Shown here: in pieces, positions 1 to 64,000 of the stretch
Numbering within the stretch: position 1 is the first letter of the stretch
How the letters are laid out: every line of letters starts with the position of its first letter
Virus record (IMG/VR): IMGVR_UViG_3300014502_000005
Coordinates: 12,237-76,236 of that record
From: a virus
Strand: one strand, 5' to 3'
DNA: 64,000 nt
Position numbers and translations under genes: made by a program
The notes under the pieces: model-generated
The model's database searches: none
Seen by the model: the letters and a program-made list of their open reading frames with translations, nothing else
What the model was told of the DNA's origin: nothing

Positions 1-19
1 TTTGAATATTATTTAAGAT

Positions 20-337
20 ATGAAAGTTGAAAAATTAAATACGATGACACGGGGATGGTTTATGGGAAACTTTGAACCATCTATGTATAAAGGTGATTTC
101 GAAGTTGGCGCTAAAGATTATAAAAAGGGGGATATTGAATTAGCTCATATACATAAATTAGCAAAAGAATTTACAGTCTTACTTTCTGGCAAGGCTAGGA
201 TGAATAATATTTATCTTGAAAAAGGCGATATAATACAGATAGATGAATTTGAATTAACTGACTTTGAATGCATAGAAGATTGCATAACTTTAGTTGTTAA
301 AACTAAAAGCGTCCAAAACGATAAATATGAATTATGA
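20..337 (+). CDS. cupin-fold protein of sugar-nucleotide cluster
   Basis: HxHxxxxE cupin motif (AHIHKLAKEFT); lies next to a nucleotidyltransferase. Confidence 0.6.
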   Translation: MKVEKLNTMTRGWFMGNFEPSMYKGDFEVGAKDYKKGDIELAHIHKLAKEFTVLLSGKARMNNIYLEKGDIIQIDEFELTDFECIEDCITLVVKTKSVQNDKYEL

Positions 338-1701
338 TAAAACTAGTTATATTTGACCTTGATGGTGTATTAATAGATACTAGGGACTTACACTACAAGT
401 TACTAAACAAAGCATTATTTTGTGAAGATAAAAAATACGTCATATTTCATTCTGAGCATCTTCTTAAATTTGATGGAAAATCAACGTATAAAAAATTAGA
501 GATCCTTTCTAAAGAAAGGGGATTGCCAATAGAAAGCCATAGAAGGATATGGGAAATGAAGCAAAAACTTACTATTGACTGCCTTCTGGACACTATTGTA
601 GAAGATGAAAAAATAATAGGCATTATTAAGCAATTAAAAAAAGATGGGATTAAAGTTTATGTCGCTTCGAACTCAATAAAAGAAACCGTAGAAGTTTCTA
701 TCTATAAATTAGGCATAACAGAAATGATAGACGGTTATTTATCTAATGAGGATGTAAAAAACATAAAGCCCCATCCAGAAATGTATATGAAATGCATGAT
801 AAATGAATCAGTATTGCCATCGGAAACATTAATAATAGAAGACTCTTATATTGGCAGGAAGTCGGCAGTGTCATCGGGAGCTAATCTATGCCCTGTTAAA
901 GATATGAAAGATGTTACTTTAGAAAGAGTCTACAAATATATTAATCGAGAAGTGAATGATATTAAATGGTCGGACGATAAAATGAACATCTTAATACCCA
1001 TGGCCGGATGGGGGTCTCGTTTTGAAAAAGCAGGATACTCGTTCCCTAAGCATCTTATAGATGTTAATGGGAAACCTATGATACAAGTTGTTGTCGAGAA
1101 CCTTAATATTGATGCTAACTTTATTTACGTAGTTAGAAAAGATCACTATGATAAATATAATTTAGAATCATTCTTAAAAGTACTTACCCCAAATTGCAAA
1201 ATAGTTATTACTTATAATGTAACTGAAGGCGCTTGTTGCACTACGTTATTAGCAGAAAAATATATAAATAACGACAATCCATTATTGATCGTAAACTCAG
1301 ACCAATTCATAGAATGGAATTCTGGAGAATTTTATCATTCTTTAAATACTAATAATATAGATGGTAGCATTTTGACGTTTAAAAATATGCACCCTAAGTG
1401 GAGTTACGTTAAATGTGATGATTATGGTAACGTTACTGAATTAAAAGAAAAGGAAGTTATAAGTAATAAGGCTACAGTTGGTATATATTATTGGGCAAAA
1501 GGCTCAGACTATGTAAAATATTCCAATCAGATGATAGAAAAAGATTTGAGGGTTAAAGGAGAATTCTATGTAGCCCCAGTCTACAACGAGGCAATAGCTG
1601 ATGGTAAAATAATAAAAACATATAATATTGATAAAATGTTTGGACTTGGCACCCCAGAAGATCTTGACTATTTTATAAAAAATCATCGACATGAAAATTA
1701 A
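334..1701 (+). CDS. HAD phosphatase fused to sugar-phosphate nucleotidyltransferase
   Basis: N-terminal FDLDGVL, KPHPE and IEDS HAD motifs; C-terminal IPMAGWGSRF...PK NTP-transferase motif and GLGTPEDL. Confidence 0.85.
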   Translation: MIKLVIFDLDGVLIDTRDLHYKLLNKALFCEDKKYVIFHSEHLLKFDGKSTYKKLEILSKERGLPIESHRRIWEMKQKLTIDCLLDTIVEDEKIIGIIKQLKKDGIKVYVASNSIKETVEVSIYKLGITEMIDGYLSNEDVKNIKPHPEMYMKCMINESVLPSETLIIEDSYIGRKSAVSSGANLCPVKDMKDVTLERVYKYINREVNDIKWSDDKMNILIPMAGWGSRFEKAGYSFPKHLIDVNGKPMIQVVVENLNIDANFIYVVRKDHYDKYNLESFLKVLTPNCKIVITYNVTEGACCTTLLAEKYINNDNPLLIVNSDQFIEWNSGEFYHSLNTNNIDGSILTFKNMHPKWSYVKCDDYGNVTELKEKEVISNKATVGIYYWAKGSDYVKYSNQMIEKDLRVKGEFYVAPVYNEAIADGKIIKTYNIDKMFGLGTPEDLDYFIKNHRHEN

Positions 1702-2512
1702 AGCATACTTCGTTACTTATAAAAATAATGACGAATTAAATAAAACTTTGATGTCATTTAAAGAAAGTGGCATTACTAACTATGATTACGAAATAAACAT
1801 AGTCAACAACGCTTCTGATTATCCGGTTGTTGTTAGCGACTTCTTTGGATTAAAATATAGAATTATCAAAAATGAAACAAGGCCATCATTTTCAACAGGT
1901 CATTTAGCTAGAAACTGGAACGAATGTTTGATTGATGGATTTAGGGATCCAGAAAATCCAGATTGTGATATTGTTATTCTTAGTCAAAATGACAATACAT
2001 TTCATCCTAATGTAATAGACATGCTAGTAGAAGCCCATAAAAAATATTCATTTATACAAAATGGAGCAGGAGATTCTTTTCACAGTTACACTATTGATTC
2101 AGTAAAAAAAGTTGGGTTGTGGGATGAAAGATTTTGTGGAATAGGGTTTCAGGAAGGAGACTATCTATTAAGACAAGTACTTTTCAACAAAGAAAATAGT
2201 AGCATTACCGATGTAGTACATAATAGAATGCATAATGAACTTAATTTTAATATAATAGATTACTGTAAGCCTACAGGGTTTATGCGAAGCGATATTCATC
2301 ATCACGCTTCCTTAAAATATCATTTTGTATCGGGAGATTTATTTATGCTTAAATGGAAGGGGAACGAGTCAAGAGATTGTCCTTGGCAATACTGGGATGA
2401 ACAATCATTAAATAGATTTTACATAGATCGCCCCCAGCACATACTGTATCCATATTTTGAATGGTCATTTGTCAAAGGTAATTTAAACTACTATCAATAT
2501 AAAGGATACTAA
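1691..2512 (+). CDS. putative GT2-like glycosyltransferase
   Basis: VTYK, IVNN, ARNWN and VGLWDERF..GFQEGDY resemble GT-A motifs. Confidence 0.6.
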   Translation: MKIKAYFVTYKNNDELNKTLMSFKESGITNYDYEINIVNNASDYPVVVSDFFGLKYRIIKNETRPSFSTGHLARNWNECLIDGFRDPENPDCDIVILSQNDNTFHPNVIDMLVEAHKKYSFIQNGAGDSFHSYTIDSVKKVGLWDERFCGIGFQEGDYLLRQVLFNKENSSITDVVHNRMHNELNFNIIDYCKPTGFMRSDIHHHASLKYHFVSGDLFMLKWKGNESRDCPWQYWDEQSLNRFYIDRPQHILYPYFEWSFVKGNLNYYQYKGY

Positions 2513-2947
2513 ATGAAAATAATAAGCCATAGGGGGAATATAAATGGAGAAAATCCATCGATGGAAAATAAGCCAGAATATATATTGAAAGCATTAGAAG
2601 AAGGTTTTGATGTAGAAATAGATGTCTGGAAAATTGGGCTAAACTTATTATTAGGGCATGACAACCCTAGTAATACAATAGATTTTAATTTTTTATCGAC
2701 TCCTGGGTTATGGATACATTGCAAAAATATAGAATGTATTGAATATTTAATAAATATAAATAGGCTAAATATATTTTGGCATCAAAAGGACGATATAGCT
2801 ATGACTAGTAACAAATTCTTATGGACATATCCAGGCAAGAAACTAACAAGTAAGTCTATAGCTGTTTTGCCAGAAAAAACATTTGACTGGAATATTGAAA
2901 ATGCTTATGGAGTTTGCACTAATTATCCATTAAAATATAAAAAGTGA
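2513..2947 (+). CDS. glycerophosphodiester phosphodiesterase-like (PLC-like) protein
   Basis: ISHRG, EN, VEIDV and GHD motifs. Confidence 0.7.
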   Translation: MKIISHRGNINGENPSMENKPEYILKALEEGFDVEIDVWKIGLNLLLGHDNPSNTIDFNFLSTPGLWIHCKNIECIEYLININRLNIFWHQKDDIAMTSNKFLWTYPGKKLTSKSIAVLPEKTFDWNIENAYGVCTNYPLKYKK

Positions 2948-3555
2948 AGGTAGCTGTATTATATAGTGGAGCTTTAAGGACTTGGGACGAATGTAGGGAA
3001 AACCAAATAAATAACATTCTTACAGAAGGAGTAGATTCGTATTTTTATACAGACGAAGAGCCGAAAGGAATAAAATATACACAATACGTACAAATACCAG
3101 AAAGGTATTATAACGAAATAGACCATAGGTATGATGCGGATAAAAATCCAATAACTAATACTTCTAATACGCTAGGGATGTGGCATAATATGTTTGTAGG
3201 ATGGTGTTTAGTGCCTAAAACTTATGATGTTTATGTTAAATCCAGATGTGATATAATACTGTCCCAGAAGATAAATTTTGAACTATTCGATGTAAGCGGT
3301 AATGATATTTATATCCCAATTGAAGGAGATTTTTGTGGTGGGGTAAATGACCGTTTCGCTATTGGAAATTATGAAATAATGAAAAAGTATTTCAGTATTT
3401 ATATAGAGCACCAAAATCTTTTTCAGTCAGGGCTAACTTTTCATACAGAATATTATTTAACAGAAAACTTGAAAAGAAAAGGAGTTAATATTATAAGATT
3501 CAGTATAAAAGATACAATAATAAGAGGTGAACCAAGTAAAAGAAACGTGGCATGA
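2944..3555 (+). CDS. putative glycosyltransferase-like protein
   Basis: KVAVLYSGALR, YDVYVKSRCD and GVNDRFAIG motifs; cluster context. Confidence 0.5.
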   Translation: MKVAVLYSGALRTWDECRENQINNILTEGVDSYFYTDEEPKGIKYTQYVQIPERYYNEIDHRYDADKNPITNTSNTLGMWHNMFVGWCLVPKTYDVYVKSRCDIILSQKINFELFDVSGNDIYIPIEGDFCGGVNDRFAIGNYEIMKKYFSIYIEHQNLFQSGLTFHTEYYLTENLKRKGVNIIRFSIKDTIIRGEPSKRNVA

Positions 3556-4169
3556 ATATAGTAATACCAATAAACGGAAAAAACGAAAGGATGGGTCAGT
3601 TATTTAAAACCCCTAAGCATCTATTGTTATATAAAGGAGTTCCGGCAATACAGAGAACTATCTCTTATTTAAAGTTAAAATTCTCTGATTCAAATATAAC
3701 AATACTTGCAAATAGGTCTTACATAGATGAATTAGAGCCGTATTCAAAAGAAGTGGACTTAATAAAAGTAGGAACAACTAATTCCCATGTAGAAACTTTA
3801 TTGCAATATACATTGTTGGCATCAGGCGATATTATGTTTATAGATTGTGATATAATTCCAATGAACATTAATACTCCTTTTTGTAATACAGTATATGGTT
3901 TTAATAATAAAAGTGGTAGTAAGCAATATTCTAATTATACTGTTAATGGCGACTCTATCATTGATTGTAATGAAAAAGATGAAACTTCTAAGTACGCGGG
4001 CGCAGGAATTTATTATTTTGATGACATAGAAGCTTTTAATATTAGTGCATCTGGAGAAACTAGCATTTCTAGGGTTATAAAAAAAATGATACTAACAGGT
4101 ATTTATTTTAAATTCGATATAGACAATACAATATTCAGGTTTGGAACTTTAAATGACATAGTATCATGA
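3552..4169 (+). CDS. nucleotidyltransferase (NTP_transferase family)
   Basis: VIPINGKNERM...PKHLL, DCD, AGIYYF and FGT motifs. Confidence 0.7.
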   Translation: MNIVIPINGKNERMGQLFKTPKHLLLYKGVPAIQRTISYLKLKFSDSNITILANRSYIDELEPYSKEVDLIKVGTTNSHVETLLQYTLLASGDIMFIDCDIIPMNINTPFCNTVYGFNNKSGSKQYSNYTVNGDSIIDCNEKDETSKYAGAGIYYFDDIEAFNISASGETSISRVIKKMILTGIYFKFDIDNTIFRFGTLNDIVS

Positions 4170-5131
4170 CTGTATCTGTAGATTTTGATGGAACTTTATG
4201 TTTAGGACTTGATTTTGAAATAAAAAATAAAACTCCTAATACTATATTGATAGGTAAAATAAATTATTTAAAATCAAAAGGTAATTATATAAAAATAGTC
4301 ACTGCAAGAGGATCTTATAATACTTCAATAGAAGAAAGGACTAAAAAGTATTATAATATAATTAAAGATTACCTCGATAAAAATGGCGTTAACTATGATG
4401 AAATATCATTCAACAAGGAATTTGCCGATATATATATAGACGATTTGGCTATACGTCCAGAAGAAGTTACGATAACTAAAGATTTAAGTTCTTCATTTAC
4501 CGATAATGTAGTTACAAGAATAAATGATACAGTCATAAAATCAGGTAAGACAATCGAAAAAGAATATGAATGGTATAAATCATATTTACATAAAAAAGAT
4601 ATTCCAGAAATACTAAACGTAACTAGGCATTCCATCGTATATAAGTACATAGAATCTTATGGGAAATTGAATTATGATTCACTATTTGACAAAATAGATA
4701 GGTATAAAGATTACGACCCATTAAATAACCTAACATTTAATTCGTATATAATTAATATTAACGATCACATTATAAGTAATCAAATACTTATAGATTATAA
4801 AAAATTAATATATATGTTGCAAGAAATAAATATTGAACCCTCATTTGCTCACGGAGATCTTAGTATAACTAACATTATACCTACAGAAAATGGAATTAAG
4901 TTTATAGACCCATTATACAATAAAGATAAATTTGGCAGCTATATAATCGATTTTGCCAAGTTACTATTCAGTGTAAAATTCTACCTTGGGGATGTGAAAT
5001 TATTTGAAGAGCTAAAATCAAAAATAAACATAGGTTACATAGATACTTTGATCGCTTCTGAATGTGTGAGAGTGGCATCTTATAAACAACAATATAATTT
5101 TATCGCAGAAAACTTAATAAATGAATTATAA
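4166..5131 (+). CDS. capsule-type HAD phosphatase fused to an APH/choline-kinase-like phosphotransferase
   Basis: DFDGT, TARG and YIDD HAD motifs; HGDLSITNI and FIDP kinase motifs. Confidence 0.75.
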   Translation: MTVSVDFDGTLCLGLDFEIKNKTPNTILIGKINYLKSKGNYIKIVTARGSYNTSIEERTKKYYNIIKDYLDKNGVNYDEISFNKEFADIYIDDLAIRPEEVTITKDLSSSFTDNVVTRINDTVIKSGKTIEKEYEWYKSYLHKKDIPEILNVTRHSIVYKYIESYGKLNYDSLFDKIDRYKDYDPLNNLTFNSYIININDHIISNQILIDYKKLIYMLQEINIEPSFAHGDLSITNIIPTENGIKFIDPLYNKDKFGSYIIDFAKLLFSVKFYLGDVKLFEELKSKINIGYIDTLIASECVRVASYKQQYNFIAENLINEL

Positions 5132-5649
5132 TGGAACATATTAATGAAAATTTTATTGGTTGGTTTACTTATCCTCGTATTTATAAAGATATGGTGGAAA
5201 AATTCCCGTCGGGAAGTAATTTTGTCGAGATCGGGACTTATCATGGCAGGTCGTTATCTTATTTGATCGTTGAAATGATTAACGCTGGTAAAAGTTTTAA
5301 TATTACTGGAGTTGATTCTTTTACTTTTGAAAAACAACTAGAGACGTTTGAGGGAAACATGCAGCCTATAATAGATAAATTCGACGTAATAATAGATCAG
5401 AGTTGGAACGCAGATAATTATTTTGATGACGAATCTATTGATTTTGTGTTTATTGATGCTGATCATGTTTATGAAAGTGTTAAAAAAGATATATTAGCTT
5501 GGTGGCCTAAAGTTAAAAAAGGTGGTATTCTAGCTGGGCATGACCTGTGTTCAGAGCATATTGGGGTAGAACAGGCGGTAGTTGAAATTTTCGGTAATGA
5601 TTGGGATAAAATTTATTTAGATGAACTTTGTTGGTTAATGAAAAAGTAA
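5131..5649 (+). CDS. class I SAM-dependent methyltransferase (Methyltransf_24-like)
   Basis: VEIGTYHGRS, FIDADHVYE and GGILAGHD motifs. Confidence 0.85.
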   Translation: MEHINENFIGWFTYPRIYKDMVEKFPSGSNFVEIGTYHGRSLSYLIVEMINAGKSFNITGVDSFTFEKQLETFEGNMQPIIDKFDVIIDQSWNADNYFDDESIDFVFIDADHVYESVKKDILAWWPKVKKGGILAGHDLCSEHIGVEQAVVEIFGNDWDKIYLDELCWLMKK

Positions 5650-5650
5650 A

Positions 5651-6634
5651 ATGAATAAAATACCAGTAATATTAGAATATCCAGATCAAATATCTTCTGT
5701 ATGCTCTTTTTGGAGGTCAAGAGGCGTATTGTCTGAACTTGCAAAAGAAGGCCACATAGGGTTAATAGAAGGTCAATGGGATGATAATTGGACAACTATA
5801 CGTTCATGTGACATTGCCTTTTTTCAACGGCCAATGAACAAAGATTGTCTGAACCAAATAATGAAATGCAAAGACTTAGGATTAAAAATTTGGATGGACT
5901 TTGATGATACTTTTGAAATCCCCCCATCCCACGAAGTTTATGATTTATGGACTAAAATATTTGATGAAAAAGTATTCTTTAAAATGTTAATGTTAGCAGA
6001 CGTAGTAACAGTTACTACAGAAAATTTAAAGAATTTTTATCTGAAATATTCAAATGATGTTGTTGTAATTCCAAATGCTATAAATGATAAATTTCTTAAA
6101 TTTAGAAGGCCATCAAATAATAAAGTAGTCTTAATAAGGGCTGGTAAACATCACTTACCTGACATATGGGAGTATAAAAATGAGATTATACAAGTAATGA
6201 ATAATCACCCCGATTGGAAACTAGTCGTTTTAGGGTGTGAAATTAAGTTCTTGTCAAACAAAATTAAAAACTATGAATATGGAGGAGATTTTGATATTCA
6301 CCAATATTTCGGATATATTCTAACAACCCAACCATCTATTTTTATAGTACCTTTATTAGACAATGAATTAAATAGGGGAAAATCAAATATTAGTTGGCAA
6401 GAAGCTACGTTGTGCGGAGCGGTGTCTTTAGTCCCAGACTATTGGAAATTAAAAAAGTATTCGGGAACATATAAGGACAAAAAAACGTTCAAACAATATT
6501 TTGAAGAACTTGTGTTTAACAAAGAATTAAGAATTGGATTATACAACAATTCTTTAAGTAAAGTTAAGAAGGATTTTTTATTATCAAAAGTAAATAAACA
6601 AAGATTGCAAATAATTAAAAATTTAATGAAATGA
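5651..6634 (+). CDS. GT-B (GT4-like) glycosyltransferase
   Basis: FQRP, DFDD, ADVVTVTT, VIPNA and PL..NELNRGKSNI motifs. Confidence 0.7.
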   Translation: MNKIPVILEYPDQISSVCSFWRSRGVLSELAKEGHIGLIEGQWDDNWTTIRSCDIAFFQRPMNKDCLNQIMKCKDLGLKIWMDFDDTFEIPPSHEVYDLWTKIFDEKVFFKMLMLADVVTVTTENLKNFYLKYSNDVVVIPNAINDKFLKFRRPSNNKVVLIRAGKHHLPDIWEYKNEIIQVMNNHPDWKLVVLGCEIKFLSNKIKNYEYGGDFDIHQYFGYILTTQPSIFIVPLLDNELNRGKSNISWQEATLCGAVSLVPDYWKLKKYSGTYKDKKTFKQYFEELVFNKELRIGLYNNSLSKVKKDFLLSKVNKQRLQIIKNLMK

Positions 6635-7407
6635 GTGAATGTCTTATAGCTATGGCTGTATATGATACAGATGAGAATAAGCGCACGGAATATACTGAAC
6701 GTACGATTTCTAGTTTATTATCAACTACAGATCATGAAAATACTCGAATATTTATTATTGATAATTGTTCTTGTCTTAAAACAAAAAAGATACTAAAGGA
6801 ATGTTCTAAAATAGATAATATAACAATCATCTATAATAAAGACAATTTAGGAACCGCCGAAGCTATTAATTTAGCTTTAAAGAAAAGACAATCAGACGAG
6901 TATTGTGTTAAAATTGATAATGACGTAGTTATTCATGAGAATAATTGGGTTGAAAAAATGATCCGATGCTTTGAAAACGATTCTGAATTGGGAATATTAG
7001 GGTTAAAAAGAAAAGATTTGCCTAATTCTCCCGACTCTGAAGAATATAAAACCGGATTAATGTTTTTGCCCCATAAATTAGGCGAACCTTGGAATATTAT
7101 AGAATTATGCCAAGATATTATAGGAACGTGTACAATGTTTAATCCAAAATTTCTTGATAGAATAGGCTACTTGTATCAGCCTGGTATTTACGGGTTTGAC
7201 GATGTGTTAGCTTGCGAAAGGTCTATATTGTCTGGCTTTTATAATGCCTTCTTTCCAAGCGTAGAAATAGATCACATAGACGATGGTAAAAATCCATTTA
7301 CAGACTGGAAAAGAAAATATGCTGGGATATATCTTCCTAAGATTAATGAAATAAAAGAAGGTTACAGAACAGGAGAAATACCTATTTATTATAATCCATT
7401 TGCATGA
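6631..7407 (+). CDS. GT2 family glycosyltransferase
   Basis: IIDNCS, NLGTAEAIN, IDND and YGFDD motifs. Confidence 0.8.
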   Translation: MSECLIAMAVYDTDENKRTEYTERTISSLLSTTDHENTRIFIIDNCSCLKTKKILKECSKIDNITIIYNKDNLGTAEAINLALKKRQSDEYCVKIDNDVVIHENNWVEKMIRCFENDSELGILGLKRKDLPNSPDSEEYKTGLMFLPHKLGEPWNIIELCQDIIGTCTMFNPKFLDRIGYLYQPGIYGFDDVLACERSILSGFYNAFFPSVEIDHIDDGKNPFTDWKRKYAGIYLPKINEIKEGYRTGEIPIYYNPFA

Positions 7408-8060
7408 GAAAAGAAGATGTCGAAATTAAGTACTTAATGTACGACCCGTTTGATCCTAGATCAGTAGCTAAATTAGAATCATACGAAGAGTTTAATGTAG
7501 ATTTTGGAGTAGCCAAAAGTAAGGTTGTTTGTTATATAATACTTTGTTACGACCTTAATACCCAATTAAGGAAGGAGGTTCCTTATTTTAATAAGCGTAA
7601 ATTAGTAGCCGCTGAACTTGCCGGATTCGATCAAGCTAAAGACGGGAAGTTCAAAAAAAATTATGAAGATATATTACTTGGGTTAAACGAAAAGGCTAAT
7701 ACAGCTATATCTAAATACATCCGATTGTTTGCTTCTCCTAAATATTTATCTCTTGTATATTATTGGTCTATTCTTTCAGCAGAGTTTGAAAATATAACAA
7801 GTATCAAGGAATCAAAGGATTATAAAAATACTATTGGTAATATTGAAAAATTAGAAGCTAAAATAAATGAATGTGTCGAGTTCCTATACGGAGGAGAAGA
7901 GGTTAAGGATATTCGTCGAGCATTATATGAAAGTGTTGAAAAAGAAAATTTAAAACTACGGCCAGAACATATTGCTATGGCCGAAAATGTAGATGAACTT
8001 TTAGAAAATCCTTATGGTGATTATAAGCCAGAACCATTAAAATATAAAGGAAGTAAATAA
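7404..8060 (+). CDS. hypothetical protein, possible terminase small subunit
   Basis: position shortly upstream of the large terminase; predicted helical; positional call only. Confidence 0.3.
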   Translation: MRKEDVEIKYLMYDPFDPRSVAKLESYEEFNVDFGVAKSKVVCYIILCYDLNTQLRKEVPYFNKRKLVAAELAGFDQAKDGKFKKNYEDILLGLNEKANTAISKYIRLFASPKYLSLVYYWSILSAEFENITSIKESKDYKNTIGNIEKLEAKINECVEFLYGGEEVKDIRRALYESVEKENLKLRPEHIAMAENVDELLENPYGDYKPEPLKYKGSK

Positions 8061-8061
8061 C

Positions 8062-8247
8062 ATGAAAGCGAAAGTTATTGAAAAGGATAAATTTGAATAT
8101 ACACATAACGGATACGATCTGGCCGAAAACTATCTGAGATGTATCGGAGAATGGAATAGAATATCTAAAAATGGAACTTGCGAAAGTAAAAGGTTTATAG
8201 TTAGTCAGGCAAATTTAATTTATAGTAAACTAAACAGGATAAAATGA
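8062..8247 (+). CDS. hypothetical protein
   Basis: 61-aa ORF tightly packed and overlapping the terminase start. Confidence 0.5.
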   Translation: MKAKVIEKDKFEYTHNGYDLAENYLRCIGEWNRISKNGTCESKRFIVSQANLIYSKLNRIK

Positions 8248-10541
8248 ATTATTTAGAGGTCGACGATAGTTTTATATTCAATATTGGTCATCCATATAGG
8301 TATGAGCCAGACCCTTCTTTAGTTCCCATAAGGATAAGTTTACCGAAACCTCCTTCTTTAGAATTAATAGCTGGATATGGCCTTGATCCATTAGAACAAA
8401 AATGGGCACGACCGGAAATCCCTTTTAAACTAACTCAATTAGAAAAAGAAGTTAAAAGAGATTTAGAATTAAGATTAAGCTCGAATAAGAATGAACGTGT
8501 CACAGGATATAAAGTATTAGATGAAATTTGGAAAAGAATAGAAGACAATACAGAATATTACGCTGAAGAAATTAAGTTCATTAAACAAATGTGGTGGTAT
8601 CGTATTTATGGTTATTGGTTCTTTTGTAAAGGCAAACCAACATATATATGTGGGTGGCATTTTTTCTTTTTAACATTCTGGAAAATAGATGGTTCATTTT
8701 ATCCAGAATACAGAGACGTTGATAGAAGAGAGCTTTTAGCGTGGACTTATTTTAAAGAAACTAAAGAAACTTTTAAGAATTTAGATGAAAAGGGAAATGC
8801 TATTATAAATAATAACGGAGAATACGAAATAGAAGAACTTAATTATAATACATTTTTTGGGATAGCCGAAGCCAAGGGAAGACGTAGAGGAGTATCTAAT
8901 AAAGCGCAATCATCTCAATTTGAAGTTATAGCTAAGAAAAAGTCAGCTCTTGGGGTTATATTTTCTATGACTGAAGATAGTGCTAACAAACTATTCACTA
9001 ATATAACAGTTCGCGCATTTAGGCAAATACCCTTTTTCTTCCTTCCTACATGGGATGGATATTTTGAACAATCTAAAGAAGTTTTTTTTAATAAGCCAAA
9101 AAACATAATACTTGGTGATGATCTACAGAGTAGAATTACTCACGCTGAATCTGCTTATGGCGGTGAATTTGACGGCATGAAAATAGACATGGCTGTATAT
9201 GATGAGGAGGGGAAAACCAGATCCGTAGACATAACAAAAAGATGGAATACACATAAGCGGGCTTCGGCATTAGGGCCACGTATTTTAGGATTTAGCTTTC
9301 ATGTATCAACAACAGAAGATTTGGATGTCGATGGAGGCAAGCATTTTCAAAAAATGATTTATTCTTCTAGTTTTTATAACCGAAATGAAATAAATGGCCA
9401 AACACCTACAGGATTAGCTACTGTATTTTTCCCTTCTTATGATGGATATGAAGAATGTATAGATTATTGGGGATATAGTGTAATAGACTATCCTACAGAA
9501 GAACAAATAAAATATGGGTATAAATTAAAATATGGAGCTAAAAAGATACTACAAAGTGAACGGGACGCTTTATTAAATAGTAAAGATTTAAGAGACAAAG
9601 TTGAGTACCGAAGGCTAGTAGTTAAATTCCCTTTTACCTTAGACGAATGTTTTCTACTTACAGTCGGAGGCACAAGTGTCGACCTTGATATCATAAATAA
9701 AAGAAATGCTGAACTTAGGCGTATAAAAGAGCCTTTTGTAAGAGGAAATTTTGAATGGGCCTCAGAAAAATATGGCAAGGTATATTTTTTGCCTTCAGAC
9801 GAAGGAAGATGGGAGATAAGTAAATTATTAAATCCAGGAGAAACTAATCTCAAAGTCCTAACTCAATTTTATGATGAATTTAACGGGACTATAAAAGATG
9901 TGTGGATGCCTAAGTATCCAAACAAATTTACAATGGGGGTTGACCCATTTGATTTTAAGGGAGATAAAGAAATGGCCCTAGATACTGGATCAAGAATGTC
10001 AGATGGCGGAATTGCTGTTTATTGGGAAAGGGATTTATCCATAGACCCAGAAGATAAAAATATTTATGAATGGGAGTCTTCAAGATTTGTAGCTGTTTAT
10101 AGAAGTAGGCCGCTTTCTCATATATTTGATGAAGACGTACTAAAGGCCGCTATTTATTATGGTGCCATGATATTCCCGGAAACAAACAAAGGTAATATTT
10201 GGAAATATTTTACAGTAACTACAAATTTTGATGGTTACTTATTATATGAATATGATGAAGCTACCTGTAAATATAAAACAAGGCCTGGAGTTTATCAACT
10301 AGAAAAGTCCAAGCAAGATATTTGGGATTGCTTTAGGAACCATATTTCATTTAGAGGACATAAAGAATGCCATAGTTTATTATTAAATGAAATAGCTGCA
10401 TTAAAATTATTTGAAGACTTAAATAGGAATGACTGTGCCGCTGCTGCTGGGTGCGCTTTGCTTGGATCTAAAAGTAGGGCAAGACAATCGTTAGAATCAA
10501 TAGATGATATTGGAAGCTATGACTGGTGGAAGGCTATGTGA
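8244..10541 (+). CDS. terminase large subunit (crAss-like)
   Basis: Walker A-like KGRRRGVS, Walker B VYDEEGK, nuclease GVDPF, PETNK; GKPTYICGWH N-terminal motif. Confidence 0.85.
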   Translation: MNYLEVDDSFIFNIGHPYRYEPDPSLVPIRISLPKPPSLELIAGYGLDPLEQKWARPEIPFKLTQLEKEVKRDLELRLSSNKNERVTGYKVLDEIWKRIEDNTEYYAEEIKFIKQMWWYRIYGYWFFCKGKPTYICGWHFFFLTFWKIDGSFYPEYRDVDRRELLAWTYFKETKETFKNLDEKGNAIINNNGEYEIEELNYNTFFGIAEAKGRRRGVSNKAQSSQFEVIAKKKSALGVIFSMTEDSANKLFTNITVRAFRQIPFFFLPTWDGYFEQSKEVFFNKPKNIILGDDLQSRITHAESAYGGEFDGMKIDMAVYDEEGKTRSVDITKRWNTHKRASALGPRILGFSFHVSTTEDLDVDGGKHFQKMIYSSSFYNRNEINGQTPTGLATVFFPSYDGYEECIDYWGYSVIDYPTEEQIKYGYKLKYGAKKILQSERDALLNSKDLRDKVEYRRLVVKFPFTLDECFLLTVGGTSVDLDIINKRNAELRRIKEPFVRGNFEWASEKYGKVYFLPSDEGRWEISKLLNPGETNLKVLTQFYDEFNGTIKDVWMPKYPNKFTMGVDPFDFKGDKEMALDTGSRMSDGGIAVYWERDLSIDPEDKNIYEWESSRFVAVYRSRPLSHIFDEDVLKAAIYYGAMIFPETNKGNIWKYFTVTTNFDGYLLYEYDEATCKYKTRPGVYQLEKSKQDIWDCFRNHISFRGHKECHSLLLNEIAALKLFEDLNRNDCAAAAGCALLGSKSRARQSLESIDDIGSYDWWKAM

Positions 10542-10898
10542 TTAAATTAATTTAATAGATTCTTGTAATCCAATCTCTAAAGATTCTTCATAAATTTTAA
10601 ATCCTGCTCTACAAACTATTTTCTTTTTATTTCTAAGTTGAACAGTAGAAACATAAGATACTTCATTTGAGTTAATTCCTATTTGTCTTAAAGTTTCAAT
10701 ATGAATATCATGAACTTCTCTTAACCATTTTTGAAGTAATGATTGTGATGGGGCATACCAATAAACTTCTTGAGTTGTGCCAAAGTTTTGTATGAAATCA
10801 ATATCTCTATCTCCAATATATAAATGATCGCTTTTTATATTAAATCCTTTTTCTTTAGCTAATTTAGCGGTTTCAAATGATATCAATTTATTTTCCAT
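10542..10898 (-). CDS. hypothetical phage protein
   Basis: ISFETAKLAKEKGF...APSQSLLQKWLRE motif recalled from Bacteroidota phage hypotheticals. Confidence 0.7.
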   Translation of the reverse strand: MENKLISFETAKLAKEKGFNIKSDHLYIGDRDIDFIQNFGTTQEVYWYAPSQSLLQKWLREVHDIHIETLRQIGINSNEVSYVSTVQLRNKKKIVCRAGFKIYEESLEIGLQESIKLI

Positions 10899-10900
10899 AA

Positions 10901-11110
10901 TTATAATTTTTTAAGCTCTTTATTTATTTCAGTCATCATTTTTAAAATAGCACTAGGCTTAGTGGATTCGCTATGCCATATTTCATTTAGCATTTCAAAT
11001 TTATCTTGAAGGTGCAGTCTATAAATTTCTTTAGAACACTCATCTTTTCCGTTTAAAGTATATCCCCAATATATTTCTTCTATTTTTTGTAGTGTCATAT
11101 TATTTATCAT
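10901..11110 (-). CDS. hypothetical protein
   Basis: 69-aa ORF packed against 10542-10898. Confidence 0.55.
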   Translation of the reverse strand: MINNMTLQKIEEIYWGYTLNGKDECSKEIYRLHLQDKFEMLNEIWHSESTKPSAILKMMTEINKELKKL

Positions 11111-11567
11111 TTAATTTAGTAAACTTCCTTACGGTGGGATTCTTGAGCTAAGTGAATAGTGATTTTATCCTTAATAAACATTGTTTATCAAGTTAAAACC
11201 CACTATTCGAGTAAATTAACTTCCTTGACGGAGCCTCATCTCTCGCTTTCGTGTCTAAAGTGAAACACTAAAGTCCTTTAGCTTGGAACCTCCTTCAATT
11301 GTTTAGTCAATTGTCGTCTCGTGGTATTCCTTAGTTCTCACGATGTAGCTTTGACGAATCCCCCTAGTAGTTACATTATTTTTTGGAATGCTAGTTGCGA
11401 AGCGACCCATACCAAAAAAGAAAAACCCGAAAGGTTACGTCTTTCGGGCCATCTTTTTTGGCAAGTAGAAACGCTTGGCGAATACTACCTGTCTATCTTA
11501 GACTGATCAACGTAACTGATCTAATATTTTCTGATGTAAAGATAATACATATTTTTAACATAAAAAC

Positions 11568-11607
11568 ATGTTTAAAAACATAAAAAATAAATTAGTAATT
11601 TTACATC
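11568..11607 (+). promoter_or_regulatory. putative promoter/operator upstream of portal
   Basis: ATGTTTAAAAACAT-N14-TAATTTTACATC; repeated at 15235-15275. Confidence 0.5.
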
Positions 11608-11625
11608 AAATTAAATAATTCCCGA

Positions 11626-13992
11626 ATGAATTTTGCGGAAAAGTATCAAAGAGAAGCTATTCAATTCCCAAGTAGAAATATTGACCCAAAATTAAAGTTA
11701 CTAAAAGACTTTGGCATAAAAATGTGCCAGGCAATATATTCTAGCTATGTAGGTGATAAAGCTTCATTCCCCTATTCTTTATTATCATATTATAATGAAG
11801 TTCGTCAATATTCAGATGGTAGGCAAGATCCTTCTAAATACGAAGAAAGATTAAATCCAACAGAGAGCGCAAACGGGAATATTGTAACCTCTAGTTTTGA
11901 TGGAGACTGGACAAGTAAGCAAAGTAAAAGAAAAGGATTAGGCAATCTAAATAGAGAAATATTAAGTCTTGGTCCCAGAATAATGCAAGCCATACTTGGA
12001 GCTTTCAAAGACGTTGATTATAATTTAATTGCTGATACCATTGATCCTGATTCTGGATATGAGCAGGAAATGAGTAAAAGTGCTTTATATGCAGAATCTC
12101 AGCATTTGGATTTTTTAAATATGATGAAGCAGGGAGCTGGAATTCCTGTTAACACAGACACTAAATACCCTAAAGACTTAGATGAACTACAGTTAATGGA
12201 AGATTTAGGCGAGTTTAAAACCGGAATATCTAAAGCTCTCGAAAAATTATTAAAACATACTTATGAGATTTCTGACTGGGAAAATACTAAAGATAAACTT
12301 ATAAAAGATATTGTAAATTTTAACGCAATATGCCTTCATGATTATTATGATGAAGAAGAATGTAAGTGGAAAACAGAGTATGTTGACATAACTCGTGTTA
12401 TTGCCCAATATTCAGATAAAAGAGATTATTCAGATTCTTGTTATTATGCTGTAGTTAGAGAAAAAACAGTTTCAGAGATAAGACATAAATTAGAAGGATT
12501 AGACTATTCGGAAGAACAATTAAGCCAATTAGCACAAAATTGGAGTGGCCAATTAGGCAATCCGGTACAAAGCGAATGGAATAGTTTTGCCCAAAAAGAT
12601 AATTACGGAAATTGGTTATATGACTTTTTTAAATGTCTTGTTTTAGAAGCAGAATGGATTGATAGCGATATTGATTATAAAACAGTAAATGTAAGTAGAA
12701 GAGGTATAAGGACTATTTATGATCAGGATTTCGGGAAAATAAGGAATACGGATCATAACAAAACTAGGACTACTACTATTAAAAGGAAATATGAAGCTAA
12801 ATGGATTTTAGGCTCTGACCTTATTTATGATCATCAAATAAGTCCAAGCCAACCAAGAGATAAAAGCAATAAAAGGCCATTAATGTCTTTTCATATATAT
12901 AATGGTACAGAATTAGCTATTACCCAGAGGTTAATTCCTATATTCGATCACTTTCAGATAACATGGCTTAAACTTCAAGAGGCATTAGTAGAATCTTTTG
13001 GAGAGATATTATTACTAGACCAGACAGTTTTAGACAGGATAAAAATGGGCGGGGAGACTTGGGACACCCTTAAGTTGCTAAAACATGCCAAACGGACACA
13101 TGTTCTTCCTTTTAGGTCTCTGCCTATGAATGGAAAATATGGCGGAGGGGCAGTTAAGCCTATAGATATAATCCCTTCAACTATCATGAATAGGATAGAC
13201 GAATCTATTAAATTATTCGAAAATTGTATTCGAATGATCGAGATGATTACCGGAATAAATCCTGTCTCTTTGGGGTCTCAACCGAATAATGAGGCCGGCA
13301 AGGCAACTACCGAAATGGCTTTACAGAACACAACTAAGATATTAAGGCCTATTATAGATGCCATTTTCCAAGTCAAAGAAGATTCTGCCGAATTTTTATC
13401 TGAGGCCTTGCGCTTAGGGTTGCGTAACGATAAAGATTGTCGCGAAGCCTACATGAAAGTAGTGGGACGAAATGATGTAGAAGCATTAGTTAAAAGTGAA
13501 TATGAAGCTAGAGAATTAGGTATAAAATTAATTCCAAGGCCGAATACTGAAGAACTCCAGAGTTTATACAGGGATATAGAAACAGCTTCTATGCCAGGGA
13601 AGGACGGAAGGCCATTAATAAGGTTTGACGTTAAACTATATATTAAAGAAAAATTAATGCATGGGGCTAATCTTAGTGATATTAGGCTTTATTTATCTAA
13701 TGCTATAGACAAAGAAATAGATAGACAAGAAAAATCGGCTAAAGAAAATAGTCAAAATCAAGGACAAGTATTACAACAACAAGAACAAATAAAAGCCCAA
13801 GGAGAAGCTCAAAAAATACAATTAGAAACTCAGGCTAAGATAGCAATATCAAACAACGAACATCAAAATGATATGGAACTAGAAAGTCATAAACAGTTTC
13901 ATGAAAAATATATTAAAGGTCAAGAAAACGAGATGAAACAACAAGAATTAAACCAAAAACAAGATGCCGGACAACAACCCACAACAGCTTAA
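11626..13992 (+). CDS. portal protein (crAss-like)
   Basis: 788 aa, follows terminase; ITGINPVSLG motif and Q-rich coiled C-terminus. Confidence 0.75.
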   Translation: MNFAEKYQREAIQFPSRNIDPKLKLLKDFGIKMCQAIYSSYVGDKASFPYSLLSYYNEVRQYSDGRQDPSKYEERLNPTESANGNIVTSSFDGDWTSKQSKRKGLGNLNREILSLGPRIMQAILGAFKDVDYNLIADTIDPDSGYEQEMSKSALYAESQHLDFLNMMKQGAGIPVNTDTKYPKDLDELQLMEDLGEFKTGISKALEKLLKHTYEISDWENTKDKLIKDIVNFNAICLHDYYDEEECKWKTEYVDITRVIAQYSDKRDYSDSCYYAVVREKTVSEIRHKLEGLDYSEEQLSQLAQNWSGQLGNPVQSEWNSFAQKDNYGNWLYDFFKCLVLEAEWIDSDIDYKTVNVSRRGIRTIYDQDFGKIRNTDHNKTRTTTIKRKYEAKWILGSDLIYDHQISPSQPRDKSNKRPLMSFHIYNGTELAITQRLIPIFDHFQITWLKLQEALVESFGEILLLDQTVLDRIKMGGETWDTLKLLKHAKRTHVLPFRSLPMNGKYGGGAVKPIDIIPSTIMNRIDESIKLFENCIRMIEMITGINPVSLGSQPNNEAGKATTEMALQNTTKILRPIIDAIFQVKEDSAEFLSEALRLGLRNDKDCREAYMKVVGRNDVEALVKSEYEARELGIKLIPRPNTEELQSLYRDIETASMPGKDGRPLIRFDVKLYIKEKLMHGANLSDIRLYLSNAIDKEIDRQEKSAKENSQNQGQVLQQQEQIKAQGEAQKIQLETQAKIAISNNEHQNDMELESHKQFHEKYIKGQENEMKQQELNQKQDAGQQPTTA

Positions 13993-14950
13993 AAAAGATC
14001 CTCAAGTAGATAGATTTGTAAAAACTAATCCTCAATATCAGGATTTTTTTGAAAATTATCCTGTGCCAGACAATCCAGCTGCTAAGGATGTTAATTTAGG
14101 TTCTGCTGAAGATTATTTAAATAGTCAAGATGTTTATTTGAAAGATAAGGCCAGGTTAAATGCTTATGCCCAAACTTTAAATCAAGAACTAGAAAAGAAA
14201 AACCCAAAACTATATGGAGAGCTAATGTCAAAATATAGTTGGGATGATAAACATCCTTCTTCTGGCAAAACAAGGACAACCGGAGCCGAAAGTTATGCAA
14301 AAAGTGACCCTAATTTTAATTTATCTCCAACAGAACAAAAAAAGATATTAGGAGAAAATTGGGAAGATTATTCAAATTTAAGGGGGGCATATGGTAAAAA
14401 TTTAAATTTGGTCGGAGAAAAGGAAGACGCAAGTAAGCCAGAAACATGGACTGTTGGAGCCAGGCATTCTGTTGCCTTTAATCCAGCTTCTTCGTCTTAT
14501 ATAAATGAACCTACAGAATCGAATAAGCAAGTTAGGTCTACTAGTAAATATAAAAAAACACTAGAGTATAACACAGGATCGAAAGAATATACTGGGAATA
14601 CCATGTATAGTAATATAAATAAAGACGACCCTTCTAAAAATATAAACGATCTTTATGTGAGAAGGTTATCCGAAGTAAAAGCTAATTACGATCCAAACAC
14701 ACAAGTTAAGACTGACCAAGGGGTAGTATTTAAAAAGCCAGGATGGCATTTTTATAAAACGTATGACGACGGATCTAAAGACGAAGTAAGTGAAAACGAA
14801 TACCAAACCTTAAAAAAATTTAACACACTAGATCCAAGTATTAAAAATAAATACATTGAAACTGTTGACCCTTCAAAATTAAAGGGCAAAAATAAAGAAA
14901 TAGCAGCTAATAAAATGGAATTACTTAAAACCGTAGAAAATGATAATTGA
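13964..14950 (+). CDS. hypothetical protein
   Basis: 328-aa ORF in head module. Confidence 0.6.
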   Translation: MPDNNPQQLKKDPQVDRFVKTNPQYQDFFENYPVPDNPAAKDVNLGSAEDYLNSQDVYLKDKARLNAYAQTLNQELEKKNPKLYGELMSKYSWDDKHPSSGKTRTTGAESYAKSDPNFNLSPTEQKKILGENWEDYSNLRGAYGKNLNLVGEKEDASKPETWTVGARHSVAFNPASSSYINEPTESNKQVRSTSKYKKTLEYNTGSKEYTGNTMYSNINKDDPSKNINDLYVRRLSEVKANYDPNTQVKTDQGVVFKKPGWHFYKTYDDGSKDEVSENEYQTLKKFNTLDPSIKNKYIETVDPSKLKGKNKEIAANKMELLKTVENDN

Positions 14951-15218
14951 ATTGTCAAGAGTAGATAATAGATACTACCTAAAATTGGACGGGAAGTTTG
15001 TAATTGACCCAAGGTTTATTTATACACACATCCAGGCTGGACAAGAAAAATTTAATCATATAAAAGAGATAGTATCAAAATTCGGAGAAGTGGATTACGA
15101 AATTGGGAACATAAATAGTCCGTATGAAGAAACTATACTTAATTCAGTAGAAATAAATAAAGGTGATAGATTGTTTATAAACAACAAAATATCAGGAAGA
15201 TTGATAGTTAAAAAATAG
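14940..15218 (+). CDS. hypothetical protein
   Basis: 92-aa ORF overlapping the upstream stop. Confidence 0.5.
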   Translation: MIIELSRVDNRYYLKLDGKFVIDPRFIYTHIQAGQEKFNHIKEIVSKFGEVDYEIGNINSPYEETILNSVEINKGDRLFINNKISGRLIVKK

Positions 15219-15234
15219 AATTAACCGAAAATAT

Positions 15235-15275
15235 ATGTTTAAAAACATATAATATTATTATATTAATTTTACATC
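15235..15275 (+). promoter_or_regulatory. putative promoter/operator upstream of scaffold-capsid genes
   Basis: ATGTTTAAAAACAT-N15-TAATTTTACATC. Confidence 0.5.
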
Positions 15276-15295
15276 GAGAAAACTAAATAAATATT

Positions 15296-16495
15296 ATGGG
15301 ACTAGAAGATGAATTGATAAAAGGAATGAAAACAGCTCATCCTGAATCTAAAAGTTTGGGATCAGATGCGGTCACTATTACTCCAGAAATTAAACAACCC
15401 GAATTAAATCCTGTCGATCAAGTAATAGAAACGCAGCCCAAAGAAACTACCCTACAAACAAAAACAGAAAACACAGTTTTTGACGTATCTGATTTTAACG
15501 TAAAATATGGGAAACGGTTTAATAGGGAAATAAAAGAAGAGAAAGAATTAGAAGAAATATTTTCCGCTTCATCTAAAATTTCTGATTACAAAGCTAAATT
15601 AAAGGTGTCTCAAGACGAGTATGGATTGACTAAAAAGCAATTCGACGAATTGAGTACTAAGTATGAATCAGAAAAAGAAGCATTAAAATTTATAGACATA
15701 AAAAAATATTTTGCCAACGATAAGTTGTATAAGACCAATGAAATGTTAAAGAAATATCCAGATAAGGATATTTCTACCATGACAGAGATTAGTAATATGG
15801 ATTTAGAAAAGGCAGACAATGTTGATTTATTAGTAAAAAGGGCTAGATTAAATGATTCTGACATTTATAAAGGGATGGATGATTCCCAGGTGAAAGAAGT
15901 TATAGCCGATAGTTTAGGCAGTATTGATCTTGACGAACCCGATTCTTGGGATAATGTGACGAAAGCTAAAATTGCAAAGGCGGCTAAAGAAGCTCGAATT
16001 GAGTTTAAGGCCTTGCAAGATATTGAGTTACCAGTTCCGGTCGATGTCGAAAAGGTGAGGCAAGAATTTGCTTCTAAAGAAAAAGAACGCTATGAACAAA
16101 CTAAAAGTCAATGGTCGCCAATAGTTGACAAAATGGTCGCCAATTTTACCGAATTGGTCATTCCTGACGAAGAAGGCAAGGAGCTGTATAAGTACACTCC
16201 AGAACTCAATGATGGATTTAAGGCAGAAATATCTAAGTACGTGGATTTTTTGGCATACACTGGCCAACCACTGAACGAAAGCACAATAACAGAAGTGCTA
16301 GAAAGTATTAAAGGAAGATATATTGTGAAAGAACTTCCTAAAATAATGAAAGCCCACGCCTTAAAAGTATCTACCGAAGTTGAAGATAAATGGCACAATA
16401 AAGTCAATAACGACAAACCATTATCAGATAAATCAAGGCCTGTATCAGACGGAAATGACATTTGGAGTAAGATGGCGGATTTGGTAAAGTATTAA
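15296..16495 (+). CDS. putative capsid scaffold/assembly protein
   Basis: acidic, coiled-coil-like, immediately upstream of the major capsid gene. Confidence 0.5.
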   Translation: MGLEDELIKGMKTAHPESKSLGSDAVTITPEIKQPELNPVDQVIETQPKETTLQTKTENTVFDVSDFNVKYGKRFNREIKEEKELEEIFSASSKISDYKAKLKVSQDEYGLTKKQFDELSTKYESEKEALKFIDIKKYFANDKLYKTNEMLKKYPDKDISTMTEISNMDLEKADNVDLLVKRARLNDSDIYKGMDDSQVKEVIADSLGSIDLDEPDSWDNVTKAKIAKAAKEARIEFKALQDIELPVPVDVEKVRQEFASKEKERYEQTKSQWSPIVDKMVANFTELVIPDEEGKELYKYTPELNDGFKAEISKYVDFLAYTGQPLNESTITEVLESIKGRYIVKELPKIMKAHALKVSTEVEDKWHNKVNNDKPLSDKSRPVSDGNDIWSKMADLVKY

Positions 16496-16515
16496 CAATT
16501 TAAAAATTAGAAATT

Positions 16516-17976
16516 ATGGCTTTAGCACCTGCTACATCTTATGCCGCAAGAGGTCAATGGACTGACCTATGGCAATCAATTTACGATTTTGAACGAGTTC
16601 CACAAGTGTGGAAAGAAATATATAAACAATATGGTCATTTATTTGATGTATTTGACTTTATTGATATGATGGGACAAACTATTACTATAAAAGGTAATAC
16701 TTTGAAAGTTTTTGAGCAATATGCTTACGAGAAATTAATTACTATTGGTACTGGAGGTATTAGTACAGGAGCTGTTGGTGCGGATATTACTTTTACGTTA
16801 GATGCTTCTGATTATGACGCTCAAGGTAATGCAATATTATTGACTAGTGATAGTATCCTTATTCCTGGACTTTATTGCGCTGATACTTCTCAGGATTATC
16901 TGTATCGTATTATGAGTGATGATTCTGGAGTAGGTGCTGCTAAAATTTATACTGCAAAACCTTATAATAAGACTGGTACTAATTTTAGTGCTGCCCGTAT
17001 TACGACCCTTATTCCTGCTGGGACTAAATTAATGATTGGCCCAGATTCTTTTGGTTATGGCACTGATCAGCCAAAGGGATTAACTAATGGGTCTTATCAA
17101 AGAATTTTCGGGACTGAAATTTCTAAGACTAATTTTGATATGGCTGGCGGCCTTCAATATCAAGAAAATTATCTTGATGGAGTTCCACTAAAAGGAGGAA
17201 GGGGAGTTGGCCGATTTAACGCCGCTTCTGTGCAGCAAGAATTTGAGCTTAATAAAAAAATTAATTACAATATTTGGTTGGGACAGGAAGCTGACAATAC
17301 AACTTTTGTAATGAACGATAAATACGGAACTAGTGTTCCTATTAAAGCTCAACGAGGTTTTTTACAGTGGATGCAGAAATTAGCTTTAAAGAAAACCTAT
17401 TCTGATAAATTTGAACTATCAGATTTCGATGACATTAAATCACTTATGATATCTGTAGGGGAATCAGCTCAGGAAATGCTTTTTGGAGTTGGAGATCTTT
17501 TATATGCTAACATTGAAAATTCTGGATACCAGTTCTTGAAAGAATATTCAAGCGCAACCAATGTGATGAAAAAAATGGACGAAATTGGTCTTAACTTTAA
17601 GGTTATTGAAAAATTAAATTTCCGTTTTATCATTAAGGAATTTGGTAATTTATCTAATCCTAATGGTATGGGTGCTGCTGCTTATTCAGATAGATATCGT
17701 TCGATGGGCTTTATTGTTCCTATGGGAGAAAATAAAGTTGCTATTGAAGGCGGAGGCCCAAGCGTAGATCAAAAAGTTAGAATTTCCAGTCTTATGATTG
17801 GCTATCCTAGCCATAATGGTGAAAATCGCGAAAGGGTGGTAGGCTATTTGAATGGTATGACTGGACAAAATATGCCTATTGTTCAATCATGGGATGTTAC
17901 TCAGGGTATGATGCTTTCTGAATACATGCCTATTTTTACAGGTGTTCAGAAAATGATACTTGTAAATAAAGCTTAA
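16516..17976 (+). CDS. major capsid protein
   Basis: 486 aa, position after portal and scaffold, followed by a strong terminator. Confidence 0.7.
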   Translation: MALAPATSYAARGQWTDLWQSIYDFERVPQVWKEIYKQYGHLFDVFDFIDMMGQTITIKGNTLKVFEQYAYEKLITIGTGGISTGAVGADITFTLDASDYDAQGNAILLTSDSILIPGLYCADTSQDYLYRIMSDDSGVGAAKIYTAKPYNKTGTNFSAARITTLIPAGTKLMIGPDSFGYGTDQPKGLTNGSYQRIFGTEISKTNFDMAGGLQYQENYLDGVPLKGGRGVGRFNAASVQQEFELNKKINYNIWLGQEADNTTFVMNDKYGTSVPIKAQRGFLQWMQKLALKKTYSDKFELSDFDDIKSLMISVGESAQEMLFGVGDLLYANIENSGYQFLKEYSSATNVMKKMDEIGLNFKVIEKLNFRFIIKEFGNLSNPNGMGAAAYSDRYRSMGFIVPMGENKVAIEGGGPSVDQKVRISSLMIGYPSHNGENRERVVGYLNGMTGQNMPIVQSWDVTQGMMLSEYMPIFTGVQKMILVNKA

Positions 17977-17980
17977 TCAT

Positions 17981-18013
17981 AAAGGGAGAGGATATTATTT
18001 CTCTCCCTTTTTT
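17981..18013 (+). terminator. intrinsic terminator
   Basis: AAAGGGAGAG-loop-CTCTCCCTTT followed by a T run. Confidence 0.8.
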
Positions 18014-18034
18014 ATAAACCAAAACGAGAATATT

Positions 18035-19072
18035 ATGCTGTACTGCAATGATGAATTAGTAAGATTAAATGATGAGAATTGGAAGCATCTCGAGCCAAAG
18101 TTTGCAAAAATAAGGAAAATGAGAGGCCCGATTCGAATTAAAACGACCCAAATTATTGAAACAAATGAAAACGGTCGTAAGGAAAAAGTCCCAAACCATG
18201 CTTGGCCATTAATGGCTACAGTAGTTAGTGATGCTGGCGAATCTCAAACTTGGATGTATTCTAAGAATATCCCAAGATTAAAGGACGGAGAGCCAGTCTT
18301 TACTGAAAGGTCTATCATGATAGAAAATGGCAACCTTTTTGTTGATCCAATAAAACAGACAGATCTGGTTTATTTTTTAACAGAATTAAGCGGAATGCTT
18401 AAATCAGGACTTTGGGCTATTGAAGATTTAGACAAAGAAAGCACAAGGGCCATTGAAAAAATAGGAGAATCTGCTACTATAGAGTTTTTCTTATGTAGTA
18501 AATATAGCCCTATTTATAATGACCACAAACGGCTAAAGCAATTAGCGGCATCTTGGAGTATTGCCAATAGCGATGCAATACATATGGACACATTACGAAA
18601 ACAACTCTTAGATAAAGTGTATGCTTCTCAGAACAATTATTCAGTAACTAAAAGAGGTATTGAAGAATTTGTTGCAGAGGTAAACGGTGAGGATGTATTT
18701 TCAGAATATAGAACGTTAGTTCAATTAGCTATTGATAAAAAGGTAATTGGATGGAACAATAAAGACAAGGGATGGTATTTTATGGATGTTAATACCACCT
18801 CATTTATTGAACCGATAGTTTTTGTGCCTTCTGTTAATTTTTCTCAGAAAGATTCTATACTTTTTGATTATATACGTTTAAATGCAACTTTATTTGAAAC
18901 TATAAAAAATGCAGTTGGGGATGAACAGGAAAAAACAGGGTACGATCATATAGGATGGCATGCAAAAAGAAAATTAGCCAAAGATAGAGGAATTAGTATT
19001 TTACATAAAACAGAGGAACAAATAACACAAGAATTATTACAACAAGACTTATTAAAAGAAGCGGTTAGTTAG
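18035..19072 (+). CDS. putative virion-module protein downstream of the major capsid gene
   Basis: 345-aa ORF; positional call. Confidence 0.45.
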   Translation: MLYCNDELVRLNDENWKHLEPKFAKIRKMRGPIRIKTTQIIETNENGRKEKVPNHAWPLMATVVSDAGESQTWMYSKNIPRLKDGEPVFTERSIMIENGNLFVDPIKQTDLVYFLTELSGMLKSGLWAIEDLDKESTRAIEKIGESATIEFFLCSKYSPIYNDHKRLKQLAASWSIANSDAIHMDTLRKQLLDKVYASQNNYSVTKRGIEEFVAEVNGEDVFSEYRTLVQLAIDKKVIGWNNKDKGWYFMDVNTTSFIEPIVFVPSVNFSQKDSILFDYIRLNATLFETIKNAVGDEQEKTGYDHIGWHAKRKLAKDRGISILHKTEEQITQELLQQDLLKEAVS

Positions 19073-19094
19073 TTTTCTCGGTTTGGTTAGTTTG

Positions 19095-19124
19095 ATCCCT
19101 GGTATATTTATATCAGGGATTTTT
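19095..19124 (+). terminator. intrinsic terminator
   Basis: ATCCCTGGTATA-loop-TATATCAGGGAT followed by TTTT. Confidence 0.7.
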
Positions 19125-19152
19125 GCATTAAAAAGCAATAAATAAAATTGAT

Positions 19153-19160
19153 TAAATTTG
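19153..19160 (+). promoter_or_regulatory. Bacteroidota-type -7 promoter element
   Basis: TAAATTTG (TAnnTTTG) 15 nt before the ATG. Confidence 0.5.
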
Positions 19161-19175
19161 TGAAAACAAAATAGA

Positions 19176-22100
19176 ATGATTGCTCTTAGTTTTAATGTAA
19201 TATATGATATAAATCAGAGAAAATTTAAAGTTCAGGATACTAGCAATTATTCTGGCCAAGGAGTATTATTAACAGATGTTGCCGGAGTAATTAAGATTAC
19301 AACCCCTAGAGGAATAACATATAATAATACTAATTATTCAAGTCCAGACATAATTCCGAATACAAGTTTATTTTCAGGATATATTTCTTTGCCAGTAAAC
19401 GCCCAGGGATACATTTTAGCAGGGGCATATACTATAGAATATTTTGTAAAACGAATAAGTACTAGCGAAATATCAACTGAAAGCAATTCATATACTTATT
19501 CTTTTATAGTCCCTGCTATAAATATAGTTCAGGCCGTAGATGGATATAATTCTATTTTTACTTCTAGTGATAATACAATTTACGGGACTTACACCAGTTT
19601 ATCCAGAACGCACGAAGTAACGCCTCCATCCGGAAGTCCATTAATAGTAACGTCTAATAGTAACCAAACCATAACTTATTCTCCAAATATTTGGAGTGGA
19701 ATTTGGGTAAGTCAAATTACATCTGTTTTAGTATATACGATGACAGATGGGCTTATTATTAATGCTTCGTTAACTGAAACAAAAGAAATTACGGCATATC
19801 TTAATGACATGAATGTAATTAGAGGATATATCGAAACGTTTAAATTATTATTTGAATCGGCCAGGGCAACAAACAAAGAATTAGCGTATAGAATAGAGTT
19901 ATCTTTAAATAAGGTAAATACTTCTTATGTAGAATATGATTTAGCTTTATATTATAACGACCTTGCCACTGCTTATTTAAGGACAGTTGATATTATAAAT
20001 GAGTTAAGTGATTATATTACTATTACTTTTCCTGAAGAAATAATTCCATTTGTAAATCATCAAGGCGGGTCAAGTCATCCTCCTGTTTCAATTGGGGGTA
20101 CACCATATGGCGTAAGTATAAACGCCTCTCAAGTATTAACATTTGCTTTAGCCACTACTTCAAGTGGAGGAATGATTCCACAATTAAGCGGGAATATTAC
20201 GGATTATATTGGCGGAGACGGTAGTTGGCACAGTCTAACATCAGGGACATATGCGTTAAAATCTGATTTTACTGCTTATTTATCCGTAACGGCTATAACT
20301 GCCGCTAATATTACAAACTGGCAAACAGCATACGGTTGGGGAAATCACGCTTCTGCCGGATACGCTATAGCAATTAATTATTATACTAAGACCAATCTTC
20401 AAACATCTGGACAAGCTGCTGTTCATTTTGGCAACCTAACTAATAAGCCAACTACACTATCTGGTTATGGCATAACAGATTCTATGTCGGGTAACGCTCC
20501 AATAACAGGAGCTACCCATACAAAAATAACATATGATTCAAAAGGATTAGTAACGGGAGGATCGGATTTAATTGCCTCAGATATACCTAATATTGCTTGG
20601 AGCAAAATAACGTCAGGTATACCTACTACTATTTCGGGTTATGGCATTACAAATGCTTACACAAAAATAGAAGTTGATAATAAAACATGGGCATGGGGCG
20701 CCATAACAAGCGGAATTCCTACAACCATTTCCGGCTATGGCATAACTGACGCCTATACAAAAATTGAAGTAAACGCAAAGACATGGCCGTGGAGTTCTAT
20801 AACTTCTACGCCTACAACTGTAGCTGGTTATGGCATATTAAATGCCTTAACTACAGCTCATCCGGCAAACAATATTATTAGTAGCGGTTCTGGGACTTCT
20901 TTTTTAGCAAACGACGGGACATATAAACCAATAACACTAGGAGGAGGAGCAGATACTCAAGTTATATTTATTGATTCTACCACTCCGTCTGGAAATGCAG
21001 GGTTTATTTTTGATAAAACAAATGTAAGATTAACAGTAACTCAAATATTGGCAAGTAATTATTTGTATATTGCCAATACTACAACTTCTATAACAAAAGA
21101 TGTATCAAATAATTTAGTTTTTACAGACGCTGTTTCAGGTTCAGCAACATTAGCATCATTAATAAGTGGAGCGACAAATTATTGGGCAGCAGTATCTGGA
21201 GGTATATCTTATACTGATTATGTAGGAGTAAATAATCCGGTATCATTAGATGAAGCTTTGACCGTAAATGGAAATATAATAGCCGATAACTTTAGTACTA
21301 CTTATTTCAGATATTTAAATAGTAATTTACTATTAGGGCCAAATGCAGGAGATAACGAAACTGGAAGTAATCTATTATATATTGCTAATTCAAATACAGC
21401 AACACCCTTAATTTATGGTGATTTTGTTAATCAGGAAGTAAAATTCAATGCCGATACCTATATAAATACTGTAAAAAGACTGGCTTTTGGGGATTCTACA
21501 GTGTATATTCGTAGGGATAGTTCGAATAACTTAGTTTTTTGTGATTTAAATGCAAATAGTGGCAATCCTTTAACATTGACCGAACTAACAACGTTAACTG
21601 GATATGCGTTAAAGTCAGATTTCATAAGCTACACATCCGCTACGTCTATTACTGCTGCAAATTTAATTACATGGGGGAAGGCCTCTATTTTAACCACCGC
21701 CGGAGCGGGAACTTTGTTTTTAACAGATGACGGCACTTATCAAGCAGGGGGCGGAGGAGGAGTTACTCCTACTGACTATACGTGGAAATTTGATACAGGA
21801 TCAATTTATTATAGGCCATATACAAATAAAACAGAGGCTGGAGGTGCTGCAAGTGGAGGTAAGTTTTATGGAAGTACAGCTACTCCAACAGCTACAAATA
21901 GGCTTAATTATGACGGTTATTTATATGTTACTAAATTATATAGTAATTCAGTAGAAGTTCAAACCGCGTTGAATTTTTCAAATGGGTTAACAGAAAATGC
22001 AGGTACAGTTACCTTAGGAGGTACATTAATTCAATCAACTACAATAGATGGAATATATGATTTTAATGTAGATTTAACTGATACTACTATAGTTATTCAA

Positions 22101-23828
22101 GCACAAAGTTCTACTACTAGTTGTAGGTCTCAAGTATATATACCAATACAAGATACTGATAATAGTATTATATTTCAGACATCAGATGTTAGTTTAGTAA
22201 TAGCGAATACATATCATAAAAGTAATGGATTAGAATACGATGCAGATTACTCGGCTCGTAATACAACAAATGACAGATGGATACCAGATAAAGGATATGT
22301 AGCATCACAATTAATATCGTTTGCTCCAACTGATAATATATTAGACTGGGATGGTACTAATAAATGGTATATTCCTTATACTACTCAACAAGTTGCCGGA
22401 GGTTGTTTTGATAGTTCATCGACAGATCCAATTCATACTACCAGGCTCAACTATGATGGAGTTTTATATGCAACTTCGATACATGGACAAACAGGGACAA
22501 GTGGGGATGCGGTATATGGAAATGCAACATCAGGACATGCTATTTATGGTTATGCAACAACAGGGAATGCTATTTATGGGAATTGTTTTACAGGTGTATC
22601 TGGGAAAATAGGGACTACTAATTCAGGAAGTACTGCTAATTTATTGGAGTTATTTAATTCATCAGGCACAGTTGCTTATATTTCAAATACTGGTAATTTA
22701 AATAGTTTAGTTTTAAAGAGTAGTGGAAATATTTCTACGGATGGATATTTTGATAACGGAACAACTATTCCTACTCATACTACAAGGTTGAATTATGATG
22801 GCCAATTATATGCTACTCAAGTTTGGGCATATGCTCCTTCTACTGGGAATAGTATAGCAATATTTGGATATACACCAGATTATGACGGAGTTCGTGGCCA
22901 ATCAGGTACGGCTACTGGCACTAGCGGAGTGTCTACTTCAGGACGTGGAATTTATGGTGTTTCTACTTCAGGATATGGAGTGTATGGACAATCTAATTCT
23001 GGCTATGCCGGTTATTTTATTCACCCAGCTACTACAACTGTCCCTACTTCGTCAACATTATCTATAAATAGACAAACAACAGGTAGCTCAGCGATAGCTA
23101 ATAATTTATTAGAAATTATAGATAATCCGACAACATCAGGAACAATATCAGGTTCGATATTAAAAGCAACTATAGTTTCAACTGTAAGAATGGATATGAA
23201 TCCAAGAGTTGTGGCAACTGGAGGCGATGCTTATATTTTTGACACCCATAATGTATTAACTACTTCTAATTTATTAAGTTTAAAAAATCAAGCGGTTGTA
23301 AAGAATTATATTACAAGTTCAGGAAAGCAATTATTTACTGCGGGAGTTTCTTCTACATTTGTAATAGCACCTGGTATTTTAAAGGACTTTTATGTTGATG
23401 CTGCAAATGTAGGTACCGGAGAGACTGATTTATATAGCTATACTACGCTAGCTAATATTTTAGCAACTAATGGTGATAAAATAACTGCCAAATTTTGTGG
23501 GACAGCTACGAATAATTCAAATACAAAAGTTGTAAGATTTTATTTTGCTGGCACAAATGTAGATGCTAATTTAATAAGTTTAGGAGCTGGAAGTAATGAT
23601 GTATGGGAAATAAATATTGCTATTATTAGAGTTTCCTCAACAGTAGCAAGATTAACGTTAGATAGTACAGTACAGTCTAATGGTATATTATGGAATGATT
23701 ATTTAGAATATACTTCAAAAGATTGGACAGCAACTAATGTTTTAAAAATAACTGGGCAAGGCGGAGCGTCTAATGATATAATAGCAAAAATGGGTTTTAT
23801 AGAATATAAACCATCATCAATAAATTAA
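19176..23828 (+). CDS. large structural / tail-fibre protein
   Basis: T/S/G-rich; four PTT(L/I/V)xGYGI fibre repeats; three RLNYDG repeats; GxYG low-complexity beta repeats. Confidence 0.7.
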   Translation: MIALSFNVIYDINQRKFKVQDTSNYSGQGVLLTDVAGVIKITTPRGITYNNTNYSSPDIIPNTSLFSGYISLPVNAQGYILAGAYTIEYFVKRISTSEISTESNSYTYSFIVPAINIVQAVDGYNSIFTSSDNTIYGTYTSLSRTHEVTPPSGSPLIVTSNSNQTITYSPNIWSGIWVSQITSVLVYTMTDGLIINASLTETKEITAYLNDMNVIRGYIETFKLLFESARATNKELAYRIELSLNKVNTSYVEYDLALYYNDLATAYLRTVDIINELSDYITITFPEEIIPFVNHQGGSSHPPVSIGGTPYGVSINASQVLTFALATTSSGGMIPQLSGNITDYIGGDGSWHSLTSGTYALKSDFTAYLSVTAITAANITNWQTAYGWGNHASAGYAIAINYYTKTNLQTSGQAAVHFGNLTNKPTTLSGYGITDSMSGNAPITGATHTKITYDSKGLVTGGSDLIASDIPNIAWSKITSGIPTTISGYGITNAYTKIEVDNKTWAWGAITSGIPTTISGYGITDAYTKIEVNAKTWPWSSITSTPTTVAGYGILNALTTAHPANNIISSGSGTSFLANDGTYKPITLGGGADTQVIFIDSTTPSGNAGFIFDKTNVRLTVTQILASNYLYIANTTTSITKDVSNNLVFTDAVSGSATLASLISGATNYWAAVSGGISYTDYVGVNNPVSLDEALTVNGNIIADNFSTTYFRYLNSNLLLGPNAGDNETGSNLLYIANSNTATPLIYGDFVNQEVKFNADTYINTVKRLAFGDSTVYIRRDSSNNLVFCDLNANSGNPLTLTELTTLTGYALKSDFISYTSATSITAANLITWGKASILTTAGAGTLFLTDDGTYQAGGGGGVTPTDYTWKFDTGSIYYRPYTNKTEAGGAASGGKFYGSTATPTATNRLNYDGYLYVTKLYSNSVEVQTALNFSNGLTENAGTVTLGGTLIQSTTIDGIYDFNVDLTDTTIVIQAQSSTTSCRSQVYIPIQDTDNSIIFQTSDVSLVIANTYHKSNGLEYDADYSARNTTNDRWIPDKGYVASQLISFAPTDNILDWDGTNKWYIPYTTQQVAGGCFDSSSTDPIHTTRLNYDGVLYATSIHGQTGTSGDAVYGNATSGHAIYGYATTGNAIYGNCFTGVSGKIGTTNSGSTANLLELFNSSGTVAYISNTGNLNSLVLKSSGNISTDGYFDNGTTIPTHTTRLNYDGQLYATQVWAYAPSTGNSIAIFGYTPDYDGVRGQSGTATGTSGVSTSGRGIYGVSTSGYGVYGQSNSGYAGYFIHPATTTVPTSSTLSINRQTTGSSAIANNLLEIIDNPTTSGTISGSILKATIVSTVRMDMNPRVVATGGDAYIFDTHNVLTTSNLLSLKNQAVVKNYITSSGKQLFTAGVSSTFVIAPGILKDFYVDAANVGTGETDLYSYTTLANILATNGDKITAKFCGTATNNSNTKVVRFYFAGTNVDANLISLGAGSNDVWEINIAIIRVSSTVARLTLDSTVQSNGILWNDYLEYTSKDWTATNVLKITGQGGASNDIIAKMGFIEYKPSSIN

Positions 23829-23829
23829 T

Positions 23830-24516
23830 ATGAACTTAAAAGAAATATTACATAGCGTATCTGCAACAATTAATCAAATTAATCCTAATTTGACATTAGG
23901 AATAGACAGATTTAATCTTTTTCTTAAACTAACAAATTATGATTATTTTAAGTTATGGTGTGGGCTTCCAGAGCAATGGCAACCTGGACAGCCAATAACT
24001 ACTAGGGGATGGCAAGTTGCCGAACAAAATACAGAAGCCTTAAAAACATTTATTGTTCCATTCCAGAATTATACAGTAGATGCGTATGGGCAATTAAGTT
24101 ATCCAAGTGGGTTTATTCATTTAAGCAGAATAGGTTATTATAATTCGATAACAGATAGGCAACGTCCTGTTGAAATATTAACACATCAGGAAGCAGATGA
24201 TAGGATTGGTAGCTATATAACAATACCCGAAAAAGAATATCCAGTAGTCATTTATGAAAACACTTATTTTCAATTTTATCCTATAGATTTATTGAATGTT
24301 AGTATGTCATATTTACGATTACCAGCAACCCCAATATATGCAATAAAACAAGAAAATGGAATAGACGTTTACGATTCGGCTAATTCAATACAATTTGAAT
24401 GGCCGGAGCAATACCATGCAGATTTAGTACGTATGCTAATTAGTTATTTGGCTATACCTTCTAAGGATGCTAATTTAAGTCAATATATAGAAAGTAAAAA
24501 ACAAATAGGAGTATAA
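23830..24516 (+). CDS. tail ring/tubular protein
   Basis: paralogous to the next gene (MxLxxIL..., YLRLPATP vs FMKNPAIP); tail module position. Confidence 0.55.
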   Translation: MNLKEILHSVSATINQINPNLTLGIDRFNLFLKLTNYDYFKLWCGLPEQWQPGQPITTRGWQVAEQNTEALKTFIVPFQNYTVDAYGQLSYPSGFIHLSRIGYYNSITDRQRPVEILTHQEADDRIGSYITIPEKEYPVVIYENTYFQFYPIDLLNVSMSYLRLPATPIYAIKQENGIDVYDSANSIQFEWPEQYHADLVRMLISYLAIPSKDANLSQYIESKKQIGV

Positions 24517-24519
24517 GCC

Positions 24520-25269
24520 ATGACACTTAATCAAATATTAAAATACGTAAATTATATCTGTGTAAAAGAGAACTCAGGAAGTACTTTAAAGCCAGATCAA
24601 CTTAATTTTATATTTCCGGCTTCAAATACGAATATGTTTAATCGTAAGGTGCAAGAATCTCAAGTAATAGCTATTCAATCTAAAATGCCATTTAATAAGG
24701 CTTTATATGAGCATTCGGCTTTAAGAGAATTTCATGTGTCAGAAAATATAACTTTTACTACAGGGTCTTTCGACATAACAACATTAACTAATAGTTATGC
24801 CTATTGGCTAAGTATGGTAACATTATATAATGGGGCTTATCGGGAGATAGAAATATTGACAGATAAAGACTTGGCTGATAGAAGGACTAACCTAATGGCA
24901 AAACAACTAGAAGATTATCCTGCTGTTATGATATTAGGAGATACAATAAAAGTTTTTCCGACAAATGTCGCGACCGCCGAATTTGTATTTATGAAAAATC
25001 CAGCGATTCCAGTTTTTGACTATTATTATGACGCTGCTTTAAATTTAGTATATTTGGCTGCCAGCGCAACTCATTTATTAGCCGCAGGAGAAACTGGATC
25101 TGCCGGACAGACAGCTGGTACTACCGTAACGTCTACAACAGTTGAATTAGACTGGAACGAGCTTTATCACGTAGAATTTTGCAATGAAGTGCTTAGTCGA
25201 GTTGGGGTCAACTTAAAAGACGAACAAATAAAGGCTTATGTAAGAGAAGTGGAGGGTAAACAACCTTAA
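24520..25269 (+). CDS. tail ring/tubular protein
   Basis: paralog of 23830-24516. Confidence 0.55.
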   Translation: MTLNQILKYVNYICVKENSGSTLKPDQLNFIFPASNTNMFNRKVQESQVIAIQSKMPFNKALYEHSALREFHVSENITFTTGSFDITTLTNSYAYWLSMVTLYNGAYREIEILTDKDLADRRTNLMAKQLEDYPAVMILGDTIKVFPTNVATAEFVFMKNPAIPVFDYYYDAALNLVYLAASATHLLAAGETGSAGQTAGTTVTSTTVELDWNELYHVEFCNEVLSRVGVNLKDEQIKAYVREVEGKQP

Positions 25270-25278
25270 TTTAAATAG

Positions 25279-25884
25279 ATGGAAAAGTCAAAATATATTG
25301 AACTTATAAGAATAAATGTTTTTGGGGGCAAAGAGACTGTAGATAGGCTACATTTAGCCGATCCTCGTCGGATAGAACTTGACATAGCATCTGCTTTAAA
25401 TTCTATTTTTTATAAAACATTTAAAAAAGATCCATCTAATTTAGATAGATATTCAAAACCTTATTTAAGCGTGGCTGTAAGTTATGAAGCTTCGACACAG
25501 ACTTATTACTCCATACTTCCGGCTAAGGTGATTCAATATCCTATATGTGGAGATGGTATTTGGAATATAAATACGATGACTGGTAAGGATGTAACATTTT
25601 CACCTATTCAGATGGGCGAAAGAGAATTATTATTCGAATCTGAATTCGATAGTATAGATGATGTTATAGGATATTCGCTAAGTGGCAGTAGGGTTGATTA
25701 TTATAATTTTGACCCCATAATAACTGCTGTTAAAATGGATTTAATAGTTGATTTTACAGAGTGGGACATGGATGAAGATGTGCCAATTCCTAGTGGTCAA
25801 GATTTAGAAGTTATAAATACTATACGTCAAATGTATAATTTAAAGCCTATTGATAAATTAAATAATCAAAACGAGACAGCATAA
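25279..25884 (+). CDS. putative tail ring protein
   Basis: size and position in the ring-gene run. Confidence 0.45.
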   Translation: MEKSKYIELIRINVFGGKETVDRLHLADPRRIELDIASALNSIFYKTFKKDPSNLDRYSKPYLSVAVSYEASTQTYYSILPAKVIQYPICGDGIWNINTMTGKDVTFSPIQMGERELLFESEFDSIDDVIGYSLSGSRVDYYNFDPIITAVKMDLIVDFTEWDMDEDVPIPSGQDLEVINTIRQMYNLKPIDKLNNQNETA

Positions 25885-26591
25885 TGGATACTCCAGGATA
25901 TAGAACATTAAAGCAAATAGTCAAAGACATACACTTGGAAGGCGGATATGGTATGGAAAATTGGAAATACATAGGCCAGTTTGCTTTAAATGCCATTCGA
26001 GACCTTCATATGTTTCATACAAAACAATATAAAATTGCTAAAGTATTTGTAGATATTCAGACTAATACTATCGATTGGCCGGATGATTATATCGGTTTCT
26101 GTTATCTTGGAGTTCCTCAAAACGGTAAACTATGCACACTCACAAGAAGGAATGAATTGATATCCACTACTACCTTGGTAAATGGGCAAGAAACATTAGA
26201 CTTAAAACAAGGAGAAGGCGTTATATCTACAGAAGGCCAAACGTCTGGATATGGTGCTAAAGGAGGTATGAATGATTTTTATTATACAGAGGACGAAGCT
26301 AATAGAAGATTTTTTCTTGTAGGGGCTAATCCATTAAACGTCTTATTGGGATATATAAGTTCTGGCATAACAGATAAAGACACTATTGTTTCGATAAGAT
26401 TTAAAGAACCTATTATAAATTATGTCCGTTGGAAACTTAAATTACGTGAACCTATAGATTATAAAGGAGCTGAATATTTTAAGGATATGTACGAACAAGA
26501 ATGCAATAAATTAAGGGCTTTTGAAGATCCAACTTTAGATGAAATTTATGATGCTTTATTATCTGAATATTCTGGAACATATACAAGATGA
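25884..26591 (+). CDS. putative tail ring protein
   Basis: WPDDYI motif; directly precedes the muzzle gene. Confidence 0.5.
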   Translation: MDTPGYRTLKQIVKDIHLEGGYGMENWKYIGQFALNAIRDLHMFHTKQYKIAKVFVDIQTNTIDWPDDYIGFCYLGVPQNGKLCTLTRRNELISTTTLVNGQETLDLKQGEGVISTEGQTSGYGAKGGMNDFYYTEDEANRRFFLVGANPLNVLLGYISSGITDKDTIVSIRFKEPIINYVRWKLKLREPIDYKGAEYFKDMYEQECNKLRAFEDPTLDEIYDALLSEYSGTYTR

Positions 26592-29500
26592 GCGAAAAAG
26601 ATATAAAAACATTTGGCGATATTTATCTGGATACTGATTCTGATCCAAAGATTAATAAAGGATCAGATTATGTATTAAATACAATAATACAATCAGATGG
26701 AAGATTTGGGGTAGCTGTAAATATAAAAGGTAACAAAGTGGTTACAGACCAATCTTTATTAGATTCTATTTTTGTAAACCCAGACAGTTCTCCGATTAGG
26801 GTAATAGGATCGTGTAAAGATGAAGCTAGGAATAGGATTATATATTTTCTTTGTAATTCAGTATCAGGGCATTTTAGTTCAGCCATTTTTTATTATGATA
26901 TTTCTAATGGAGACAATAAGGTTATTTATAGCGATACAATTGATTTAACTAATTTAGATGAGCATAATCATATAGGCGATAATTTTTTTCTTTTCGGATT
27001 AAATCAAACAGTTAGACATTGGGAAGGATTGGCTGTAGCCCCGAATGGAAATATTTATGCAGCCGCACAAACCGGAGATATATATCTACAAACTAATGGA
27101 ACTGGAGATTTTGTAGCAACTGGCCAGACAACAAGAAATTGGCAACAAATGGCAGCCACTTCAAGTGGTAATATATATGCCGTAGCCATGAGTGGCGATA
27201 TTTATATGCAGACTAATAGTACAGGTCAATTTGTATCTTTAAATCAAACAACTAAACATTGGGAAGCTATATCTATAGCTCTAAATGGAGATATATATAC
27301 AATAGGGTACGGCGATATTTATAAACAAACTGGAGGCACCGGTAATTTTGTTGCATTGAACCAATTATCTAATGTTTGGACAAGTATATCTGCCTCTCAG
27401 AATGGAAGTGGCAATATTTATGCCGTTAGGGTTGGTGTAGATATTTATATGCAAACTGGAGGGACAGGAGATTTTGAGGCATTAAGCCAAGGCTCTAAAC
27501 TATGGACAGGAATAGTTGTTGCCCCGAATGGTAATGTGTACGCAACAGCGATGTCTCATGATGACATATATATGCAAACTTCAGGAGCTGGAAGTTTTGT
27601 TGGACTCGGAGACACAAGCCATAATTGGACTTATATAACAGCAACTTCAACTAATAATATTTATGTTGTTACAGACAACGATGCTATTTATATGCAAACT
27701 GCCGGAACTGGGGCTTTTGTAGATTTAGCCGTTACGTCTAAAGCATGGAATGGAATAGCTGCGGCTCCGAATGGCAATGTATATGCGATTGCTTATAACA
27801 TTAGCGGCGAAGATATTTATATGCAAACTTCTGGAACTGGTGATTTTAACCCATTAAGCCAGACGCATAGGGATTGGGTTTCTATAGCTGCAGCTTCTAA
27901 TGGAGATATATATGCAACTACATTAACAGGGGCTACTTATAAACAAACCGGAGGAACTGGTAATTTCATAAGCCTAGGCGATACTTCTGATATGTGGATG
28001 GGCATAACTGCTGCCCCAAATGGGAATGTGTACGCTTCTGTTTACAATGGAGACATTTATAAACAAACTGCCGGAACTGGTAATTTTGTAGCGTTAAATC
28101 AGACATATAGACAATGGACGCACATGGCCGCTGCGCCAAATGGCAATATATATGCATCCGTATTTGGAGGAGATATTTATATGCAAACAGCCGGAACCGG
28201 AGCTTTTATTGCATTAAGCCAAACAACTAGAAATTGGCAGGGATTAGCCGCCGCTTCAAATGGAGACATATATGCAGCTGTCCCTTTTGGGGACATTTAT
28301 TTACAAACTGCCGGAACTGGTAATTTTGTGGCATTAAATCAAACAGTAAGATATTGGAACGCCATGGCTGTTGCTGCCAATGGAAATGTATATGCGGATG
28401 TTATTGCTGGCGATATTTATACAAACATATTTAATTATGTATATGATGACGCAAAGGCTCTTAATTTTAGCTACGATTCATTTATAACCGCCAATACAAT
28501 AGGAGATTTATTATACTGGACAGATGGATTAAACCCTCCAAGAAAACTAAATTATATAAAAGCGTATAATCTTATTAATAACATAACTACTGACTATAAA
28601 TATAGCACATTGTCAGTTGATATGATTGAGGCATATAAGCGGCCCCCTACTGAAAAAATAGGATTGACATTATTAACATCTGCGAGCGAAATTCCCATTC
28701 GTAATAAAATATATCAATTTGCATATCGTTATGTTTATGATGATTTTGAAAAAAGCGTGTTGTCTCCATTTTCAGATGTAGTATTTTCGGATATAACAGC
28801 TTTTGCCGACGGAACTGTAACTTCTACATCAAGTATTTACGGAGTAAATCTGACTTTAAAATTATATTATACGACAAATGGAACTTGGAATGATGTTGAT
28901 TCGATAGAATTATTTGTTAGAAATAGCGATAAAGGCAATTGGTATTTATATGACAAAATACCTAATCCTAAAAATGGATCAGGAGATACATTAACTTACT
29001 TGTTTAAAGACGATAAAATAAAACAAGAAGTAGATCAGGACGACCTAGGAAGACCATTTGATTTTTTGCCAAAGTTGGCAGGAACTCAAGAAATGATTGA
29101 GAAAGACAAGTTGATTTATGGGGATATTACGGAAGGGTTTGATAACATAGGTATAAATATAAGTTCTGTTGTTAATTTAACATTTGCCCATTTTGATGTG
29201 GGAGGCGGAACGGTTAGCACTATAGTTCCAAGGACTATTTCGTTGAAATTTCAAACATATGTTTCGGGATATACCTATAGCCTTATTTTAAAAATAGATG
29301 TAAAACAAACAGGAGCAAGCCCTAGAGATATTAGTACTAAAACAGTTAAGATAATATATAAAGCAGTTCCAGGGTCTACTGAATCGTCTATTTTGGCTAA
29401 TATTAGGAATTTAATAAATGCTAATTTAAATTCAAACGTATTGGGATATAGTCGGGTGACAAATTATGGTTCTGGAGTTAATTATATTGAGATGCCTATC

Positions 29501-31603
29501 GACTTTCTTACAAATAGTTCTCCTCCTACACATGAATATAGAGATATAAGTGATGTAAAGTCTTATACGACAAATTTAACGTATAAGACCTTAAAATTTG
29601 GAGGGAATTATTTAGGAGGGATTCAGTATTATGACAAGGATTTAAGGTATTCTTTTATTCAAAAATTTAATAATGACATTTTTGTTCCTAAATATTCTGA
29701 TAGCACCTATCTTTCAGCTACAAATAATTATGTAGCTTCTTTAACCGTTTCGATAAAAAATAAACCGCCAGAATGGGCATATTATTATGCTTTATGTTTT
29801 ACAAAAAGAAATAATACAGGTATTTATTGGCAAATAAAAGCCTCTAAAGATATAGAATATTTTTATGGAGCTAGTGATGGTTTTTTAAAAATAAAAGTTA
29901 ATAAAATAATAAATCAAGAACACGACGATAATAAAAAATCAAATATTCCAACTTATATTTTTGAAGAAGGAGATAGGATTAGAGTTATAGGATATGGCAC
30001 GACTATATACGACTTATTAGTACTTAACAATTCTTTTATAGATGAAAGTATTCTTGGCGTTGATTATTTGTCAGGCGATTTATCATATAAAAAAGACGAA
30101 TCTACAACTCCTGAATTTTTAAAAGATGCAAACGGGAATAAAGTTGTAGATGATTCATCATCTTTTATTATAACTCCTATTACTATTGATAAAATAAACC
30201 TTCCCTATGGGCCTATAACATCCTTGTTTTTTGAAATATATAGACCAAAAAAAGAAGCATCAAGCCCCTATTATTTTTCTACTTATTTTGGCACTATTGG
30301 GAACCCAGGAACGACTAATAATTATCATATAGGAACATCTCAAAATCAAGATCCAAATAATCCTGTAAATATACCAGCTATTGTAACTTGTAATCCTGGC
30401 GACACTTATTTAAAAGTTAGGGAACTAGAGTATACATTTATATGTACAGATGATAATTATTCGGATTATTATAATTCAGATAGCTATGGGTTAGGGATGC
30501 CAAATATATTTAATCCAGACGCAAAAGAGGAACGATTAATTTCAGGCATGAGGAATTCAGGTTCTTTATTAGAGGATACTAAAATTAATAGGCTTAATCA
30601 ATTTAAGTCGGCGGATTTGGAAATATTAAAGTCTAAATTTGGGGTTATTCATGTTTTAAGGGAAGTTGGAAATGTGTTAAAAGTACTTCAAGATAGAAAA
30701 GAGACTTCTATTTATATTAGTCGGACAGAAATGCAAAACGCTGATAATACTTCAAATGTAGTTAAATCAACAGCATTGTTGGGAACGGCTAATAAGTTTG
30801 ATGAAGATAGAGGGACTGTTTATCGAAGATCGGCCATTGGTCATAATCGGGAATTATATTATTTTGATATTTATAGGGGCGAAGTTATAAGGTCAAGTCC
30901 TAATGGCCAATATCCTATTTCTGAATATGGGATGAGAACTTATTTTAAGAATAAATCACTAGAATTATTATCTGAAGGGATAGAAAATATAGATGTTATT
31001 GCGTCATTTGACGAAGAAAATAAAATATATTTACTTACGTTCAAGGGTACGAACTCAGAGACTGTTGGATTTTATGATCCACAAATAGAAGGCGCAAAAC
31101 CAAGATGGATAAGTTTTTATTCATTCATTCCAGAACATTATGAATCATTTGGATCGGCACTACTTTCTTTTAAGGACGGGATAGGTTATCAACATAATTC
31201 ATCGAATGTAAATCGGACTACTTTTTATAATGTTAAACATAAACAACAGATTAATTGGTATTCTAATGTTGTTCCGATTATAAAGAAAATATTTAGAAGT
31301 ATAGGCGTAAAATCTAATAAAGCATGGAGTATTCCAATTATATTGATAGAACCAGATGCTTCTTATCCTAATGGGATGTTATCAAAATTAAATACAAATC
31401 ATTTTGAGTTAAAGGAAGGTCAATATTTTGCCGACTATTTGAATAATATGAAAACTACTTCAAGCTCGGCATCTGTTTTGGATTTATTTAATGGTGATAC
31501 TTTAAGAGGATATTATCTGCAAAACCAAATGGAAAATATAGAAAATGCAGAAGTATGGTTACTATCGACTGAGGTTAATTTCGATCAAAGTAACAAATTT
31601 TAA
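26588..31603 (+). CDS. tail stabilisation (muzzle) protein with inserted beta-propeller repeats
   Basis: LDTDSDP, NIKGN, IGSCKDE, LLYWTDGLNPPRKLN, QFAYRYVYDD, WISFYSFIPE and KEGQYFA motifs typical of crAss-like muzzle proteins. Confidence 0.75.
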   Translation: MSEKDIKTFGDIYLDTDSDPKINKGSDYVLNTIIQSDGRFGVAVNIKGNKVVTDQSLLDSIFVNPDSSPIRVIGSCKDEARNRIIYFLCNSVSGHFSSAIFYYDISNGDNKVIYSDTIDLTNLDEHNHIGDNFFLFGLNQTVRHWEGLAVAPNGNIYAAAQTGDIYLQTNGTGDFVATGQTTRNWQQMAATSSGNIYAVAMSGDIYMQTNSTGQFVSLNQTTKHWEAISIALNGDIYTIGYGDIYKQTGGTGNFVALNQLSNVWTSISASQNGSGNIYAVRVGVDIYMQTGGTGDFEALSQGSKLWTGIVVAPNGNVYATAMSHDDIYMQTSGAGSFVGLGDTSHNWTYITATSTNNIYVVTDNDAIYMQTAGTGAFVDLAVTSKAWNGIAAAPNGNVYAIAYNISGEDIYMQTSGTGDFNPLSQTHRDWVSIAAASNGDIYATTLTGATYKQTGGTGNFISLGDTSDMWMGITAAPNGNVYASVYNGDIYKQTAGTGNFVALNQTYRQWTHMAAAPNGNIYASVFGGDIYMQTAGTGAFIALSQTTRNWQGLAAASNGDIYAAVPFGDIYLQTAGTGNFVALNQTVRYWNAMAVAANGNVYADVIAGDIYTNIFNYVYDDAKALNFSYDSFITANTIGDLLYWTDGLNPPRKLNYIKAYNLINNITTDYKYSTLSVDMIEAYKRPPTEKIGLTLLTSASEIPIRNKIYQFAYRYVYDDFEKSVLSPFSDVVFSDITAFADGTVTSTSSIYGVNLTLKLYYTTNGTWNDVDSIELFVRNSDKGNWYLYDKIPNPKNGSGDTLTYLFKDDKIKQEVDQDDLGRPFDFLPKLAGTQEMIEKDKLIYGDITEGFDNIGINISSVVNLTFAHFDVGGGTVSTIVPRTISLKFQTYVSGYTYSLILKIDVKQTGASPRDISTKTVKIIYKAVPGSTESSILANIRNLINANLNSNVLGYSRVTNYGSGVNYIEMPIDFLTNSSPPTHEYRDISDVKSYTTNLTYKTLKFGGNYLGGIQYYDKDLRYSFIQKFNNDIFVPKYSDSTYLSATNNYVASLTVSIKNKPPEWAYYYALCFTKRNNTGIYWQIKASKDIEYFYGASDGFLKIKVNKIINQEHDDNKKSNIPTYIFEEGDRIRVIGYGTTIYDLLVLNNSFIDESILGVDYLSGDLSYKKDESTTPEFLKDANGNKVVDDSSSFIITPITIDKINLPYGPITSLFFEIYRPKKEASSPYYFSTYFGTIGNPGTTNNYHIGTSQNQDPNNPVNIPAIVTCNPGDTYLKVRELEYTFICTDDNYSDYYNSDSYGLGMPNIFNPDAKEERLISGMRNSGSLLEDTKINRLNQFKSADLEILKSKFGVIHVLREVGNVLKVLQDRKETSIYISRTEMQNADNTSNVVKSTALLGTANKFDEDRGTVYRRSAIGHNRELYYFDIYRGEVIRSSPNGQYPISEYGMRTYFKNKSLELLSEGIENIDVIASFDEENKIYLLTFKGTNSETVGFYDPQIEGAKPRWISFYSFIPEHYESFGSALLSFKDGIGYQHNSSNVNRTTFYNVKHKQQINWYSNVVPIIKKIFRSIGVKSNKAWSIPIILIEPDASYPNGMLSKLNTNHFELKEGQYFADYLNNMKTTSSSASVLDLFNGDTLRGYYLQNQMENIENAEVWLLSTEVNFDQSNKF
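26985..28425 (+). repeat. 12 tandem ~40-aa propeller-blade repeats
   Basis: consensus FVALNQTxRxWxGIAAAPNGNIYAxxxxGDIYMQTAGTG, counted 12 times. Confidence 0.85.
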
Positions 31604-31609
31604 AATGAT

Positions 31610-31617
31610 TAACTTTG
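31610..31617 (+). promoter_or_regulatory. Bacteroidota-type -7 promoter element
   Basis: TAACTTTGTAAAAATA; same motif at 39612. Confidence 0.5.
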
Positions 31618-31630
31618 TAAAAATAATAAT

Positions 31631-32272
31631 ATGATACCATTAGTTGCCGCGGGAATTGGAAGTGCAATTGGACTAGGAGAATCTATATTTGGAGGTATAA
31701 AAGCTAACAGGGCCAACAAGGCTATGGATCAACTAGAAAAGAATAAACCCATATATTCGCGTCCAGACGAGATTAAACAATACCTTGAACAGGCTAAGAC
31801 GAATGCTAATTCAAAAATGCCTGGTCAAACTCAAATGGAACAAAATGCCCAGCAATCAACTCAGTCTATGATGACTAAATTGGAAGATTCAGGTCAATTA
31901 GATGCTGGGTCTATTCAAAAATTATATCAGTCAGAAGTAGGGGCTTATAATAATTTAGCTATGCAGCAAGCGCAGTATTATCAGTCAAATCAAGACAGAC
32001 TAAGTCAAGCTTTTAATGAATCTGCTAAATATGCAGATCAGGAATTTGAATATAATATAAACGCTCCTTGGCAGCGTCAATATAATAGGCAAATAGGCAA
32101 TTATGAAGCTGGACAAAAGATGGTTGGACAAGGGTTGAATACACTTGCTTCATCGGCTATGAATTATGCAGGAATGAAAAGTGGTTCATCTCAAAATGAT
32201 TCATCACAAACATTTCCTGGGAATAGCATGGATTCTTCAATGAATATACGACAATATAAAAATCACGTATAA
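31631..32272 (+). CDS. putative ejection/internal virion protein
   Basis: G/A-rich hydrophobic N-terminus, Q-rich helical body, follows the muzzle gene. Confidence 0.55.
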   Translation: MIPLVAAGIGSAIGLGESIFGGIKANRANKAMDQLEKNKPIYSRPDEIKQYLEQAKTNANSKMPGQTQMEQNAQQSTQSMMTKLEDSGQLDAGSIQKLYQSEVGAYNNLAMQQAQYYQSNQDRLSQAFNESAKYADQEFEYNINAPWQRQYNRQIGNYEAGQKMVGQGLNTLASSAMNYAGMKSGSSQNDSSQTFPGNSMDSSMNIRQYKNHV

Positions 32273-33870
32273 TGGCAATATCAACATATACACGTGCCCC
32301 CAAAGAATATGATTATAGTGATCTTAATGTTGACAAGCAATTAGATAGATTTTCTAATACTTACCGGCAAGACCAGGAGAAGGAACGTCAAGATACTAAA
32401 CAAAGAGAAGCTACATATCTTCAACAAGCAAAGGTTGATCCTATATTTAATATGTCAAGTTATTGGCAAAAAGAACAAGGTAAAAAAATTCAAGAGTTTC
32501 AAAATTTTTTATCTCAAAAATATTATAGCTCAAAAAATAGGCTAAATTTACAAGACCAAATAGAAATACAAAATCATAAAGCAGCCTTGTATGGTTGGCA
32601 ACAAGAATTACAGGCTAATCAACAGAAGTACGCCCAAGCTGCAAAACAAATAGAAAATGATCCGTACGGTATTAAATACGATAAAGATAATTTTGAGTCT
32701 AAGGTTGATAAATGGAAAGTTGATGGCAAATTAGATGACGACATGTTGTTGCCACCAAGAATAGGAGATAGGCGTGGTTATTATGAAACTAAAAACTGGA
32801 AGGGGACAAAGCAGACCGATGTAACCGACAGGAATGGCCAAAGGCATACAGTTGAAGTTCCAATGACTGATGATGAAGCAAAAGCTCAATCTAAGTATGA
32901 TTTATTTAATCCTAAAAATGCAGGATTATATAGGACTGTTACAGAAGATTTTGCCAAATTACCAATAGAAGATAAGAAAAAATACCTTGATAAATATAAA
33001 GGAGAAGAAAATCAAATAGGAGATGCTGTTGTGGATTGGAATTGGGACACAGCAGGTAAATATGCTATTAAAAAACAAATTTCAGATAAACCTGCCCCAA
33101 AAGGAAGTAGAGGAAGTGGCTACGGTGCGGCTTATTATCCAAACGAATCTGGAGAAGCGGTAGGGAATAGAAGTATTGTTAAAAATATTCATAAGCCTGT
33201 CGTTGTTGGAGATATAACAATAAATAATGAGGATGAATATCGTAAATTAGCACTTAAAAAAGGTCAGACAAGTGAAGAAAGAAAAGCTTTATTAACATGG
33301 AGCGATCAGAAAAGAGATTCTAAAAATTTTGTTGAAAGAAAAGTTGGGGTAAAAATTGAAGATGGGGCTAAAGTCCCTAATAATATTAGCATATCTGTTC
33401 CAGCTAAAAATACAGTTGACATATCTACAGGAAAATTAAATAAAGATCAAGAGGAAGGTGTAGGACAACAGGATTATAAAAGGATGTCTATTGAATATCT
33501 GCCTTGGAATGGAGAAAGATGGGCGGAAGGAGATGAATATGGAAGCAGAGAAAATTTAAAGCCAGGATGGACTATTAAACCATTTTTAATAGGACGAGAC
33601 GATGAAGAACAAGAAGTGAATGCCAAATTATTGGATAAGCATGATCTGGAACAGATAGAATATCAATCAAAAGGTAAATGGAGCGGAGAAAGTGTTAGGA
33701 ATAATATGAGTATTGGCAAGCCAGAAAATAAAGTTAGTGAACCTTCAAAAGCTAATAAGGCTAAGTCTTACACTATAAGAGGTAAGAATTATACTCATAG
33801 TGATTTATTGAAACAAGGATTTAGTGAAGGTCAGATACAAAAAGCTATTAAAGAAGGTAAAATAAAATAA
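32272..33870 (+). CDS. putative internal virion (cargo) protein
   Basis: position; charged helical composition. Confidence 0.45.
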   Translation: MAISTYTRAPKEYDYSDLNVDKQLDRFSNTYRQDQEKERQDTKQREATYLQQAKVDPIFNMSSYWQKEQGKKIQEFQNFLSQKYYSSKNRLNLQDQIEIQNHKAALYGWQQELQANQQKYAQAAKQIENDPYGIKYDKDNFESKVDKWKVDGKLDDDMLLPPRIGDRRGYYETKNWKGTKQTDVTDRNGQRHTVEVPMTDDEAKAQSKYDLFNPKNAGLYRTVTEDFAKLPIEDKKKYLDKYKGEENQIGDAVVDWNWDTAGKYAIKKQISDKPAPKGSRGSGYGAAYYPNESGEAVGNRSIVKNIHKPVVVGDITINNEDEYRKLALKKGQTSEERKALLTWSDQKRDSKNFVERKVGVKIEDGAKVPNNISISVPAKNTVDISTGKLNKDQEEGVGQQDYKRMSIEYLPWNGERWAEGDEYGSRENLKPGWTIKPFLIGRDDEEQEVNAKLLDKHDLEQIEYQSKGKWSGESVRNNMSIGKPENKVSEPSKANKAKSYTIRGKNYTHSDLLKQGFSEGQIQKAIKEGKIK

Positions 33871-33871
33871 T

Positions 33872-36800
33872 ATGCCAGACAAGGATTTAGTAAACTTATT
33901 AGGAGAACCTGAAAATAAACCAGATACTGATTTAGTATCTGCATTAGGAGAGCCCGAATTAAAAAAAAAAGTATCTACTACAGAATCTCAACCTTATTTA
34001 GGTCAAGATTCACAATCAGAATCAGTTGGTCAGGCAAATACATCGAAATCACAAAGTTCGACTGGTAGTTTTAGAACCGTAGGCTCTCCGAAACAAAAAC
34101 CAAAATACGATACAGAAGTTTTGCCCGAGACTTTTAATGAAAAACCTATTGTCAAAGCTGAACAAAAAGAAGATAAGGTTCGTCAAAAAATATATGAAAA
34201 ACCCAGATCAGTAGATGATTTTAATAAAGAGTTTGGAATCAATCCAGAAGAGAATGATATTAAGAATCCAGAAAAAATATTAAAACCTGAAGAACAAGAA
34301 AATTTACTACAAACTATAGACTTTAAGAGATTTACCAAACAAAAAACTGATGAATATTTAACAAGACCGGAAGATAGTTATTTATGGTCATTTTCGCATG
34401 GAGCAGGAAAAGCTATTTATCATGTTTTGGACGATTTGGACGCAGCTTCCAAAATGCTACATGATATTACAGGTATAAATTATGGCGGGACATTTGGTGA
34501 TGCTGCAAAAAAAGTAAATGAAAGCAATGAAAGTGGCACGACCAAAACGCCAGATACTATATTAGGAAATGTTCTAGAAGGTTTAGGAAGCACTTCTGTG
34601 GATGTTCCATTAATGTGGCTTACTCCTGAGTTGAAATCTAAATATATAGCTGCTGCTACAGGTGGCGTAGTTAAATCTATGCCCGGTATTGTTTCATATA
34701 TGGCTGCTGATAATGCTTTATCTAAATATCAAGAATTAGATAAGCAGGATAATCCAGAGGCTAATAAATTGACTGAGACATTTAAAGCCGCAGGACTAGG
34801 TGCTTTTGAAGGCTATCTAATGCACTCTTTTGGATTTTTATCCTCTGAAGCAGGAGGATTTATAAAAGGAGTGACGAATAATAATGCTTTAGGCAAAGTA
34901 GCTTCTGTAGTTTCTAATGGCACTTTGTTCGGAGGAATGACGGCTTCGGAACAATATATGTCTGGAAAGATTAATCCTAAAGAAGTTATTAGTAGTGCTA
35001 TTTTAGGTGCTGGAATGACGGCAGTTTCTATACCTGAATCGTTAAGAAAAGAATTAGAAGCAAATCAGCAAAAAGCTAGTGATAGATTTTTTACTTCATC
35101 TTCTGAAGATATAGCCAAGATCAATGATTTACCTAAATCTGTTGATAAATTAAGGGAAGAACAGTTAAAAGTACAAGACAAAGCCGATAAAGAAACTGAC
35201 CCAAAAAAGAAAGAAGAACTACAAATAGCAGCCAAAACCATCGACGGATATATAGACGTAAAAGCTGTAACCAAACAAATATTGTCTGATTCTGATGTTG
35301 CCATTAAGGCCATACAGGAAGATCCGAAATTAACAGATGAAGAAAAGCAATATCATATTGATAAGGTGAATGAAGTTGTGGCCAAGAACGATCCAAGAAT
35401 ACAAGCGGCCAATCCTCTTATTAAAGAATCTTCTGATATTGATAAGAATATTCAAACTATTAAAGAAAACAAGTCTATACCAGAAGAAAATAAGCCAATT
35501 ATGATTGAAGGCTTAGAAGACAGAAAAAAAGAAGTTTTTAAGTCCATTAAAAAAGAGATGTCTAAACCTATGGATATTTTTGAATTAAATAAAAATGAAC
35601 AATTAAAACAAAAAGAAAATGAAAGCAAAATCAAAAAACAAAATGTTCGCTCAACAGAAGCCAAGCAAGATGTCGGGGAAAAAAGTAGCTCCTCCAAAGA
35701 AGTCCCCAAAATCGAAGAAAAAAGCAAAGGGCTGCTAGAGGATGCCACTCAAAAAGTCGGGGTCGAAAAAAGCGGTCAGCCAGAACATAAGCGAATTCCA
35801 CAAGGGGAAGACTTACGCGGCGACCAAGAGAAAGTTCGGGAAGGTAAAAGCGAACAAACAGGCAATAGCAGTAGCCCTCGAACAGAAGAGAAGGAGCAAG
35901 AAGAAATGATACCAGAATTTGTACCGGAAGGCATGGCAGAACCAGAACCTTCCAGTACAAAATCAGGGAAAGTAGATATTGGAGAAAAAAGTGAGATGTC
36001 TAAAGACATGAAAGGCATTTTAGGTATAAAAGATAATAACGTATTTACTAGAGAAATATCGAAAGAAGGAAAAGAATTTGGCGAAGTCCATGTAAAAGAA
36101 ATGCCTGAAAATTGGCAAGTTAAATATGTGAATGTAAATGATAAAGGTAAAGGATATGGCAAACAGATTTACAGAGAATTAAACAAGCAAGCCGAAACCG
36201 AAGGAAAAACAATAGTGTCTGATGAGCCTAATAAAATATCTGCTTCAGCCAAAGGCTTATGGAATTCACTAGTTAAATCTGGAGAAGCAGAAAAACTGCC
36301 AGACGAATCTTATCGAATGATTTCAACCAAAACAGAAAAACCAATATCACAAGAAAATACTAAAATTAAAGAGCCTTCTATTGGCGATAAAGTAGGATTT
36401 AAAGATATGGTAGGTACTTCCCGCAAAGGGGAATTATTATCTATAGAAGACGGTAAATATAAAATAAAGGCAGACGACGGGAGTACGCATCGTGTAAAGC
36501 CCGAAAAATTACAACCAATAGAGCAATCTGAAAAAGAGATTAAAGAAGGAGAGGCTCCCGCCAAAGAAGAAATTAAACTTAATGAGAAAATAAAATCAAC
36601 CAAAGTTACTTTGGCTAAAAATGATATTCCTATTATATCAGGGCTTGTTAAAGATATTGTAAAGCCTGTAGCTGAATCGGCTAAAGATGCTTTTATGATA
36701 GCTTATAAATTTCTGTCTCCTAAATCTTTTGCTTCATCTAAGGTTAAAGATATTTTAAATGAAACATTGATTGGAGAAAGGAACGAATCCAAGGCTAAAT

Positions 36801-39589
36801 TAGACATGGCATTACGTCCCGTAGAAAAGTTATTCGACCAAATGCCGGATGAGGATAATGTTAAGTTTATCGATAATTTAAAAACAGGAAAAGATCAAGG
36901 CTCTCCCGAGTTAAATGAAATAGCTAATTTAATCCATAAATTAGATGTTGATTTGTATAAAAAGATTACTGAATTCAATCCTAATCTTACATTTAAAGAA
37001 GACCATTATAGGGTTTTATGGAAAGTAGTTCCTCAGAGCAAAGAATTTGCCGGCATAGTTAAGGATTTTAATGAAGGTAAATCTATTGAAGATATTGCTA
37101 AAAATCATGATTTAACAAAAGAGCAAGTTGATTATACTATAAAAAGGTCAACCCAAACTGGGTTTAAGGGACTTGGGAAAAAGCCGCTTAGAGGCACAAG
37201 GGGATTTTTTAAACAATCCACTTTAGCGGATATGTCGGAGGGGATAGAACTTGGAGGTGTTCCTAAAAGTTACAATCCTATAACTATGTTTAAAATGAGT
37301 TATGCGGATGGGATGAAATATGTTACAGCTCAAAACATGTGGAAAACTTTAGGCGAAAGTAATCTTACTAAGTTTGTCAAACAAGGGGATGTTTCACCAG
37401 AAGGATTTGATAAAATAAATGACAATATAGCTAAAAAATATTTCCCTGTAAAAGAACAAGGGGAATGGTGGGTTGATGAGGGAGCGGCCAGACTTATCAA
37501 TAATCATTTAAGTAAAGATTATTTTAGGGCAAACAAGTTTGGAGAAGGATTAATGTGGCTAAAGAATAATTTCACGGCCATAGAACTTGGACTCTCTGCT
37601 TTCCATGCGACAGCTGAAACTATGGAAACTATAAGCTCATCTATTGGAGAAGGCCTACGCAAAACTATAAACTTAGGAATATTGGGAGGCGACACTAAAA
37701 AAATACTAGAAGGATTGGTCGATATCCCTAAGTCTATATCAACTCCATACACTAAAGCTAAAATAGCTGGACAAGCCATGAAGTTTATAATGAATGAGAA
37801 AGAGTATATCAATACTCCTGAAGGGAAGTCATTCATTAAAAAATTTCCTGATGCAGCCAATTTGATTCACGATTATTTTGTAGGAGGCGGAAATATAGGG
37901 ATGCATGATGACTATAAAATAAATTCCATAAAAGCATTGAGAGAATCACTGAAAGAAAAATCTGACGATCCTGCTTATAAGTATATAAAGGCCGGAGTTA
38001 TGGCACTCCCAGCTATGAACGAGAAAATAATGAGTTATTTATTTGATAAATATATTCCAAGGTTAAAATTAGGAATGTTTTTAAGAGAACATGCCATTTC
38101 ATTAGTTGAAAACCATAAACGGTTAGAAAAAGGAGTTGTTACTAGAAGTGAACTAGCTCGTAAAAACATGGCTTTTGTAGATGACAGGTTGGGAGAAATG
38201 AATTTTGATAATTTATTTTGGGATAGAACATTTAAAACTTCTATGCAATTTATGTTTCGTTCTGTTACTTGGAAACTTGGTAATTTAAGGGCAATGGGAG
38301 GTGCGCCGATAGAGCAAGCAATTGAATTTAGAAATGCTTTTAGAGAAAACAGATATCCTATATTACAACCTAAAATGGCATGGTTATTTGGGATGACTGT
38401 AATGCAAGTTGCCGCTGCTACAATACTACAAGGGATGTTTGCTAAAAAGAAATTAGAAAATTTTAAAGATGTCGTAGCGCCTCAAATAAATGAACAAGAT
38501 GAAAAGGAAAGATTGATTCTTCCCACTTATTTTAAAGACATGCTCCATTTTTATCATTCGCCGGTTAAATATGTAACAGGTTCTTTTGCTGGAGATATAG
38601 GAAGATTTTACGAATTGCAGCAGAATAAAGATTTTTTTGGATATGAGATATATGACCCCCAAGCTCCGATGAGTGAAAAAGCAAAAGAAATAGGAGAATA
38701 TTTTTTACCAAAACCCTTTTCTTTTACTAACCTTGCCCAAATGAAGGAAAAAGGTGAACCAGTAAAAAAGCAGATACTTAGTTTTTTAGGCTTCACTAAA
38801 GCCCCAAAATATATCACCAATACTCCAATAGAAAACGAAATAGGGGATTTATACAACATGAGCAATAATCTTAAAAAGCCCCATGCTGCAAAAGAAGTTT
38901 CAGATGTAAAAAAGCAGATAATTGATTTATATAAATCAGGTAAAGAAGACGACGCTTATAAACTAATGACTAAAAGCGTATCAGATGGTAAATTAAGAGC
39001 GAATCAAACTGATTGGTTGCTTAGGAATATAGATAAAAAAATAGATCCAGGACAATATATGTTCAGGATGCTCCCATACGACGACAAAAAATATTTGTAT
39101 GATAAGATGACTAAAGAAGAAAAAATTAAATACGATCCCAAAGAAAGTTTGTCAGGGCAAATAAAATCGGAAGGTAAAAAAGAAGGTATAGGCAATGACC
39201 CGGTTAGTTACAAGTATAAAGAAGCTATGGTTAAAATAAATTCTATTGAAAAAGAGATAAATGATGTTGTTAAAAAATCAGGAAGCGCAGAGGCTAAAAA
39301 GTATGCTTTAGAAAACAACATTAGTAAAGAATATGTATTTATAGAAAAAAATTCTTCTGAGATTGAAAAGTTAAGAAGAGTTATTGAATATGTTAAAAAG
39401 ATGTCGGATGAACAACAAAATAAATATCAAACTAAAATAGAATCGAATATGAATCAGTTTATTGATTCATATGAATCAAATGGTCGGGTAAAGCTAAACA
39501 GTACAGTTCTTAAATTACACAGAGAATCGCTTAAAGAAAGTAAAAAAATTAGGCGAGAGGAAAAGAAGGCGTATAGAAGTTTACGCTAA
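33872..39589 (+). CDS. large internal virion/ejection protein with a GNAT-like domain
   Basis: 1905 aa; KGKGYGKQIY acetyl-CoA-binding-like motif; hydrophobic G/A-rich helices. Confidence 0.55.
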   Translation: MPDKDLVNLLGEPENKPDTDLVSALGEPELKKKVSTTESQPYLGQDSQSESVGQANTSKSQSSTGSFRTVGSPKQKPKYDTEVLPETFNEKPIVKAEQKEDKVRQKIYEKPRSVDDFNKEFGINPEENDIKNPEKILKPEEQENLLQTIDFKRFTKQKTDEYLTRPEDSYLWSFSHGAGKAIYHVLDDLDAASKMLHDITGINYGGTFGDAAKKVNESNESGTTKTPDTILGNVLEGLGSTSVDVPLMWLTPELKSKYIAAATGGVVKSMPGIVSYMAADNALSKYQELDKQDNPEANKLTETFKAAGLGAFEGYLMHSFGFLSSEAGGFIKGVTNNNALGKVASVVSNGTLFGGMTASEQYMSGKINPKEVISSAILGAGMTAVSIPESLRKELEANQQKASDRFFTSSSEDIAKINDLPKSVDKLREEQLKVQDKADKETDPKKKEELQIAAKTIDGYIDVKAVTKQILSDSDVAIKAIQEDPKLTDEEKQYHIDKVNEVVAKNDPRIQAANPLIKESSDIDKNIQTIKENKSIPEENKPIMIEGLEDRKKEVFKSIKKEMSKPMDIFELNKNEQLKQKENESKIKKQNVRSTEAKQDVGEKSSSSKEVPKIEEKSKGLLEDATQKVGVEKSGQPEHKRIPQGEDLRGDQEKVREGKSEQTGNSSSPRTEEKEQEEMIPEFVPEGMAEPEPSSTKSGKVDIGEKSEMSKDMKGILGIKDNNVFTREISKEGKEFGEVHVKEMPENWQVKYVNVNDKGKGYGKQIYRELNKQAETEGKTIVSDEPNKISASAKGLWNSLVKSGEAEKLPDESYRMISTKTEKPISQENTKIKEPSIGDKVGFKDMVGTSRKGELLSIEDGKYKIKADDGSTHRVKPEKLQPIEQSEKEIKEGEAPAKEEIKLNEKIKSTKVTLAKNDIPIISGLVKDIVKPVAESAKDAFMIAYKFLSPKSFASSKVKDILNETLIGERNESKAKLDMALRPVEKLFDQMPDEDNVKFIDNLKTGKDQGSPELNEIANLIHKLDVDLYKKITEFNPNLTFKEDHYRVLWKVVPQSKEFAGIVKDFNEGKSIEDIAKNHDLTKEQVDYTIKRSTQTGFKGLGKKPLRGTRGFFKQSTLADMSEGIELGGVPKSYNPITMFKMSYADGMKYVTAQNMWKTLGESNLTKFVKQGDVSPEGFDKINDNIAKKYFPVKEQGEWWVDEGAARLINNHLSKDYFRANKFGEGLMWLKNNFTAIELGLSAFHATAETMETISSSIGEGLRKTINLGILGGDTKKILEGLVDIPKSISTPYTKAKIAGQAMKFIMNEKEYINTPEGKSFIKKFPDAANLIHDYFVGGGNIGMHDDYKINSIKALRESLKEKSDDPAYKYIKAGVMALPAMNEKIMSYLFDKYIPRLKLGMFLREHAISLVENHKRLEKGVVTRSELARKNMAFVDDRLGEMNFDNLFWDRTFKTSMQFMFRSVTWKLGNLRAMGGAPIEQAIEFRNAFRENRYPILQPKMAWLFGMTVMQVAAATILQGMFAKKKLENFKDVVAPQINEQDEKERLILPTYFKDMLHFYHSPVKYVTGSFAGDIGRFYELQQNKDFFGYEIYDPQAPMSEKAKEIGEYFLPKPFSFTNLAQMKEKGEPVKKQILSFLGFTKAPKYITNTPIENEIGDLYNMSNNLKKPHAAKEVSDVKKQIIDLYKSGKEDDAYKLMTKSVSDGKLRANQTDWLLRNIDKKIDPGQYMFRMLPYDDKKYLYDKMTKEEKIKYDPKESLSGQIKSEGKKEGIGNDPVSYKYKEAMVKINSIEKEINDVVKKSGSAEAKKYALENNISKEYVFIEKNSSEIEKLRRVIEYVKKMSDEQQNKYQTKIESNMNQFIDSYESNGRVKLNSTVLKLHRESLKESKKIRREEKKAYRSLR

Positions 39590-39611
39590 AAATAAGCGTC
39601 AAAAAATAAAT

Positions 39612-39619
39612 TAACTTTG
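39612..39619 (+). promoter_or_regulatory. Bacteroidota-type -7 promoter element
   Basis: TAACTTTG 14 nt before the ATG. Confidence 0.5.
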
Positions 39620-39633
39620 TAAAAATAAATAGT

Positions 39634-39951
39634 ATGACATTAAATATTATCACTAATCAAACAGCATACGTAACATTCACTGTTTATGCCCAAGATACAG
39701 GATTACTTTCCCATACATTTGATATTCCCAAAGCAAACATATCATCCATTTGTACATATCCAAATGAAAAAGTAGAAGATGCCTTGGGTATCGTAGTGGT
39801 AAATACTATTACTCAATTAGATCAATCAAATAAAGGAAATGCTTTGCTTGAACTTAGTCCTACTAAATGGGCGTTATCGACTTCTTCAACCGTTGCGATA
39901 GTTGACGCTGCAACTTTGAGGGCTACTTTATTAGGATATTTTATAGTTTAA
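39634..39951 (+). CDS. putative structural protein
   Basis: close paralog of the N-terminus of 39962-40582. Confidence 0.6.
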   Translation: MTLNIITNQTAYVTFTVYAQDTGLLSHTFDIPKANISSICTYPNEKVEDALGIVVVNTITQLDQSNKGNALLELSPTKWALSTSSTVAIVDAATLRATLLGYFIV

Positions 39952-39961
39952 ATAAATAATT

Positions 39962-40582
39962 ATGAAACTAAATATTATCACAGATCATACAGGGTACGTA
40001 ACGTTCGATGTTTATTCTCAAGACACTAGTCTTTTATCTTATACATTTGATGTTGTTAAGGCTAATGTTTCATCTATTCGTTCTTACCCTCTTACTAAAG
40101 TAGAAGATGGACTGGGGCTAGTAGTCATAGACACTATAACACAGTTAGATCAAATGAATAAGGGCAATTCTTTTATAGAACTTGTACCTTCTTTATGGGC
40201 TTTGTCAACAGCCTCAACAACTCCGATAGTAGATGCTGCAACATTGCGAACAATTCTGGTAGGGTATATGCCCACAGCTTTATCTTTTAGTATTCCTACA
40301 ACAATAGCTTATACAACTGCAATTCCTTTTACCCAAGCCTTAACTATAATAACAGGCAAAACATTAGCCTCTAACGATACGTTAACAATTGCTGCTAATC
40401 CTGTTGAAGGTTCAGGGGCGCAAACATGGTTAGACGGAAACGGGACAAACACGCCTGTATTTACTAATTTTGATTATCAAAGTGGAACATTTGATAATAC
40501 TAATGGCGTTAGAAATTTCATCACCATGGAATATATCGGAGGCAAAGCAATGATTTCCATTTTAAATATGACAGCCGTATGA
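39962..40582 (+). CDS. putative structural protein
   Basis: paralog of the preceding gene with an added C-terminal domain. Confidence 0.6.
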   Translation: MKLNIITDHTGYVTFDVYSQDTSLLSYTFDVVKANVSSIRSYPLTKVEDGLGLVVIDTITQLDQMNKGNSFIELVPSLWALSTASTTPIVDAATLRTILVGYMPTALSFSIPTTIAYTTAIPFTQALTIITGKTLASNDTLTIAANPVEGSGAQTWLDGNGTNTPVFTNFDYQSGTFDNTNGVRNFITMEYIGGKAMISILNMTAV

Positions 40583-43272
40583 TAGTTAGAAATTGGATGA
40601 TGCAAGGAGGGATTAGCAGTTTGTATTTAACAATTGATAATACAGGGAATTACTATCCATTAGTTAACGATCAGATTGAATTTACATTATTATCATCCGA
40701 AATTGATTTTACAAAAATACTGTCCGATGTATCAAATCTAATCATAATGGACGGGGCAACTGTTCTAAAGCATTATATAGATTACAATGATTATGCAAAT
40801 GGTATAATCAAAGGTTTTGTTAAATGTTCAGTAAATGCTAAAAGTTCAAAAAGTTTAACAGTTTTACTAACTGGCACATCGAATTTGTCTTCATATACAG
40901 ATACAATGATTAGGGCAACTAGTCATTGTTCTATGTTAAATTTCTATCCATTTAGTTCCGTAAATGATTCGTTAGCAATTGGGGAGGCTTTTACCTTAAA
41001 TAATGCTCAAATATCAACAATAGGAGTAGGTAGTGCATTAGATTTGAGTGGAACAACATCATACGCGATTTCAAATATTTTCAATTTAAGGCAAACCAGG
41101 GCCGTAAGTGATTATGGATTTTTAATGTTTAATTTTATATTAAAAACTACACATATTGCTGGTGGTGGTGTTAAGACTATATTTTCAAAATATTTTGATA
41201 CAAATAATTATATTTATTTTGGGTTAAATGATTCAGGACAATTTTACACTACCTTAAAAGTAGGTGGGGCAACTCAGTCATGGACATCTACAACTGTGAG
41301 ACAACTTGCAGGGGCCATTAACTCATTTGCTATAAGATATACCAACAATGCTGTTTTTATACGAGTTAACGGCGTTACTGTATTAACCTATGACCCTGTA
41401 TGGATAGTTGCAGCCGATGGGTTACCGTTAACGTTTGGCGCACAAAATAATGGTTCTTATGCAAATTATTTTGACGGATATATTTATGATTTTTCTATTC
41501 ACAATATGATTTATCCGTTTAATTATGAGATAGGCAGGACAAAAAACATGTCCTTAAATTCCAGGACACAAAAAGAAAAATGGCAATATAGAGGGCATAC
41601 TGATTTGAATGGCTGTTATGATGTGTCTGAATATACCTATATCTATGCAAATGGTGTATTATATGGATATGGCAAAGAATATACAGCTGCAACTGGTATA
41701 TCGATTGCAGTAAGAAAGACAAGTTATGATGATGGTTCTACATGGTCTGAACGTGTCGTTTTATTTGGAAATGGTGCAGGTGGCGAAAATAATCAAGTGC
41801 ATCGGGGATGTTGTTTTATAGGCAATGATGGACTTTATCATTATTGTTATAGCGCAAAAAACACATCTGTAGTCGCCATTAATAATAAATTGAGGTGTTG
41901 TGATTCAGTTGATGGTGTTACATTTACTAACTTCAGGGATATTTTAAACCCATTTACTGGAGCAACAGGAGGCATTGAAAATAGTCGTTTTATTTGGGAT
42001 GCAGCATTAAGCACATATATTGGGTTTGTTGATGTAGGCGGAGTAGCGGGAGTGGCATGGTCTGAATTTTATGTTGAAGGAGAAACATTAGATACTTTAG
42101 GGTATTACCACGAAGGAGCAGAGACATCATTACAGATTGCCGGAGGTATGTATGGAGCTTCGTGTATTAAAAAAATAGGTAACGAATATTATGTATGGGA
42201 ACATATATCTTTAGGAGCAGGAAGTATTATTCCGACACAAGCATATTGTTTTAAAAGTTCAAATCCTCGCAATAATAGTTGGCAATTGGTTGATGAAATA
42301 TTAGCATACGATGTGCCAAGATGTAGAGACCAATGGGCAGATTTATATATTTGCGAAAATACAGATAAAAATATTTCTATTTTATCTGCCGATGCATGTA
42401 AAAATTATGGGTCTCTCGAATTACAAAGTAGTATATTTACTTATAATGGATTATTAACGGATTTAGTTAAAGATACAATTTCGAGTATTAGTAAAACTAA
42501 AAATGACATTACTGTAATACCTTCAATTGCAATTGATGTTGATGCACAAGTATTTATTACAGCGGCAGGATTAACGGGCAACGATATAACATCAATAGAT
42601 TTGTTATGTAAAAGATTGAAAGAAAATAAGTTGTGGGAAAGATTTCCATATATTTGGCCATTTATAGGGGGTTCTGCTGCCACAAATAAATTTCAATTAA
42701 AACGGCCAGTTGATTCTGATGATGCGAATAGACTTACATTTTATGGTTCGTTTACTCATAATGCAAATGGATTAATACCATCAGGTGCTTCTGGGACATA
42801 TGCCGATCCTCATTTAACAGTTAAAAGTTTATATTATAATAATTATAGTTTTATATATGTAAGTCCTATAAATATTAGTACAGGTACTAATTATGGCACT
42901 GATATAGCAACGGCAGGAGGAGGTAATGTGTTTAGAACTTGTTATCAAGGGTCATATTTAACAAACATGGGTGGACAGGCTGCTAATTATGCCAGTCAGG
43001 CAACTTCAAAGGGTGTTTTTATAGCATCTGCATATGATAAGAGGTTAAATTATGCTATGCACAACAGGATTATAAGGGCATCTAATACAACATTTGCAGA
43101 TCGAGTATTTGGCGGTGCTGCTTTAAATTTGTTTTGTTATACGGCAACCCAGCAAAATGCAATCAATCCATGCAGTTTGATTATTATAGGATTAGGATTA
43201 GATATTCAACAAGCAATAAAAAGTACAGATATATTTGAAGAGTATATGATTTCACGAGGATTAACAATTTAA
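40579..43272 (+). CDS. putative tail spike/receptor-binding protein (LamG-like plus glycosidase-like propeller)
   Basis: LTFGAQNNGSYANYFDGYIYDF LamG-like end motif; Asp-box-like SYDDGSTW and SVDGVTF. Confidence 0.55.
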   Translation: MIVRNWMMQGGISSLYLTIDNTGNYYPLVNDQIEFTLLSSEIDFTKILSDVSNLIIMDGATVLKHYIDYNDYANGIIKGFVKCSVNAKSSKSLTVLLTGTSNLSSYTDTMIRATSHCSMLNFYPFSSVNDSLAIGEAFTLNNAQISTIGVGSALDLSGTTSYAISNIFNLRQTRAVSDYGFLMFNFILKTTHIAGGGVKTIFSKYFDTNNYIYFGLNDSGQFYTTLKVGGATQSWTSTTVRQLAGAINSFAIRYTNNAVFIRVNGVTVLTYDPVWIVAADGLPLTFGAQNNGSYANYFDGYIYDFSIHNMIYPFNYEIGRTKNMSLNSRTQKEKWQYRGHTDLNGCYDVSEYTYIYANGVLYGYGKEYTAATGISIAVRKTSYDDGSTWSERVVLFGNGAGGENNQVHRGCCFIGNDGLYHYCYSAKNTSVVAINNKLRCCDSVDGVTFTNFRDILNPFTGATGGIENSRFIWDAALSTYIGFVDVGGVAGVAWSEFYVEGETLDTLGYYHEGAETSLQIAGGMYGASCIKKIGNEYYVWEHISLGAGSIIPTQAYCFKSSNPRNNSWQLVDEILAYDVPRCRDQWADLYICENTDKNISILSADACKNYGSLELQSSIFTYNGLLTDLVKDTISSISKTKNDITVIPSIAIDVDAQVFITAAGLTGNDITSIDLLCKRLKENKLWERFPYIWPFIGGSAATNKFQLKRPVDSDDANRLTFYGSFTHNANGLIPSGASGTYADPHLTVKSLYYNNYSFIYVSPINISTGTNYGTDIATAGGGNVFRTCYQGSYLTNMGGQAANYASQATSKGVFIASAYDKRLNYAMHNRIIRASNTTFADRVFGGAALNLFCYTATQQNAINPCSLIIIGLGLDIQQAIKSTDIFEEYMISRGLTI

Positions 43273-43292
43273 AATAAAACATTAAATATATA

Positions 43293-43517
43293 ATGAAAAT
43301 TAAAGATTTGCCCTTATATATTATTTCTGGGATAGTAGTATTAGGATATTTATTTTTCCTTTTTATGCTTTTGTACCATCCTATTCCAGAAGTCAACAGA
43401 GATATACTTAATCAAGCTGCCGGAGCTTTATTAGGAGCATTTATTACTGTAGTATCTTTTTGGATAGGCAGTTCGGCTGGCAGTAAAAATAAAACAGACT
43501 TATTAAATAATAAATAG
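43293..43517 (+). CDS. putative holin
   Basis: 74 aa, two hydrophobic segments, FWIGSSAGSK; upstream of the predicted endolysin. Confidence 0.5.
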   Translation: MKIKDLPLYIISGIVVLGYLFFLFMLLYHPIPEVNRDILNQAAGALLGAFITVVSFWIGSSAGSKNKTDLLNNK

Positions 43518-43540
43518 TATTAATTTAAAAATTATAAATT

Positions 43541-43636
43541 ATGATTACGAACGATGTTTTAAAAATGGGTCAAATCGATCCTCCTCCACCGCCTCCTCCA
43601 CCATCAAGTCCTAGACCTAAAAAACCTAGGCATTGA
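43541..43636 (+). CDS. 31-aa polyproline peptide (absent from the ORF track)
   Basis: MITNDVLKMGQIDPPPPPPPPSSPRPKKPRH; mixed Pro codons; stop overlaps the next start. Confidence 0.5.
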   Translation: MITNDVLKMGQIDPPPPPPPPSSPRPKKPRH

Positions 43637-44016
43637 AATTAAGGATATGGAAGCGAATAGATTTGGTAGATTTAATTGGGATAATCCCTCCAATTTTATT
43701 TATTGTAATAATAAGCATATTTCATTATAAAAGCAATCCATCCGGCGGATGGTCTGTCGTATGGGTTTTAAGCGAGAATATGCTTTTATTGTCCATGTCT
43801 TTAACAATTATAGTGCTGTCTTATTCAGGTATTTTAAGGAATTTTTTTAAATACGTATTTGCCCCTTACTTTTTGGTAAAGTGTATTTATCATATATTTT
43901 GTTATTTACAGATATATATTATGCCTTATGATGCTTGGAAGAAATTTTGGATTGGGATTATCTTTTTAATATTTATATTAGGTTTTATAATTATTCTATA
44001 CAAACATGATAAGTAG
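43633..44016 (+). CDS. membrane protein
   Basis: about four hydrophobic segments. Confidence 0.55.
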   Translation: MKLRIWKRIDLVDLIGIIPPILFIVIISIFHYKSNPSGGWSVVWVLSENMLLLSMSLTIIVLSYSGILRNFFKYVFAPYFLVKCIYHIFCYLQIYIMPYDAWKKFWIGIIFLIFILGFIIILYKHDK

Positions 44017-44413
44017 TGCCATTAAAGCCTGTATAGGCTATTTTATAGGAGTTGTAATATGCATTCTTTTTATGCTATTAATCGGAAGATTAAATGATTT
44101 ACAATTTAATACATTGATTACGCCAACAATTGTCGGGTTTATTGGTTCTCTATTATTATGGTATAATGACTATACCAAGAAATTAAAAAAAGAAGAGCTT
44201 TCGGAAATAGACCGAAAAATTGCTTGTAAAGCGGAGGAAAAAATGGTACTCGATTTAAGGGATGATTTAAAATTAAAAGCCGATATAAAAGACATTACAT
44301 ATATACATAATGTATTAGAAAGAATAGTAATTAGAGAAGAGGCTAATGACAAGTCTCATGAAGAGATGCATAAGATGATTATTGAGATATGGCAATCTAT
44401 TATTAATAAATAG
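44006..44413 (+). CDS. membrane protein with coiled C-terminus
   Basis: two hydrophobic segments followed by a charged helix. Confidence 0.55.
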   Translation: MISSAIKACIGYFIGVVICILFMLLIGRLNDLQFNTLITPTIVGFIGSLLLWYNDYTKKLKKEELSEIDRKIACKAEEKMVLDLRDDLKLKADIKDITYIHNVLERIVIREEANDKSHEEMHKMIIEIWQSIINK

Positions 44414-44421
44414 AAGAAATA

Positions 44422-44856
44422 ATGAATATTCGTATAGACCGATTGACTTTTGAAGAAGAATATACAATGGGGAGGGTGTTCATTAATGACGATTTTATAT
44501 GTAATTCTCTTGAAGATAAGGTTCGTGAGTTAGGAAAAAACGGTGAAGGTAAAGTTCCCGAAAAAACAGCTATCCCTGCGGAAAAGTATAAATTTAGGAT
44601 TACATTCTGGCCTAAATATCAAATTTGGACACCCGCACTAATAGATGTTCCGTTTTTTACCGGTATACGGTTACATTCAGGACGAAATGCAGAAGATACG
44701 CATGGGTGCATATTAATAGGGCAAAATACATTTGAGGGAAAACTAGAACATGGGTATAATACTTTTGAAAATTTCATGAAATATTTTAACAAAAATGAAA
44801 ATGGTACGTATAATGATACTCTATACGAAATTGACATAATAAATAAAAAAGAGTAG
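44422..44856 (+). CDS. DUF5675-family putative peptidoglycan peptidase (endolysin)
   Basis: T.G.......C.SLED, TAIPA..Y and GIRLHSGR...DTHGCILIG motifs. Confidence 0.75.
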   Translation: MNIRIDRLTFEEEYTMGRVFINDDFICNSLEDKVRELGKNGEGKVPEKTAIPAEKYKFRITFWPKYQIWTPALIDVPFFTGIRLHSGRNAEDTHGCILIGQNTFEGKLEHGYNTFENFMKYFNKNENGTYNDTLYEIDIINKKE

Positions 44857-44858
44857 CC

Positions 44859-45557
44859 ATGAAAATAACTAAGTATGAATTAATCGTAACTATAATTTTG
44901 GTTGTGATATTTTTTTTCTTTATAAAAGGTATTATTTCAAATAACAAAAAACTTAAAGAAATAAAGAATTTGTATGAAACATCTCAGGACAGTACGCTTG
45001 TTTATCGAAATAAACTAGGACAACAAGTAGCTCATTCTTCTGTTCTAGAAACTTCTAATCAGAAATACTTACTTCAACTTAAAACAAATGATGCCCTTAT
45101 TTTAGAACTACAACAATTATTAAAACAAGAAACTAAAAAAAGGCATGATATTGAAGTTGCTATCATAGTTAAAAGCAAAATCATATCTCATCTTGAAGAT
45201 TCGTTAACAAATGTTATAACTGGGCAAACAATAGAACATAAAGGCGATAGCACTTTTATTTATCCTATTTATAAGCATGTAGTAAAAGACGACTGGACTT
45301 ATGAAATGATTCAGATAGGGAAAAGCTATTTTTGGAGGGACTTGACTGTAAGAAATGATTATAATATAGTAATAGGAAGCGAACCGGCAGGACTATTTAA
45401 GCGCAAACAATTTGCTGAGATAACTAATTTAAATCCAAATGCCGAAACAGGAGCAATGAAAGTTTACCAGAAAAAAGAGGCTAAAAGCGACTTCTTTCCG
45501 CTTGTAATAGGAGGCTTAACAGGATCGTTAATTATGTTTTTGATAAAGTCCTTATAG
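44859..45557 (+). CDS. putative spanin-like membrane protein
   Basis: hydrophobic segments at both ends, coiled-coil region, follows the endolysin. Confidence 0.4.
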   Translation: MKITKYELIVTIILVVIFFFFIKGIISNNKKLKEIKNLYETSQDSTLVYRNKLGQQVAHSSVLETSNQKYLLQLKTNDALILELQQLLKQETKKRHDIEVAIIVKSKIISHLEDSLTNVITGQTIEHKGDSTFIYPIYKHVVKDDWTYEMIQIGKSYFWRDLTVRNDYNIVIGSEPAGLFKRKQFAEITNLNPNAETGAMKVYQKKEAKSDFFPLVIGGLTGSLIMFLIKSL

Positions 45558-45633
45558 TTTCAAAACAATCTTTAAAAACTTTCCGATTTTAGTGTATCAA
45601 TTGACTTATAATCAATTCAAATTTAGTACTTAC

Positions 45634-45655
45634 GTATATATAGTAGTTATGTGGC
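45634..45655 (+). other. attI-like site A (diverged)
   Basis: GTATATATAGTAG|TTATGTGGC; GTTATGTGGC is complementary to GCCACATAAC at 46130. Confidence 0.6.
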
Positions 45656-45656
45656 A

Positions 45657-46091
45657 TTAAAAGAGCCACGCTTTGACAATTTCGTATAGGTTTAATTTTA
45701 AGTGATACGAATTAATTATCACGAAAACTCCAAATACAAGTCCGATAACTGAATTTACCCAATGTAATGCCGTATATGCTGGGCTAAATTTAAACAGCTT
45801 ACTTATTGGAGCTATTGCAATAAAATTAAAAGCAATTATCGCAATAAAAGCAACCCAATTAAAAGTTAATAAACCTGCAAACATCCATAAGGTAAATAGT
45901 AAACTTGGAAGTCCTCGACTAATTAAAACGTCTTTGTAATCTTGCGGATATTCATCCCACTTTTTGCCTTTGTTTTGCTTATTAAGCTCTTTAAATTTTT
46001 TAGATTTTTCAGTGTATTCAACTGGGCTTATTAGCCAAAGAACTTCATGTATTATAAAGCAAATTCCGATAAAATAAAAAATGTGTTTCAT
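45657..46091 (-). CDS. membrane protein, cassette A1
   Basis: about four hydrophobic segments; likely start MKHIF at 46091. Confidence 0.65.
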   Translation of the reverse strand: MKHIFYFIGICFIIHEVLWLISPVEYTEKSKKFKELNKQNKGKKWDEYPQDYKDVLISRGLPSLLFTLWMFAGLLTFNWVAFIAIIAFNFIAIAPISKLFKFSPAYTALHWVNSVIGLVFGVFVIINSYHLKLNLYEIVKAWLF

Positions 46092-46129
46092 TGTTATAAT
46101 TTTTAAGTTATTAATATTCAATAATTAAC

Positions 46130-46268
46130 GCCACATAACCCGCGGTCATACGCAAAACGGGGTTTCCGTTCTCGTTGGATAAGGTATCTGTTTGCAAAGT
46201 GTCGTTCATCGTATTTAGTTTATCTGTTAATAATCCCCGTTCAGCGCATACCGCCACCGTTATAGGGC
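46130..46268 (+). repeat. attC-like hairpin A1
   Basis: AAC-CC-GCGGT(C)ATACGCAAAACGGGG...CCCCGTTCAGCGCATACCGC-CACC-GTT. Confidence 0.8.
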
Positions 46269-46463
46269 ATTTAAAACAAGCTTCGGTTCAAGTTCAGTAA
46301 ATGCCTCGACTGTTATACCTTCTTTTAATTGCCATTCAGCATCATCATAGTATTCAATAGAATACACATAATTGTTATAAACTTTAATTATGCACATATA
46401 ATGAATACCATTGTAATTAGGCTCATTTTCTGGATATTTTTTAAAAACTTCATTTATATTCAT
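46260..46463 (-). CDS. hypothetical protein, cassette A2
   Basis: stop codon lies in the core GTTA. Confidence 0.6.
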   Translation of the reverse strand: MNINEVFKKYPENEPNYNGIHYMCIIKVYNNYVYSIEYYDDAEWQLKEGITVEAFTELEPKLVLNAL

Positions 46464-46518
46464 AACTTAAAAATAAACACCCTATAACAATAGGTCATAA
46501 AACAGCAGGGCGTATTTG

Positions 46519-46980
46519 CTATTCGTAACCTTTTGCATCTAATTGATGTAGTCTTTCTCGATATTTGTTTTTTAAATATCCTTTCTTTTGAAAAAACAAA
46601 TCCCAATTTGCTGTATATTTATGGTCTTCATTATAAGCTTCTCGATGATCAGAATCCCCATGGTCTAATAGCCTATGTTCCTCTGGAGACATAAGCATGA
46701 TGTTTTCTTCTTCTATTATAAATAGAGGGTAATTTTTTTTATCTAGTACATGCGCGAACAGCCAAATAAAAAAAGGTGTATTGTAGTATTTATCTAAAGG
46801 CCCTCCGCTTAATTCTGACACGTGAGGCCTAGTATTCCATATTTGGTCAAATAATGCTAATTGGCCTGTATTCTTAGGAAGGATGACTTTTTTAATTTTA
46901 GGCTTCCATTTGTAATGAAACTTACAAATACCATGACTGAAAACAGGATTGCTACAATTTGGATGAGTGCAAATTTTCAT
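46519..46980 (-). CDS. HNH-like nuclease-related protein
   Basis: N-terminal CxxxxC...CxxH; AHVL...ENIMLM...EH. Confidence 0.5.
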   Translation of the reverse strand: MKICTHPNCSNPVFSHGICKFHYKWKPKIKKVILPKNTGQLALFDQIWNTRPHVSELSGGPLDKYYNTPFFIWLFAHVLDKKNYPLFIIEEENIMLMSPEEHRLLDHGDSDHREAYNEDHKYTANWDLFFQKKGYLKNKYRERLHQLDAKGYE

Positions 46981-47306
46981 TTAATAGCTGGTCTATGATA
47001 ACAACTATAGGTAGGCATTAAATCTGATCCTAATCTTATTTCATGATATAAGATAGGGCTTATATTAGTAATTGTGATGTACTTATCTTTATCTATATTT
47101 AATATCCCCCACAAAATACCGTCTGAAGAGATTAAAAAATCGGATATATGTATTGGAGCATCTAGTTTTATTTTTAATGTATATATCCATTTTACTTCCG
47201 GAATTATTTTGAATATTTTACAAACTATACGTTGAATGAAAGTCAAGTTTAATACCTTAACTATACCTTCGGTATTTTGATAAGTTATTTTAAAAATGTT
47301 TTCCAT
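46977..47306 (-). CDS. hypothetical protein
   Basis: ORF in a tightly packed operon. Confidence 0.5.
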   Translation of the reverse strand: MENIFKITYQNTEGIVKVLNLTFIQRIVCKIFKIIPEVKWIYTLKIKLDAPIHISDFLISSDGILWGILNIDKDKYITITNISPILYHEIRLGSDLMPTYSCYHRPAIK

Positions 47307-47312
47307 AAATAT

Positions 47313-47603
47313 TTAATTTTTATTTATTGGTTTAAAATTATCAATGTTAATTTTATTTATGTTAATCAAATCGTCACTAATCAGTCCTTTTCTAAGTAAA
47401 AATTTAACTTTCCATTTAACAACATCTCTTTTAGCTTTACTTAATTTACTTGTCTTATTTTGAATCAATTTATATTCCTGAATGACATCGAGAACGTCTT
47501 TGTCTATTTCTTGTTTTTGTTCTATTTGTTCCTGTTTTGGTATCAACCAAAATACGGCGAATATTACGCCCATTGCCGTTATTAATAGTAGAAACGTCGT
47601 CAT
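47313..47603 (-). CDS. hypothetical membrane-anchored protein
   Basis: N-terminal hydrophobic segment. Confidence 0.55.
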   Translation of the reverse strand: MTTFLLLITAMGVIFAVFWLIPKQEQIEQKQEIDKDVLDVIQEYKLIQNKTSKLSKAKRDVVKWKVKFLLRKGLISDDLININKINIDNFKPINKN

Positions 47604-47605
47604 AT

Positions 47606-47788
47606 TTATTTTAATAAAATGTTAACTCCTCGTTTTTTTGGGATTACTTTTCCTAGTACTTCTTCTATTTCTTCGTTTGTAACACATTCGTGCTTGTTAC
47701 AAAGTCCAACTTTATAATTATTAGTATCTCTAATAATAGTGGCTTTACTTAAGCAATAAGCACAAAGTTCCTTAGTTATTTCTAGCAT
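47606..47788 (-). CDS. small putative Zn-binding protein
   Basis: CxxC...CxxxxC. Confidence 0.45.
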   Translation of the reverse strand: MLEITKELCAYCLSKATIIRDTNNYKVGLCNKHECVTNEEIEEVLGKVIPKKRGVNILLK

Positions 47789-48009
47789 TTAAATAAATCT
47801 TGTATAGTTACTTTTTCGCTTTCGGGAGCTATCTCCCATTCTAAAAAGTCTTTTTCAGTTACTTCTACAGGGCAAACAGGACTTAGCCCGTATCTTTTAG
47901 TGCTTAGGATAACGCCTGTTTCGAAAAACCCTTTAAATATTCCTATTTTGCCTGTTTTAGGGTCAATAACCTTGGCGTTATAGGGGTCTTTTAAATCTTT
48001 TATTTGCAT
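47782..48009 (-). CDS. hypothetical protein
   Basis: TAACTTTG motif upstream (48021-48028, minus strand). Confidence 0.55.
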   Translation of the reverse strand: MQIKDLKDPYNAKVIDPKTGKIGIFKGFFETGVILSTKRYGLSPVCPVEVTEKDFLEWEIAPESEKVTIQDLFKC

Positions 48010-48077
48010 TGATTTTTATTCAAAGTTAAATAGTATGTGGGTAATAATAAAATAATAAGATATGTTGTGCAACACTT

Positions 48078-49361
48078 TTAGAATTTAAGTCCTATTTTTT
48101 CTGATTTATCTAGTTCTTCTTGCACTTTATCTAGTATTCTTGTATTAAACACAAGATCATGTCCTTTAATTTGTTCTACGCATTTAATTATCTTTTTATA
48201 ACAATCTTCTAGCGAATCTCCAGCAGCGACTATGTCTAACGCTTCTGAAGATTGAGAAGGCTGAGGAATTAGGTAATACGTTCCTTTAGATTTCATTCCA
48301 AAACGAAACTTAACGTTATTTCTTATTTCTTCTGGGAAGTAAATGGGCAAAAAATTTTCTCTGAGGAAATCTGAATTACCAATTAGGATCACTCCATATT
48401 CATGAGTAAATTCAGGTTGAATTAAAATACCTTCTGCCCCAGACCAAATTATTTGGGCTAAGTTTTTTATCATTATTAATTGTAATGACAAGGGGGGTGC
48501 TCCGGCCCTACAGGTCTGATCTATAACGTAAGGGACTTTCTTTTTATCTATCCTAATTTCATTAGAATAAAAGTTACAATATTGTTTTTCCTTAAAATAC
48601 CAAGACAAATTATCGGTACATAATTTTATTGGTTTTGGCAATTTAGCGTATTCAAATACTTTTGCTGCATAACATTGGTCCTTAATCTCGATACCGCTCA
48701 ATACCTTGTCAGGTATTTGGCCGTCTATAATAATAGTATCTATACCAGTTTCTACAATACAATCAACAGGAGTTTCTACAATAAATTCTGTTATCTCTTT
48801 TATGGCCCCTAGCTCATTTTCAAGATGAGTTAATAACGGTTCTGATAGTTTATAGGTATCGTGCTTAAAACTCTCAAACAAACCTCTCCAATGGGATATT
48901 TTAATATAAAGTTTATCATGTGATTTTAAGTATTCTTTTAATTTAGTTATGCCTTTTATTTTGATGGTTTTATTTACAGGCATATTGCTTTTGGTCATTA
49001 TTCTTTTAGAATCATATCGATCTAATTCTAGCCATTGGCCTTCGCCAGAACCAAACACCCGCTTACCCATAGATCGAAGCAATCTTTCTATGTCCGAAAA
49101 GTAAAGTTCGGGGAAAATGAAAATATCAACTTTATCGAAATTGTAGTCTGAATTTTTATCTGAAGTAGAAAATAAGTAATCAATAGAATTTATTTCTTCA
49201 AATCCTACGCCAGATAATTCAGGAAATCTATCGGGGAACCCTCCGTAATTCCAAGGTGTAAAATAGTAAACTTTTTGGAATAATTTAGATAACGTGATAG
49301 CTAATTCTACGAACAGGCCGCAATCACAAACAACGGCTATTTTATTTTTTAAATTTTCCAT
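48078..49361 (-). CDS. ATP-grasp ligase, distantly PurD-like
   Basis: VFGSG...LELDR..SK, YIK, FIVE and YVIDQTCRAGAP motifs. Confidence 0.6.
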   Translation of the reverse strand: MENLKNKIAVVCDCGLFVELAITLSKLFQKVYYFTPWNYGGFPDRFPELSGVGFEEINSIDYLFSTSDKNSDYNFDKVDIFIFPELYFSDIERLLRSMGKRVFGSGEGQWLELDRYDSKRIMTKSNMPVNKTIKIKGITKLKEYLKSHDKLYIKISHWRGLFESFKHDTYKLSEPLLTHLENELGAIKEITEFIVETPVDCIVETGIDTIIIDGQIPDKVLSGIEIKDQCYAAKVFEYAKLPKPIKLCTDNLSWYFKEKQYCNFYSNEIRIDKKKVPYVIDQTCRAGAPPLSLQLIMIKNLAQIIWSGAEGILIQPEFTHEYGVILIGNSDFLRENFLPIYFPEEIRNNVKFRFGMKSKGTYYLIPQPSQSSEALDIVAAGDSLEDCYKKIIKCVEQIKGHDLVFNTRILDKVQEELDKSEKIGLKF

Positions 49362-49741
49362 TATATTTCATAATTTTCGTAATAATCACTCCATTCCAAT
49401 CCCATCTCATAACATAATTGCCTTTCTATATTTTCAGCAAAACGATGTTCTCGACGATATATGCAATCTGGCTCATTACCTGCATCGTCTGCCTTTCCGC
49501 CAACTTCTTGAACCTTTCTATCAAACGCATCTATGTCCTCCTCTTTAATCCCTCTCATATTTGTCAAGTGTTGTTCTATCATCTCGTGAAGTGCAATTAG
49601 CCAAGCATGATCATAAGAGGCTTCATCTTTTAAGTATGCCTTAATTATTATAACATCTTTATTTACAAAATAGTAGTCTCCAATGCCGCCATTTCTTATC
49701 TCATTAGGATTATTTGTAAATTGTATACGTATTTCTTTCAT
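49361..49741 (-). CDS. hypothetical protein with HExxE motif
   Basis: GDYY, LHEMIE and YRREHRFAE; start abuts and is coupled to the ATP-grasp gene. Confidence 0.55.
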   Translation of the reverse strand: MKEIRIQFTNNPNEIRNGGIGDYYFVNKDVIIIKAYLKDEASYDHAWLIALHEMIEQHLTNMRGIKEEDIDAFDRKVQEVGGKADDAGNEPDCIYRREHRFAENIERQLCYEMGLEWSDYYENYEI

Positions 49742-49760
49742 CTAGCAAAGGTATGTATTT

Positions 49761-50279
49761 TTATATTGGATTTATGCACCCAAAAGTTTCTATCATTATC
49801 CTGTCTATAGACCAATGCAAAGTCTGGCCATCTTTATGTAAGTGTAAAAGGTTATTAGTAGGTGTTTTTTTAGATCCTTTCATTAAGATTGTTTTGCCTG
49901 ATTTCCTTTTTATCATTCTCGTCATACTTCTTACGTTTCTTAGTGTAGAAACTTGATAATATCCTTCATAGCCAGGAATATCTTTCCAAGTTTCCTTTAG
50001 GATATTTTTTAAGTTTTCTATGTCTTCCGAATCCTTAGCATATAAGCTTGTCATTGCAATAACCTTTTTTATGGCTGCGTTTACAGAAGTTCGAGTTCTT
50101 CCTGCTAATTTTAGCCCTATCTCATCGTTTGACCCAACCTTAAACGCCTTACATAAAAACATTGCTTTTTGTCGGGCCTGGACTATTTCTCCTTTTTTTG
50201 TGGGAATGTTCAGCTCCCCAGGAACCATATTAAAGTATTTTTCAACTTCATTTTGTATTTTATCTATAGTTACTATCAT
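49761..50279 (-). CDS. DnaA C-terminal-like HTH fused to a NUMOD4 domain
   Basis: IVQARQKAMFL...EIG...RTSVNAAIKKV, then ETWKDIPGYEGYYQVS. Confidence 0.7.
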   Translation of the reverse strand: MIVTIDKIQNEVEKYFNMVPGELNIPTKKGEIVQARQKAMFLCKAFKVGSNDEIGLKLAGRTRTSVNAAIKKVIAMTSLYAKDSEDIENLKNILKETWKDIPGYEGYYQVSTLRNVRSMTRMIKRKSGKTILMKGSKKTPTNNLLHLHKDGQTLHWSIDRIMIETFGCINPI

Positions 50280-50283
50280 AAAT

Positions 50284-50340
50284 TAATATTTAAGTTTTTG
50301 ATCACAAATCTTTAAAATTTAATCGTGCACAATATTAATA
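50284..50340 (-). pseudogene. remnant of integrase 5' end
   Basis: translates HD*ILKICDQKLKY versus HDEILKICIQKLKY in 54473-55279, at the same distance from the attI-like core. Confidence 0.7.
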
Positions 50341-50341
50341 T

Positions 50342-50385
50342 TTAAATAATTATATGTAAAATTTTATATATAATAGTTATGTGTA
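50342..50385 (+). other. attI-like site B
   Basis: TTAAATAATTATATGTAAAATTTTATATATAATAG|TT differs at 2 positions from 55282-55318. Confidence 0.75.
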
Positions 50386-50388
50386 ACC

Positions 50389-50787
50389 TTAAACGGCTAC
50401 CGTGGATAGTCTTTCCTTAATCTGATTTGAGTTCAATATTTCGTCAAATCTAATAATAGAATCAATCATCCATTCATAACCACAAAAACCAGCAGAGTTT
50501 TTTCTTCTTTTATTGGCTTCTTTGGCATCAACTTGTTCAATCCTAACATTTGCACCCCAACCATCACCAAAGTTATAATAATGGCTTTTACTTGGTGGAG
50601 TATTACCAATTTCTCGTCTGGTAAAAAAGCCTTCATAAATCGGACTTGTTTTAGCATCTTCCATTATTTTGTCAGCAGTTTTATTGTCGAACTTTCTAAT
50701 AACAAAATATTTGCGTTCTGCGCCTGTCCATTTACCATTCCAACTACCTACATTTGGCATCGTTAATTCAAAAGATAATGTTTTCAT
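50389..50787 (-). CDS. hypothetical protein, cassette B1
   Basis: MPNVGSWNGKW...YNFGDGWGA...GFCGYEWM. Confidence 0.7.
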   Translation of the reverse strand: MKTLSFELTMPNVGSWNGKWTGAERKYFVIRKFDNKTADKIMEDAKTSPIYEGFFTRREIGNTPPSKSHYYNFGDGWGANVRIEQVDAKEANKRRKNSAGFCGYEWMIDSIIRFDEILNSNQIKERLSTVAV

Positions 50788-50826
50788 TTTTATAGTTTTA
50801 AGTTATTGATAATCATAATAAAAGGC

Positions 50827-50962
50827 TACACATAACACGCAATATAGTGCATGTGGGCTGTATCGGTTATTGAAAGTTTCTACATTCTATTATCGTTTGT
50901 GGTGGTTTGATAGGTCGGTGCTATTAATCCCACACGACACCATATTGCCACCGTTAGCGGTT
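50827..50962 (+). repeat. attC-like hairpin B1
   Basis: AAC-AC-GCAATATAGTGCATGTGGG...CCCACACGACACCATATTGC-CACC-GTT. Confidence 0.8.
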
Positions 50963-51325
50963 ATTAAGCCAGCCATACACCAACCTGCGAAATTCTGCAT
51001 CTGATTGTGTGCATCGTAATTTTTGAACATCTAATTTAGATAAGTCTGGACAATAAGCTGTTATTAATGCTTTCCAGCAATCCCTATAAGTTTGAGCCTT
51101 TGCATGAAATTTTATAGAATGTTGTTCCAATTTAGCTGTATCTCCAAGTTCATCGTATTTTCGTTGAAGTCCCTGCCAACTATTAATAAGTTCTTCAACT
51201 GCTTTTATTCGCAATTGCTTATTTAGTTCATTTATTTGCTCAGAATAACTAAGTTCAGACGTATCACAATTAACATCCGCCTTAATAGGCGTGTACCTTG
51301 TATTTTTAAGTTTGTGCGTTCCCAT
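50954..51325 (-). CDS. hypothetical protein, cassette B2
   Basis: stop codon in core GTTA. Confidence 0.6.
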   Translation of the reverse strand: MGTHKLKNTRYTPIKADVNCDTSELSYSEQINELNKQLRIKAVEELINSWQGLQRKYDELGDTAKLEQHSIKFHAKAQTYRDCWKALITAYCPDLSKLDVQKLRCTQSDAEFRRLVYGWLNNR

Positions 51326-51333
51326 AAATTTAA

Positions 51334-51618
51334 TTATTTAAAATATTCACACGTTTTACAAAAGTTTTTACTCTTAACAAAGCGACTGCACGCAGATTTA
51401 TATGGCCAATTACAGATTTTTATTTTAGTAATATCTCCATTAAACCTCCAAATCTGCTGCATGTGGTCAAACCAAATCTGTATATTATCAACAGAATAAT
51501 TGTTTTTTACGCAATATTCATCTATTTCACTTATAGTTGGTTCTTTATCAGTCATGCCTTCAATCCACATCTCATGCGGTTGAGTTCTATATGTTACATT
51601 TTCATCTTGTATATTCAT
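51334..51618 (-). CDS. hypothetical protein, cassette B2 (two-gene cassette)
   Basis: likely start MNIQDE; Cys-rich C-terminus. Confidence 0.6.
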   Translation of the reverse strand: MNIQDENVTYRTQPHEMWIEGMTDKEPTISEIDEYCVKNNYSVDNIQIWFDHMQQIWRFNGDITKIKICNWPYKSACSRFVKSKNFCKTCEYFK

Positions 51619-51646
51619 AATATTTTGATTTAAAATAAATAATAAC

Positions 51647-51743
51647 AACCGCTAACACCGTATATAAAACATGGCTTGACAGGTTCGTGCTTACTTGAAA
51701 CATTCGAGCAAAGCCACGTTTCATATACGAACCGTTAGTTGCC
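51647..51743 (+). repeat. attC-like hairpin B2
   Basis: AAC-AC-CGTATATAAAACATGGCTT...AAGCCACGTTTCATATACG-AACC-GTT. Confidence 0.85.
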
Positions 51744-52196
51744 ATTTAAAGAAACGTATTCATCGAGAAGTTCCAAAGCAACTTTAAGTTTATCGTAACC
51801 TATTTTTGAAATTACTTTATTGATAAATAAATCACGATTTGTAAAGTCAGCACCTTGTTGGTATAAGTGAAAATTAATAGGATAAAACTCTTCATCATCA
51901 CAATCATTTTCATCTAAATAACCCCCAAACGTTTCGCATAAATATCTTGCGATTTCAACTGAATTTCCCCACATTCCTAAACTTAACCAAACCCCTGCAA
52001 TACCGTTTTCACGTTCACAACTATTTGTAAAAGATATAGCAATGTTTCTTTTGTCTTTACCATCTTCAAAATTTACATACATGAAATCAGGTGCAGTTGC
52101 TCTAATTTCAGCATTACCATATTTTACAGCAATAGCATCTTTTATTTGCTCAATTGTTGTTCCTTTGCGAAGAATCGCTTTTGTATCTACTCCCAT
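51735..52196 (-). CDS. hypothetical protein, cassette B3
   Basis: likely start MGVDTK; stop codon in core GTTA. Confidence 0.65.
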   Translation of the reverse strand: MGVDTKAILRKGTTIEQIKDAIAVKYGNAEIRATAPDFMYVNFEDGKDKRNIAISFTNSCERENGIAGVWLSLGMWGNSVEIARYLCETFGGYLDENDCDDEEFYPINFHLYQQGADFTNRDLFINKVISKIGYDKLKVALELLDEYVSLNGN

Positions 52197-52238
52197 TGTT
52201 TTGTATTTTAAATTATTAATAATCAAATAAATAAAAAC

Positions 52239-52374
52239 GGAAACTAACACGTGCTATATGCCAGTTGGGTTTTATCGGTATTTGAATCGTTCTGCATCTA
52301 ATTTAGTTTTGTAAAGTTTGACAAATACGTGCTTCGTAATCCCAACCGGACACATAGCACCACCGTTAGCAAAC
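52239..52374 (+). repeat. attC-like hairpin B3
   Basis: AAC-AC-GTGCTATATGCCAGTTGGG...CCCAACCGGACACATAGCAC-CACC-GTT. Confidence 0.8.
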
Positions 52375-52377
52375 ATA

Positions 52378-52665
52378 TTAAGAGCCGAGTAATTTGATAC
52401 GAATCCACTTATAAAATGTGGTTGTGTCGGGTAAATAAAATTTGCCTTCGGGATGTGGATTTTCTTTCCTATATAAATCTTCTAAAGGTTTTAGTTCTTT
52501 AGTTGGTCGGGTAAATAGATTTTGTATTTGGTCACAATTTTGCTCAGAGTATTCATCCATTGCGGATAATAAGTTTTTTGATAAATATTCATTTTCAAAC
52601 TTAAACACTTCAAAATCAAATCCATTTCTATCTAATATTTGTTCTTTAGTTCTAATTTTTGCCAT
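52378..52665 (-). CDS. hypothetical protein
   Basis: 95-aa ORF downstream of dnaB. Confidence 0.6.
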   Translation of the reverse strand: MAKIRTKEQILDRNGFDFEVFKFENEYLSKNLLSAMDEYSEQNCDQIQNLFTRPTKELKPLEDLYRKENPHPEGKFYLPDTTTFYKWIRIKLLGS

Positions 52666-52683
52666 AATGTAAATATTTAAAGA

Positions 52684-54105
52684 TTAGTTAAACTCACTAT
52701 TAGGTTCAATAAACGAATTCGGGTCATAGTATTTATCTGATTTGCTTAAATACTTGCTATCGTCTTTGTAATCATAAATTTTTGTAAGCGATTCGTTGTA
52801 TCCAAAATAAACAGAACCTGTTTTGCCTTCTTTGTTTTTAGCTATTATAAGTTCGCCACGGCCTTTTGTATTGACACCATTTTCGTCTTCTAAAATTCCG
52901 TACTGTTCTGGCCTATATAATAACAATACAATATCTGCATCACCTTCAATTTGTCCTGATTCTCTTAGGTCGCTCATCATTGGCCTTTTGTCACTCCTAG
53001 ACTCCACAGAACGATTAATTTGAGAAAGTATAATAACAGGAACGTCTAATTCCTTTGCCATATTTTTACACTCTCTGCTCATAGCGGCTACCTCTTGTTC
53101 TCGATTACTATTCTTAGTCATTCCCTCTCCTTTGGCCAATTGCAAATAGTCTATTAAAATCATTGAACATCGTCCTTTTTTCTTTAGTATCCTAGACTTG
53201 CTCTTTATATAACTAATAGATATAGTTGACTTGTCGTTTATTACTATATCATACTTAGACAATTCGTACCTAGCATTAGAAATCATTGTCCATTCATGAG
53301 GCTCCATATACCCCATTTTATAATTATCGTAACTTACCCCAGCCTCTCCGGCAAGAATCCTATCAGCGATTTTAAGTTTAGTAGTCTCTAATGAATATAA
53401 ATTGGGCACACCTCCATTCTTAGCACATTCTTTCATGATAGAAATCGCCATAGCTGTTTTGCCCATCGACGGCCTAGCGGCAAGTACTATAAGTTCTCCC
53501 CCCTGCCAACCTCCTGTATATTCATTTAATATAGTGAGAGGGGTTTTTATGCCAATAACTTGGCCTTTTTTTCTTAGAACTTCCCGTTCGGCAGCTTTAT
53601 CCTCTGCTTCCTTTAGTAGTTTTGCAAACGTATCATTATTACTAGTCTCACCTAATATTTTATTTATAGGTTCGTCTATAGAATTAATAGAAAAACTCAC
53701 TAAATCATCTATGTCAACAGAGTCATCGAAAGCTTTGTTCATTATTTCATGGCCAGCTTTTATTAATTCTCTTTGCAAGTACTTTTGTTTTATAACACAT
53801 GATAAAAAAAGAATATTATCACTTATCTGGCTTTTTGCTAATAATGAACCTACGTAATATCGGCCTCCTACATCTTCTAGTTCGTTGTTTTTATTTAATT
53901 GTTCACAAGTTGTTAATAAATCTACAGGGTTATTTTTTGAGTTTAAATCTAATATTGCTTTAAATATTTTTTGGGTACAATCTTTGTAAAAATATTCTGG
54001 CTTCAGATCTATAGCTTCGTCTAAAAGAGAAGAGTCATAGATTATGTCTCCCAATATAGACTCTTCTATTTCTATGCACGAAGGAGGAACTTTATTTAGA
54101 ATCAT
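52684..54105 (-). CDS. dnaB: replicative DNA helicase
   Basis: AARPSMGKT Walker A; IDYLQL, LSQINR, DLRESGQIE and IAKNK motifs. Confidence 0.95.
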   Translation of the reverse strand: MILNKVPPSCIEIEESILGDIIYDSSLLDEAIDLKPEYFYKDCTQKIFKAILDLNSKNNPVDLLTTCEQLNKNNELEDVGGRYYVGSLLAKSQISDNILFLSCVIKQKYLQRELIKAGHEIMNKAFDDSVDIDDLVSFSINSIDEPINKILGETSNNDTFAKLLKEAEDKAAEREVLRKKGQVIGIKTPLTILNEYTGGWQGGELIVLAARPSMGKTAMAISIMKECAKNGGVPNLYSLETTKLKIADRILAGEAGVSYDNYKMGYMEPHEWTMISNARYELSKYDIVINDKSTISISYIKSKSRILKKKGRCSMILIDYLQLAKGEGMTKNSNREQEVAAMSRECKNMAKELDVPVIILSQINRSVESRSDKRPMMSDLRESGQIEGDADIVLLLYRPEQYGILEDENGVNTKGRGELIIAKNKEGKTGSVYFGYNESLTKIYDYKDDSKYLSKSDKYYDPNSFIEPNSEFN

Positions 54106-54466
54106 AATTTAGTCTTGAGGTTAGTAGATTAGTGGCAATTTTTTTTTGAACAGGAATTTGTTGTCGTCCGTAATTATTATCTTGTCTTTCCCAGGTTCGT
54201 ACTGCCGCTTTCCAGTCTTTCATTTTATTTCTACCGATCATCCAATTTTTTGCTTGGTAAAAGTCAACCCATTTTTCAGGATCGACATTGTTCGCCCTTT
54301 CTTTACAATAAACTGTCACTTCATCTATAGTAGGAGTAATAAAAATAGTCCTTGCTTTATATATATTCGGTTCGGGGAAAACTATATCACAATTGCATTC
54401 TACAACCATGGGAGAGTGTATTTTTTTGCAAACTGGACATTGCCAACCTTGAGGAATTTTTTTCAT
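54092..54466 (-). CDS. putative replication initiator/replisome organiser
   Basis: PTIDEV..YC.ER...FY...W..G...MKDWKAAVRTWE; directly upstream of dnaB. Confidence 0.6.
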   Translation of the reverse strand: MKKIPQGWQCPVCKKIHSPMVVECNCDIVFPEPNIYKARTIFITPTIDEVTVYCKERANNVDPEKWVDFYQAKNWMIGRNKMKDWKAAVRTWERQDNNYGRQQIPVQKKIATNLLTSRLNYDSK

Positions 54467-54472
54467 AGTCTA

Positions 54473-55279
54473 TTATATTGGTAACTGTATTTTGGATAAT
54501 GCCATATTAGACACATGTGTATATATTTCAGTAGTCTTTGAACTACTATGCCCTAATATTTTTTGAATGTATCGAAGGTCAACACCCGATTCTAATAAAG
54601 CAGTTGCAGAACTATGTCTTAATAAATGAAAATGATATTCTTTCCCTAAATAATATTTAACTAACTTATTACAACTTTCAGATGAATATTTAATTTTAAA
54701 TTGCCCATTAAACAAATATTCTTTTGGCTTAAAGGCTCTATAATATTCCCTGAATAAATTTAAAATATTTTGTGAAAGTGGAACTATTCTATCCTTTCTT
54801 CCTTTAGCTTGTCTTATTGTGATTAACATTCGCTTTGAGTCAATATCAATAATTTTAAGATTAATCACTTCACTAACACGTAATCCAACTGAATATGCAA
54901 GAGATAGTATTGATTTGTGTTTTAGATTTTGAATTTTGCATATCTTAGACAATAAAAATTCTTTTTCAATAACTTGTGGCAGATGTTTTTCTTTTCTTGG
55001 TCGCTCAAATGAAACTTTATCGTATTTTTTATTTAAAGTTTTTTCATATAAAAATTTGATTGCATTAATAATTTGATTTTGTTGGCTTATGGAAGAAAAG
55101 TTATAATTATTCAAATAAGATTTAAAATCATTTGCTATTAAATGTTGTGGATATTTATTAATATTAATTAAAAACTTTTTTATATAATGAATATAAATTT
55201 CAATTGTTCTTTCGGAATAATTGAAATATTTAAGCTTTTGAATGCAAATCTTTAAAATTTCATCATGCTTAGTTTTCAT
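54473..55279 (-). CDS. tyrosine recombinase (integron-integrase-like)
   Basis: NYSERTIEIY SAM-like N-domain; GLRVSE, KGRKDR, HLLRHS, LGHSS and TTEIYTHV give a full R-K-H-R-H-Y set. Confidence 0.9.
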   Translation of the reverse strand: MKTKHDEILKICIQKLKYFNYSERTIEIYIHYIKKFLININKYPQHLIANDFKSYLNNYNFSSISQQNQIINAIKFLYEKTLNKKYDKVSFERPRKEKHLPQVIEKEFLLSKICKIQNLKHKSILSLAYSVGLRVSEVINLKIIDIDSKRMLITIRQAKGRKDRIVPLSQNILNLFREYYRAFKPKEYLFNGQFKIKYSSESCNKLVKYYLGKEYHFHLLRHSSATALLESGVDLRYIQKILGHSSSKTTEIYTHVSNMALSKIQLPI

Positions 55280-55281
55280 AA

Positions 55282-55325
55282 TTAAATAATTATGTGTCAA
55301 ATTTTATATATAATAGTTATAGGCA
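55282..55325 (+). other. attI-like site C (adjacent to integrase)
   Basis: ATTTTATATATAATAG|TTATAGGCA about 37 nt upstream of the integrase ATG, in the intI/attI arrangement. Confidence 0.8.
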
Positions 55326-55328
55326 ATG

Positions 55329-55565
55329 CTAAGAACCGCCTTCGAGTTTATTTATCCTCGCTTCAAGCGCTTGTATGGTTTGCCATAAATTATGAATTTC
55401 TTCTTCATTTGATGGTCGTTGCTGTTCATGCAATTGTCTTTCTAAATCGTTTATTTTCTTTTGATTAAAACGATTGTCAATTTCATTACATTGCGACATT
55501 TCAGCATTTATCGCATCGTTTAAGTTCGGATAATAAGTTCCGTATAAATCATATCCACCTGCCAT
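55329..55565 (-). CDS. hypothetical coiled-coil protein, cassette C1
   Basis: fills the cassette. Confidence 0.6.
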   Translation of the reverse strand: MAGGYDLYGTYYPNLNDAINAEMSQCNEIDNRFNQKKINDLERQLHEQQRPSNEEEIHNLWQTIQALEARINKLEGGS

Positions 55566-55587
55566 AATTTATTGATTTAAAAAGCAC

Positions 55588-55723
55588 TGCCTATAACAAT
55601 ATGTATAGTTAATGGCGGGTGCTGTGGTTAATATTAAGTTTCTACTTTTCATTTACTTTTGTGCGTTTTGATAGGTTCGTGGTATTCAATCCGCCACTAA
55701 CCATACATTTAACGTTATGCGTA
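55588..55723 (+). repeat. attC-like hairpin C1
   Basis: AAC..ATGTATAGTTAATGGCGG...CCGCCACTAACCATACAT..GTT. Confidence 0.8.
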
Positions 55724-55724
55724 A

Positions 55725-55940
55725 TTAAACGCACGTTCCATTTTTGCAGTCTTTATAAGTTGCAAATTTTCTCGCTTTAGTTTCCTCAATTGATTCTAAT
55801 TTTACCGTAAACCCTTCGTTTGTGAGTTCAGTAAATTCTTTTTCGGTTTGCTTACCAATATAATCAATGTGAGAAGCTAATATAAATCCTTTGCATTTTT
55901 CGCAAATAGCTACTTTTGAAACTTTGCCTTCTGTTCTCAT
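55725..55940 (-). CDS. hypothetical protein, cassette C2
   Basis: CxxC motif. Confidence 0.6.
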   Translation of the reverse strand: MRTEGKVSKVAICEKCKGFILASHIDYIGKQTEKEFTELTNEGFTVKLESIEETKARKFATYKDCKNGTCV

Positions 55941-56167
55941 TTGTCGTTATCTCCTTTAATTAATTCTAATTGTCCTACGTAAATATCGCCACAATCAGTT
56001 TTAAAGTCTATTTTATGTTTTTTCAAAATAGTTCTAATACTAAATGGGCATAAGCATTCGTCTGGTTCTTTTACTTTTTTAGAAACATCAAAACCAAAAT
56101 GTTCTTTAAATTGCCTTGGGGTTGTTATTTCTTTTTCACCTCTATTTATTACTACAATTTTACACAT
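55937..56167 (-). CDS. hypothetical protein, cassette C2 (two-gene cassette)
   Basis: ATGA overlap with its partner gene. Confidence 0.6.
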   Translation of the reverse strand: MCKIVVINRGEKEITTPRQFKEHFGFDVSKKVKEPDECLCPFSIRTILKKHKIDFKTDCGDIYVGQLELIKGDNDK

Positions 56168-56191
56168 ATTATTGAGTATTAATAATTAACA

Positions 56192-56288
56192 TACGCATAA
56201 CACCGTATATAAAACATGGCTTGACAGGTTCGTGCTTACTTGAAACTGTGAAACAAAGCCACGTTTCATATACGAACCGTTATAGCCA
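56192..56288 (+). repeat. attC-like hairpin C2
   Basis: near-identical to B2 except in an 8-nt loop stretch and the outer core extensions. Confidence 0.85.
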
Positions 56289-56501
56289 ATTTAAGGAATG
56301 AGCCTTTCTATCAGCATTTTTTTGATTAATTGACCATAAGCTATTTTCACCGTAAAAGAATTTCTTCAATCCTTTTGCTCTATTAAATTCGTCTTCGTCT
56401 CTTACTTTAATTTCAGGTTCTGGCAAATCCATTATGTTTATCATTGGTGTTGCCATCGCCGCAAGTGCAGTTAACATGGCTAATTTTCTCATTTTTGACA
56501 T
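56280..56501 (-). CDS. hypothetical protein, cassette C3
   Basis: stop codon in core GTTA. Confidence 0.6.
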   Translation of the reverse strand: MSKMRKLAMLTALAAMATPMINIMDLPEPEIKVRDEDEFNRAKGLKKFFYGENSLWSINQKNADRKAHSLNWL

Positions 56502-56531
56502 ATATTTTAATTTAAGTTGTTAATAATAAAC

Positions 56532-56667
56532 TGGCTATAACAAGCGGTTTACGCAACCACCGTTTTATCTGTAATTTTAAAGTTTTCAGCATTTTATTAA
56601 GTTTTTAACGTGTGATAAATTCGTTATTATAATCGGTGGCTTCGCAAACCGCCGACCGTTAGTTTAT
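56532..56667 (+). repeat. attC-like hairpin C3
   Basis: AAC-AA-GCGGTTTACGCAACCACCG...CGGTGGCTTCGCAAACCGC-CGACC-GTT. Confidence 0.8.
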
Positions 56668-56982
56668 TCTTTTCCTTATCTCTTTAATTTCAATATCAGG
56701 ATATAATTTAAATACTTCTTTTTTTACATGCGTAATCTCAATGCCATTATTAAAAATAAGCCCATAATCATGAACAATCTTTCTTACTTCGAATAAACTG
56801 TTAACTGGCCTTTCAATCATATTGAAATATTGAACCCTGGTTTTGATTCCTATTTTTTCGCAAAGATCAAGAAGGGTAAAATACGAATCGTAGCTAATTG
56901 CAGGTACTTTAGTCCGGACCATTTCTTGTTTTAATAACTCCTGTTTTTCTTCTTTAGTTAGCTTGGAAAATGATGTTCTCAT
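56659..56982 (-). CDS. hypothetical protein
   Basis: last gene of the recombination operon; stop codon in core GTTA. Confidence 0.6.
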   Translation of the reverse strand: MRTSFSKLTKEEKQELLKQEMVRTKVPAISYDSYFTLLDLCEKIGIKTRVQYFNMIERPVNSLFEVRKIVHDYGLIFNNGIEITHVKKEVFKLYPDIEIKEIRKRIN

Positions 56983-57407
56983 GGTTGTTTATTTTGCATT
57001 GATGAGTAATTTGCATTTCTATTCATCTCTTTAGCTTGAGATATAAAAGTCCTCATTAATTCCATTTGATACTTACACTCTTTGTCTATCTCTGTAATCC
57101 AATTGACTAAGTAATTGTAATCCTTGCAGGCCGAATCAACAAGCTTATTTATAGTAGCCGGGGTTAAATGTTCTTGCAATTGTTTTTTTAGCAAATCCAT
57201 AATTTCGCTTTTAAGCAATTCGTCTTTATGATATTTACTATCCGCAAGCATTTTCCCAGTCCTAGCCATGAGACCGCCAAGCTCAGCAGCCCTATCGGAA
57301 CATTCTTTGCCTGAATCTACGTTATATCCTATTTTAAGATATTCGTGTACTTCTTTAGCTTCTTCAAAGAGTTCTTCGGGCAAAGTTATATTGTCGGGTT
57401 TAAACAT
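56979..57407 (-). CDS. hypothetical helical protein of the recombination module
   Basis: coiled-coil-like; operon context. Confidence 0.55.
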   Translation of the reverse strand: MFKPDNITLPEELFEEAKEVHEYLKIGYNVDSGKECSDRAAELGGLMARTGKMLADSKYHKDELLKSEIMDLLKKQLQEHLTPATINKLVDSACKDYNYLVNWITEIDKECKYQMELMRTFISQAKEMNRNANYSSMQNKQP

Positions 57408-57409
57408 AA

Positions 57410-57631
57410 TTATAAGCTATTTATTAGTTCTTCTTTACTATGGAAGCAATGTCTTTCTTCGACAATTTTACAGTCGTAGCCGCCATTTATATTTACATTT
57501 AAATATAGGTCTGTGCCAGTTAACCCCTTTCTAAATGTTACTTTAATAGAATCAATAGGAAATTCAGAAGCCTTGCCATCTAAAATAGTCCAAACTTTAT
57601 CAGACACGTTAAATTTAGTTTCTGTTTTCAT
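57410..57631 (-). CDS. hypothetical protein
   Basis: ETKFNVSDKVW...F.SKEELINSL motif recalled from Bacteroidota phages. Confidence 0.65.
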   Translation of the reverse strand: MKTETKFNVSDKVWTILDGKASEFPIDSIKVTFRKGLTGTDLYLNVNINGGYDCKIVEERHCFHSKEELINSL

Positions 57632-58614
57632 TGGTTCGATATTAGTTTATTAAATTCGATTAAGTCATTTAATTCTTTTGACGTTTCAGTCCACTCTTCT
57701 TCCAAAGTCTTACTAATTATTTCCGGTTTTTCGCCAGCTTTAGTAGTTCCTTGAAACGATTTACTAATAGGCGAGGGAAAGTACGACGCAGATGAGTTTA
57801 AGCAAATACCAAGCCTCTTTGCGGCTTCTAATGCTATTTTATCAGAATCCTCTTTATTCAAATACTTAAATTCAAATGTTGGGGACTTTGATTCATTCCA
57901 GTCTTTTGTCCTTACGATAGCTGTATTATCTGCTTGAAAATCATAGGTGGCATTCCACATGAAATTCTCACATGCAATTTGTTCTAATTGATGTCCTGAA
58001 ATTTGTGAAGAAGTTTTGATATTGATAGTCGTATTTACAAAAGCTCCTTTTTCGGTAGGACGGCACGAACATACAAGGTCTATTGGGGTAGCTATTTTCA
58101 TAGTTTCCCAAATGCACGGAGTTTCAATAGCATATATTTCATGAACACGTTCGTGAATAAACTGAAGCAAAGAAGCTACATGTTTACAATAATCGTATGA
58201 CATGTTCTTAATAGTTTTCATGTCAGGTTCTATGTTTTTAGCCTTATAGGCATTTATAAAATATTCATACGACCTATCCTTTTCTTCGCCCCAATCTATA
58301 CAGCCTTTTTCTTTAATTGTAACTAATGACATATGCAATAATGACCCAAAATCAGCTGTCATGTCAACGAAATCTTTAGTGTTCTTTTCTCCAAAACTAT
58401 CTATCATCGAATTTCTCCAGCCAGTTAAACGCTTAGCATCAGGATCGCCTTTAAAAGTGGCTGCGGACAATGCCCCGGTCAATCCTGAGTAATACTGAAA
58501 CGGCTGTTCTTGAATGTAAATCCTAAGCCCGTTAAAATTGACACGGAACATTTTAAGGAACGTGCCAATTTTTAACAAGTTTTCAACTTTCTCGATATTG
58601 GTTATTGATCCCAT
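57628..58614 (-). CDS. putative PD-(D/E)XK exonuclease-like protein
   Basis: GSLLH, AIE, PIDLV, INIKTS and QLEQ resemble a Cas4/lambda-exonuclease-like motif set. Confidence 0.5.
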   Translation of the reverse strand: MGSITNIEKVENLLKIGTFLKMFRVNFNGLRIYIQEQPFQYYSGLTGALSAATFKGDPDAKRLTGWRNSMIDSFGEKNTKDFVDMTADFGSLLHMSLVTIKEKGCIDWGEEKDRSYEYFINAYKAKNIEPDMKTIKNMSYDYCKHVASLLQFIHERVHEIYAIETPCIWETMKIATPIDLVCSCRPTEKGAFVNTTINIKTSSQISGHQLEQIACENFMWNATYDFQADNTAIVRTKDWNESKSPTFEFKYLNKEDSDKIALEAAKRLGICLNSSASYFPSPISKSFQGTTKAGEKPEIISKTLEEEWTETSKELNDLIEFNKLISNQ

Positions 58615-58642
58615 TATAATTTATTGATTTATAGGTGTTTGC

Positions 58643-59320
58643 TCAAAAAGGTAAATCGTCTGGCTCATTACTAATGTCAGGGGCGGCGTCTTCTATGTGA
58701 GACATATTTGGCTCCGCATTTTTACTGTTAAAGTGATTAGCAAAAAATTCATCAAATTGCGCTTTTAAAAACTTCTTAACTTTAATAAAGTATATCTTAG
58801 CGTCATCATCATCCTTAAAGTTAACGCCTTCTCCTGAAGGGAATTTATGCAATAGTTTCCAGGTTCCATCGGCTTGTTTTTGTTCATAATAAGAGCTTAT
58901 TTTTTGACCATCTTGCTCTATCGATAGTCCGGCCCTCCTTTTGCCTAATTTGTCCACGAAGTCATAGGCCGTTAGCTTTACTTTATTTGTCATATCTAAG
59001 TTTGGCAACTTCTTTAGGAAGTCGATGCAATTGCGATTAGTTTCCGATAAAGATAACTGATAAGTATCAGCAACGTCATTTAATGTTATTTCAAAAGAAT
59101 TGCCATACTGCTTATCCTCTTTATAAAAAATATTTTCAATAGTCCCACTTACAAAGTCGTGCTCTATCGCCCATGAGTCGGCTCCAGCTTGGGTTTGTCT
59201 TTTTACTGCGCCAGGCGTGTCTTTTTCCACCTTTTGCCTGTTTTCCAACGACTTCTGCCTTATCTTACCAAATCCAACTGTTAAATAAATCTTTGATGTT
59301 CCATTGTGTGATCCTAGCAT
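58643..59320 (-). CDS. putative single-stranded DNA-binding protein
   Basis: acidic C-terminal tail ending PDDLPF; next to the exonuclease. Confidence 0.55.
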   Translation of the reverse strand: MLGSHNGTSKIYLTVGFGKIRQKSLENRQKVEKDTPGAVKRQTQAGADSWAIEHDFVSGTIENIFYKEDKQYGNSFEITLNDVADTYQLSLSETNRNCIDFLKKLPNLDMTNKVKLTAYDFVDKLGKRRAGLSIEQDGQKISSYYEQKQADGTWKLLHKFPSGEGVNFKDDDDAKIYFIKVKKFLKAQFDEFFANHFNSKNAEPNMSHIEDAAPDISNEPDDLPF

Positions 59321-59358
59321 AATATTAAGTATTAAATTATTAATTATAATAAATTCTC

Positions 59359-59463
59359 TTACTCACCATCGGGGTCATATTCTTTTTCTTCCTCCTCGAC
59401 TTCATCTTTATCCCACCAAGGAGCATCTAAGTCGTAAAAAGAACCGATAGGATAGCTGTCCAT
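59359..59463 (-). CDS. 34-aa acidic peptide (absent from the ORF track)
   Basis: MDSYPIGSFYDLDAPWWDKDEVEEEEKEYDPDGE; TAATTTTG motif at 59485-59492 upstream. Confidence 0.5.
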   Translation of the reverse strand: MDSYPIGSFYDLDAPWWDKDEVEEEEKEYDPDGE

Positions 59464-59489
59464 AAATAGCAATTTTTAACAATTCAAAA

Positions 59490-59996
59490 TTACCTAATTT
59501 TACCCAACTTTTTCATTTTACGTATATGTTGTGTAACATCTTTCTTCGCCATATTTAATAATTTTTTATTAGTTATGGCACGGTCTTTAAATTGCTTAAA
59601 ATCTTTAGTTTTTCTTTTTATCAAAGATTGGAATACGCAAATGAAATAATCGAATTTTTCTTTATTTAAAGAGTAGCGGGCCATAAAGCTGTTATTGTGG
59701 GACTCAAACTTTATGTTGCTGGTATTGCTCACAAAAACAAAAAAGCCTTTTTCTGCCAATGATTTCATTGTATTATTTGCAGTGGTTTTATAAGCCATTT
59801 TATTTAAATGCTTATAAGAGATAGCCGCCAAATCCTTTTTAGTAAAAATATTATTAAAATTTTTATCGTTTTGCAAGCAAACAACGGCTAGTAAGTAGTT
59901 TAATTCTACATTACTTATTTTAAAAAAGAAATGTAAATCTGACAGTACAGATTCTGATATAAGATAATTTTCTGTGAAATTAAGTGGTGTTTTCAT
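59490..59996 (-). CDS. hypothetical basic protein, possibly winged-helix
   Basis: MKSLAEKGFF segment; Lys-rich. Confidence 0.45.
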   Translation of the reverse strand: MKTPLNFTENYLISESVLSDLHFFFKISNVELNYLLAVVCLQNDKNFNNIFTKKDLAAISYKHLNKMAYKTTANNTMKSLAEKGFFVFVSNTSNIKFESHNNSFMARYSLNKEKFDYFICVFQSLIKRKTKDFKQFKDRAITNKKLLNMAKKDVTQHIRKMKKLGKIR

Positions 59997-59999
59997 AGT

Positions 60000-60230
60000 T
60001 TATTCATTATCAATTATAAATTCAACTTTATCTATTTTTAACCGTTCTGTTTTTCTTTTTGCAGCTGCCGGATAAGATATTTTTTCACTTATCGAATAAT
60101 TGGTTAAAGTTTTTAACCCTAAAATAATAGAAATATCTTGAACAATTTTAATAAGTTATATATTTTCAACCTCACAATTATGTACACAAAACATTAATCT
60201 GTCGTATATTAATTCGCTTCTTGTCATCAT
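60000..60230 (-). pseudogene. small gene interrupted by an in-frame TAA
   Basis: MMTRSELIYDRLMFCVHNCEVENI*LIKIVQD...VEFIIDNE; internal stop at 60156-60158. Confidence 0.5.
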
Positions 60231-60250
60231 GGTTTAAAATTTTAAACTGT

Positions 60251-60272
60251 TGTAATAAGATAGTTAGCACCT
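60251..60272 (+). other. attI-like site D (diverged)
   Basis: TAATAAGATAG|TTAGCACCT; complementary to AGGTGCTAAC at 60488. Confidence 0.5.
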
Positions 60273-60274
60273 AT

Positions 60275-60556
60275 TTAATGAATCCAGCTCGTTAAATCGT
60301 GCCTAACCGATTGAAATGCTTTTACCATTCCATATTCTTTTGTGCATTTTTTACACCGATAATTAATTTCCTCTGTTGAAACTTCGCTATCTGGTACAAA
60401 GCATTCACTTGCTCCGCCTTTTTTCTTAAACTCTTGGCTATTTATATATCTCCCACATTTGTCGCACCGAATATCATAATAAAGAACAGGTGCTAACACA
60501 CGGTCATCAGCAATATCTGCCTTGCCTTGTGGATTGTTTTCTGCTAATTCTGTCAT
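60275..60556 (-). CDS. putative Zn-finger protein, cassette D1; starts inside the hairpin loop
   Basis: two CxxC motifs; the N-terminal ~23 codons are encoded by the att site. Confidence 0.65.
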   Translation of the reverse strand: MTELAENNPQGKADIADDRVLAPVLYYDIRCDKCGRYINSQEFKKKGGASECFVPDSEVSTEEINYRCKKCTKEYGMVKAFQSVRHDLTSWIH

Positions 60557-60615
60557 TTGTTTTTCAATTTAAATTTGTGAAGCAAATACTGCTGATACCG
60601 TCATCGTTAGCGTTC
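60488..60615 (+). repeat. attC-like hairpin D1
   Basis: AAC-AC-ACGGT(C)ATCAGCAATATCTGC...GCAAATACTGCTGATACCGT-CATC-GTT. Confidence 0.8.
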
Positions 60616-60618
60616 ATA

Positions 60619-61158
60619 CTAAGACCGTGCGTAACTTGCAAATTCCGAACCTCTATCACAAAATGATTTTACCATTGAGCAAACTAAGCCAAATGACATT
60701 CCAGAGTGTCCTTGTCCTTCAATAATTCCTTTTGCAACTTCCAATTCACAACCAGCATTCAATTCTTTTACTATGTCCAGTGTTGCTTTTAATTCCATAC
60801 CTCTGTATAAATCTCCCAATCTTATGGGAACGCATTCTCCCCAAGTTTCGTGGTATTTTTCGGCAAGTATATCTTTCCCTTTTTCAATCCATTCTTTTGT
60901 TAATTCTGGAATGGCTTCTTTGTGTTTTCTTTCTTCATCTTTGTATCGGTCATTGTCCGCTTTCATTTCAGCATCAAATTCCGCTTTAGTTTTCCCTGTA
61001 ATTTTTTTAAAAGCAAAATCCATATCATCAACATCGGAGTATAGTATTTGCCCGTTAAATGTGCCACAAACTAAATCTTTGTGTCTTTTAAGTTCTTTTA
61101 CTGCTTCTTCAATGGTTTCGCCAGCACTAAATTCAATTTCTCTGTAATTTGTTTTCAT
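60619..61158 (-). CDS. hypothetical phage protein, cassette D2
   Basis: RLGDLYRGMEL...QGHSGMSF motif. Confidence 0.7.
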   Translation of the reverse strand: MKTNYREIEFSAGETIEEAVKELKRHKDLVCGTFNGQILYSDVDDMDFAFKKITGKTKAEFDAEMKADNDRYKDEERKHKEAIPELTKEWIEKGKDILAEKYHETWGECVPIRLGDLYRGMELKATLDIVKELNAGCELEVAKGIIEGQGHSGMSFGLVCSMVKSFCDRGSEFASYARS

Positions 61159-61200
61159 ATTTTGATATTTAAAAGTTTAAAATTCGATTAATAAAAAGGC

Positions 61201-61300
61201 AGCCGATAACACGCAATAAAGCCCATTTGGCTGCGTAGTTTGGTGGTAACTTGACAAGTTTGTACAAGCCAAACGTGCCTTATTGCCACCGTTATAAGCC
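61201..61300 (+). repeat. attC-like hairpin D2
   Basis: AAC-AC-GCAATAAAGCCCATTTGGCT...AGCCAAACGTGCCTTATTGC-CACC-GTT. Confidence 0.8.
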
Positions 61301-61525
61301 ATTTAAAGAAGCCCGATTGTCCTTCTCAGATTTATCAATAGTTACTCCAATTATCTCATAAAATTCTTTATACTGAAAGGTTTCAATATACTTTTTAGCA
61401 TCTTTCTTCCTGAAAAATAACAATCCTGCAAAAACTTTATCTCCATCATAAAAAGTAATTTCTGTGTCAAATATCATGTTTTGCCAAATTGATTTCCCAT
61501 TGCGTTTTATTGCAAATGCTCTCAT
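61292..61525 (-). CDS. hypothetical protein, cassette D3
   Basis: stop codon in core GTTA. Confidence 0.6.
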   Translation of the reverse strand: MRAFAIKRNGKSIWQNMIFDTEITFYDGDKVFAGLLFFRKKDAKKYIETFQYKEFYEIIGVTIDKSEKDNRASLNGL

Positions 61526-61607
61526 AATAAAAATAATTAAAACGGCTTATAACACAGTGTATAGCCAATTAAAGCTGAGTATATCGCCATTGTTCATAAC
61601 GTTAACG

Positions 61608-62168
61608 TTATATATTAAAATTTTCAAATTTATGAAGATATCCTTTGATAGTCGCGTTCCCATCAGTAGCATTATCTCCGGTAAGAATAAAGTTTTTAAC
61701 CCCGCCTACTCCGCCCAAATGTGAAGCGGCCAGCATCCCAGATAAAGTTATTTTTACACCCCTAATTGTCTTGCCAATATATTTTGTAAGGTTGTTGTAT
61801 GCTAATATTTGCTTATTTCTTTCTAATAACCTAATCACACATTCTTTTTGTATTTTTCTGGAATTTAGAAATTGTCTTGTCGTTCCTTTATATCCTATAT
61901 CTTTTAGTGCGCAATCCATTAATTGCCAACGTCCCATAGCCCCTACACTATTTACTATTATCCAGGGATTATTAAATCCTTTGTAAGGGTAATACGTCGA
62001 ATCTTTTGTTTCTTCAAAGGCTAATTTTTCAAGGAATAATTCTAATTCTATTTTATCAATCACTTTTATTATTTTTATAATGTCATTAGTATTTGCTATG
62101 TCAGGAGCGTAAAGCTTAAAAGAAAAACAAAACAAAGCAATGGGTAGAATTAATTTCAAAATATTCAT
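61608..62168 (-). CDS. secreted lysozyme/transglycosylase-like protein
   Basis: signal-peptide-like N-terminus; E...GAMGRWQL and GMLAASHLGG motifs. Confidence 0.6.
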   Translation of the reverse strand: MNILKLILPIALFCFSFKLYAPDIANTNDIIKIIKVIDKIELELFLEKLAFEETKDSTYYPYKGFNNPWIIVNSVGAMGRWQLMDCALKDIGYKGTTRQFLNSRKIQKECVIRLLERNKQILAYNNLTKYIGKTIRGVKITLSGMLAASHLGGVGGVKNFILTGDNATDGNATIKGYLHKFENFNI

Positions 62169-62274
62169 AATTAATTTTTTAGTTAGTACTATTTTGTCGG
62201 TTCAAAATTACTTAAATTAAACTATAATTAATTATTGTTGTATATGTTTTAAAACATTGCTTTGTTTTGGATAA

Positions 62275-62478
62275 TTAACTGTAAAACAAGATTGCCGAAT
62301 CGTCGAAAGGTATCGGAGTAATTAATTGCTGATGCCAATGGGTAGATAGATCTAAAAAACATTGGTAATCTAGTTCTGATAACGTCCCCTTGGCCTTACT
62401 TTGTATTTCCCTACGCTCTTGTCTATTATTAGCTTTGCGGTAGCTAAAGAATAATTCGTCAATAATTGCCTGGTTCAT
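62275..62478 (-). CDS. hypothetical protein
   Basis: 67-aa ORF. Confidence 0.5.
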   Translation of the reverse strand: MNQAIIDELFFSYRKANNRQERREIQSKAKGTLSELDYQCFLDLSTHWHQQLITPIPFDDSAILFYS

Positions 62479-62493
62479 TTTGTTTATTTTTAG

Positions 62494-62667
62494 TTATTGA
62501 TTTAAATATGAAAATTTTATTTTATTGCCTTCTATGAATGTAAATAAAAAATGCTCTTGCGTTTTTTTTATTTGTGATCGGAGTATTTTGAAATATTTCA
62601 TTCTCACAAGATACTTTCTAAAAATAACGCTACCAGTAGAAGGGTCGTAAGTTGTCAAATGTTCCAT
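62494..62667 (-). CDS. hypothetical protein (57 aa, absent from the ORF track)
   Basis: MEHLTTYDPSTG...YLNQ fills the gap between neighbouring features. Confidence 0.45.
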   Translation of the reverse strand: MEHLTTYDPSTGSVIFRKYLVRMKYFKILRSQIKKTQEHFLFTFIEGNKIKFSYLNQ

Positions 62668-62746
62668 ATTTTGCGTATTTAAGGTTTAATTACAAATCTT
62701 TAAAAATATATCTTTTATAATATTGACTTTAAAGTAATTGTAATAT

Positions 62747-62773
62747 AAATTTTATATATAATAGTTAGCACCA
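62747..62773 (+). other. attI-like site E
   Basis: AAATTTTATATATAATAG|TT is identical to the cores of sites B and C. Confidence 0.75.
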
Positions 62774-63226
62774 ATTCAAAAAACATCGGTGCGTTTTTTC
62801 AAATGCTTGTTGAACTTTAATCATTACCTCATTTGGCGTATTCCCGAATATATTGCAATTACCATAACCTAAATTAGCATCGTATATATAAGGGAAATTA
62901 CAACAGAATTTATCAACTGTTGAAGGCACGGAAGCACTAGCGCACCCCTTTTGATTTATGTAAGCAAATGGAACTAATATTGATTTGCCAAAGTTTTTAT
63001 ATTCTGGCATTACTTTCGTTTTTACTCTCAAATATCCTCGTATTTGCCATCTACCAATATTATCAGGAGTTAAATCTATTTCATCATTAATTGTTACCTC
63101 TTTACATGCCTGTAAATAATGATAACGCCAAATAATGACAGGGCCAGAACTGGTGCTAACACCGCATAAAACCAATAAAGGTTTCAGTGCTTTTCGAAGG
63201 TTTGTAATTCTATTTAAGTGTTTCAT
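62765..63226 (-). CDS. hypothetical protein, cassette E1; starts inside the hairpin loop
   Basis: ATG at 63226 (MKHLNR); stop codon in the attI core. Confidence 0.6.
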   Translation of the reverse strand: MKHLNRITNLRKALKPLLVLCGVSTSSGPVIIWRYHYLQACKEVTINDEIDLTPDNIGRWQIRGYLRVKTKVMPEYKNFGKSILVPFAYINQKGCASASVPSTVDKFCCNFPYIYDANLGYGNCNIFGNTPNEVMIKVQQAFEKTHRCFLNWC

Positions 63227-63285
63227 GTATTGATAATTTAGTGTTTCAAAATCCTTTACTTGTCTTATGCAAACCGTTACAGGCA
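63151..63285 (+). repeat. attC-like hairpin E1
   Basis: AAC-AC-CGCATAAAACCAATAAAGG...CCTTTACTTGTCTTATGCA-AACC-GTT. Confidence 0.75.
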
Positions 63286-63288
63286 ATA

Positions 63289-64000
63289 CTACCACACTGC
63301 ATATTTGAGAATGTGTGCAATAATATCAACTGTCCAACCATCGCCTATGCAATCATACGCCTCATCGTAATTTAGTACGGAAGTATAGCCAATAGGCAAT
63401 GTTTGTAATTTTTCAAGTTCATTTTGTGAAAGATAGCGATATATGCCGTCTTTCAATAAATAATTTTCGTTCCATTTTCTATGTCCATTTGCTGTTAAGC
63501 ATCCACTTTTAGGGCATGGATTTACTCTTGTGTATCCTTTCTCAATGCTTTTTTTGCCGCTTTCATTTGTAAGCCAATCAATTCTACATTTATCAGCAAT
63601 TTGTCCATTAAAGTCAAAAACATCTTTTGTTATTATCTTTTTGTCATTTGGTTGCTTTATTCCTGGAATATTCGTCCAATAATATCTTGGTCTATTTTGT
63701 GCAGAAACAAGCCTGCTATTTATTGAAATTGGAATTACGCCTAATGTTTCTGTAATTATTTTAGTTGCTTCTTTATTTCCATGCGTGTTTTCAAAAAGAA
63801 AATAAACGTCTGGGTTTTCAATTTGTATTTCTCTCAGAACCCTAACAGCTTCATAAAACAATTTACTTTCATCATGGTCTAATCCTTCTTGGTTTTTATT
63901 TAATCTTGAAATACCCTTGCAAGGCGAACCAGCTAAAAATAAATGAATGTCATCTTCAATAAATCTTACGTGTGAAGGTGCTAAATCAACTTCAATCCCA
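63289..64000 (-). CDS. C5 cytosine DNA methyltransferase (5' end outside the window)
   Basis: the frame stays open to the window edge and includes AGSPC (motif IV); also FEN, QNRPR, LQTLP and IGDGW. Confidence 0.85.
   Translation of the reverse strand, partial: GIEVDLAPSHVRFIEDDIHLFLAGSPCKGISRLNKNQEGLDHDESKLFYEAVRVLREIQIENPDVYFLFENTHGNKEATKIITETLGVIPISINSRLVSAQNRPRYYWTNIPGIKQPNDKKIITKDVFDFNGQIADKCRIDWLTNESGKKSIEKGYTRVNPCPKSGCLTANGHRKWNENYLLKDGIYRYLSQNELEKLQTLPIGYTSVLNYDEAYDCIGDGWTVDIIAHILKYAVW

Follow-up and report, generated by a model that had tools for sequence, protein, structure and literature searches.

A probable integron-like system of gene cassettes, attI-like sites and a Xer-type recombinase in a phage of Bacteroidota

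Class 1 integrons and the chromosomal integron of Vibrio cholerae combine the integrase IntI, an attI site and arrays of attC sites, the VCR sites of V. cholerae being 123–126-nt. In 'inverted integrase' integrons of the Treponema denticola type, the recombinase and the cassette genes are co-oriented. The I2-helix insertion of IntI is held necessary for single-strand attC recombination (PMC7790495). IntegronFinder surveys report almost no integrons in Bacteroidetes (PMC9024848). In virulent phages, including Polaribacter phage P12002L, Qi et al. 2023 described attC clusters that lack an integrase (CALINs); of six phage attC sites put to the test, five, with one of the two from P12002L among them, underwent IntI1-mediated recombination with attI1 at G↓TT (PMC9892861; here and below, the arrow marks the crossover). 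No dedicated phage recombinase or attI, and no between-isolate cassette turnover, was given there for virulent phages (PMC9892861), and in the literature searched, phage reports are limited to integrase-less attC clusters (PMC9892861).

The phage considered here, a 76-kb phage of Bacteroidota, carries cassette hairpins at five sites of its genome (Table 1). The window, i.e. the whole stretch of DNA analysed, comprises 64,000 nt. No lysogeny module was found in the examined parts of the genome. The ten complete imperfect AAC...GTT hairpins reported in a first-pass annotation were confirmed, with their two size classes (83–86 and 114–125 nt) and two half-sites; a search several kb around found no distant arm with which either half-site could pair. 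A scan for TAAC...GTTA with an arm energy ≤ −15 kcal/mol gave two weak matches only (−15.3 and −16.9 kcal/mol) in the remaining 45 kb of the window, and none in the 12.2 kb upstream of it.

On the minus (gene-sense) strand, the cassette order is C-[hairpin]-GTTA-x-leader-ORF(s)-x′-TAA. One to three such cassettes per array terminate at an attI-like site, TAA↓C-TATTATATATAAAATTT followed by ~80 more conserved nt. The five array start sites are AT-rich and non-hairpin, with AAATTTTATATATAATAG↓TTA exact in three of them, and decayed stubs of the recombinase 5′ end are present at the satellite attI-like sites. In array C, the attI-like site runs straight into the gene of a 268-aa Xer-type recombinase, whose start codon (ATG) and the C0 crossover point are 37 nt apart; the five start sites and the adjacency of one of them to the recombinase 5′ end had both been correctly annotated. 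Insertions are found at the equivalent site in relatives, while its use in the phage itself is inferred. All cassette ORFs are encoded by the minus strand and point to the attI-like site and the recombinase. Their cargo is largely anonymous: Pfam and PHROGs searches of ten cassette ORFs gave weak or unknown-function matches only. Cassette E2 encodes a C5 cytosine DNA methyltransferase, cut off by the record end.

Table 1. Features of the cassette arrays in the window (hairpin coordinates are on the + strand, from AAC to GTT)
Feature	Coordinates	Strand	Details
Array A start site, attI-like, diverged	45634..45656	.	...TATATATAGTAG↓TTATGTGGCA; GTT G = 45646
Cassette A1	45646..46261	-	ORF 45657-46121 (orphan) + hairpin A1
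Hairpin A1	46137-46261	+	125 nt
Cassette A2	46259..46518	-	ORF 46260-46463 + truncated half-hairpin ~46479-46518
Array B start, attI-like block, ~100 nt	50284..50388	.	recombinase 5′-end stub; crossover G = 50376
Array B	50376..52367	-	three cassettes; hairpins B1, B2, B3
Hairpin B1	50834-50955	+	122 nt
Hairpin B2	51654-51736	+	83 nt
Hairpin B3	52246-52367	+	122 nt
Xer-type tyrosine recombinase, 268 aa	54473-55279	-	motifs intact: GLRVSE, KGRKDR, HLLRHS, GHSS, IYTH
Array C attI-like site	55224..55325	.	overlaps recombinase start; crossover G = 55316
Array C	55316..56660	-	three cassettes; hairpins C1, C2, C3
Hairpin C1	55595-55716	+	122 nt
Hairpin C2	56199-56281	+	83 nt
Hairpin C3	56539-56660	+	122 nt
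Array D start site, diverged	60250..60274	.	...AATAAGATAG↓TTAGCACCT; G = 60263
Array D	60263..61607	-	cassettes with hairpins D1, D2 + half-site ~61544-61607
Hairpin D1	60495-60608	+	114 nt
Hairpin D2	61208-61293	+	86 nt
Array E attI-like block	62668..62767	.	G = 62764
Array E	62764..64000	-	cassette E1 with hairpin E1, then cassette E2
Hairpin E1	63158-63278	+	121 nt

The hairpins are of attC type, with AAC/GTT core boxes, 21-bp arms and covariation. The arms of 28 hairpins, taken from 8 genomes, form 21 bp on average at a mutual identity of only 29%. G·T pairs make up 75 of the 592 arm pairs, so that the opposite strand would have C·A mismatches; through these wobbles the gene-sense strand folds better, its arms being ~8–10 kcal/mol more stable. 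RNAalifold applied to a full-length alignment of 25 long hairpins returned 14 pairs, 11 with compensatory changes, plus near-invariant G·U; no consensus emerged from ungapped arm-only mini-hairpins because of register shifts. A single bulged T or A is present on the 5′ arm (that of the presumed cleavage) in B1, B3, C3 and A1 and absent in B2, C1 and C2. In integrons, strand choice is governed by extrahelical bases borne on the arm that is not cleaved. The basal internal loop is asymmetric, with 7–8 versus 4–5 unpaired nt.

Complementarity joins the ends of a unit and not those of a hairpin, as annotated. It reaches 9–10 of 10 in 11 of 12 same-unit pairs, against 4–8 of 10 for the two flanks of one hairpin, and since only 5/143 non-cognate end pairs attain 9 of 10, this end rule is far beyond chance. 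The sole exception is the D1-to-D2 pair (6 of 10), unit D2 thus breaking the rule. In the proposed model, unit ends are complementary because x′ and x would pair in the circular cassette, lengthening the base of the hairpin.

The catalytic motifs of the recombinase are invariant across 14 homologues. Its best full-length matches are archaeal and bacterial Xer recombinases (XerA 4a8e and 5hxy; XerC/D), with which it has a two-domain architecture and the catalytic residues in common, and its alignment with XerA is contiguous. Alignment with VchIntIA (2a3v) covers residues 20–179 and 213–267, leaving 33 aa between them versus 81 in IntI. The NCBIfam model for integron integrases (TIGR02249) likewise matches in two stretches, at 156.5 bits versus a cut-off of 265. 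Scores stay under every NCBIfam equivalog cut-off, the XerA/XerC/XerD level included (XerA_Arch, 170 bits versus 220; XerD, 132 versus 330; XerC, 130 versus 335). Judged from sequence comparison, the enzyme is Xer/XerA-like, not IntI, and is without the IntI-specific insertion (I2 helix). It differs from Xer recombinases in sitting among cassette arrays and not at a single dif site. An identical recombinase is encoded on a second contig, of 76,591 bp.

Relatives differ by whole cassettes exactly at G↓TT, as expected from the first-pass annotation. Ten cultured Polaribacter phages (Freya_1 to Freya_10) with flanks 99.5–100% identical display six array variants, and all junctions fall at ...AA↓C (equivalent to G↓TT of the opposite strand), at the attI-like site adjoining the recombinase gene. 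These variants comprise four hairpin × attI-like deletions, one in which a 902-bp cassette was lost by hairpin × hairpin exchange and one with a novel cassette. In a closer clade of four metagenome contigs (L118–L121), the recombinase and 51 nt are held in common (identical in L118–L120, 88% in L121), homology stops exactly at AAC↓TATAATATAGC, and this recombinase–attI module adjoins four different cassettes. L118 has one additional 1,337-bp cassette compared with L121, with ends GTTGTACCCC/GGGGTACAAC and junctions at AA↓C. More widely, the recombinase–attI adjacency is kept across 39% to 100% protein identity. In L001–L004, and in most metagenome relatives whose upstream DNA is long enough, arrays lie upstream of the recombinase gene and share its orientation; in the Bacteroidota chromosomal relatives L070, L055 and L039, the array is on the 3′ side. 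A model built from the phage hairpins matched 78 of 151 sampled Bacteroidota genomes and none of 121 in a control phylum.

Data on the phage's own population consist of Logan contigs only and are unable to show rare circles; the absence from them of circular junctions (e.g. 56279 joined to 55715) weighs neither for nor against the model. In a run of 76× depth, contig ends fall on the GTT cores of B1, C1 and D1, and the sequence beyond GTTA of B2 and beyond GTTATG of C1 occurs in alternative versions. In one metagenome contig, the x′-TAAC that belongs to the A1 ORF is joined to a hairpin of B2 type; this implies exchange at the hairpin end opposite to that predicted by the model, and counts against an integron-like reading. 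The same is true of the absence of a homologous recombinase from Polaribacter phage P12002L, where hairpins of the same grammar with shorter sites lie in intergenic gaps (x′AAC-G..., ...TGTT-x). Megablast found no match to the region in the collection of cultured phages. Among relatives sought through DnaB, L024 has backbone genes in common and no hairpins or recombinase in the stretch examined; the others are distant. An exact search of viral contigs with an attI-like 21-mer returned two unrelated matches, attributed to chance.

Likenesses to integrons are numerous. They include imperfect AAC...GTT hairpins with a variable loop, a hybrid outer box pairing cassette ends across the unit, the G↓TT crossover, one preferred folding strand, orphan cargo with a DNA methylase, a non-hairpin attI by the recombinase 5′ end and an enzyme related to IntI in its N-terminal and catalytic parts. 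In contrast to integrons, the recombinase has no I2 helix, the single bulged base of some hairpins appears to lie on the arm presumed to be cleaved, the internal loop is asymmetric, and five attI-like sites occur in one genome, with a phage as carrier. Cassette ORFs of integrons point away from attI and are read from a Pc promoter; those of the phage occupy the 'bottom' strand and their transcription runs in the direction of attI and the recombinase, which leaves no Pc logic. The co-orientation of recombinase and cassette genes resembles the Treponema denticola type, whereas the array is 3′ of intI there and upstream, on the 5′ side, in the phage. Phage CALINs likewise have attC-like sites between small genes and methylases, with identical flanking grammar in P12002L, but here the arrays are accompanied by a Xer-type recombinase and attI-like sites. 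Descriptively, and without an IntegronFinder call, arrays A, B, D and E would fit the CALIN definition, by which two or more attC sites occur with no IntI close by. The comparison, made on sequences alone, supports a variant on the integron plan, with phage cassette arrays and attI-like sites served by a simpler Xer-like recombinase; recombination is undemonstrated in the phage itself.

The arrays might instead be relics, assembled elsewhere (e.g. in an ancestral phage or in arrays on host chromosomes) and now static, with a recombinase devoted to some other task such as lysogenic integration or dimer resolution. Half-sites, a rule-breaking unit, decayed recombinase stubs at the satellite sites and a hairpin family common in Bacteroidota chromosomes would all suit such an origin, as would the lack of any event seen in the phage, for which only contigs exist. 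This is nevertheless improbable in view of the recombinase–attI adjacency retained down to 39% identity, of one module beside four different cassettes and of own-population contigs that branch at GTT cores.

Exchange could also take place between duplex AAC/GTT sites, in the manner of Xer/dif modules, the hairpin potential being incidental. For the pdif modules of Acinetobacter plasmids, duplex-site Xer exchange has been proposed, and pdif sites alternate in orientation; the phage sites do not. A duplex-binding enzyme would exert no selection for pairing, so that arms only 29% identical that still pair over ~21 bp, with compensatory changes and with G·T wobbles biased to one strand, make this mechanism very improbable, despite a Xer-like enzyme devoid of the I2 helix, cores embedded in the short conserved words TAAC/GTTA and one variant with exchange at the hairpin's other core. 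Barely credible is the idea that the hairpins act only in RNA (mRNA processing, stability or termination) and that homologous recombination at these elements gives rise to the cassette-like mosaicism. The strand that folds better is the mRNA-sense one and hairpins lie 5′ of ORFs; a secondary RNA role is not excluded. However, a search of Rfam gave no family match, sigma-70 promoter and terminator scans no excess over shuffles, and the hairpins have no terminator-like tail. Their arms are too divergent for homologous recombination, and neither cross-unit end complementarity nor AA↓C junctions with a non-hairpin site would be explained.

We consider it likely that the phage carries an integron-like, site-specific gene-cassette system, with catalysis by the recombinase and present-day activity being inferred. 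Natural variation in relatives supports this integron-like reading, although no recombination event was observed in the phage itself, known from contigs only. Against it stand the insert-less recombinase, the rule-breaking D2, the two truncated hairpins and the lack of any circle, empty site or event in these contigs. The cassette shuffling proposed in the first-pass annotation has gained from covariation, strand bias and the AA↓C junctions of relatives; it is qualified by the missing IntI insertion and by cassette ORFs that are inverted with respect to classical att polarity. The system is not a canonical integron: its enzyme is Xer-like, its cassette genes face the attI-like site and that site exists in five copies. 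In the proposed mechanism, the recombinase would recognize the folded sense strand of the hairpin and cut the 5′ AAC after its second A. Exchange of that strand with an attI-like site would give insertion or excision, and exchange with a second hairpin would give excision; the junction would be resolved by replication, as in integrons. Both the single-stranded substrate and the replicative resolution are inferred. A single recombinase may serve the five attI-like sites in trans.

Beyond this phage, we lean slightly towards a phylum-wide, integron-like cassette system of Bacteroidota and their phages, run by I2-less Xer-type recombinases; it could be an ancestral way of recombining folded hairpins or one that evolved independently. 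Through several attI copies used simultaneously, a lytic-type phage would then exchange early accessory genes, anti-restriction methylases among them, with the cassette pool of its host. In integron biology, the I2 helix is credited with enabling attC recombination on single strands (PMC7790495); in this phage, a full cassette grammar is found together with an insert-less Xer-type enzyme. With its five attI-like copies, the phage also shows that such a platform can multiply within a genome. If the enzyme is confirmed, the origin of integrons would become directly testable, a large hidden cassette pool would exist in a major phylum and its phages, and a mechanism would be at hand for the fast turnover of phage early or anti-defence genes.

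Ten hairpins bounded by AAC...GTT were recovered in the window by reading of intergenic gaps and by an energy scan. They fall into a short class (83, 83 and 86 nt) and a long class (114 to 125 nt) and are accompanied by two half-sites, as the first-pass annotation had stated. A search for TAAC...GTTA flanking paired arms produced just two weak matches in the remaining 45 kb of the window and, under the same criteria, no match in the 12.2 kb preceding it. When the 10 nt from each GTT were compared with the 10 nt up to each AAC, 9–10 of 10 matched in 11 of 12 same-unit pairs (six of the ten positions being variable), with unit D2 as the exception, whereas the flanks of one single hairpin match at merely 4–8 of 10; five of 143 non-cognate end pairs score 9. 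The proposed complementarity across a unit (ends x and x'), rather than across a hairpin, is thus confirmed. Likewise, the five minus-strand arrays (A to E) each open at an AT-rich non-hairpin, attI-like site (A0 to E0), and the one predicted to abut the recombinase gene, C0, lies 37 nt from its ATG. Three of the five start sites share AAATTTTATATATAATAG|TTA. About 100 nt, including the first recombinase codons, are common to C0, B0 (where the copy has a stop) and E0, and more weakly to A0; the presence of this block at several start sites indicates that the platform was copied within the genome. Its word ACAAATCTTTAAAA persists even in the diverged A0; it could serve as an accessory binding site or belong to a promoter of the gene starting just past each block, neither being preferred. 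The B2 and C2 hairpins are near-identical, and their adjoining cassette genes are unrelated by BLASTP.

Coordinates of cassette-associated features (window positions unless a locus is named)
Feature	Position	Remarks
Recombinase gene	54473-55279, minus	adjoins C0
Hairpin B2	51654-51736	
Hairpin C2	56199-56281	
Contig ends, own population	50950-79	GTT of B1
Contig ends, own population	55711-17	GTT of C1
Contig ends, own population	60605-09	GTT of D1
Variant joint, metagenome contig	46135 joined to 51653	A1 ORF x'-TAAC to B2-type short hairpin; joint within TAAC
Variant joint, metagenome contig	52223 joined to 61194	B3 ORF 5' end to D2 leader and hairpin
Hairpin at record start	L009:1-104, plus (record bases 1-104, upstream of window)	long class; R1 E = 2.6e-9; 5' end cut; inverted relative to all ten window hairpins
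Extra attI-adjoining cassette	L118:3964-5300	protein beginning MVKGFRYRVYPNKEQEQQLNQ
Recombinase and attI-like half-site, 100% identical	L118:5301-6139; L119:1024-1862; L120:3231-4069	
Hairpins in Desulfitobacterium sp. Sab5 chromosome	L030:9719-12155	four, 67-71 nt, AAC...GTT; end-rule scores 9, 10, 10

The hairpins are conserved as structure, not as sequence. In 28 hairpins from eight genomes, the arms pair over 16–28 bp (mean 21) with an arm-to-arm identity of just 29%. RNAalifold, applied to 25 hairpins of the long class drawn from seven other loci as well as the window, gave a consensus of 14 pairs, 11 of them with compensatory double changes. One G·U (G·T) pair is near-invariant (23 of 25 long hairpins; columns 22–110 of the hairpin alignment) among neighbouring pairs that covary freely, and may serve in recognition or in the choice of strand. 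Of the 592 pairs in the 28 hairpins, 75 are G·T and would be C·A mismatches on the opposite strand; in agreement, arms on the gene-sense (minus) strand are more stable by 8–10 kcal/mol. Conserved loop words in long hairpins are GGATT..., ...TATCAAA... and ...AAACC. The stem base is usually asymmetric: its 5' side has AAC and 4–5 unpaired nt, its 3' side 1–2 unpaired nt and GTT. An Rfam search with the hairpins returned no family, and no resemblance to intrinsic terminators was seen.

The recombinase (268 aa; Phage_integrase and SAM-like N-terminal domains) has intact motifs GLRVSE, KGRKDR, HLLRHS, GHSS and IYTH, invariant among 14 homologues. Its top NCBIfam matches are to archaeal XerA, at 170 bits, and, split over two stretches, to the integron integrase TIGR02249, at 156 bits; each score falls under the cut-off of its family. 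Alignment with XerA structures is contiguous; with VchIntIA it covers residues 20–179 and 213–267 only, and the 33 residues between, versus 81 in IntI, indicate that the IntI-specific insertion is absent. Homologues with E < 1e-20 exceed 7,800, and >100 of them, on contigs from ∼1 kb to over 800 kb, are 65–82% identical.

Evidence for cassette movement at the cores comes from natural variants, in which the first-pass annotation had suggested looking for gain or loss of units at G|TT. Integrases of 39% identity were found by tblastn in Polaribacter phages Freya_1 to Freya_10, with genomes of 43,978 to 48,920 bp and a variable distance of the integrase from the record start; the paper describing these phages reports the genome size range only (PMC8776804). 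In seven isolates compared with record ends joined, flanks are 99.5–100% identical and, wherever arrays differ, the junction falls at ...AA|C of the integrase strand. Relative to Freya_10, deletions in Freya_1, _2, _5 and _9 join hairpin and attI-like site (AA|C-ACCCCTATAAC) and remove one to many cassettes. In Freya_8, a single 902-bp cassette is missing from between two hairpin cores, and Freya_6 has a different cassette at this point. Some hairpins in Freya_10 and Freya_6 enclose a whole ORF or an ORF start, with arms 190–400 nt apart, far more than in the attC loops known in integrons.

The same holds in a closer clade (70% identity) from four samples, L118 to L121. The recombinase gene and 51 nt upstream are common to these loci, with 100% identity in three and 88% in L121; similarity ends exactly at AAC|TATAATATAGC, preceded by four different x'-AAC ends. 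L118 and L121 differ by one 1,337-bp unit (mini-hairpin, GTTGTACCCC, ORF, GGGGTACAAC) next to an upstream flank of 98.7% identity. These natural variants show the crossover to lie at AA|C. The extra attI-adjoining cassette of L118 codes for a protein whose N-terminus, MVKGFRYRVYPNKEQEQQLNQ, presumably resembles TnpB/OrfB of IS200/IS605 elements. About 1.1 kb downstream of the recombinase gene, L118 to L120 are only 92–93% identical, with no match between; the recombinase–attI module as such appears to be transferred from one phage backbone to another.

In the window phage's own population (a run of 76x depth), contigs end at the GTT of B1, C1 and D1, and loose ends carry other sequences after GTTA of B2 and GTTATG of C1; contigs cannot show circles. 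The joint of the A1 ORF to a B2-type hairpin is an exchange at a 'wrong' core. Together, the two variant joints suggest non-canonical exchanges (not AA|C), or else homologous recombination in leaders.

These data support an integron-like mechanism, the reading first proposed. On the sense strand, a cassette reads C-hairpin-GTTA-x-leader-ORF-x'-TAA, and the arrays point to the attI-like site and recombinase. The folded strand would present a duplex-like site, the recombinase would cleave AA|C on the 5' arm, one strand would be exchanged with the attI-like duplex or another hairpin and, by analogy with integrons, replication would resolve the junction. Pairing of x' with x in the proposed cassette circle explains the end rule. 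Which enzyme acts, that its substrate is single-stranded and how the junction is resolved are inferences. The phage system differs from integrons in that its recombinase lacks the I2 helix of the integron enzyme and its cassette ORFs have the opposite orientation with respect to att polarity; the bulged base, where present, lies on the cleaved arm. Single-strand recombination has been tied to I2 (Escudero et al. 2020, PMC7790495). Virulent phages carry integrase-less attC clusters (Qi et al. 2023, PMC9892861), and five of six phage attC sites tested, one from Polaribacter phage P12002L, recombined in an IntI1-dependent manner (PMC9892861). Shorter hairpins built on the same grammar occur in P12002L, which has no homologue of the window recombinase. 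IntegronFinder 2.0 reported almost no integrons in Bacteroidetes (PMC9024848). Literature searches found no account of a Xer-type, insert-less recombinase serving phage hairpin cassettes.

The window (bases 12237–76236 of a 76,236-bp IMG/VR record), whose DNA is found in permafrost and peat metagenomes, encodes the large terminase subunit and portal protein on the plus strand, and a DnaB-type helicase, the recombinase and a C5 DNA methylase on the minus-strand arm from 45.6 kb on. The record opens within a hairpin and closes within the methylase cassette. Assembly thus broke inside arrays at both ends, leaving array E incomplete, and the true genome probably exceeds 76,236 bp by some margin. 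A backbone relative, IMGVR_UViG_3300037277_000110 (DnaB 46% and a 328-aa protein 68% identical), has neither hairpins nor recombinase in the 16 kb inspected; on this basis, the lineage of the window phage appears to have acquired the cassette platform as an accessory.

Arrays that lie upstream of the recombinase gene and share its orientation recur in L001 to L004 and in most metagenome relatives with enough upstream DNA, further examples being L123, L151, L158 and L163. Their hairpins (83–90 and 119–130 nt) obey the end rule, e.g. with chain scores of 9, 10, 10, 10 and 10 for six hairpins in L113. In Bacteroidota genomes, recombinases of ∼40% identity lie beside such arrays, some at the 3' side in opposite orientation. 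Outside this phylum, the hairpins of Desulfitobacterium sp. Sab5, a Bacillota member, are located on the 3' side of an insert-less recombinase with 43% identity; related systems may thus exist outside Bacteroidota. R1, a ∼123-nt covariance model from long-class hairpins of the window and of phage and Bacteroidota loci, does not match these four hairpins but recognizes a Freya hairpin (E = 1e-8). In the genome scan suggested at the outset (E ≤ 1e-6), R1 matched 78 of 151 sampled genomes from the phylum of Chryseobacterium lacus (Bacteroidota), often in same-strand clusters of 5–20 kb and with at least 27 copies in C. lacus alone, versus none of 121 from the phylum of Desulfitobacterium, taken as control. 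The cassette feature is real, its integron-like interpretation is supported and, given this distribution, the phage sites belong to a hairpin family widespread in the presumed host phylum.

Follow-up and report, generated by a model that had tools for sequence, protein, structure and literature searches.

The DNA analysed here (the window, 64 kb) belongs to a single virus record of 76,236 bp, which is complete according to CheckV. A reading frame for a C5 DNA methyltransferase runs across the end and the start of the record (positions 63289–64000 of the window and 1–110 of the record), indicating that the genome is circular or circularly permuted; this frame has no obvious N-terminal motif I region. 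Genes for a terminase, a portal protein, and large virion proteins lie on the plus strand, and the minus strand carries a long series of small genes from approximately 45.6 kb rightward. The carrier is a complete, circularly permuted 76-kb tailed phage. The sequencing runs that contain this sequence are permafrost and peat metagenomes. A near-identical sister genome was found neither by megablast against phages nor in a scan of metagenomes, in which the top identity was 76%.

Among the minus-strand genes we identified an integrase gene (54473–55279, minus strand), followed downstream on the same strand by non-cassette genes (52684–54466) encoding a 124-aa ORF and a DnaB-type helicase. The open reading frame of the integrase extends from 54473 to 55300 and opens at a TTG codon; with the ATG at 55279, where the homologues start, the product has 268 aa. 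The protein is a simple tyrosine recombinase, composed of a SAM_4-like core-binding domain and a catalytic domain (Pfam Phage_int_SAM_4 and Phage_integrase), without the IntI-specific domain, and it is the sole tyrosine recombinase of the 76-kb genome. All six catalytic residues (R134, K159, H218, R221, H244, and Y253) are present, align with those of IntI1, and are invariant in 38 homologues. The length counted from the ATG and these residues agree with the original prediction, which had described a 268-aa tyrosine recombinase with intact catalytic motifs.

The IntI-specific domain is regarded as a requirement for recombining folded single-stranded sites, and searches for integrons are built on it. 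In the integrase, exactly 24 aa separate the motifs YLFNGQ and HLLRHS, as had been estimated, and the shortness of this segment had been taken as a sign that the IntI-specific insertion is absent. Compared with IntI1 and a phage-borne IntI from a Shewanella phage, the protein lacks approximately 45 aa at the position of this domain (about 45–48 overall), so the absence itself was upheld. Its location had to be corrected: in an alignment with IntI1, the phage-borne IntI, XerC, and XerD, the extra residues of IntI lie mostly before the LF motif (the ALERKYP...W..W block) and not just between the two motifs, and in this region the integrase is slightly shorter even than XerC and XerD. In an AlphaFold (AF2) model with a pLDDT of 88, residues 184–199, where the IntI helix would sit, form a loop alone. 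HMMER against the PDB matched VchIntIA (2a3v) in two pieces, with residues 186–220 of the query opposite residues 180–262 of the chain, and positions 178–255 of the TIGR02249 model had no counterpart in the integrase.

The structural model was most similar in Foldseek to VchIntIA (2a3v, E 6.7e-14) and then to archaeal XerA. The best curated profile match of the sequence was archaeal XerA (NF040815; structures 4a8e and 5hxy), which resembles the integrase in length and two-domain build and is approximately 28–30% identical; the score of 170 bits is nevertheless below the 220-bit cut-off of this family. The cut-offs for XerD (132 vs. 330 bits) and XerC (130 vs. 335 bits) were also missed, as were those of the IntI models (156.6 vs. 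265 bits for TIGR02249 and about 107 vs. 435 bits for NF011946). These comparisons refer to the first member of the family, and a scan of 38 members provided the best E-value per family (5.5e-58 for TIGR02249). The idea that tools based on IntI profiles could miss the enzyme is therefore supported indirectly, by its scores against the curated IntI models. In a maximum likelihood tree, 41 phage and Bacteroidota proteins formed a clade of their own (SH-aLRT 98), separate from a clade of IntI1 and the Shewanella IntI (98) and from another of E. coli XerC and XerD (99); this was a quick tree with few outgroups, no XerA row, and a midpoint root, so that the lineage can be called a sister of IntI only tentatively. 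The alignment, the profiles, and the tree agree in placing the integrase outside the IntI clade and without the insertion, in accordance with the distinct lineage that had been proposed.

To the right of the integrase, the intergenic regions contain imperfect inverted repeats with TAAC at one end and GTTA at the other, which fall into two size classes, of 85–88 and 116–127 nt. Ten complete and two degraded hairpin sites were recognised, all within 46.1–63.3 kb, and 16 TAAC...GTTA inverted repeats were counted against 0–6 in shuffled sequences. A covariance model built from the ten complete sites, whose E-values reach 1e-24, confidently identified another 67 sites when applied to related loci. 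In the alignment of these 67 sites, 93.5% of the cells were paired and 224 double-sided changes were observed, compared with 73 in shuffles; the TAAC/GTTA box was invariant, and a G.T pair was found beside it in 62 sites. The excess over shuffled sequences, the scores of the covariance model, and the covariation together indicate that the hairpin sites are not a product of chance. The loops of the hairpins (51676–51692, 56221–56237, and those of the others) share the conserved plus-strand motif TTGAYARRTTCGTGCTT; its spacing is not that of a sigma-70 promoter, and the genes lie on the opposite strand. It was also observed that the 85-nt hairpins at 51647–51743 and 56192–56288 are near-identical except for a short stretch of the loop; their cassettes and outer 6 nt differ, and contigs of the source-sample assembly break at both.

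The minus strand folded better than the plus strand at the ten sites, because the mismatches of the helix are G.T on the minus strand and A.C on the plus strand. All sites have an asymmetric internal loop (4–5 nt vs. 2–3 nt) together with the G.T pair beside the box, and an extrahelical G is present in two of the ten. In the top strand of the class 1 attC sites of dfrA12 and aadA2, the spacer is shorter near R'' than near R', and the left arm contains an extra C; the plus strand of the phage sites shows the same spacer asymmetry and, in two sites, the extra C. Since the asymmetry of the arms is that of real attC sites, the plus strand corresponds to the top strand and the minus strand to the folding bottom strand, an assignment that also agrees with the docking site lying to the left.

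This docking site is an attI-like platform between the integrase gene and the first cassette (55280–55325, without an assigned strand), in which an AT-rich conserved motif is followed by GTTA (55316–55319) and by the 6 nt of the first cassette (55320–55325). The GTTA is located 37 nt upstream of the integrase ATG, the site is not a hairpin, and positions 55320–55325 are complementary to the left box of the first hairpin. Given that the gene runs leftward and that the hairpins at 55588–55723, 56192–56288, and 56532–56667 lie on the other side of this GTTA, the integrase is transcribed away from the attI-like site and the array, as the original prediction stated. In approximately 20 related loci, the junction consists of a variable 6 nt, TAAC, and TAYWATATATAA on the coding strand, 37–55 nt before the ATG; its integrase side is conserved and its other side is specific to the cassette. 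The conserved motif appears to resemble the −7 promoter box of Bacteroidota, so part of its conservation may come from transcription, and the platform probably also holds the integrase promoter. Four further docking sites are present in the window, at 45637, 50367, 62755, and, in a degenerate form, 60255, and each heads a short array. Two of the satellite docking sites, including the platform of array B, share approximately 100 nt with the 5' end of the integrase gene and its docking site. In low-depth contigs of one sequencing run (X1), positions 55064–55171, in the 5' part of the integrase gene, are joined to 62201–62492 in both directions with a few other letters between them, which may reflect a co-occurring relative or recombination between the platform of the integrase and a satellite platform.

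The array adjacent to the integrase (array C, 55317–56661, plus strand) contains three cassettes with minus-strand orphan ORFs at 55329–55565, 55725–55940, 55937–56167, and 56280–56501. Its attC-like hairpins, all assigned to the minus (folding) strand, are located at 55588–55723 (124 nt from TAAC to GTTA, 108 bits), 56192–56288 (short class, 85 nt), and 56532–56667 (124 nt, the last of the array). Array B (50367–52374, plus strand) starts with a satellite attI-like GTTA at 50376–50379 and includes hairpins at 50827–50962, 51647–51743, and 52239–52374. Array A (45637–46591, plus strand) has its attI-like GTTA at 45646–45649, a hairpin at 46130–46268, and a degraded hairpin at 46498–46591. In array D (60255–61616, plus strand), the degenerate attI-like sequence GTTAGCACCT at 60263 is followed by hairpins at 60488–60615 and 61201–61300 and by a weak one at 61544–61616. 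Finally, array E (62755–63285, plus strand) comprises an attI-like GTTA at 62764–62767 and a hairpin at 63151–63285, after which the DNA methyltransferase gene is found. Two listed ORFs overlap hairpins of these last arrays: 62765–63295, with a GTG start, overlaps the hairpin at 63151–63285 and is probably not a gene, and 60275–60556 overlaps the hairpin at 60488–60615, its start being probably further downstream.

Consecutive sites are linked by their ends: read in reverse complement, the 6 nt that follow the right GTTA of one site correspond to the 6 nt that precede the TAAC of the next. Beyond the box, eight adjacent pairs of sites in the window match at 5–6 of 6 positions, and non-adjacent pairs at about 2. 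The complementarity is complete (6/6) at the three borders of array C, that is, from the docking site to hairpin 1, from 1 to 2, and from 2 to 3, and reaches 6/6, 6/6, and 5/6 in array B. In related loci, 43 adjacent pairs match at 6/6, and one locus (L026) has chains of ten or more. By analogy with integron cassettes, complementary chained ends of this kind are the signature that would be left by units that circularise and recombine within the box. The border of array D between 60609 and 61207 is mismatched, which counts against an integron-like reading.

The cassette ORFs yielded no informative function in Pfam or PHROGs. Both here and in the phage relatives, every one of them is encoded by the bottom (folding) strand and directed toward the integrase, unlike the cassettes of classical integrons, which are read on the top strand and away from attI, from a promoter located at the platform. 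A few recur in the arrays of other phages: the ORF at 60619–61158 of array D has a counterpart with 72% identity in the array region of one related locus (L008), and a methyltransferase related to that of array E sits between two hairpin sites in another (L012).

More than 100 related proteins are 66–82% identical to the integrase and have 263–270 aa, and 1,611 cluster representatives are related to it at E ≤ 1e-30. In approximately 45 distinct related phage contigs of 34–350 kb, nearly all hairpin matches were located upstream of the integrase gene and on its coding strand. This was the case for 107 of 109 covariance-model matches in 28 IMG/VR loci and for about 61 of 65 in 37 further metagenome loci, some of the related loci being duplicates of one another. 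These counts support the expected tie between close homologues and hairpin arrays. The neighbouring genes differ among the carriers (a tRNA synthetase, an RNA ligase, TnpB, or a DnaB-like protein), and given this variety and that of the carrier sizes, the linkage between integrase and array is not accounted for by one conserved backbone. In a 208-kb viral contig (L003), two TnpB genes (IS605 OrfB/Cas12f-like; 2072–3343 and 17988–19229) flank the region of the integrase and the array.

Distant relatives of the integrase are carried by about one-third of 401 Bacteroidota genomes, a sample drawn from the whole phylum. These chromosomal proteins are 41–49% identical to it, often have 350–480 aa with an N-terminal extension, and lie beside chained hairpin arrays; in Flavobacterium cellulosilyticum the chained hairpins are 116 nt long. 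The layout of these loci (L037, positions 9770–14386, from F. cellulosilyticum, as well as L033, L064, L137, and L142) is opposite to that of the phage clade, with the array located downstream of the gene and the ORFs encoded by the top strand.

Population variants were read from contigs. A contig of another sample (X4) follows the window to 51737, the last base of a GTTA, and contigs of a second such sample (X7) follow it to 55717/55718, again the last base of a GTTA; in both cases unrelated sequence continues from there. Breaks at hairpins were likewise seen in contigs of the probable source sample. Another X4 joint, from 46135 to 51653, connects the left flank of one hairpin with the body of another at their shared left TAAC. 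Given that the canonical model places the crossover at the right GTTA only, this joint counts against the main reading.

The organisation described here shares several features with that of integrons such as those of IntI1 and V. cholerae IntIA (2a3v). Transcription of the recombinase gene leads away from the docking site, whose sequence is conserved toward the integrase and varies with the cassette on the opposite side; mostly orphan units of one or two genes are each closed by an imperfect AAC...GTT hairpin with the arm asymmetry of attC; the end of each site is complementary to the start of the following one; and the N-terminal domain of the enzyme is of the SAM_4 type, as in IntI. In contrast to integrons, the extrahelical G is present in just two of the ten phage sites, five docking sites occur in one genome, and the system is phage-borne; its enzyme, as described above, has no IntI-specific domain, misses the IntI cut-offs, and does not branch within the IntI clade. 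Complete integrons are almost absent from Bacteroidetes in IntegronFinder surveys. In virulent phages, including Polaribacter phage P12002L, clusters of attC sites without an integrase (CALINs) have been reported; no integrase was found with them, and they were treated as stray components of bacterial integrons, although IntI1 recombined a hairpin-type site of P12002L in vivo (Qi et al. 2023, PMC9892861). These clusters resemble the present arrays in being hairpin recombination sites located between small genes and methyltransferase genes, in phages of Flavobacteriia; the arrays of the present phage, in contrast, come with a docking site and with a dedicated recombinase that is not an IntI. 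We did not find a description of a cassette system with such a short recombinase in the literature searched, most of which lay outside subscription journals.

These observations could be accounted for in other ways. The protein might be an ordinary lysogeny integrase, in which case the site beside the gene would be attP and the hairpins an unrelated feature of the early region. PHROGs files it under integration and excision, simple integrases without an arm-binding domain do integrate (that of Brujita, 5vfz, was among the matches), and the integrases of Freya, Leef, and Ingeline have been interpreted in the literature on flavobacterial phages as markers of a temperate lifestyle (PMC8776804). 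However, no prophage of the phage-integrase clade was seen in the 401 sampled Bacteroidota genomes, nor was there a copy at least 55% identical, the best being 51%, and this last result argues against a role in lysogeny. In a sample of 185,579 species genomes, the sole match of at least 60% was a 2-kb MAG contig that carries a hairpin upstream, and integrases with 60–80% identity occur in phages of very different kinds, some of them probable jumbo phages. Five docking sites, chained cassette ends, and one-sided arrays would not be accounted for by an attP either, and we consider this explanation very improbable. A Xer- or Cre-like resolvase of phage replication multimers, acting at the site beside the gene, would be in keeping with the simple two-domain architecture, with XerA as the top profile match, and with the location of the gene in a replication module beside DnaB, here and in one related locus (L005). 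XerA acts at a single dif site for chromosome resolution, and to our knowledge no cassette arrays are associated with it. The site beside the integrase is not a two-armed, dif-like palindrome but a half-conserved junction whose other side varies with the cassette; one site would suffice for resolution, without need for hairpin arrays of fixed polarity relative to the gene. Considering also that the neighbouring genes are not conserved and that the scores are below the XerA, XerC, and XerD cut-offs, we regard this as the least probable of the explanations considered.

Another explanation would be that the hairpins are RNA-level elements of early transcripts, involved in processing, stability, or attenuation, or self-mobile repeats moved by another enzyme, with the integrase travelling along. 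Since the folding strand is the coding strand, transcripts carry the hairpins with G.U pairs, and the G.T wobbles could instead act at the level of RNA; the loop motif is conserved, and TnpB genes are found near one related array. However, the hairpins are unlike intrinsic terminators: eight terminator-like sites were counted against nine expected, none of them at the hairpins. Neither the terminator scan nor the promoter scan revealed an enrichment, and Rfam gave no match over positions 45000–64000. Neither a HUH transposase nor a second recombinase was found in the window. Moreover, RNA elements would need neither cassette-specific complementary ends nor a shared junction beside a recombinase gene, and the recombination of the P12002L site by IntI1 also speaks against this explanation, which we consider improbable; a dual role of the hairpins, in RNA and in recombination, is possible. 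The chained ends, the half-conserved junction, and the one-sided arrays are not explained by lysogeny, multimer resolution, or an RNA role alone. The simplest account is an integron-like cassette system operated by a recombinase lineage without the IntI domain, and we consider it probable that the integrase is the cassette recombinase of such a system, its catalytic role being deduced from the linkage in the genomes, the structure of the junctions, and the variants between populations.

According to the mechanism that we propose for this cassette system, the enzyme would bind the TAAC/GTTA box of the imperfect hairpins formed when the minus strand is single-stranded, and it would also bind, as a duplex, the docking site that precedes the ATG of its gene by 37 nt. 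One strand would then be exchanged between the G and the TTA of GTTA (top strand), and replication would resolve the product. In this way, cassettes would be gained at the docking site or lost by excision between two hairpins. We infer the integrase as the catalyst, the single-stranded substrate, and the exact position of cleavage from the features described above. VchIntIA reads extrahelical bases through the region of the I2 helix. Since this region is absent from the phage enzyme, and since two of the ten sites have the extrahelical G, recognition would have to differ from that of VchIntIA; strand choice would presumably depend on the asymmetric internal loop and the conserved G.T wobble instead of extrahelical bases read by the I2 helix. 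Extending this proposal, we are slightly inclined to believe that the lineage represents a second, I2-less kind of integron recombinase, nearest to IntI and archaeal XerA, which would be widespread in the chromosomes and phages of Bacteroidota, would read the asymmetric loop and the G.T wobble, and would allow phages to swap early accessory genes (among them methyltransferases and, probably, genes for counter-defence) with each other and with their hosts.

These results suggest that gene capture of the integron type can be driven by an enzyme other than IntI. If this is true, the IntI-specific domain would not be essential for gene capture at hairpin sites, and a large share of the cassette systems of a major bacterial phylum and its phages would be invisible to current tools. 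Phages would own a dedicated device for shuffling early genes, and the small 268-aa enzyme and its compact sites would be available for testing how hairpin substrates are recognised. The integrase genes of flavobacterial and other Bacteroidota phages, now taken as evidence of lysogeny, would also be read differently.

The closest cultured relatives are the Polaribacter and Cellulophaga phages Freya, Leef, and Ingeline, whose integrases of approximately 270 aa are 35–39% identical to that of the present phage (39% for Freya). Like the present phage, they have small genes on the same strand upstream of the integrase; in contrast, the intergenic hairpins of Freya and Ingeline match the site model weakly. 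In P12002L, which lacks an integrase (L058, positions 29248–32287), weak matches to the model were found on the coding strand, for example at 32217–32287. These matches are suggestive of Freya, Ingeline, and P12002L as members of the same system. Among isolates of Polaribacter phage Freya (Freya_10, Freya_1, and Freya_6; L052, L054, L055, and L056), the flanks are 99.8% identical, but the gene blocks immediately upstream of the integrase vary, the differences amounting to 1 to 7 small genes, with a common right-hand breakpoint approximately 65 nt before the integrase ATG.
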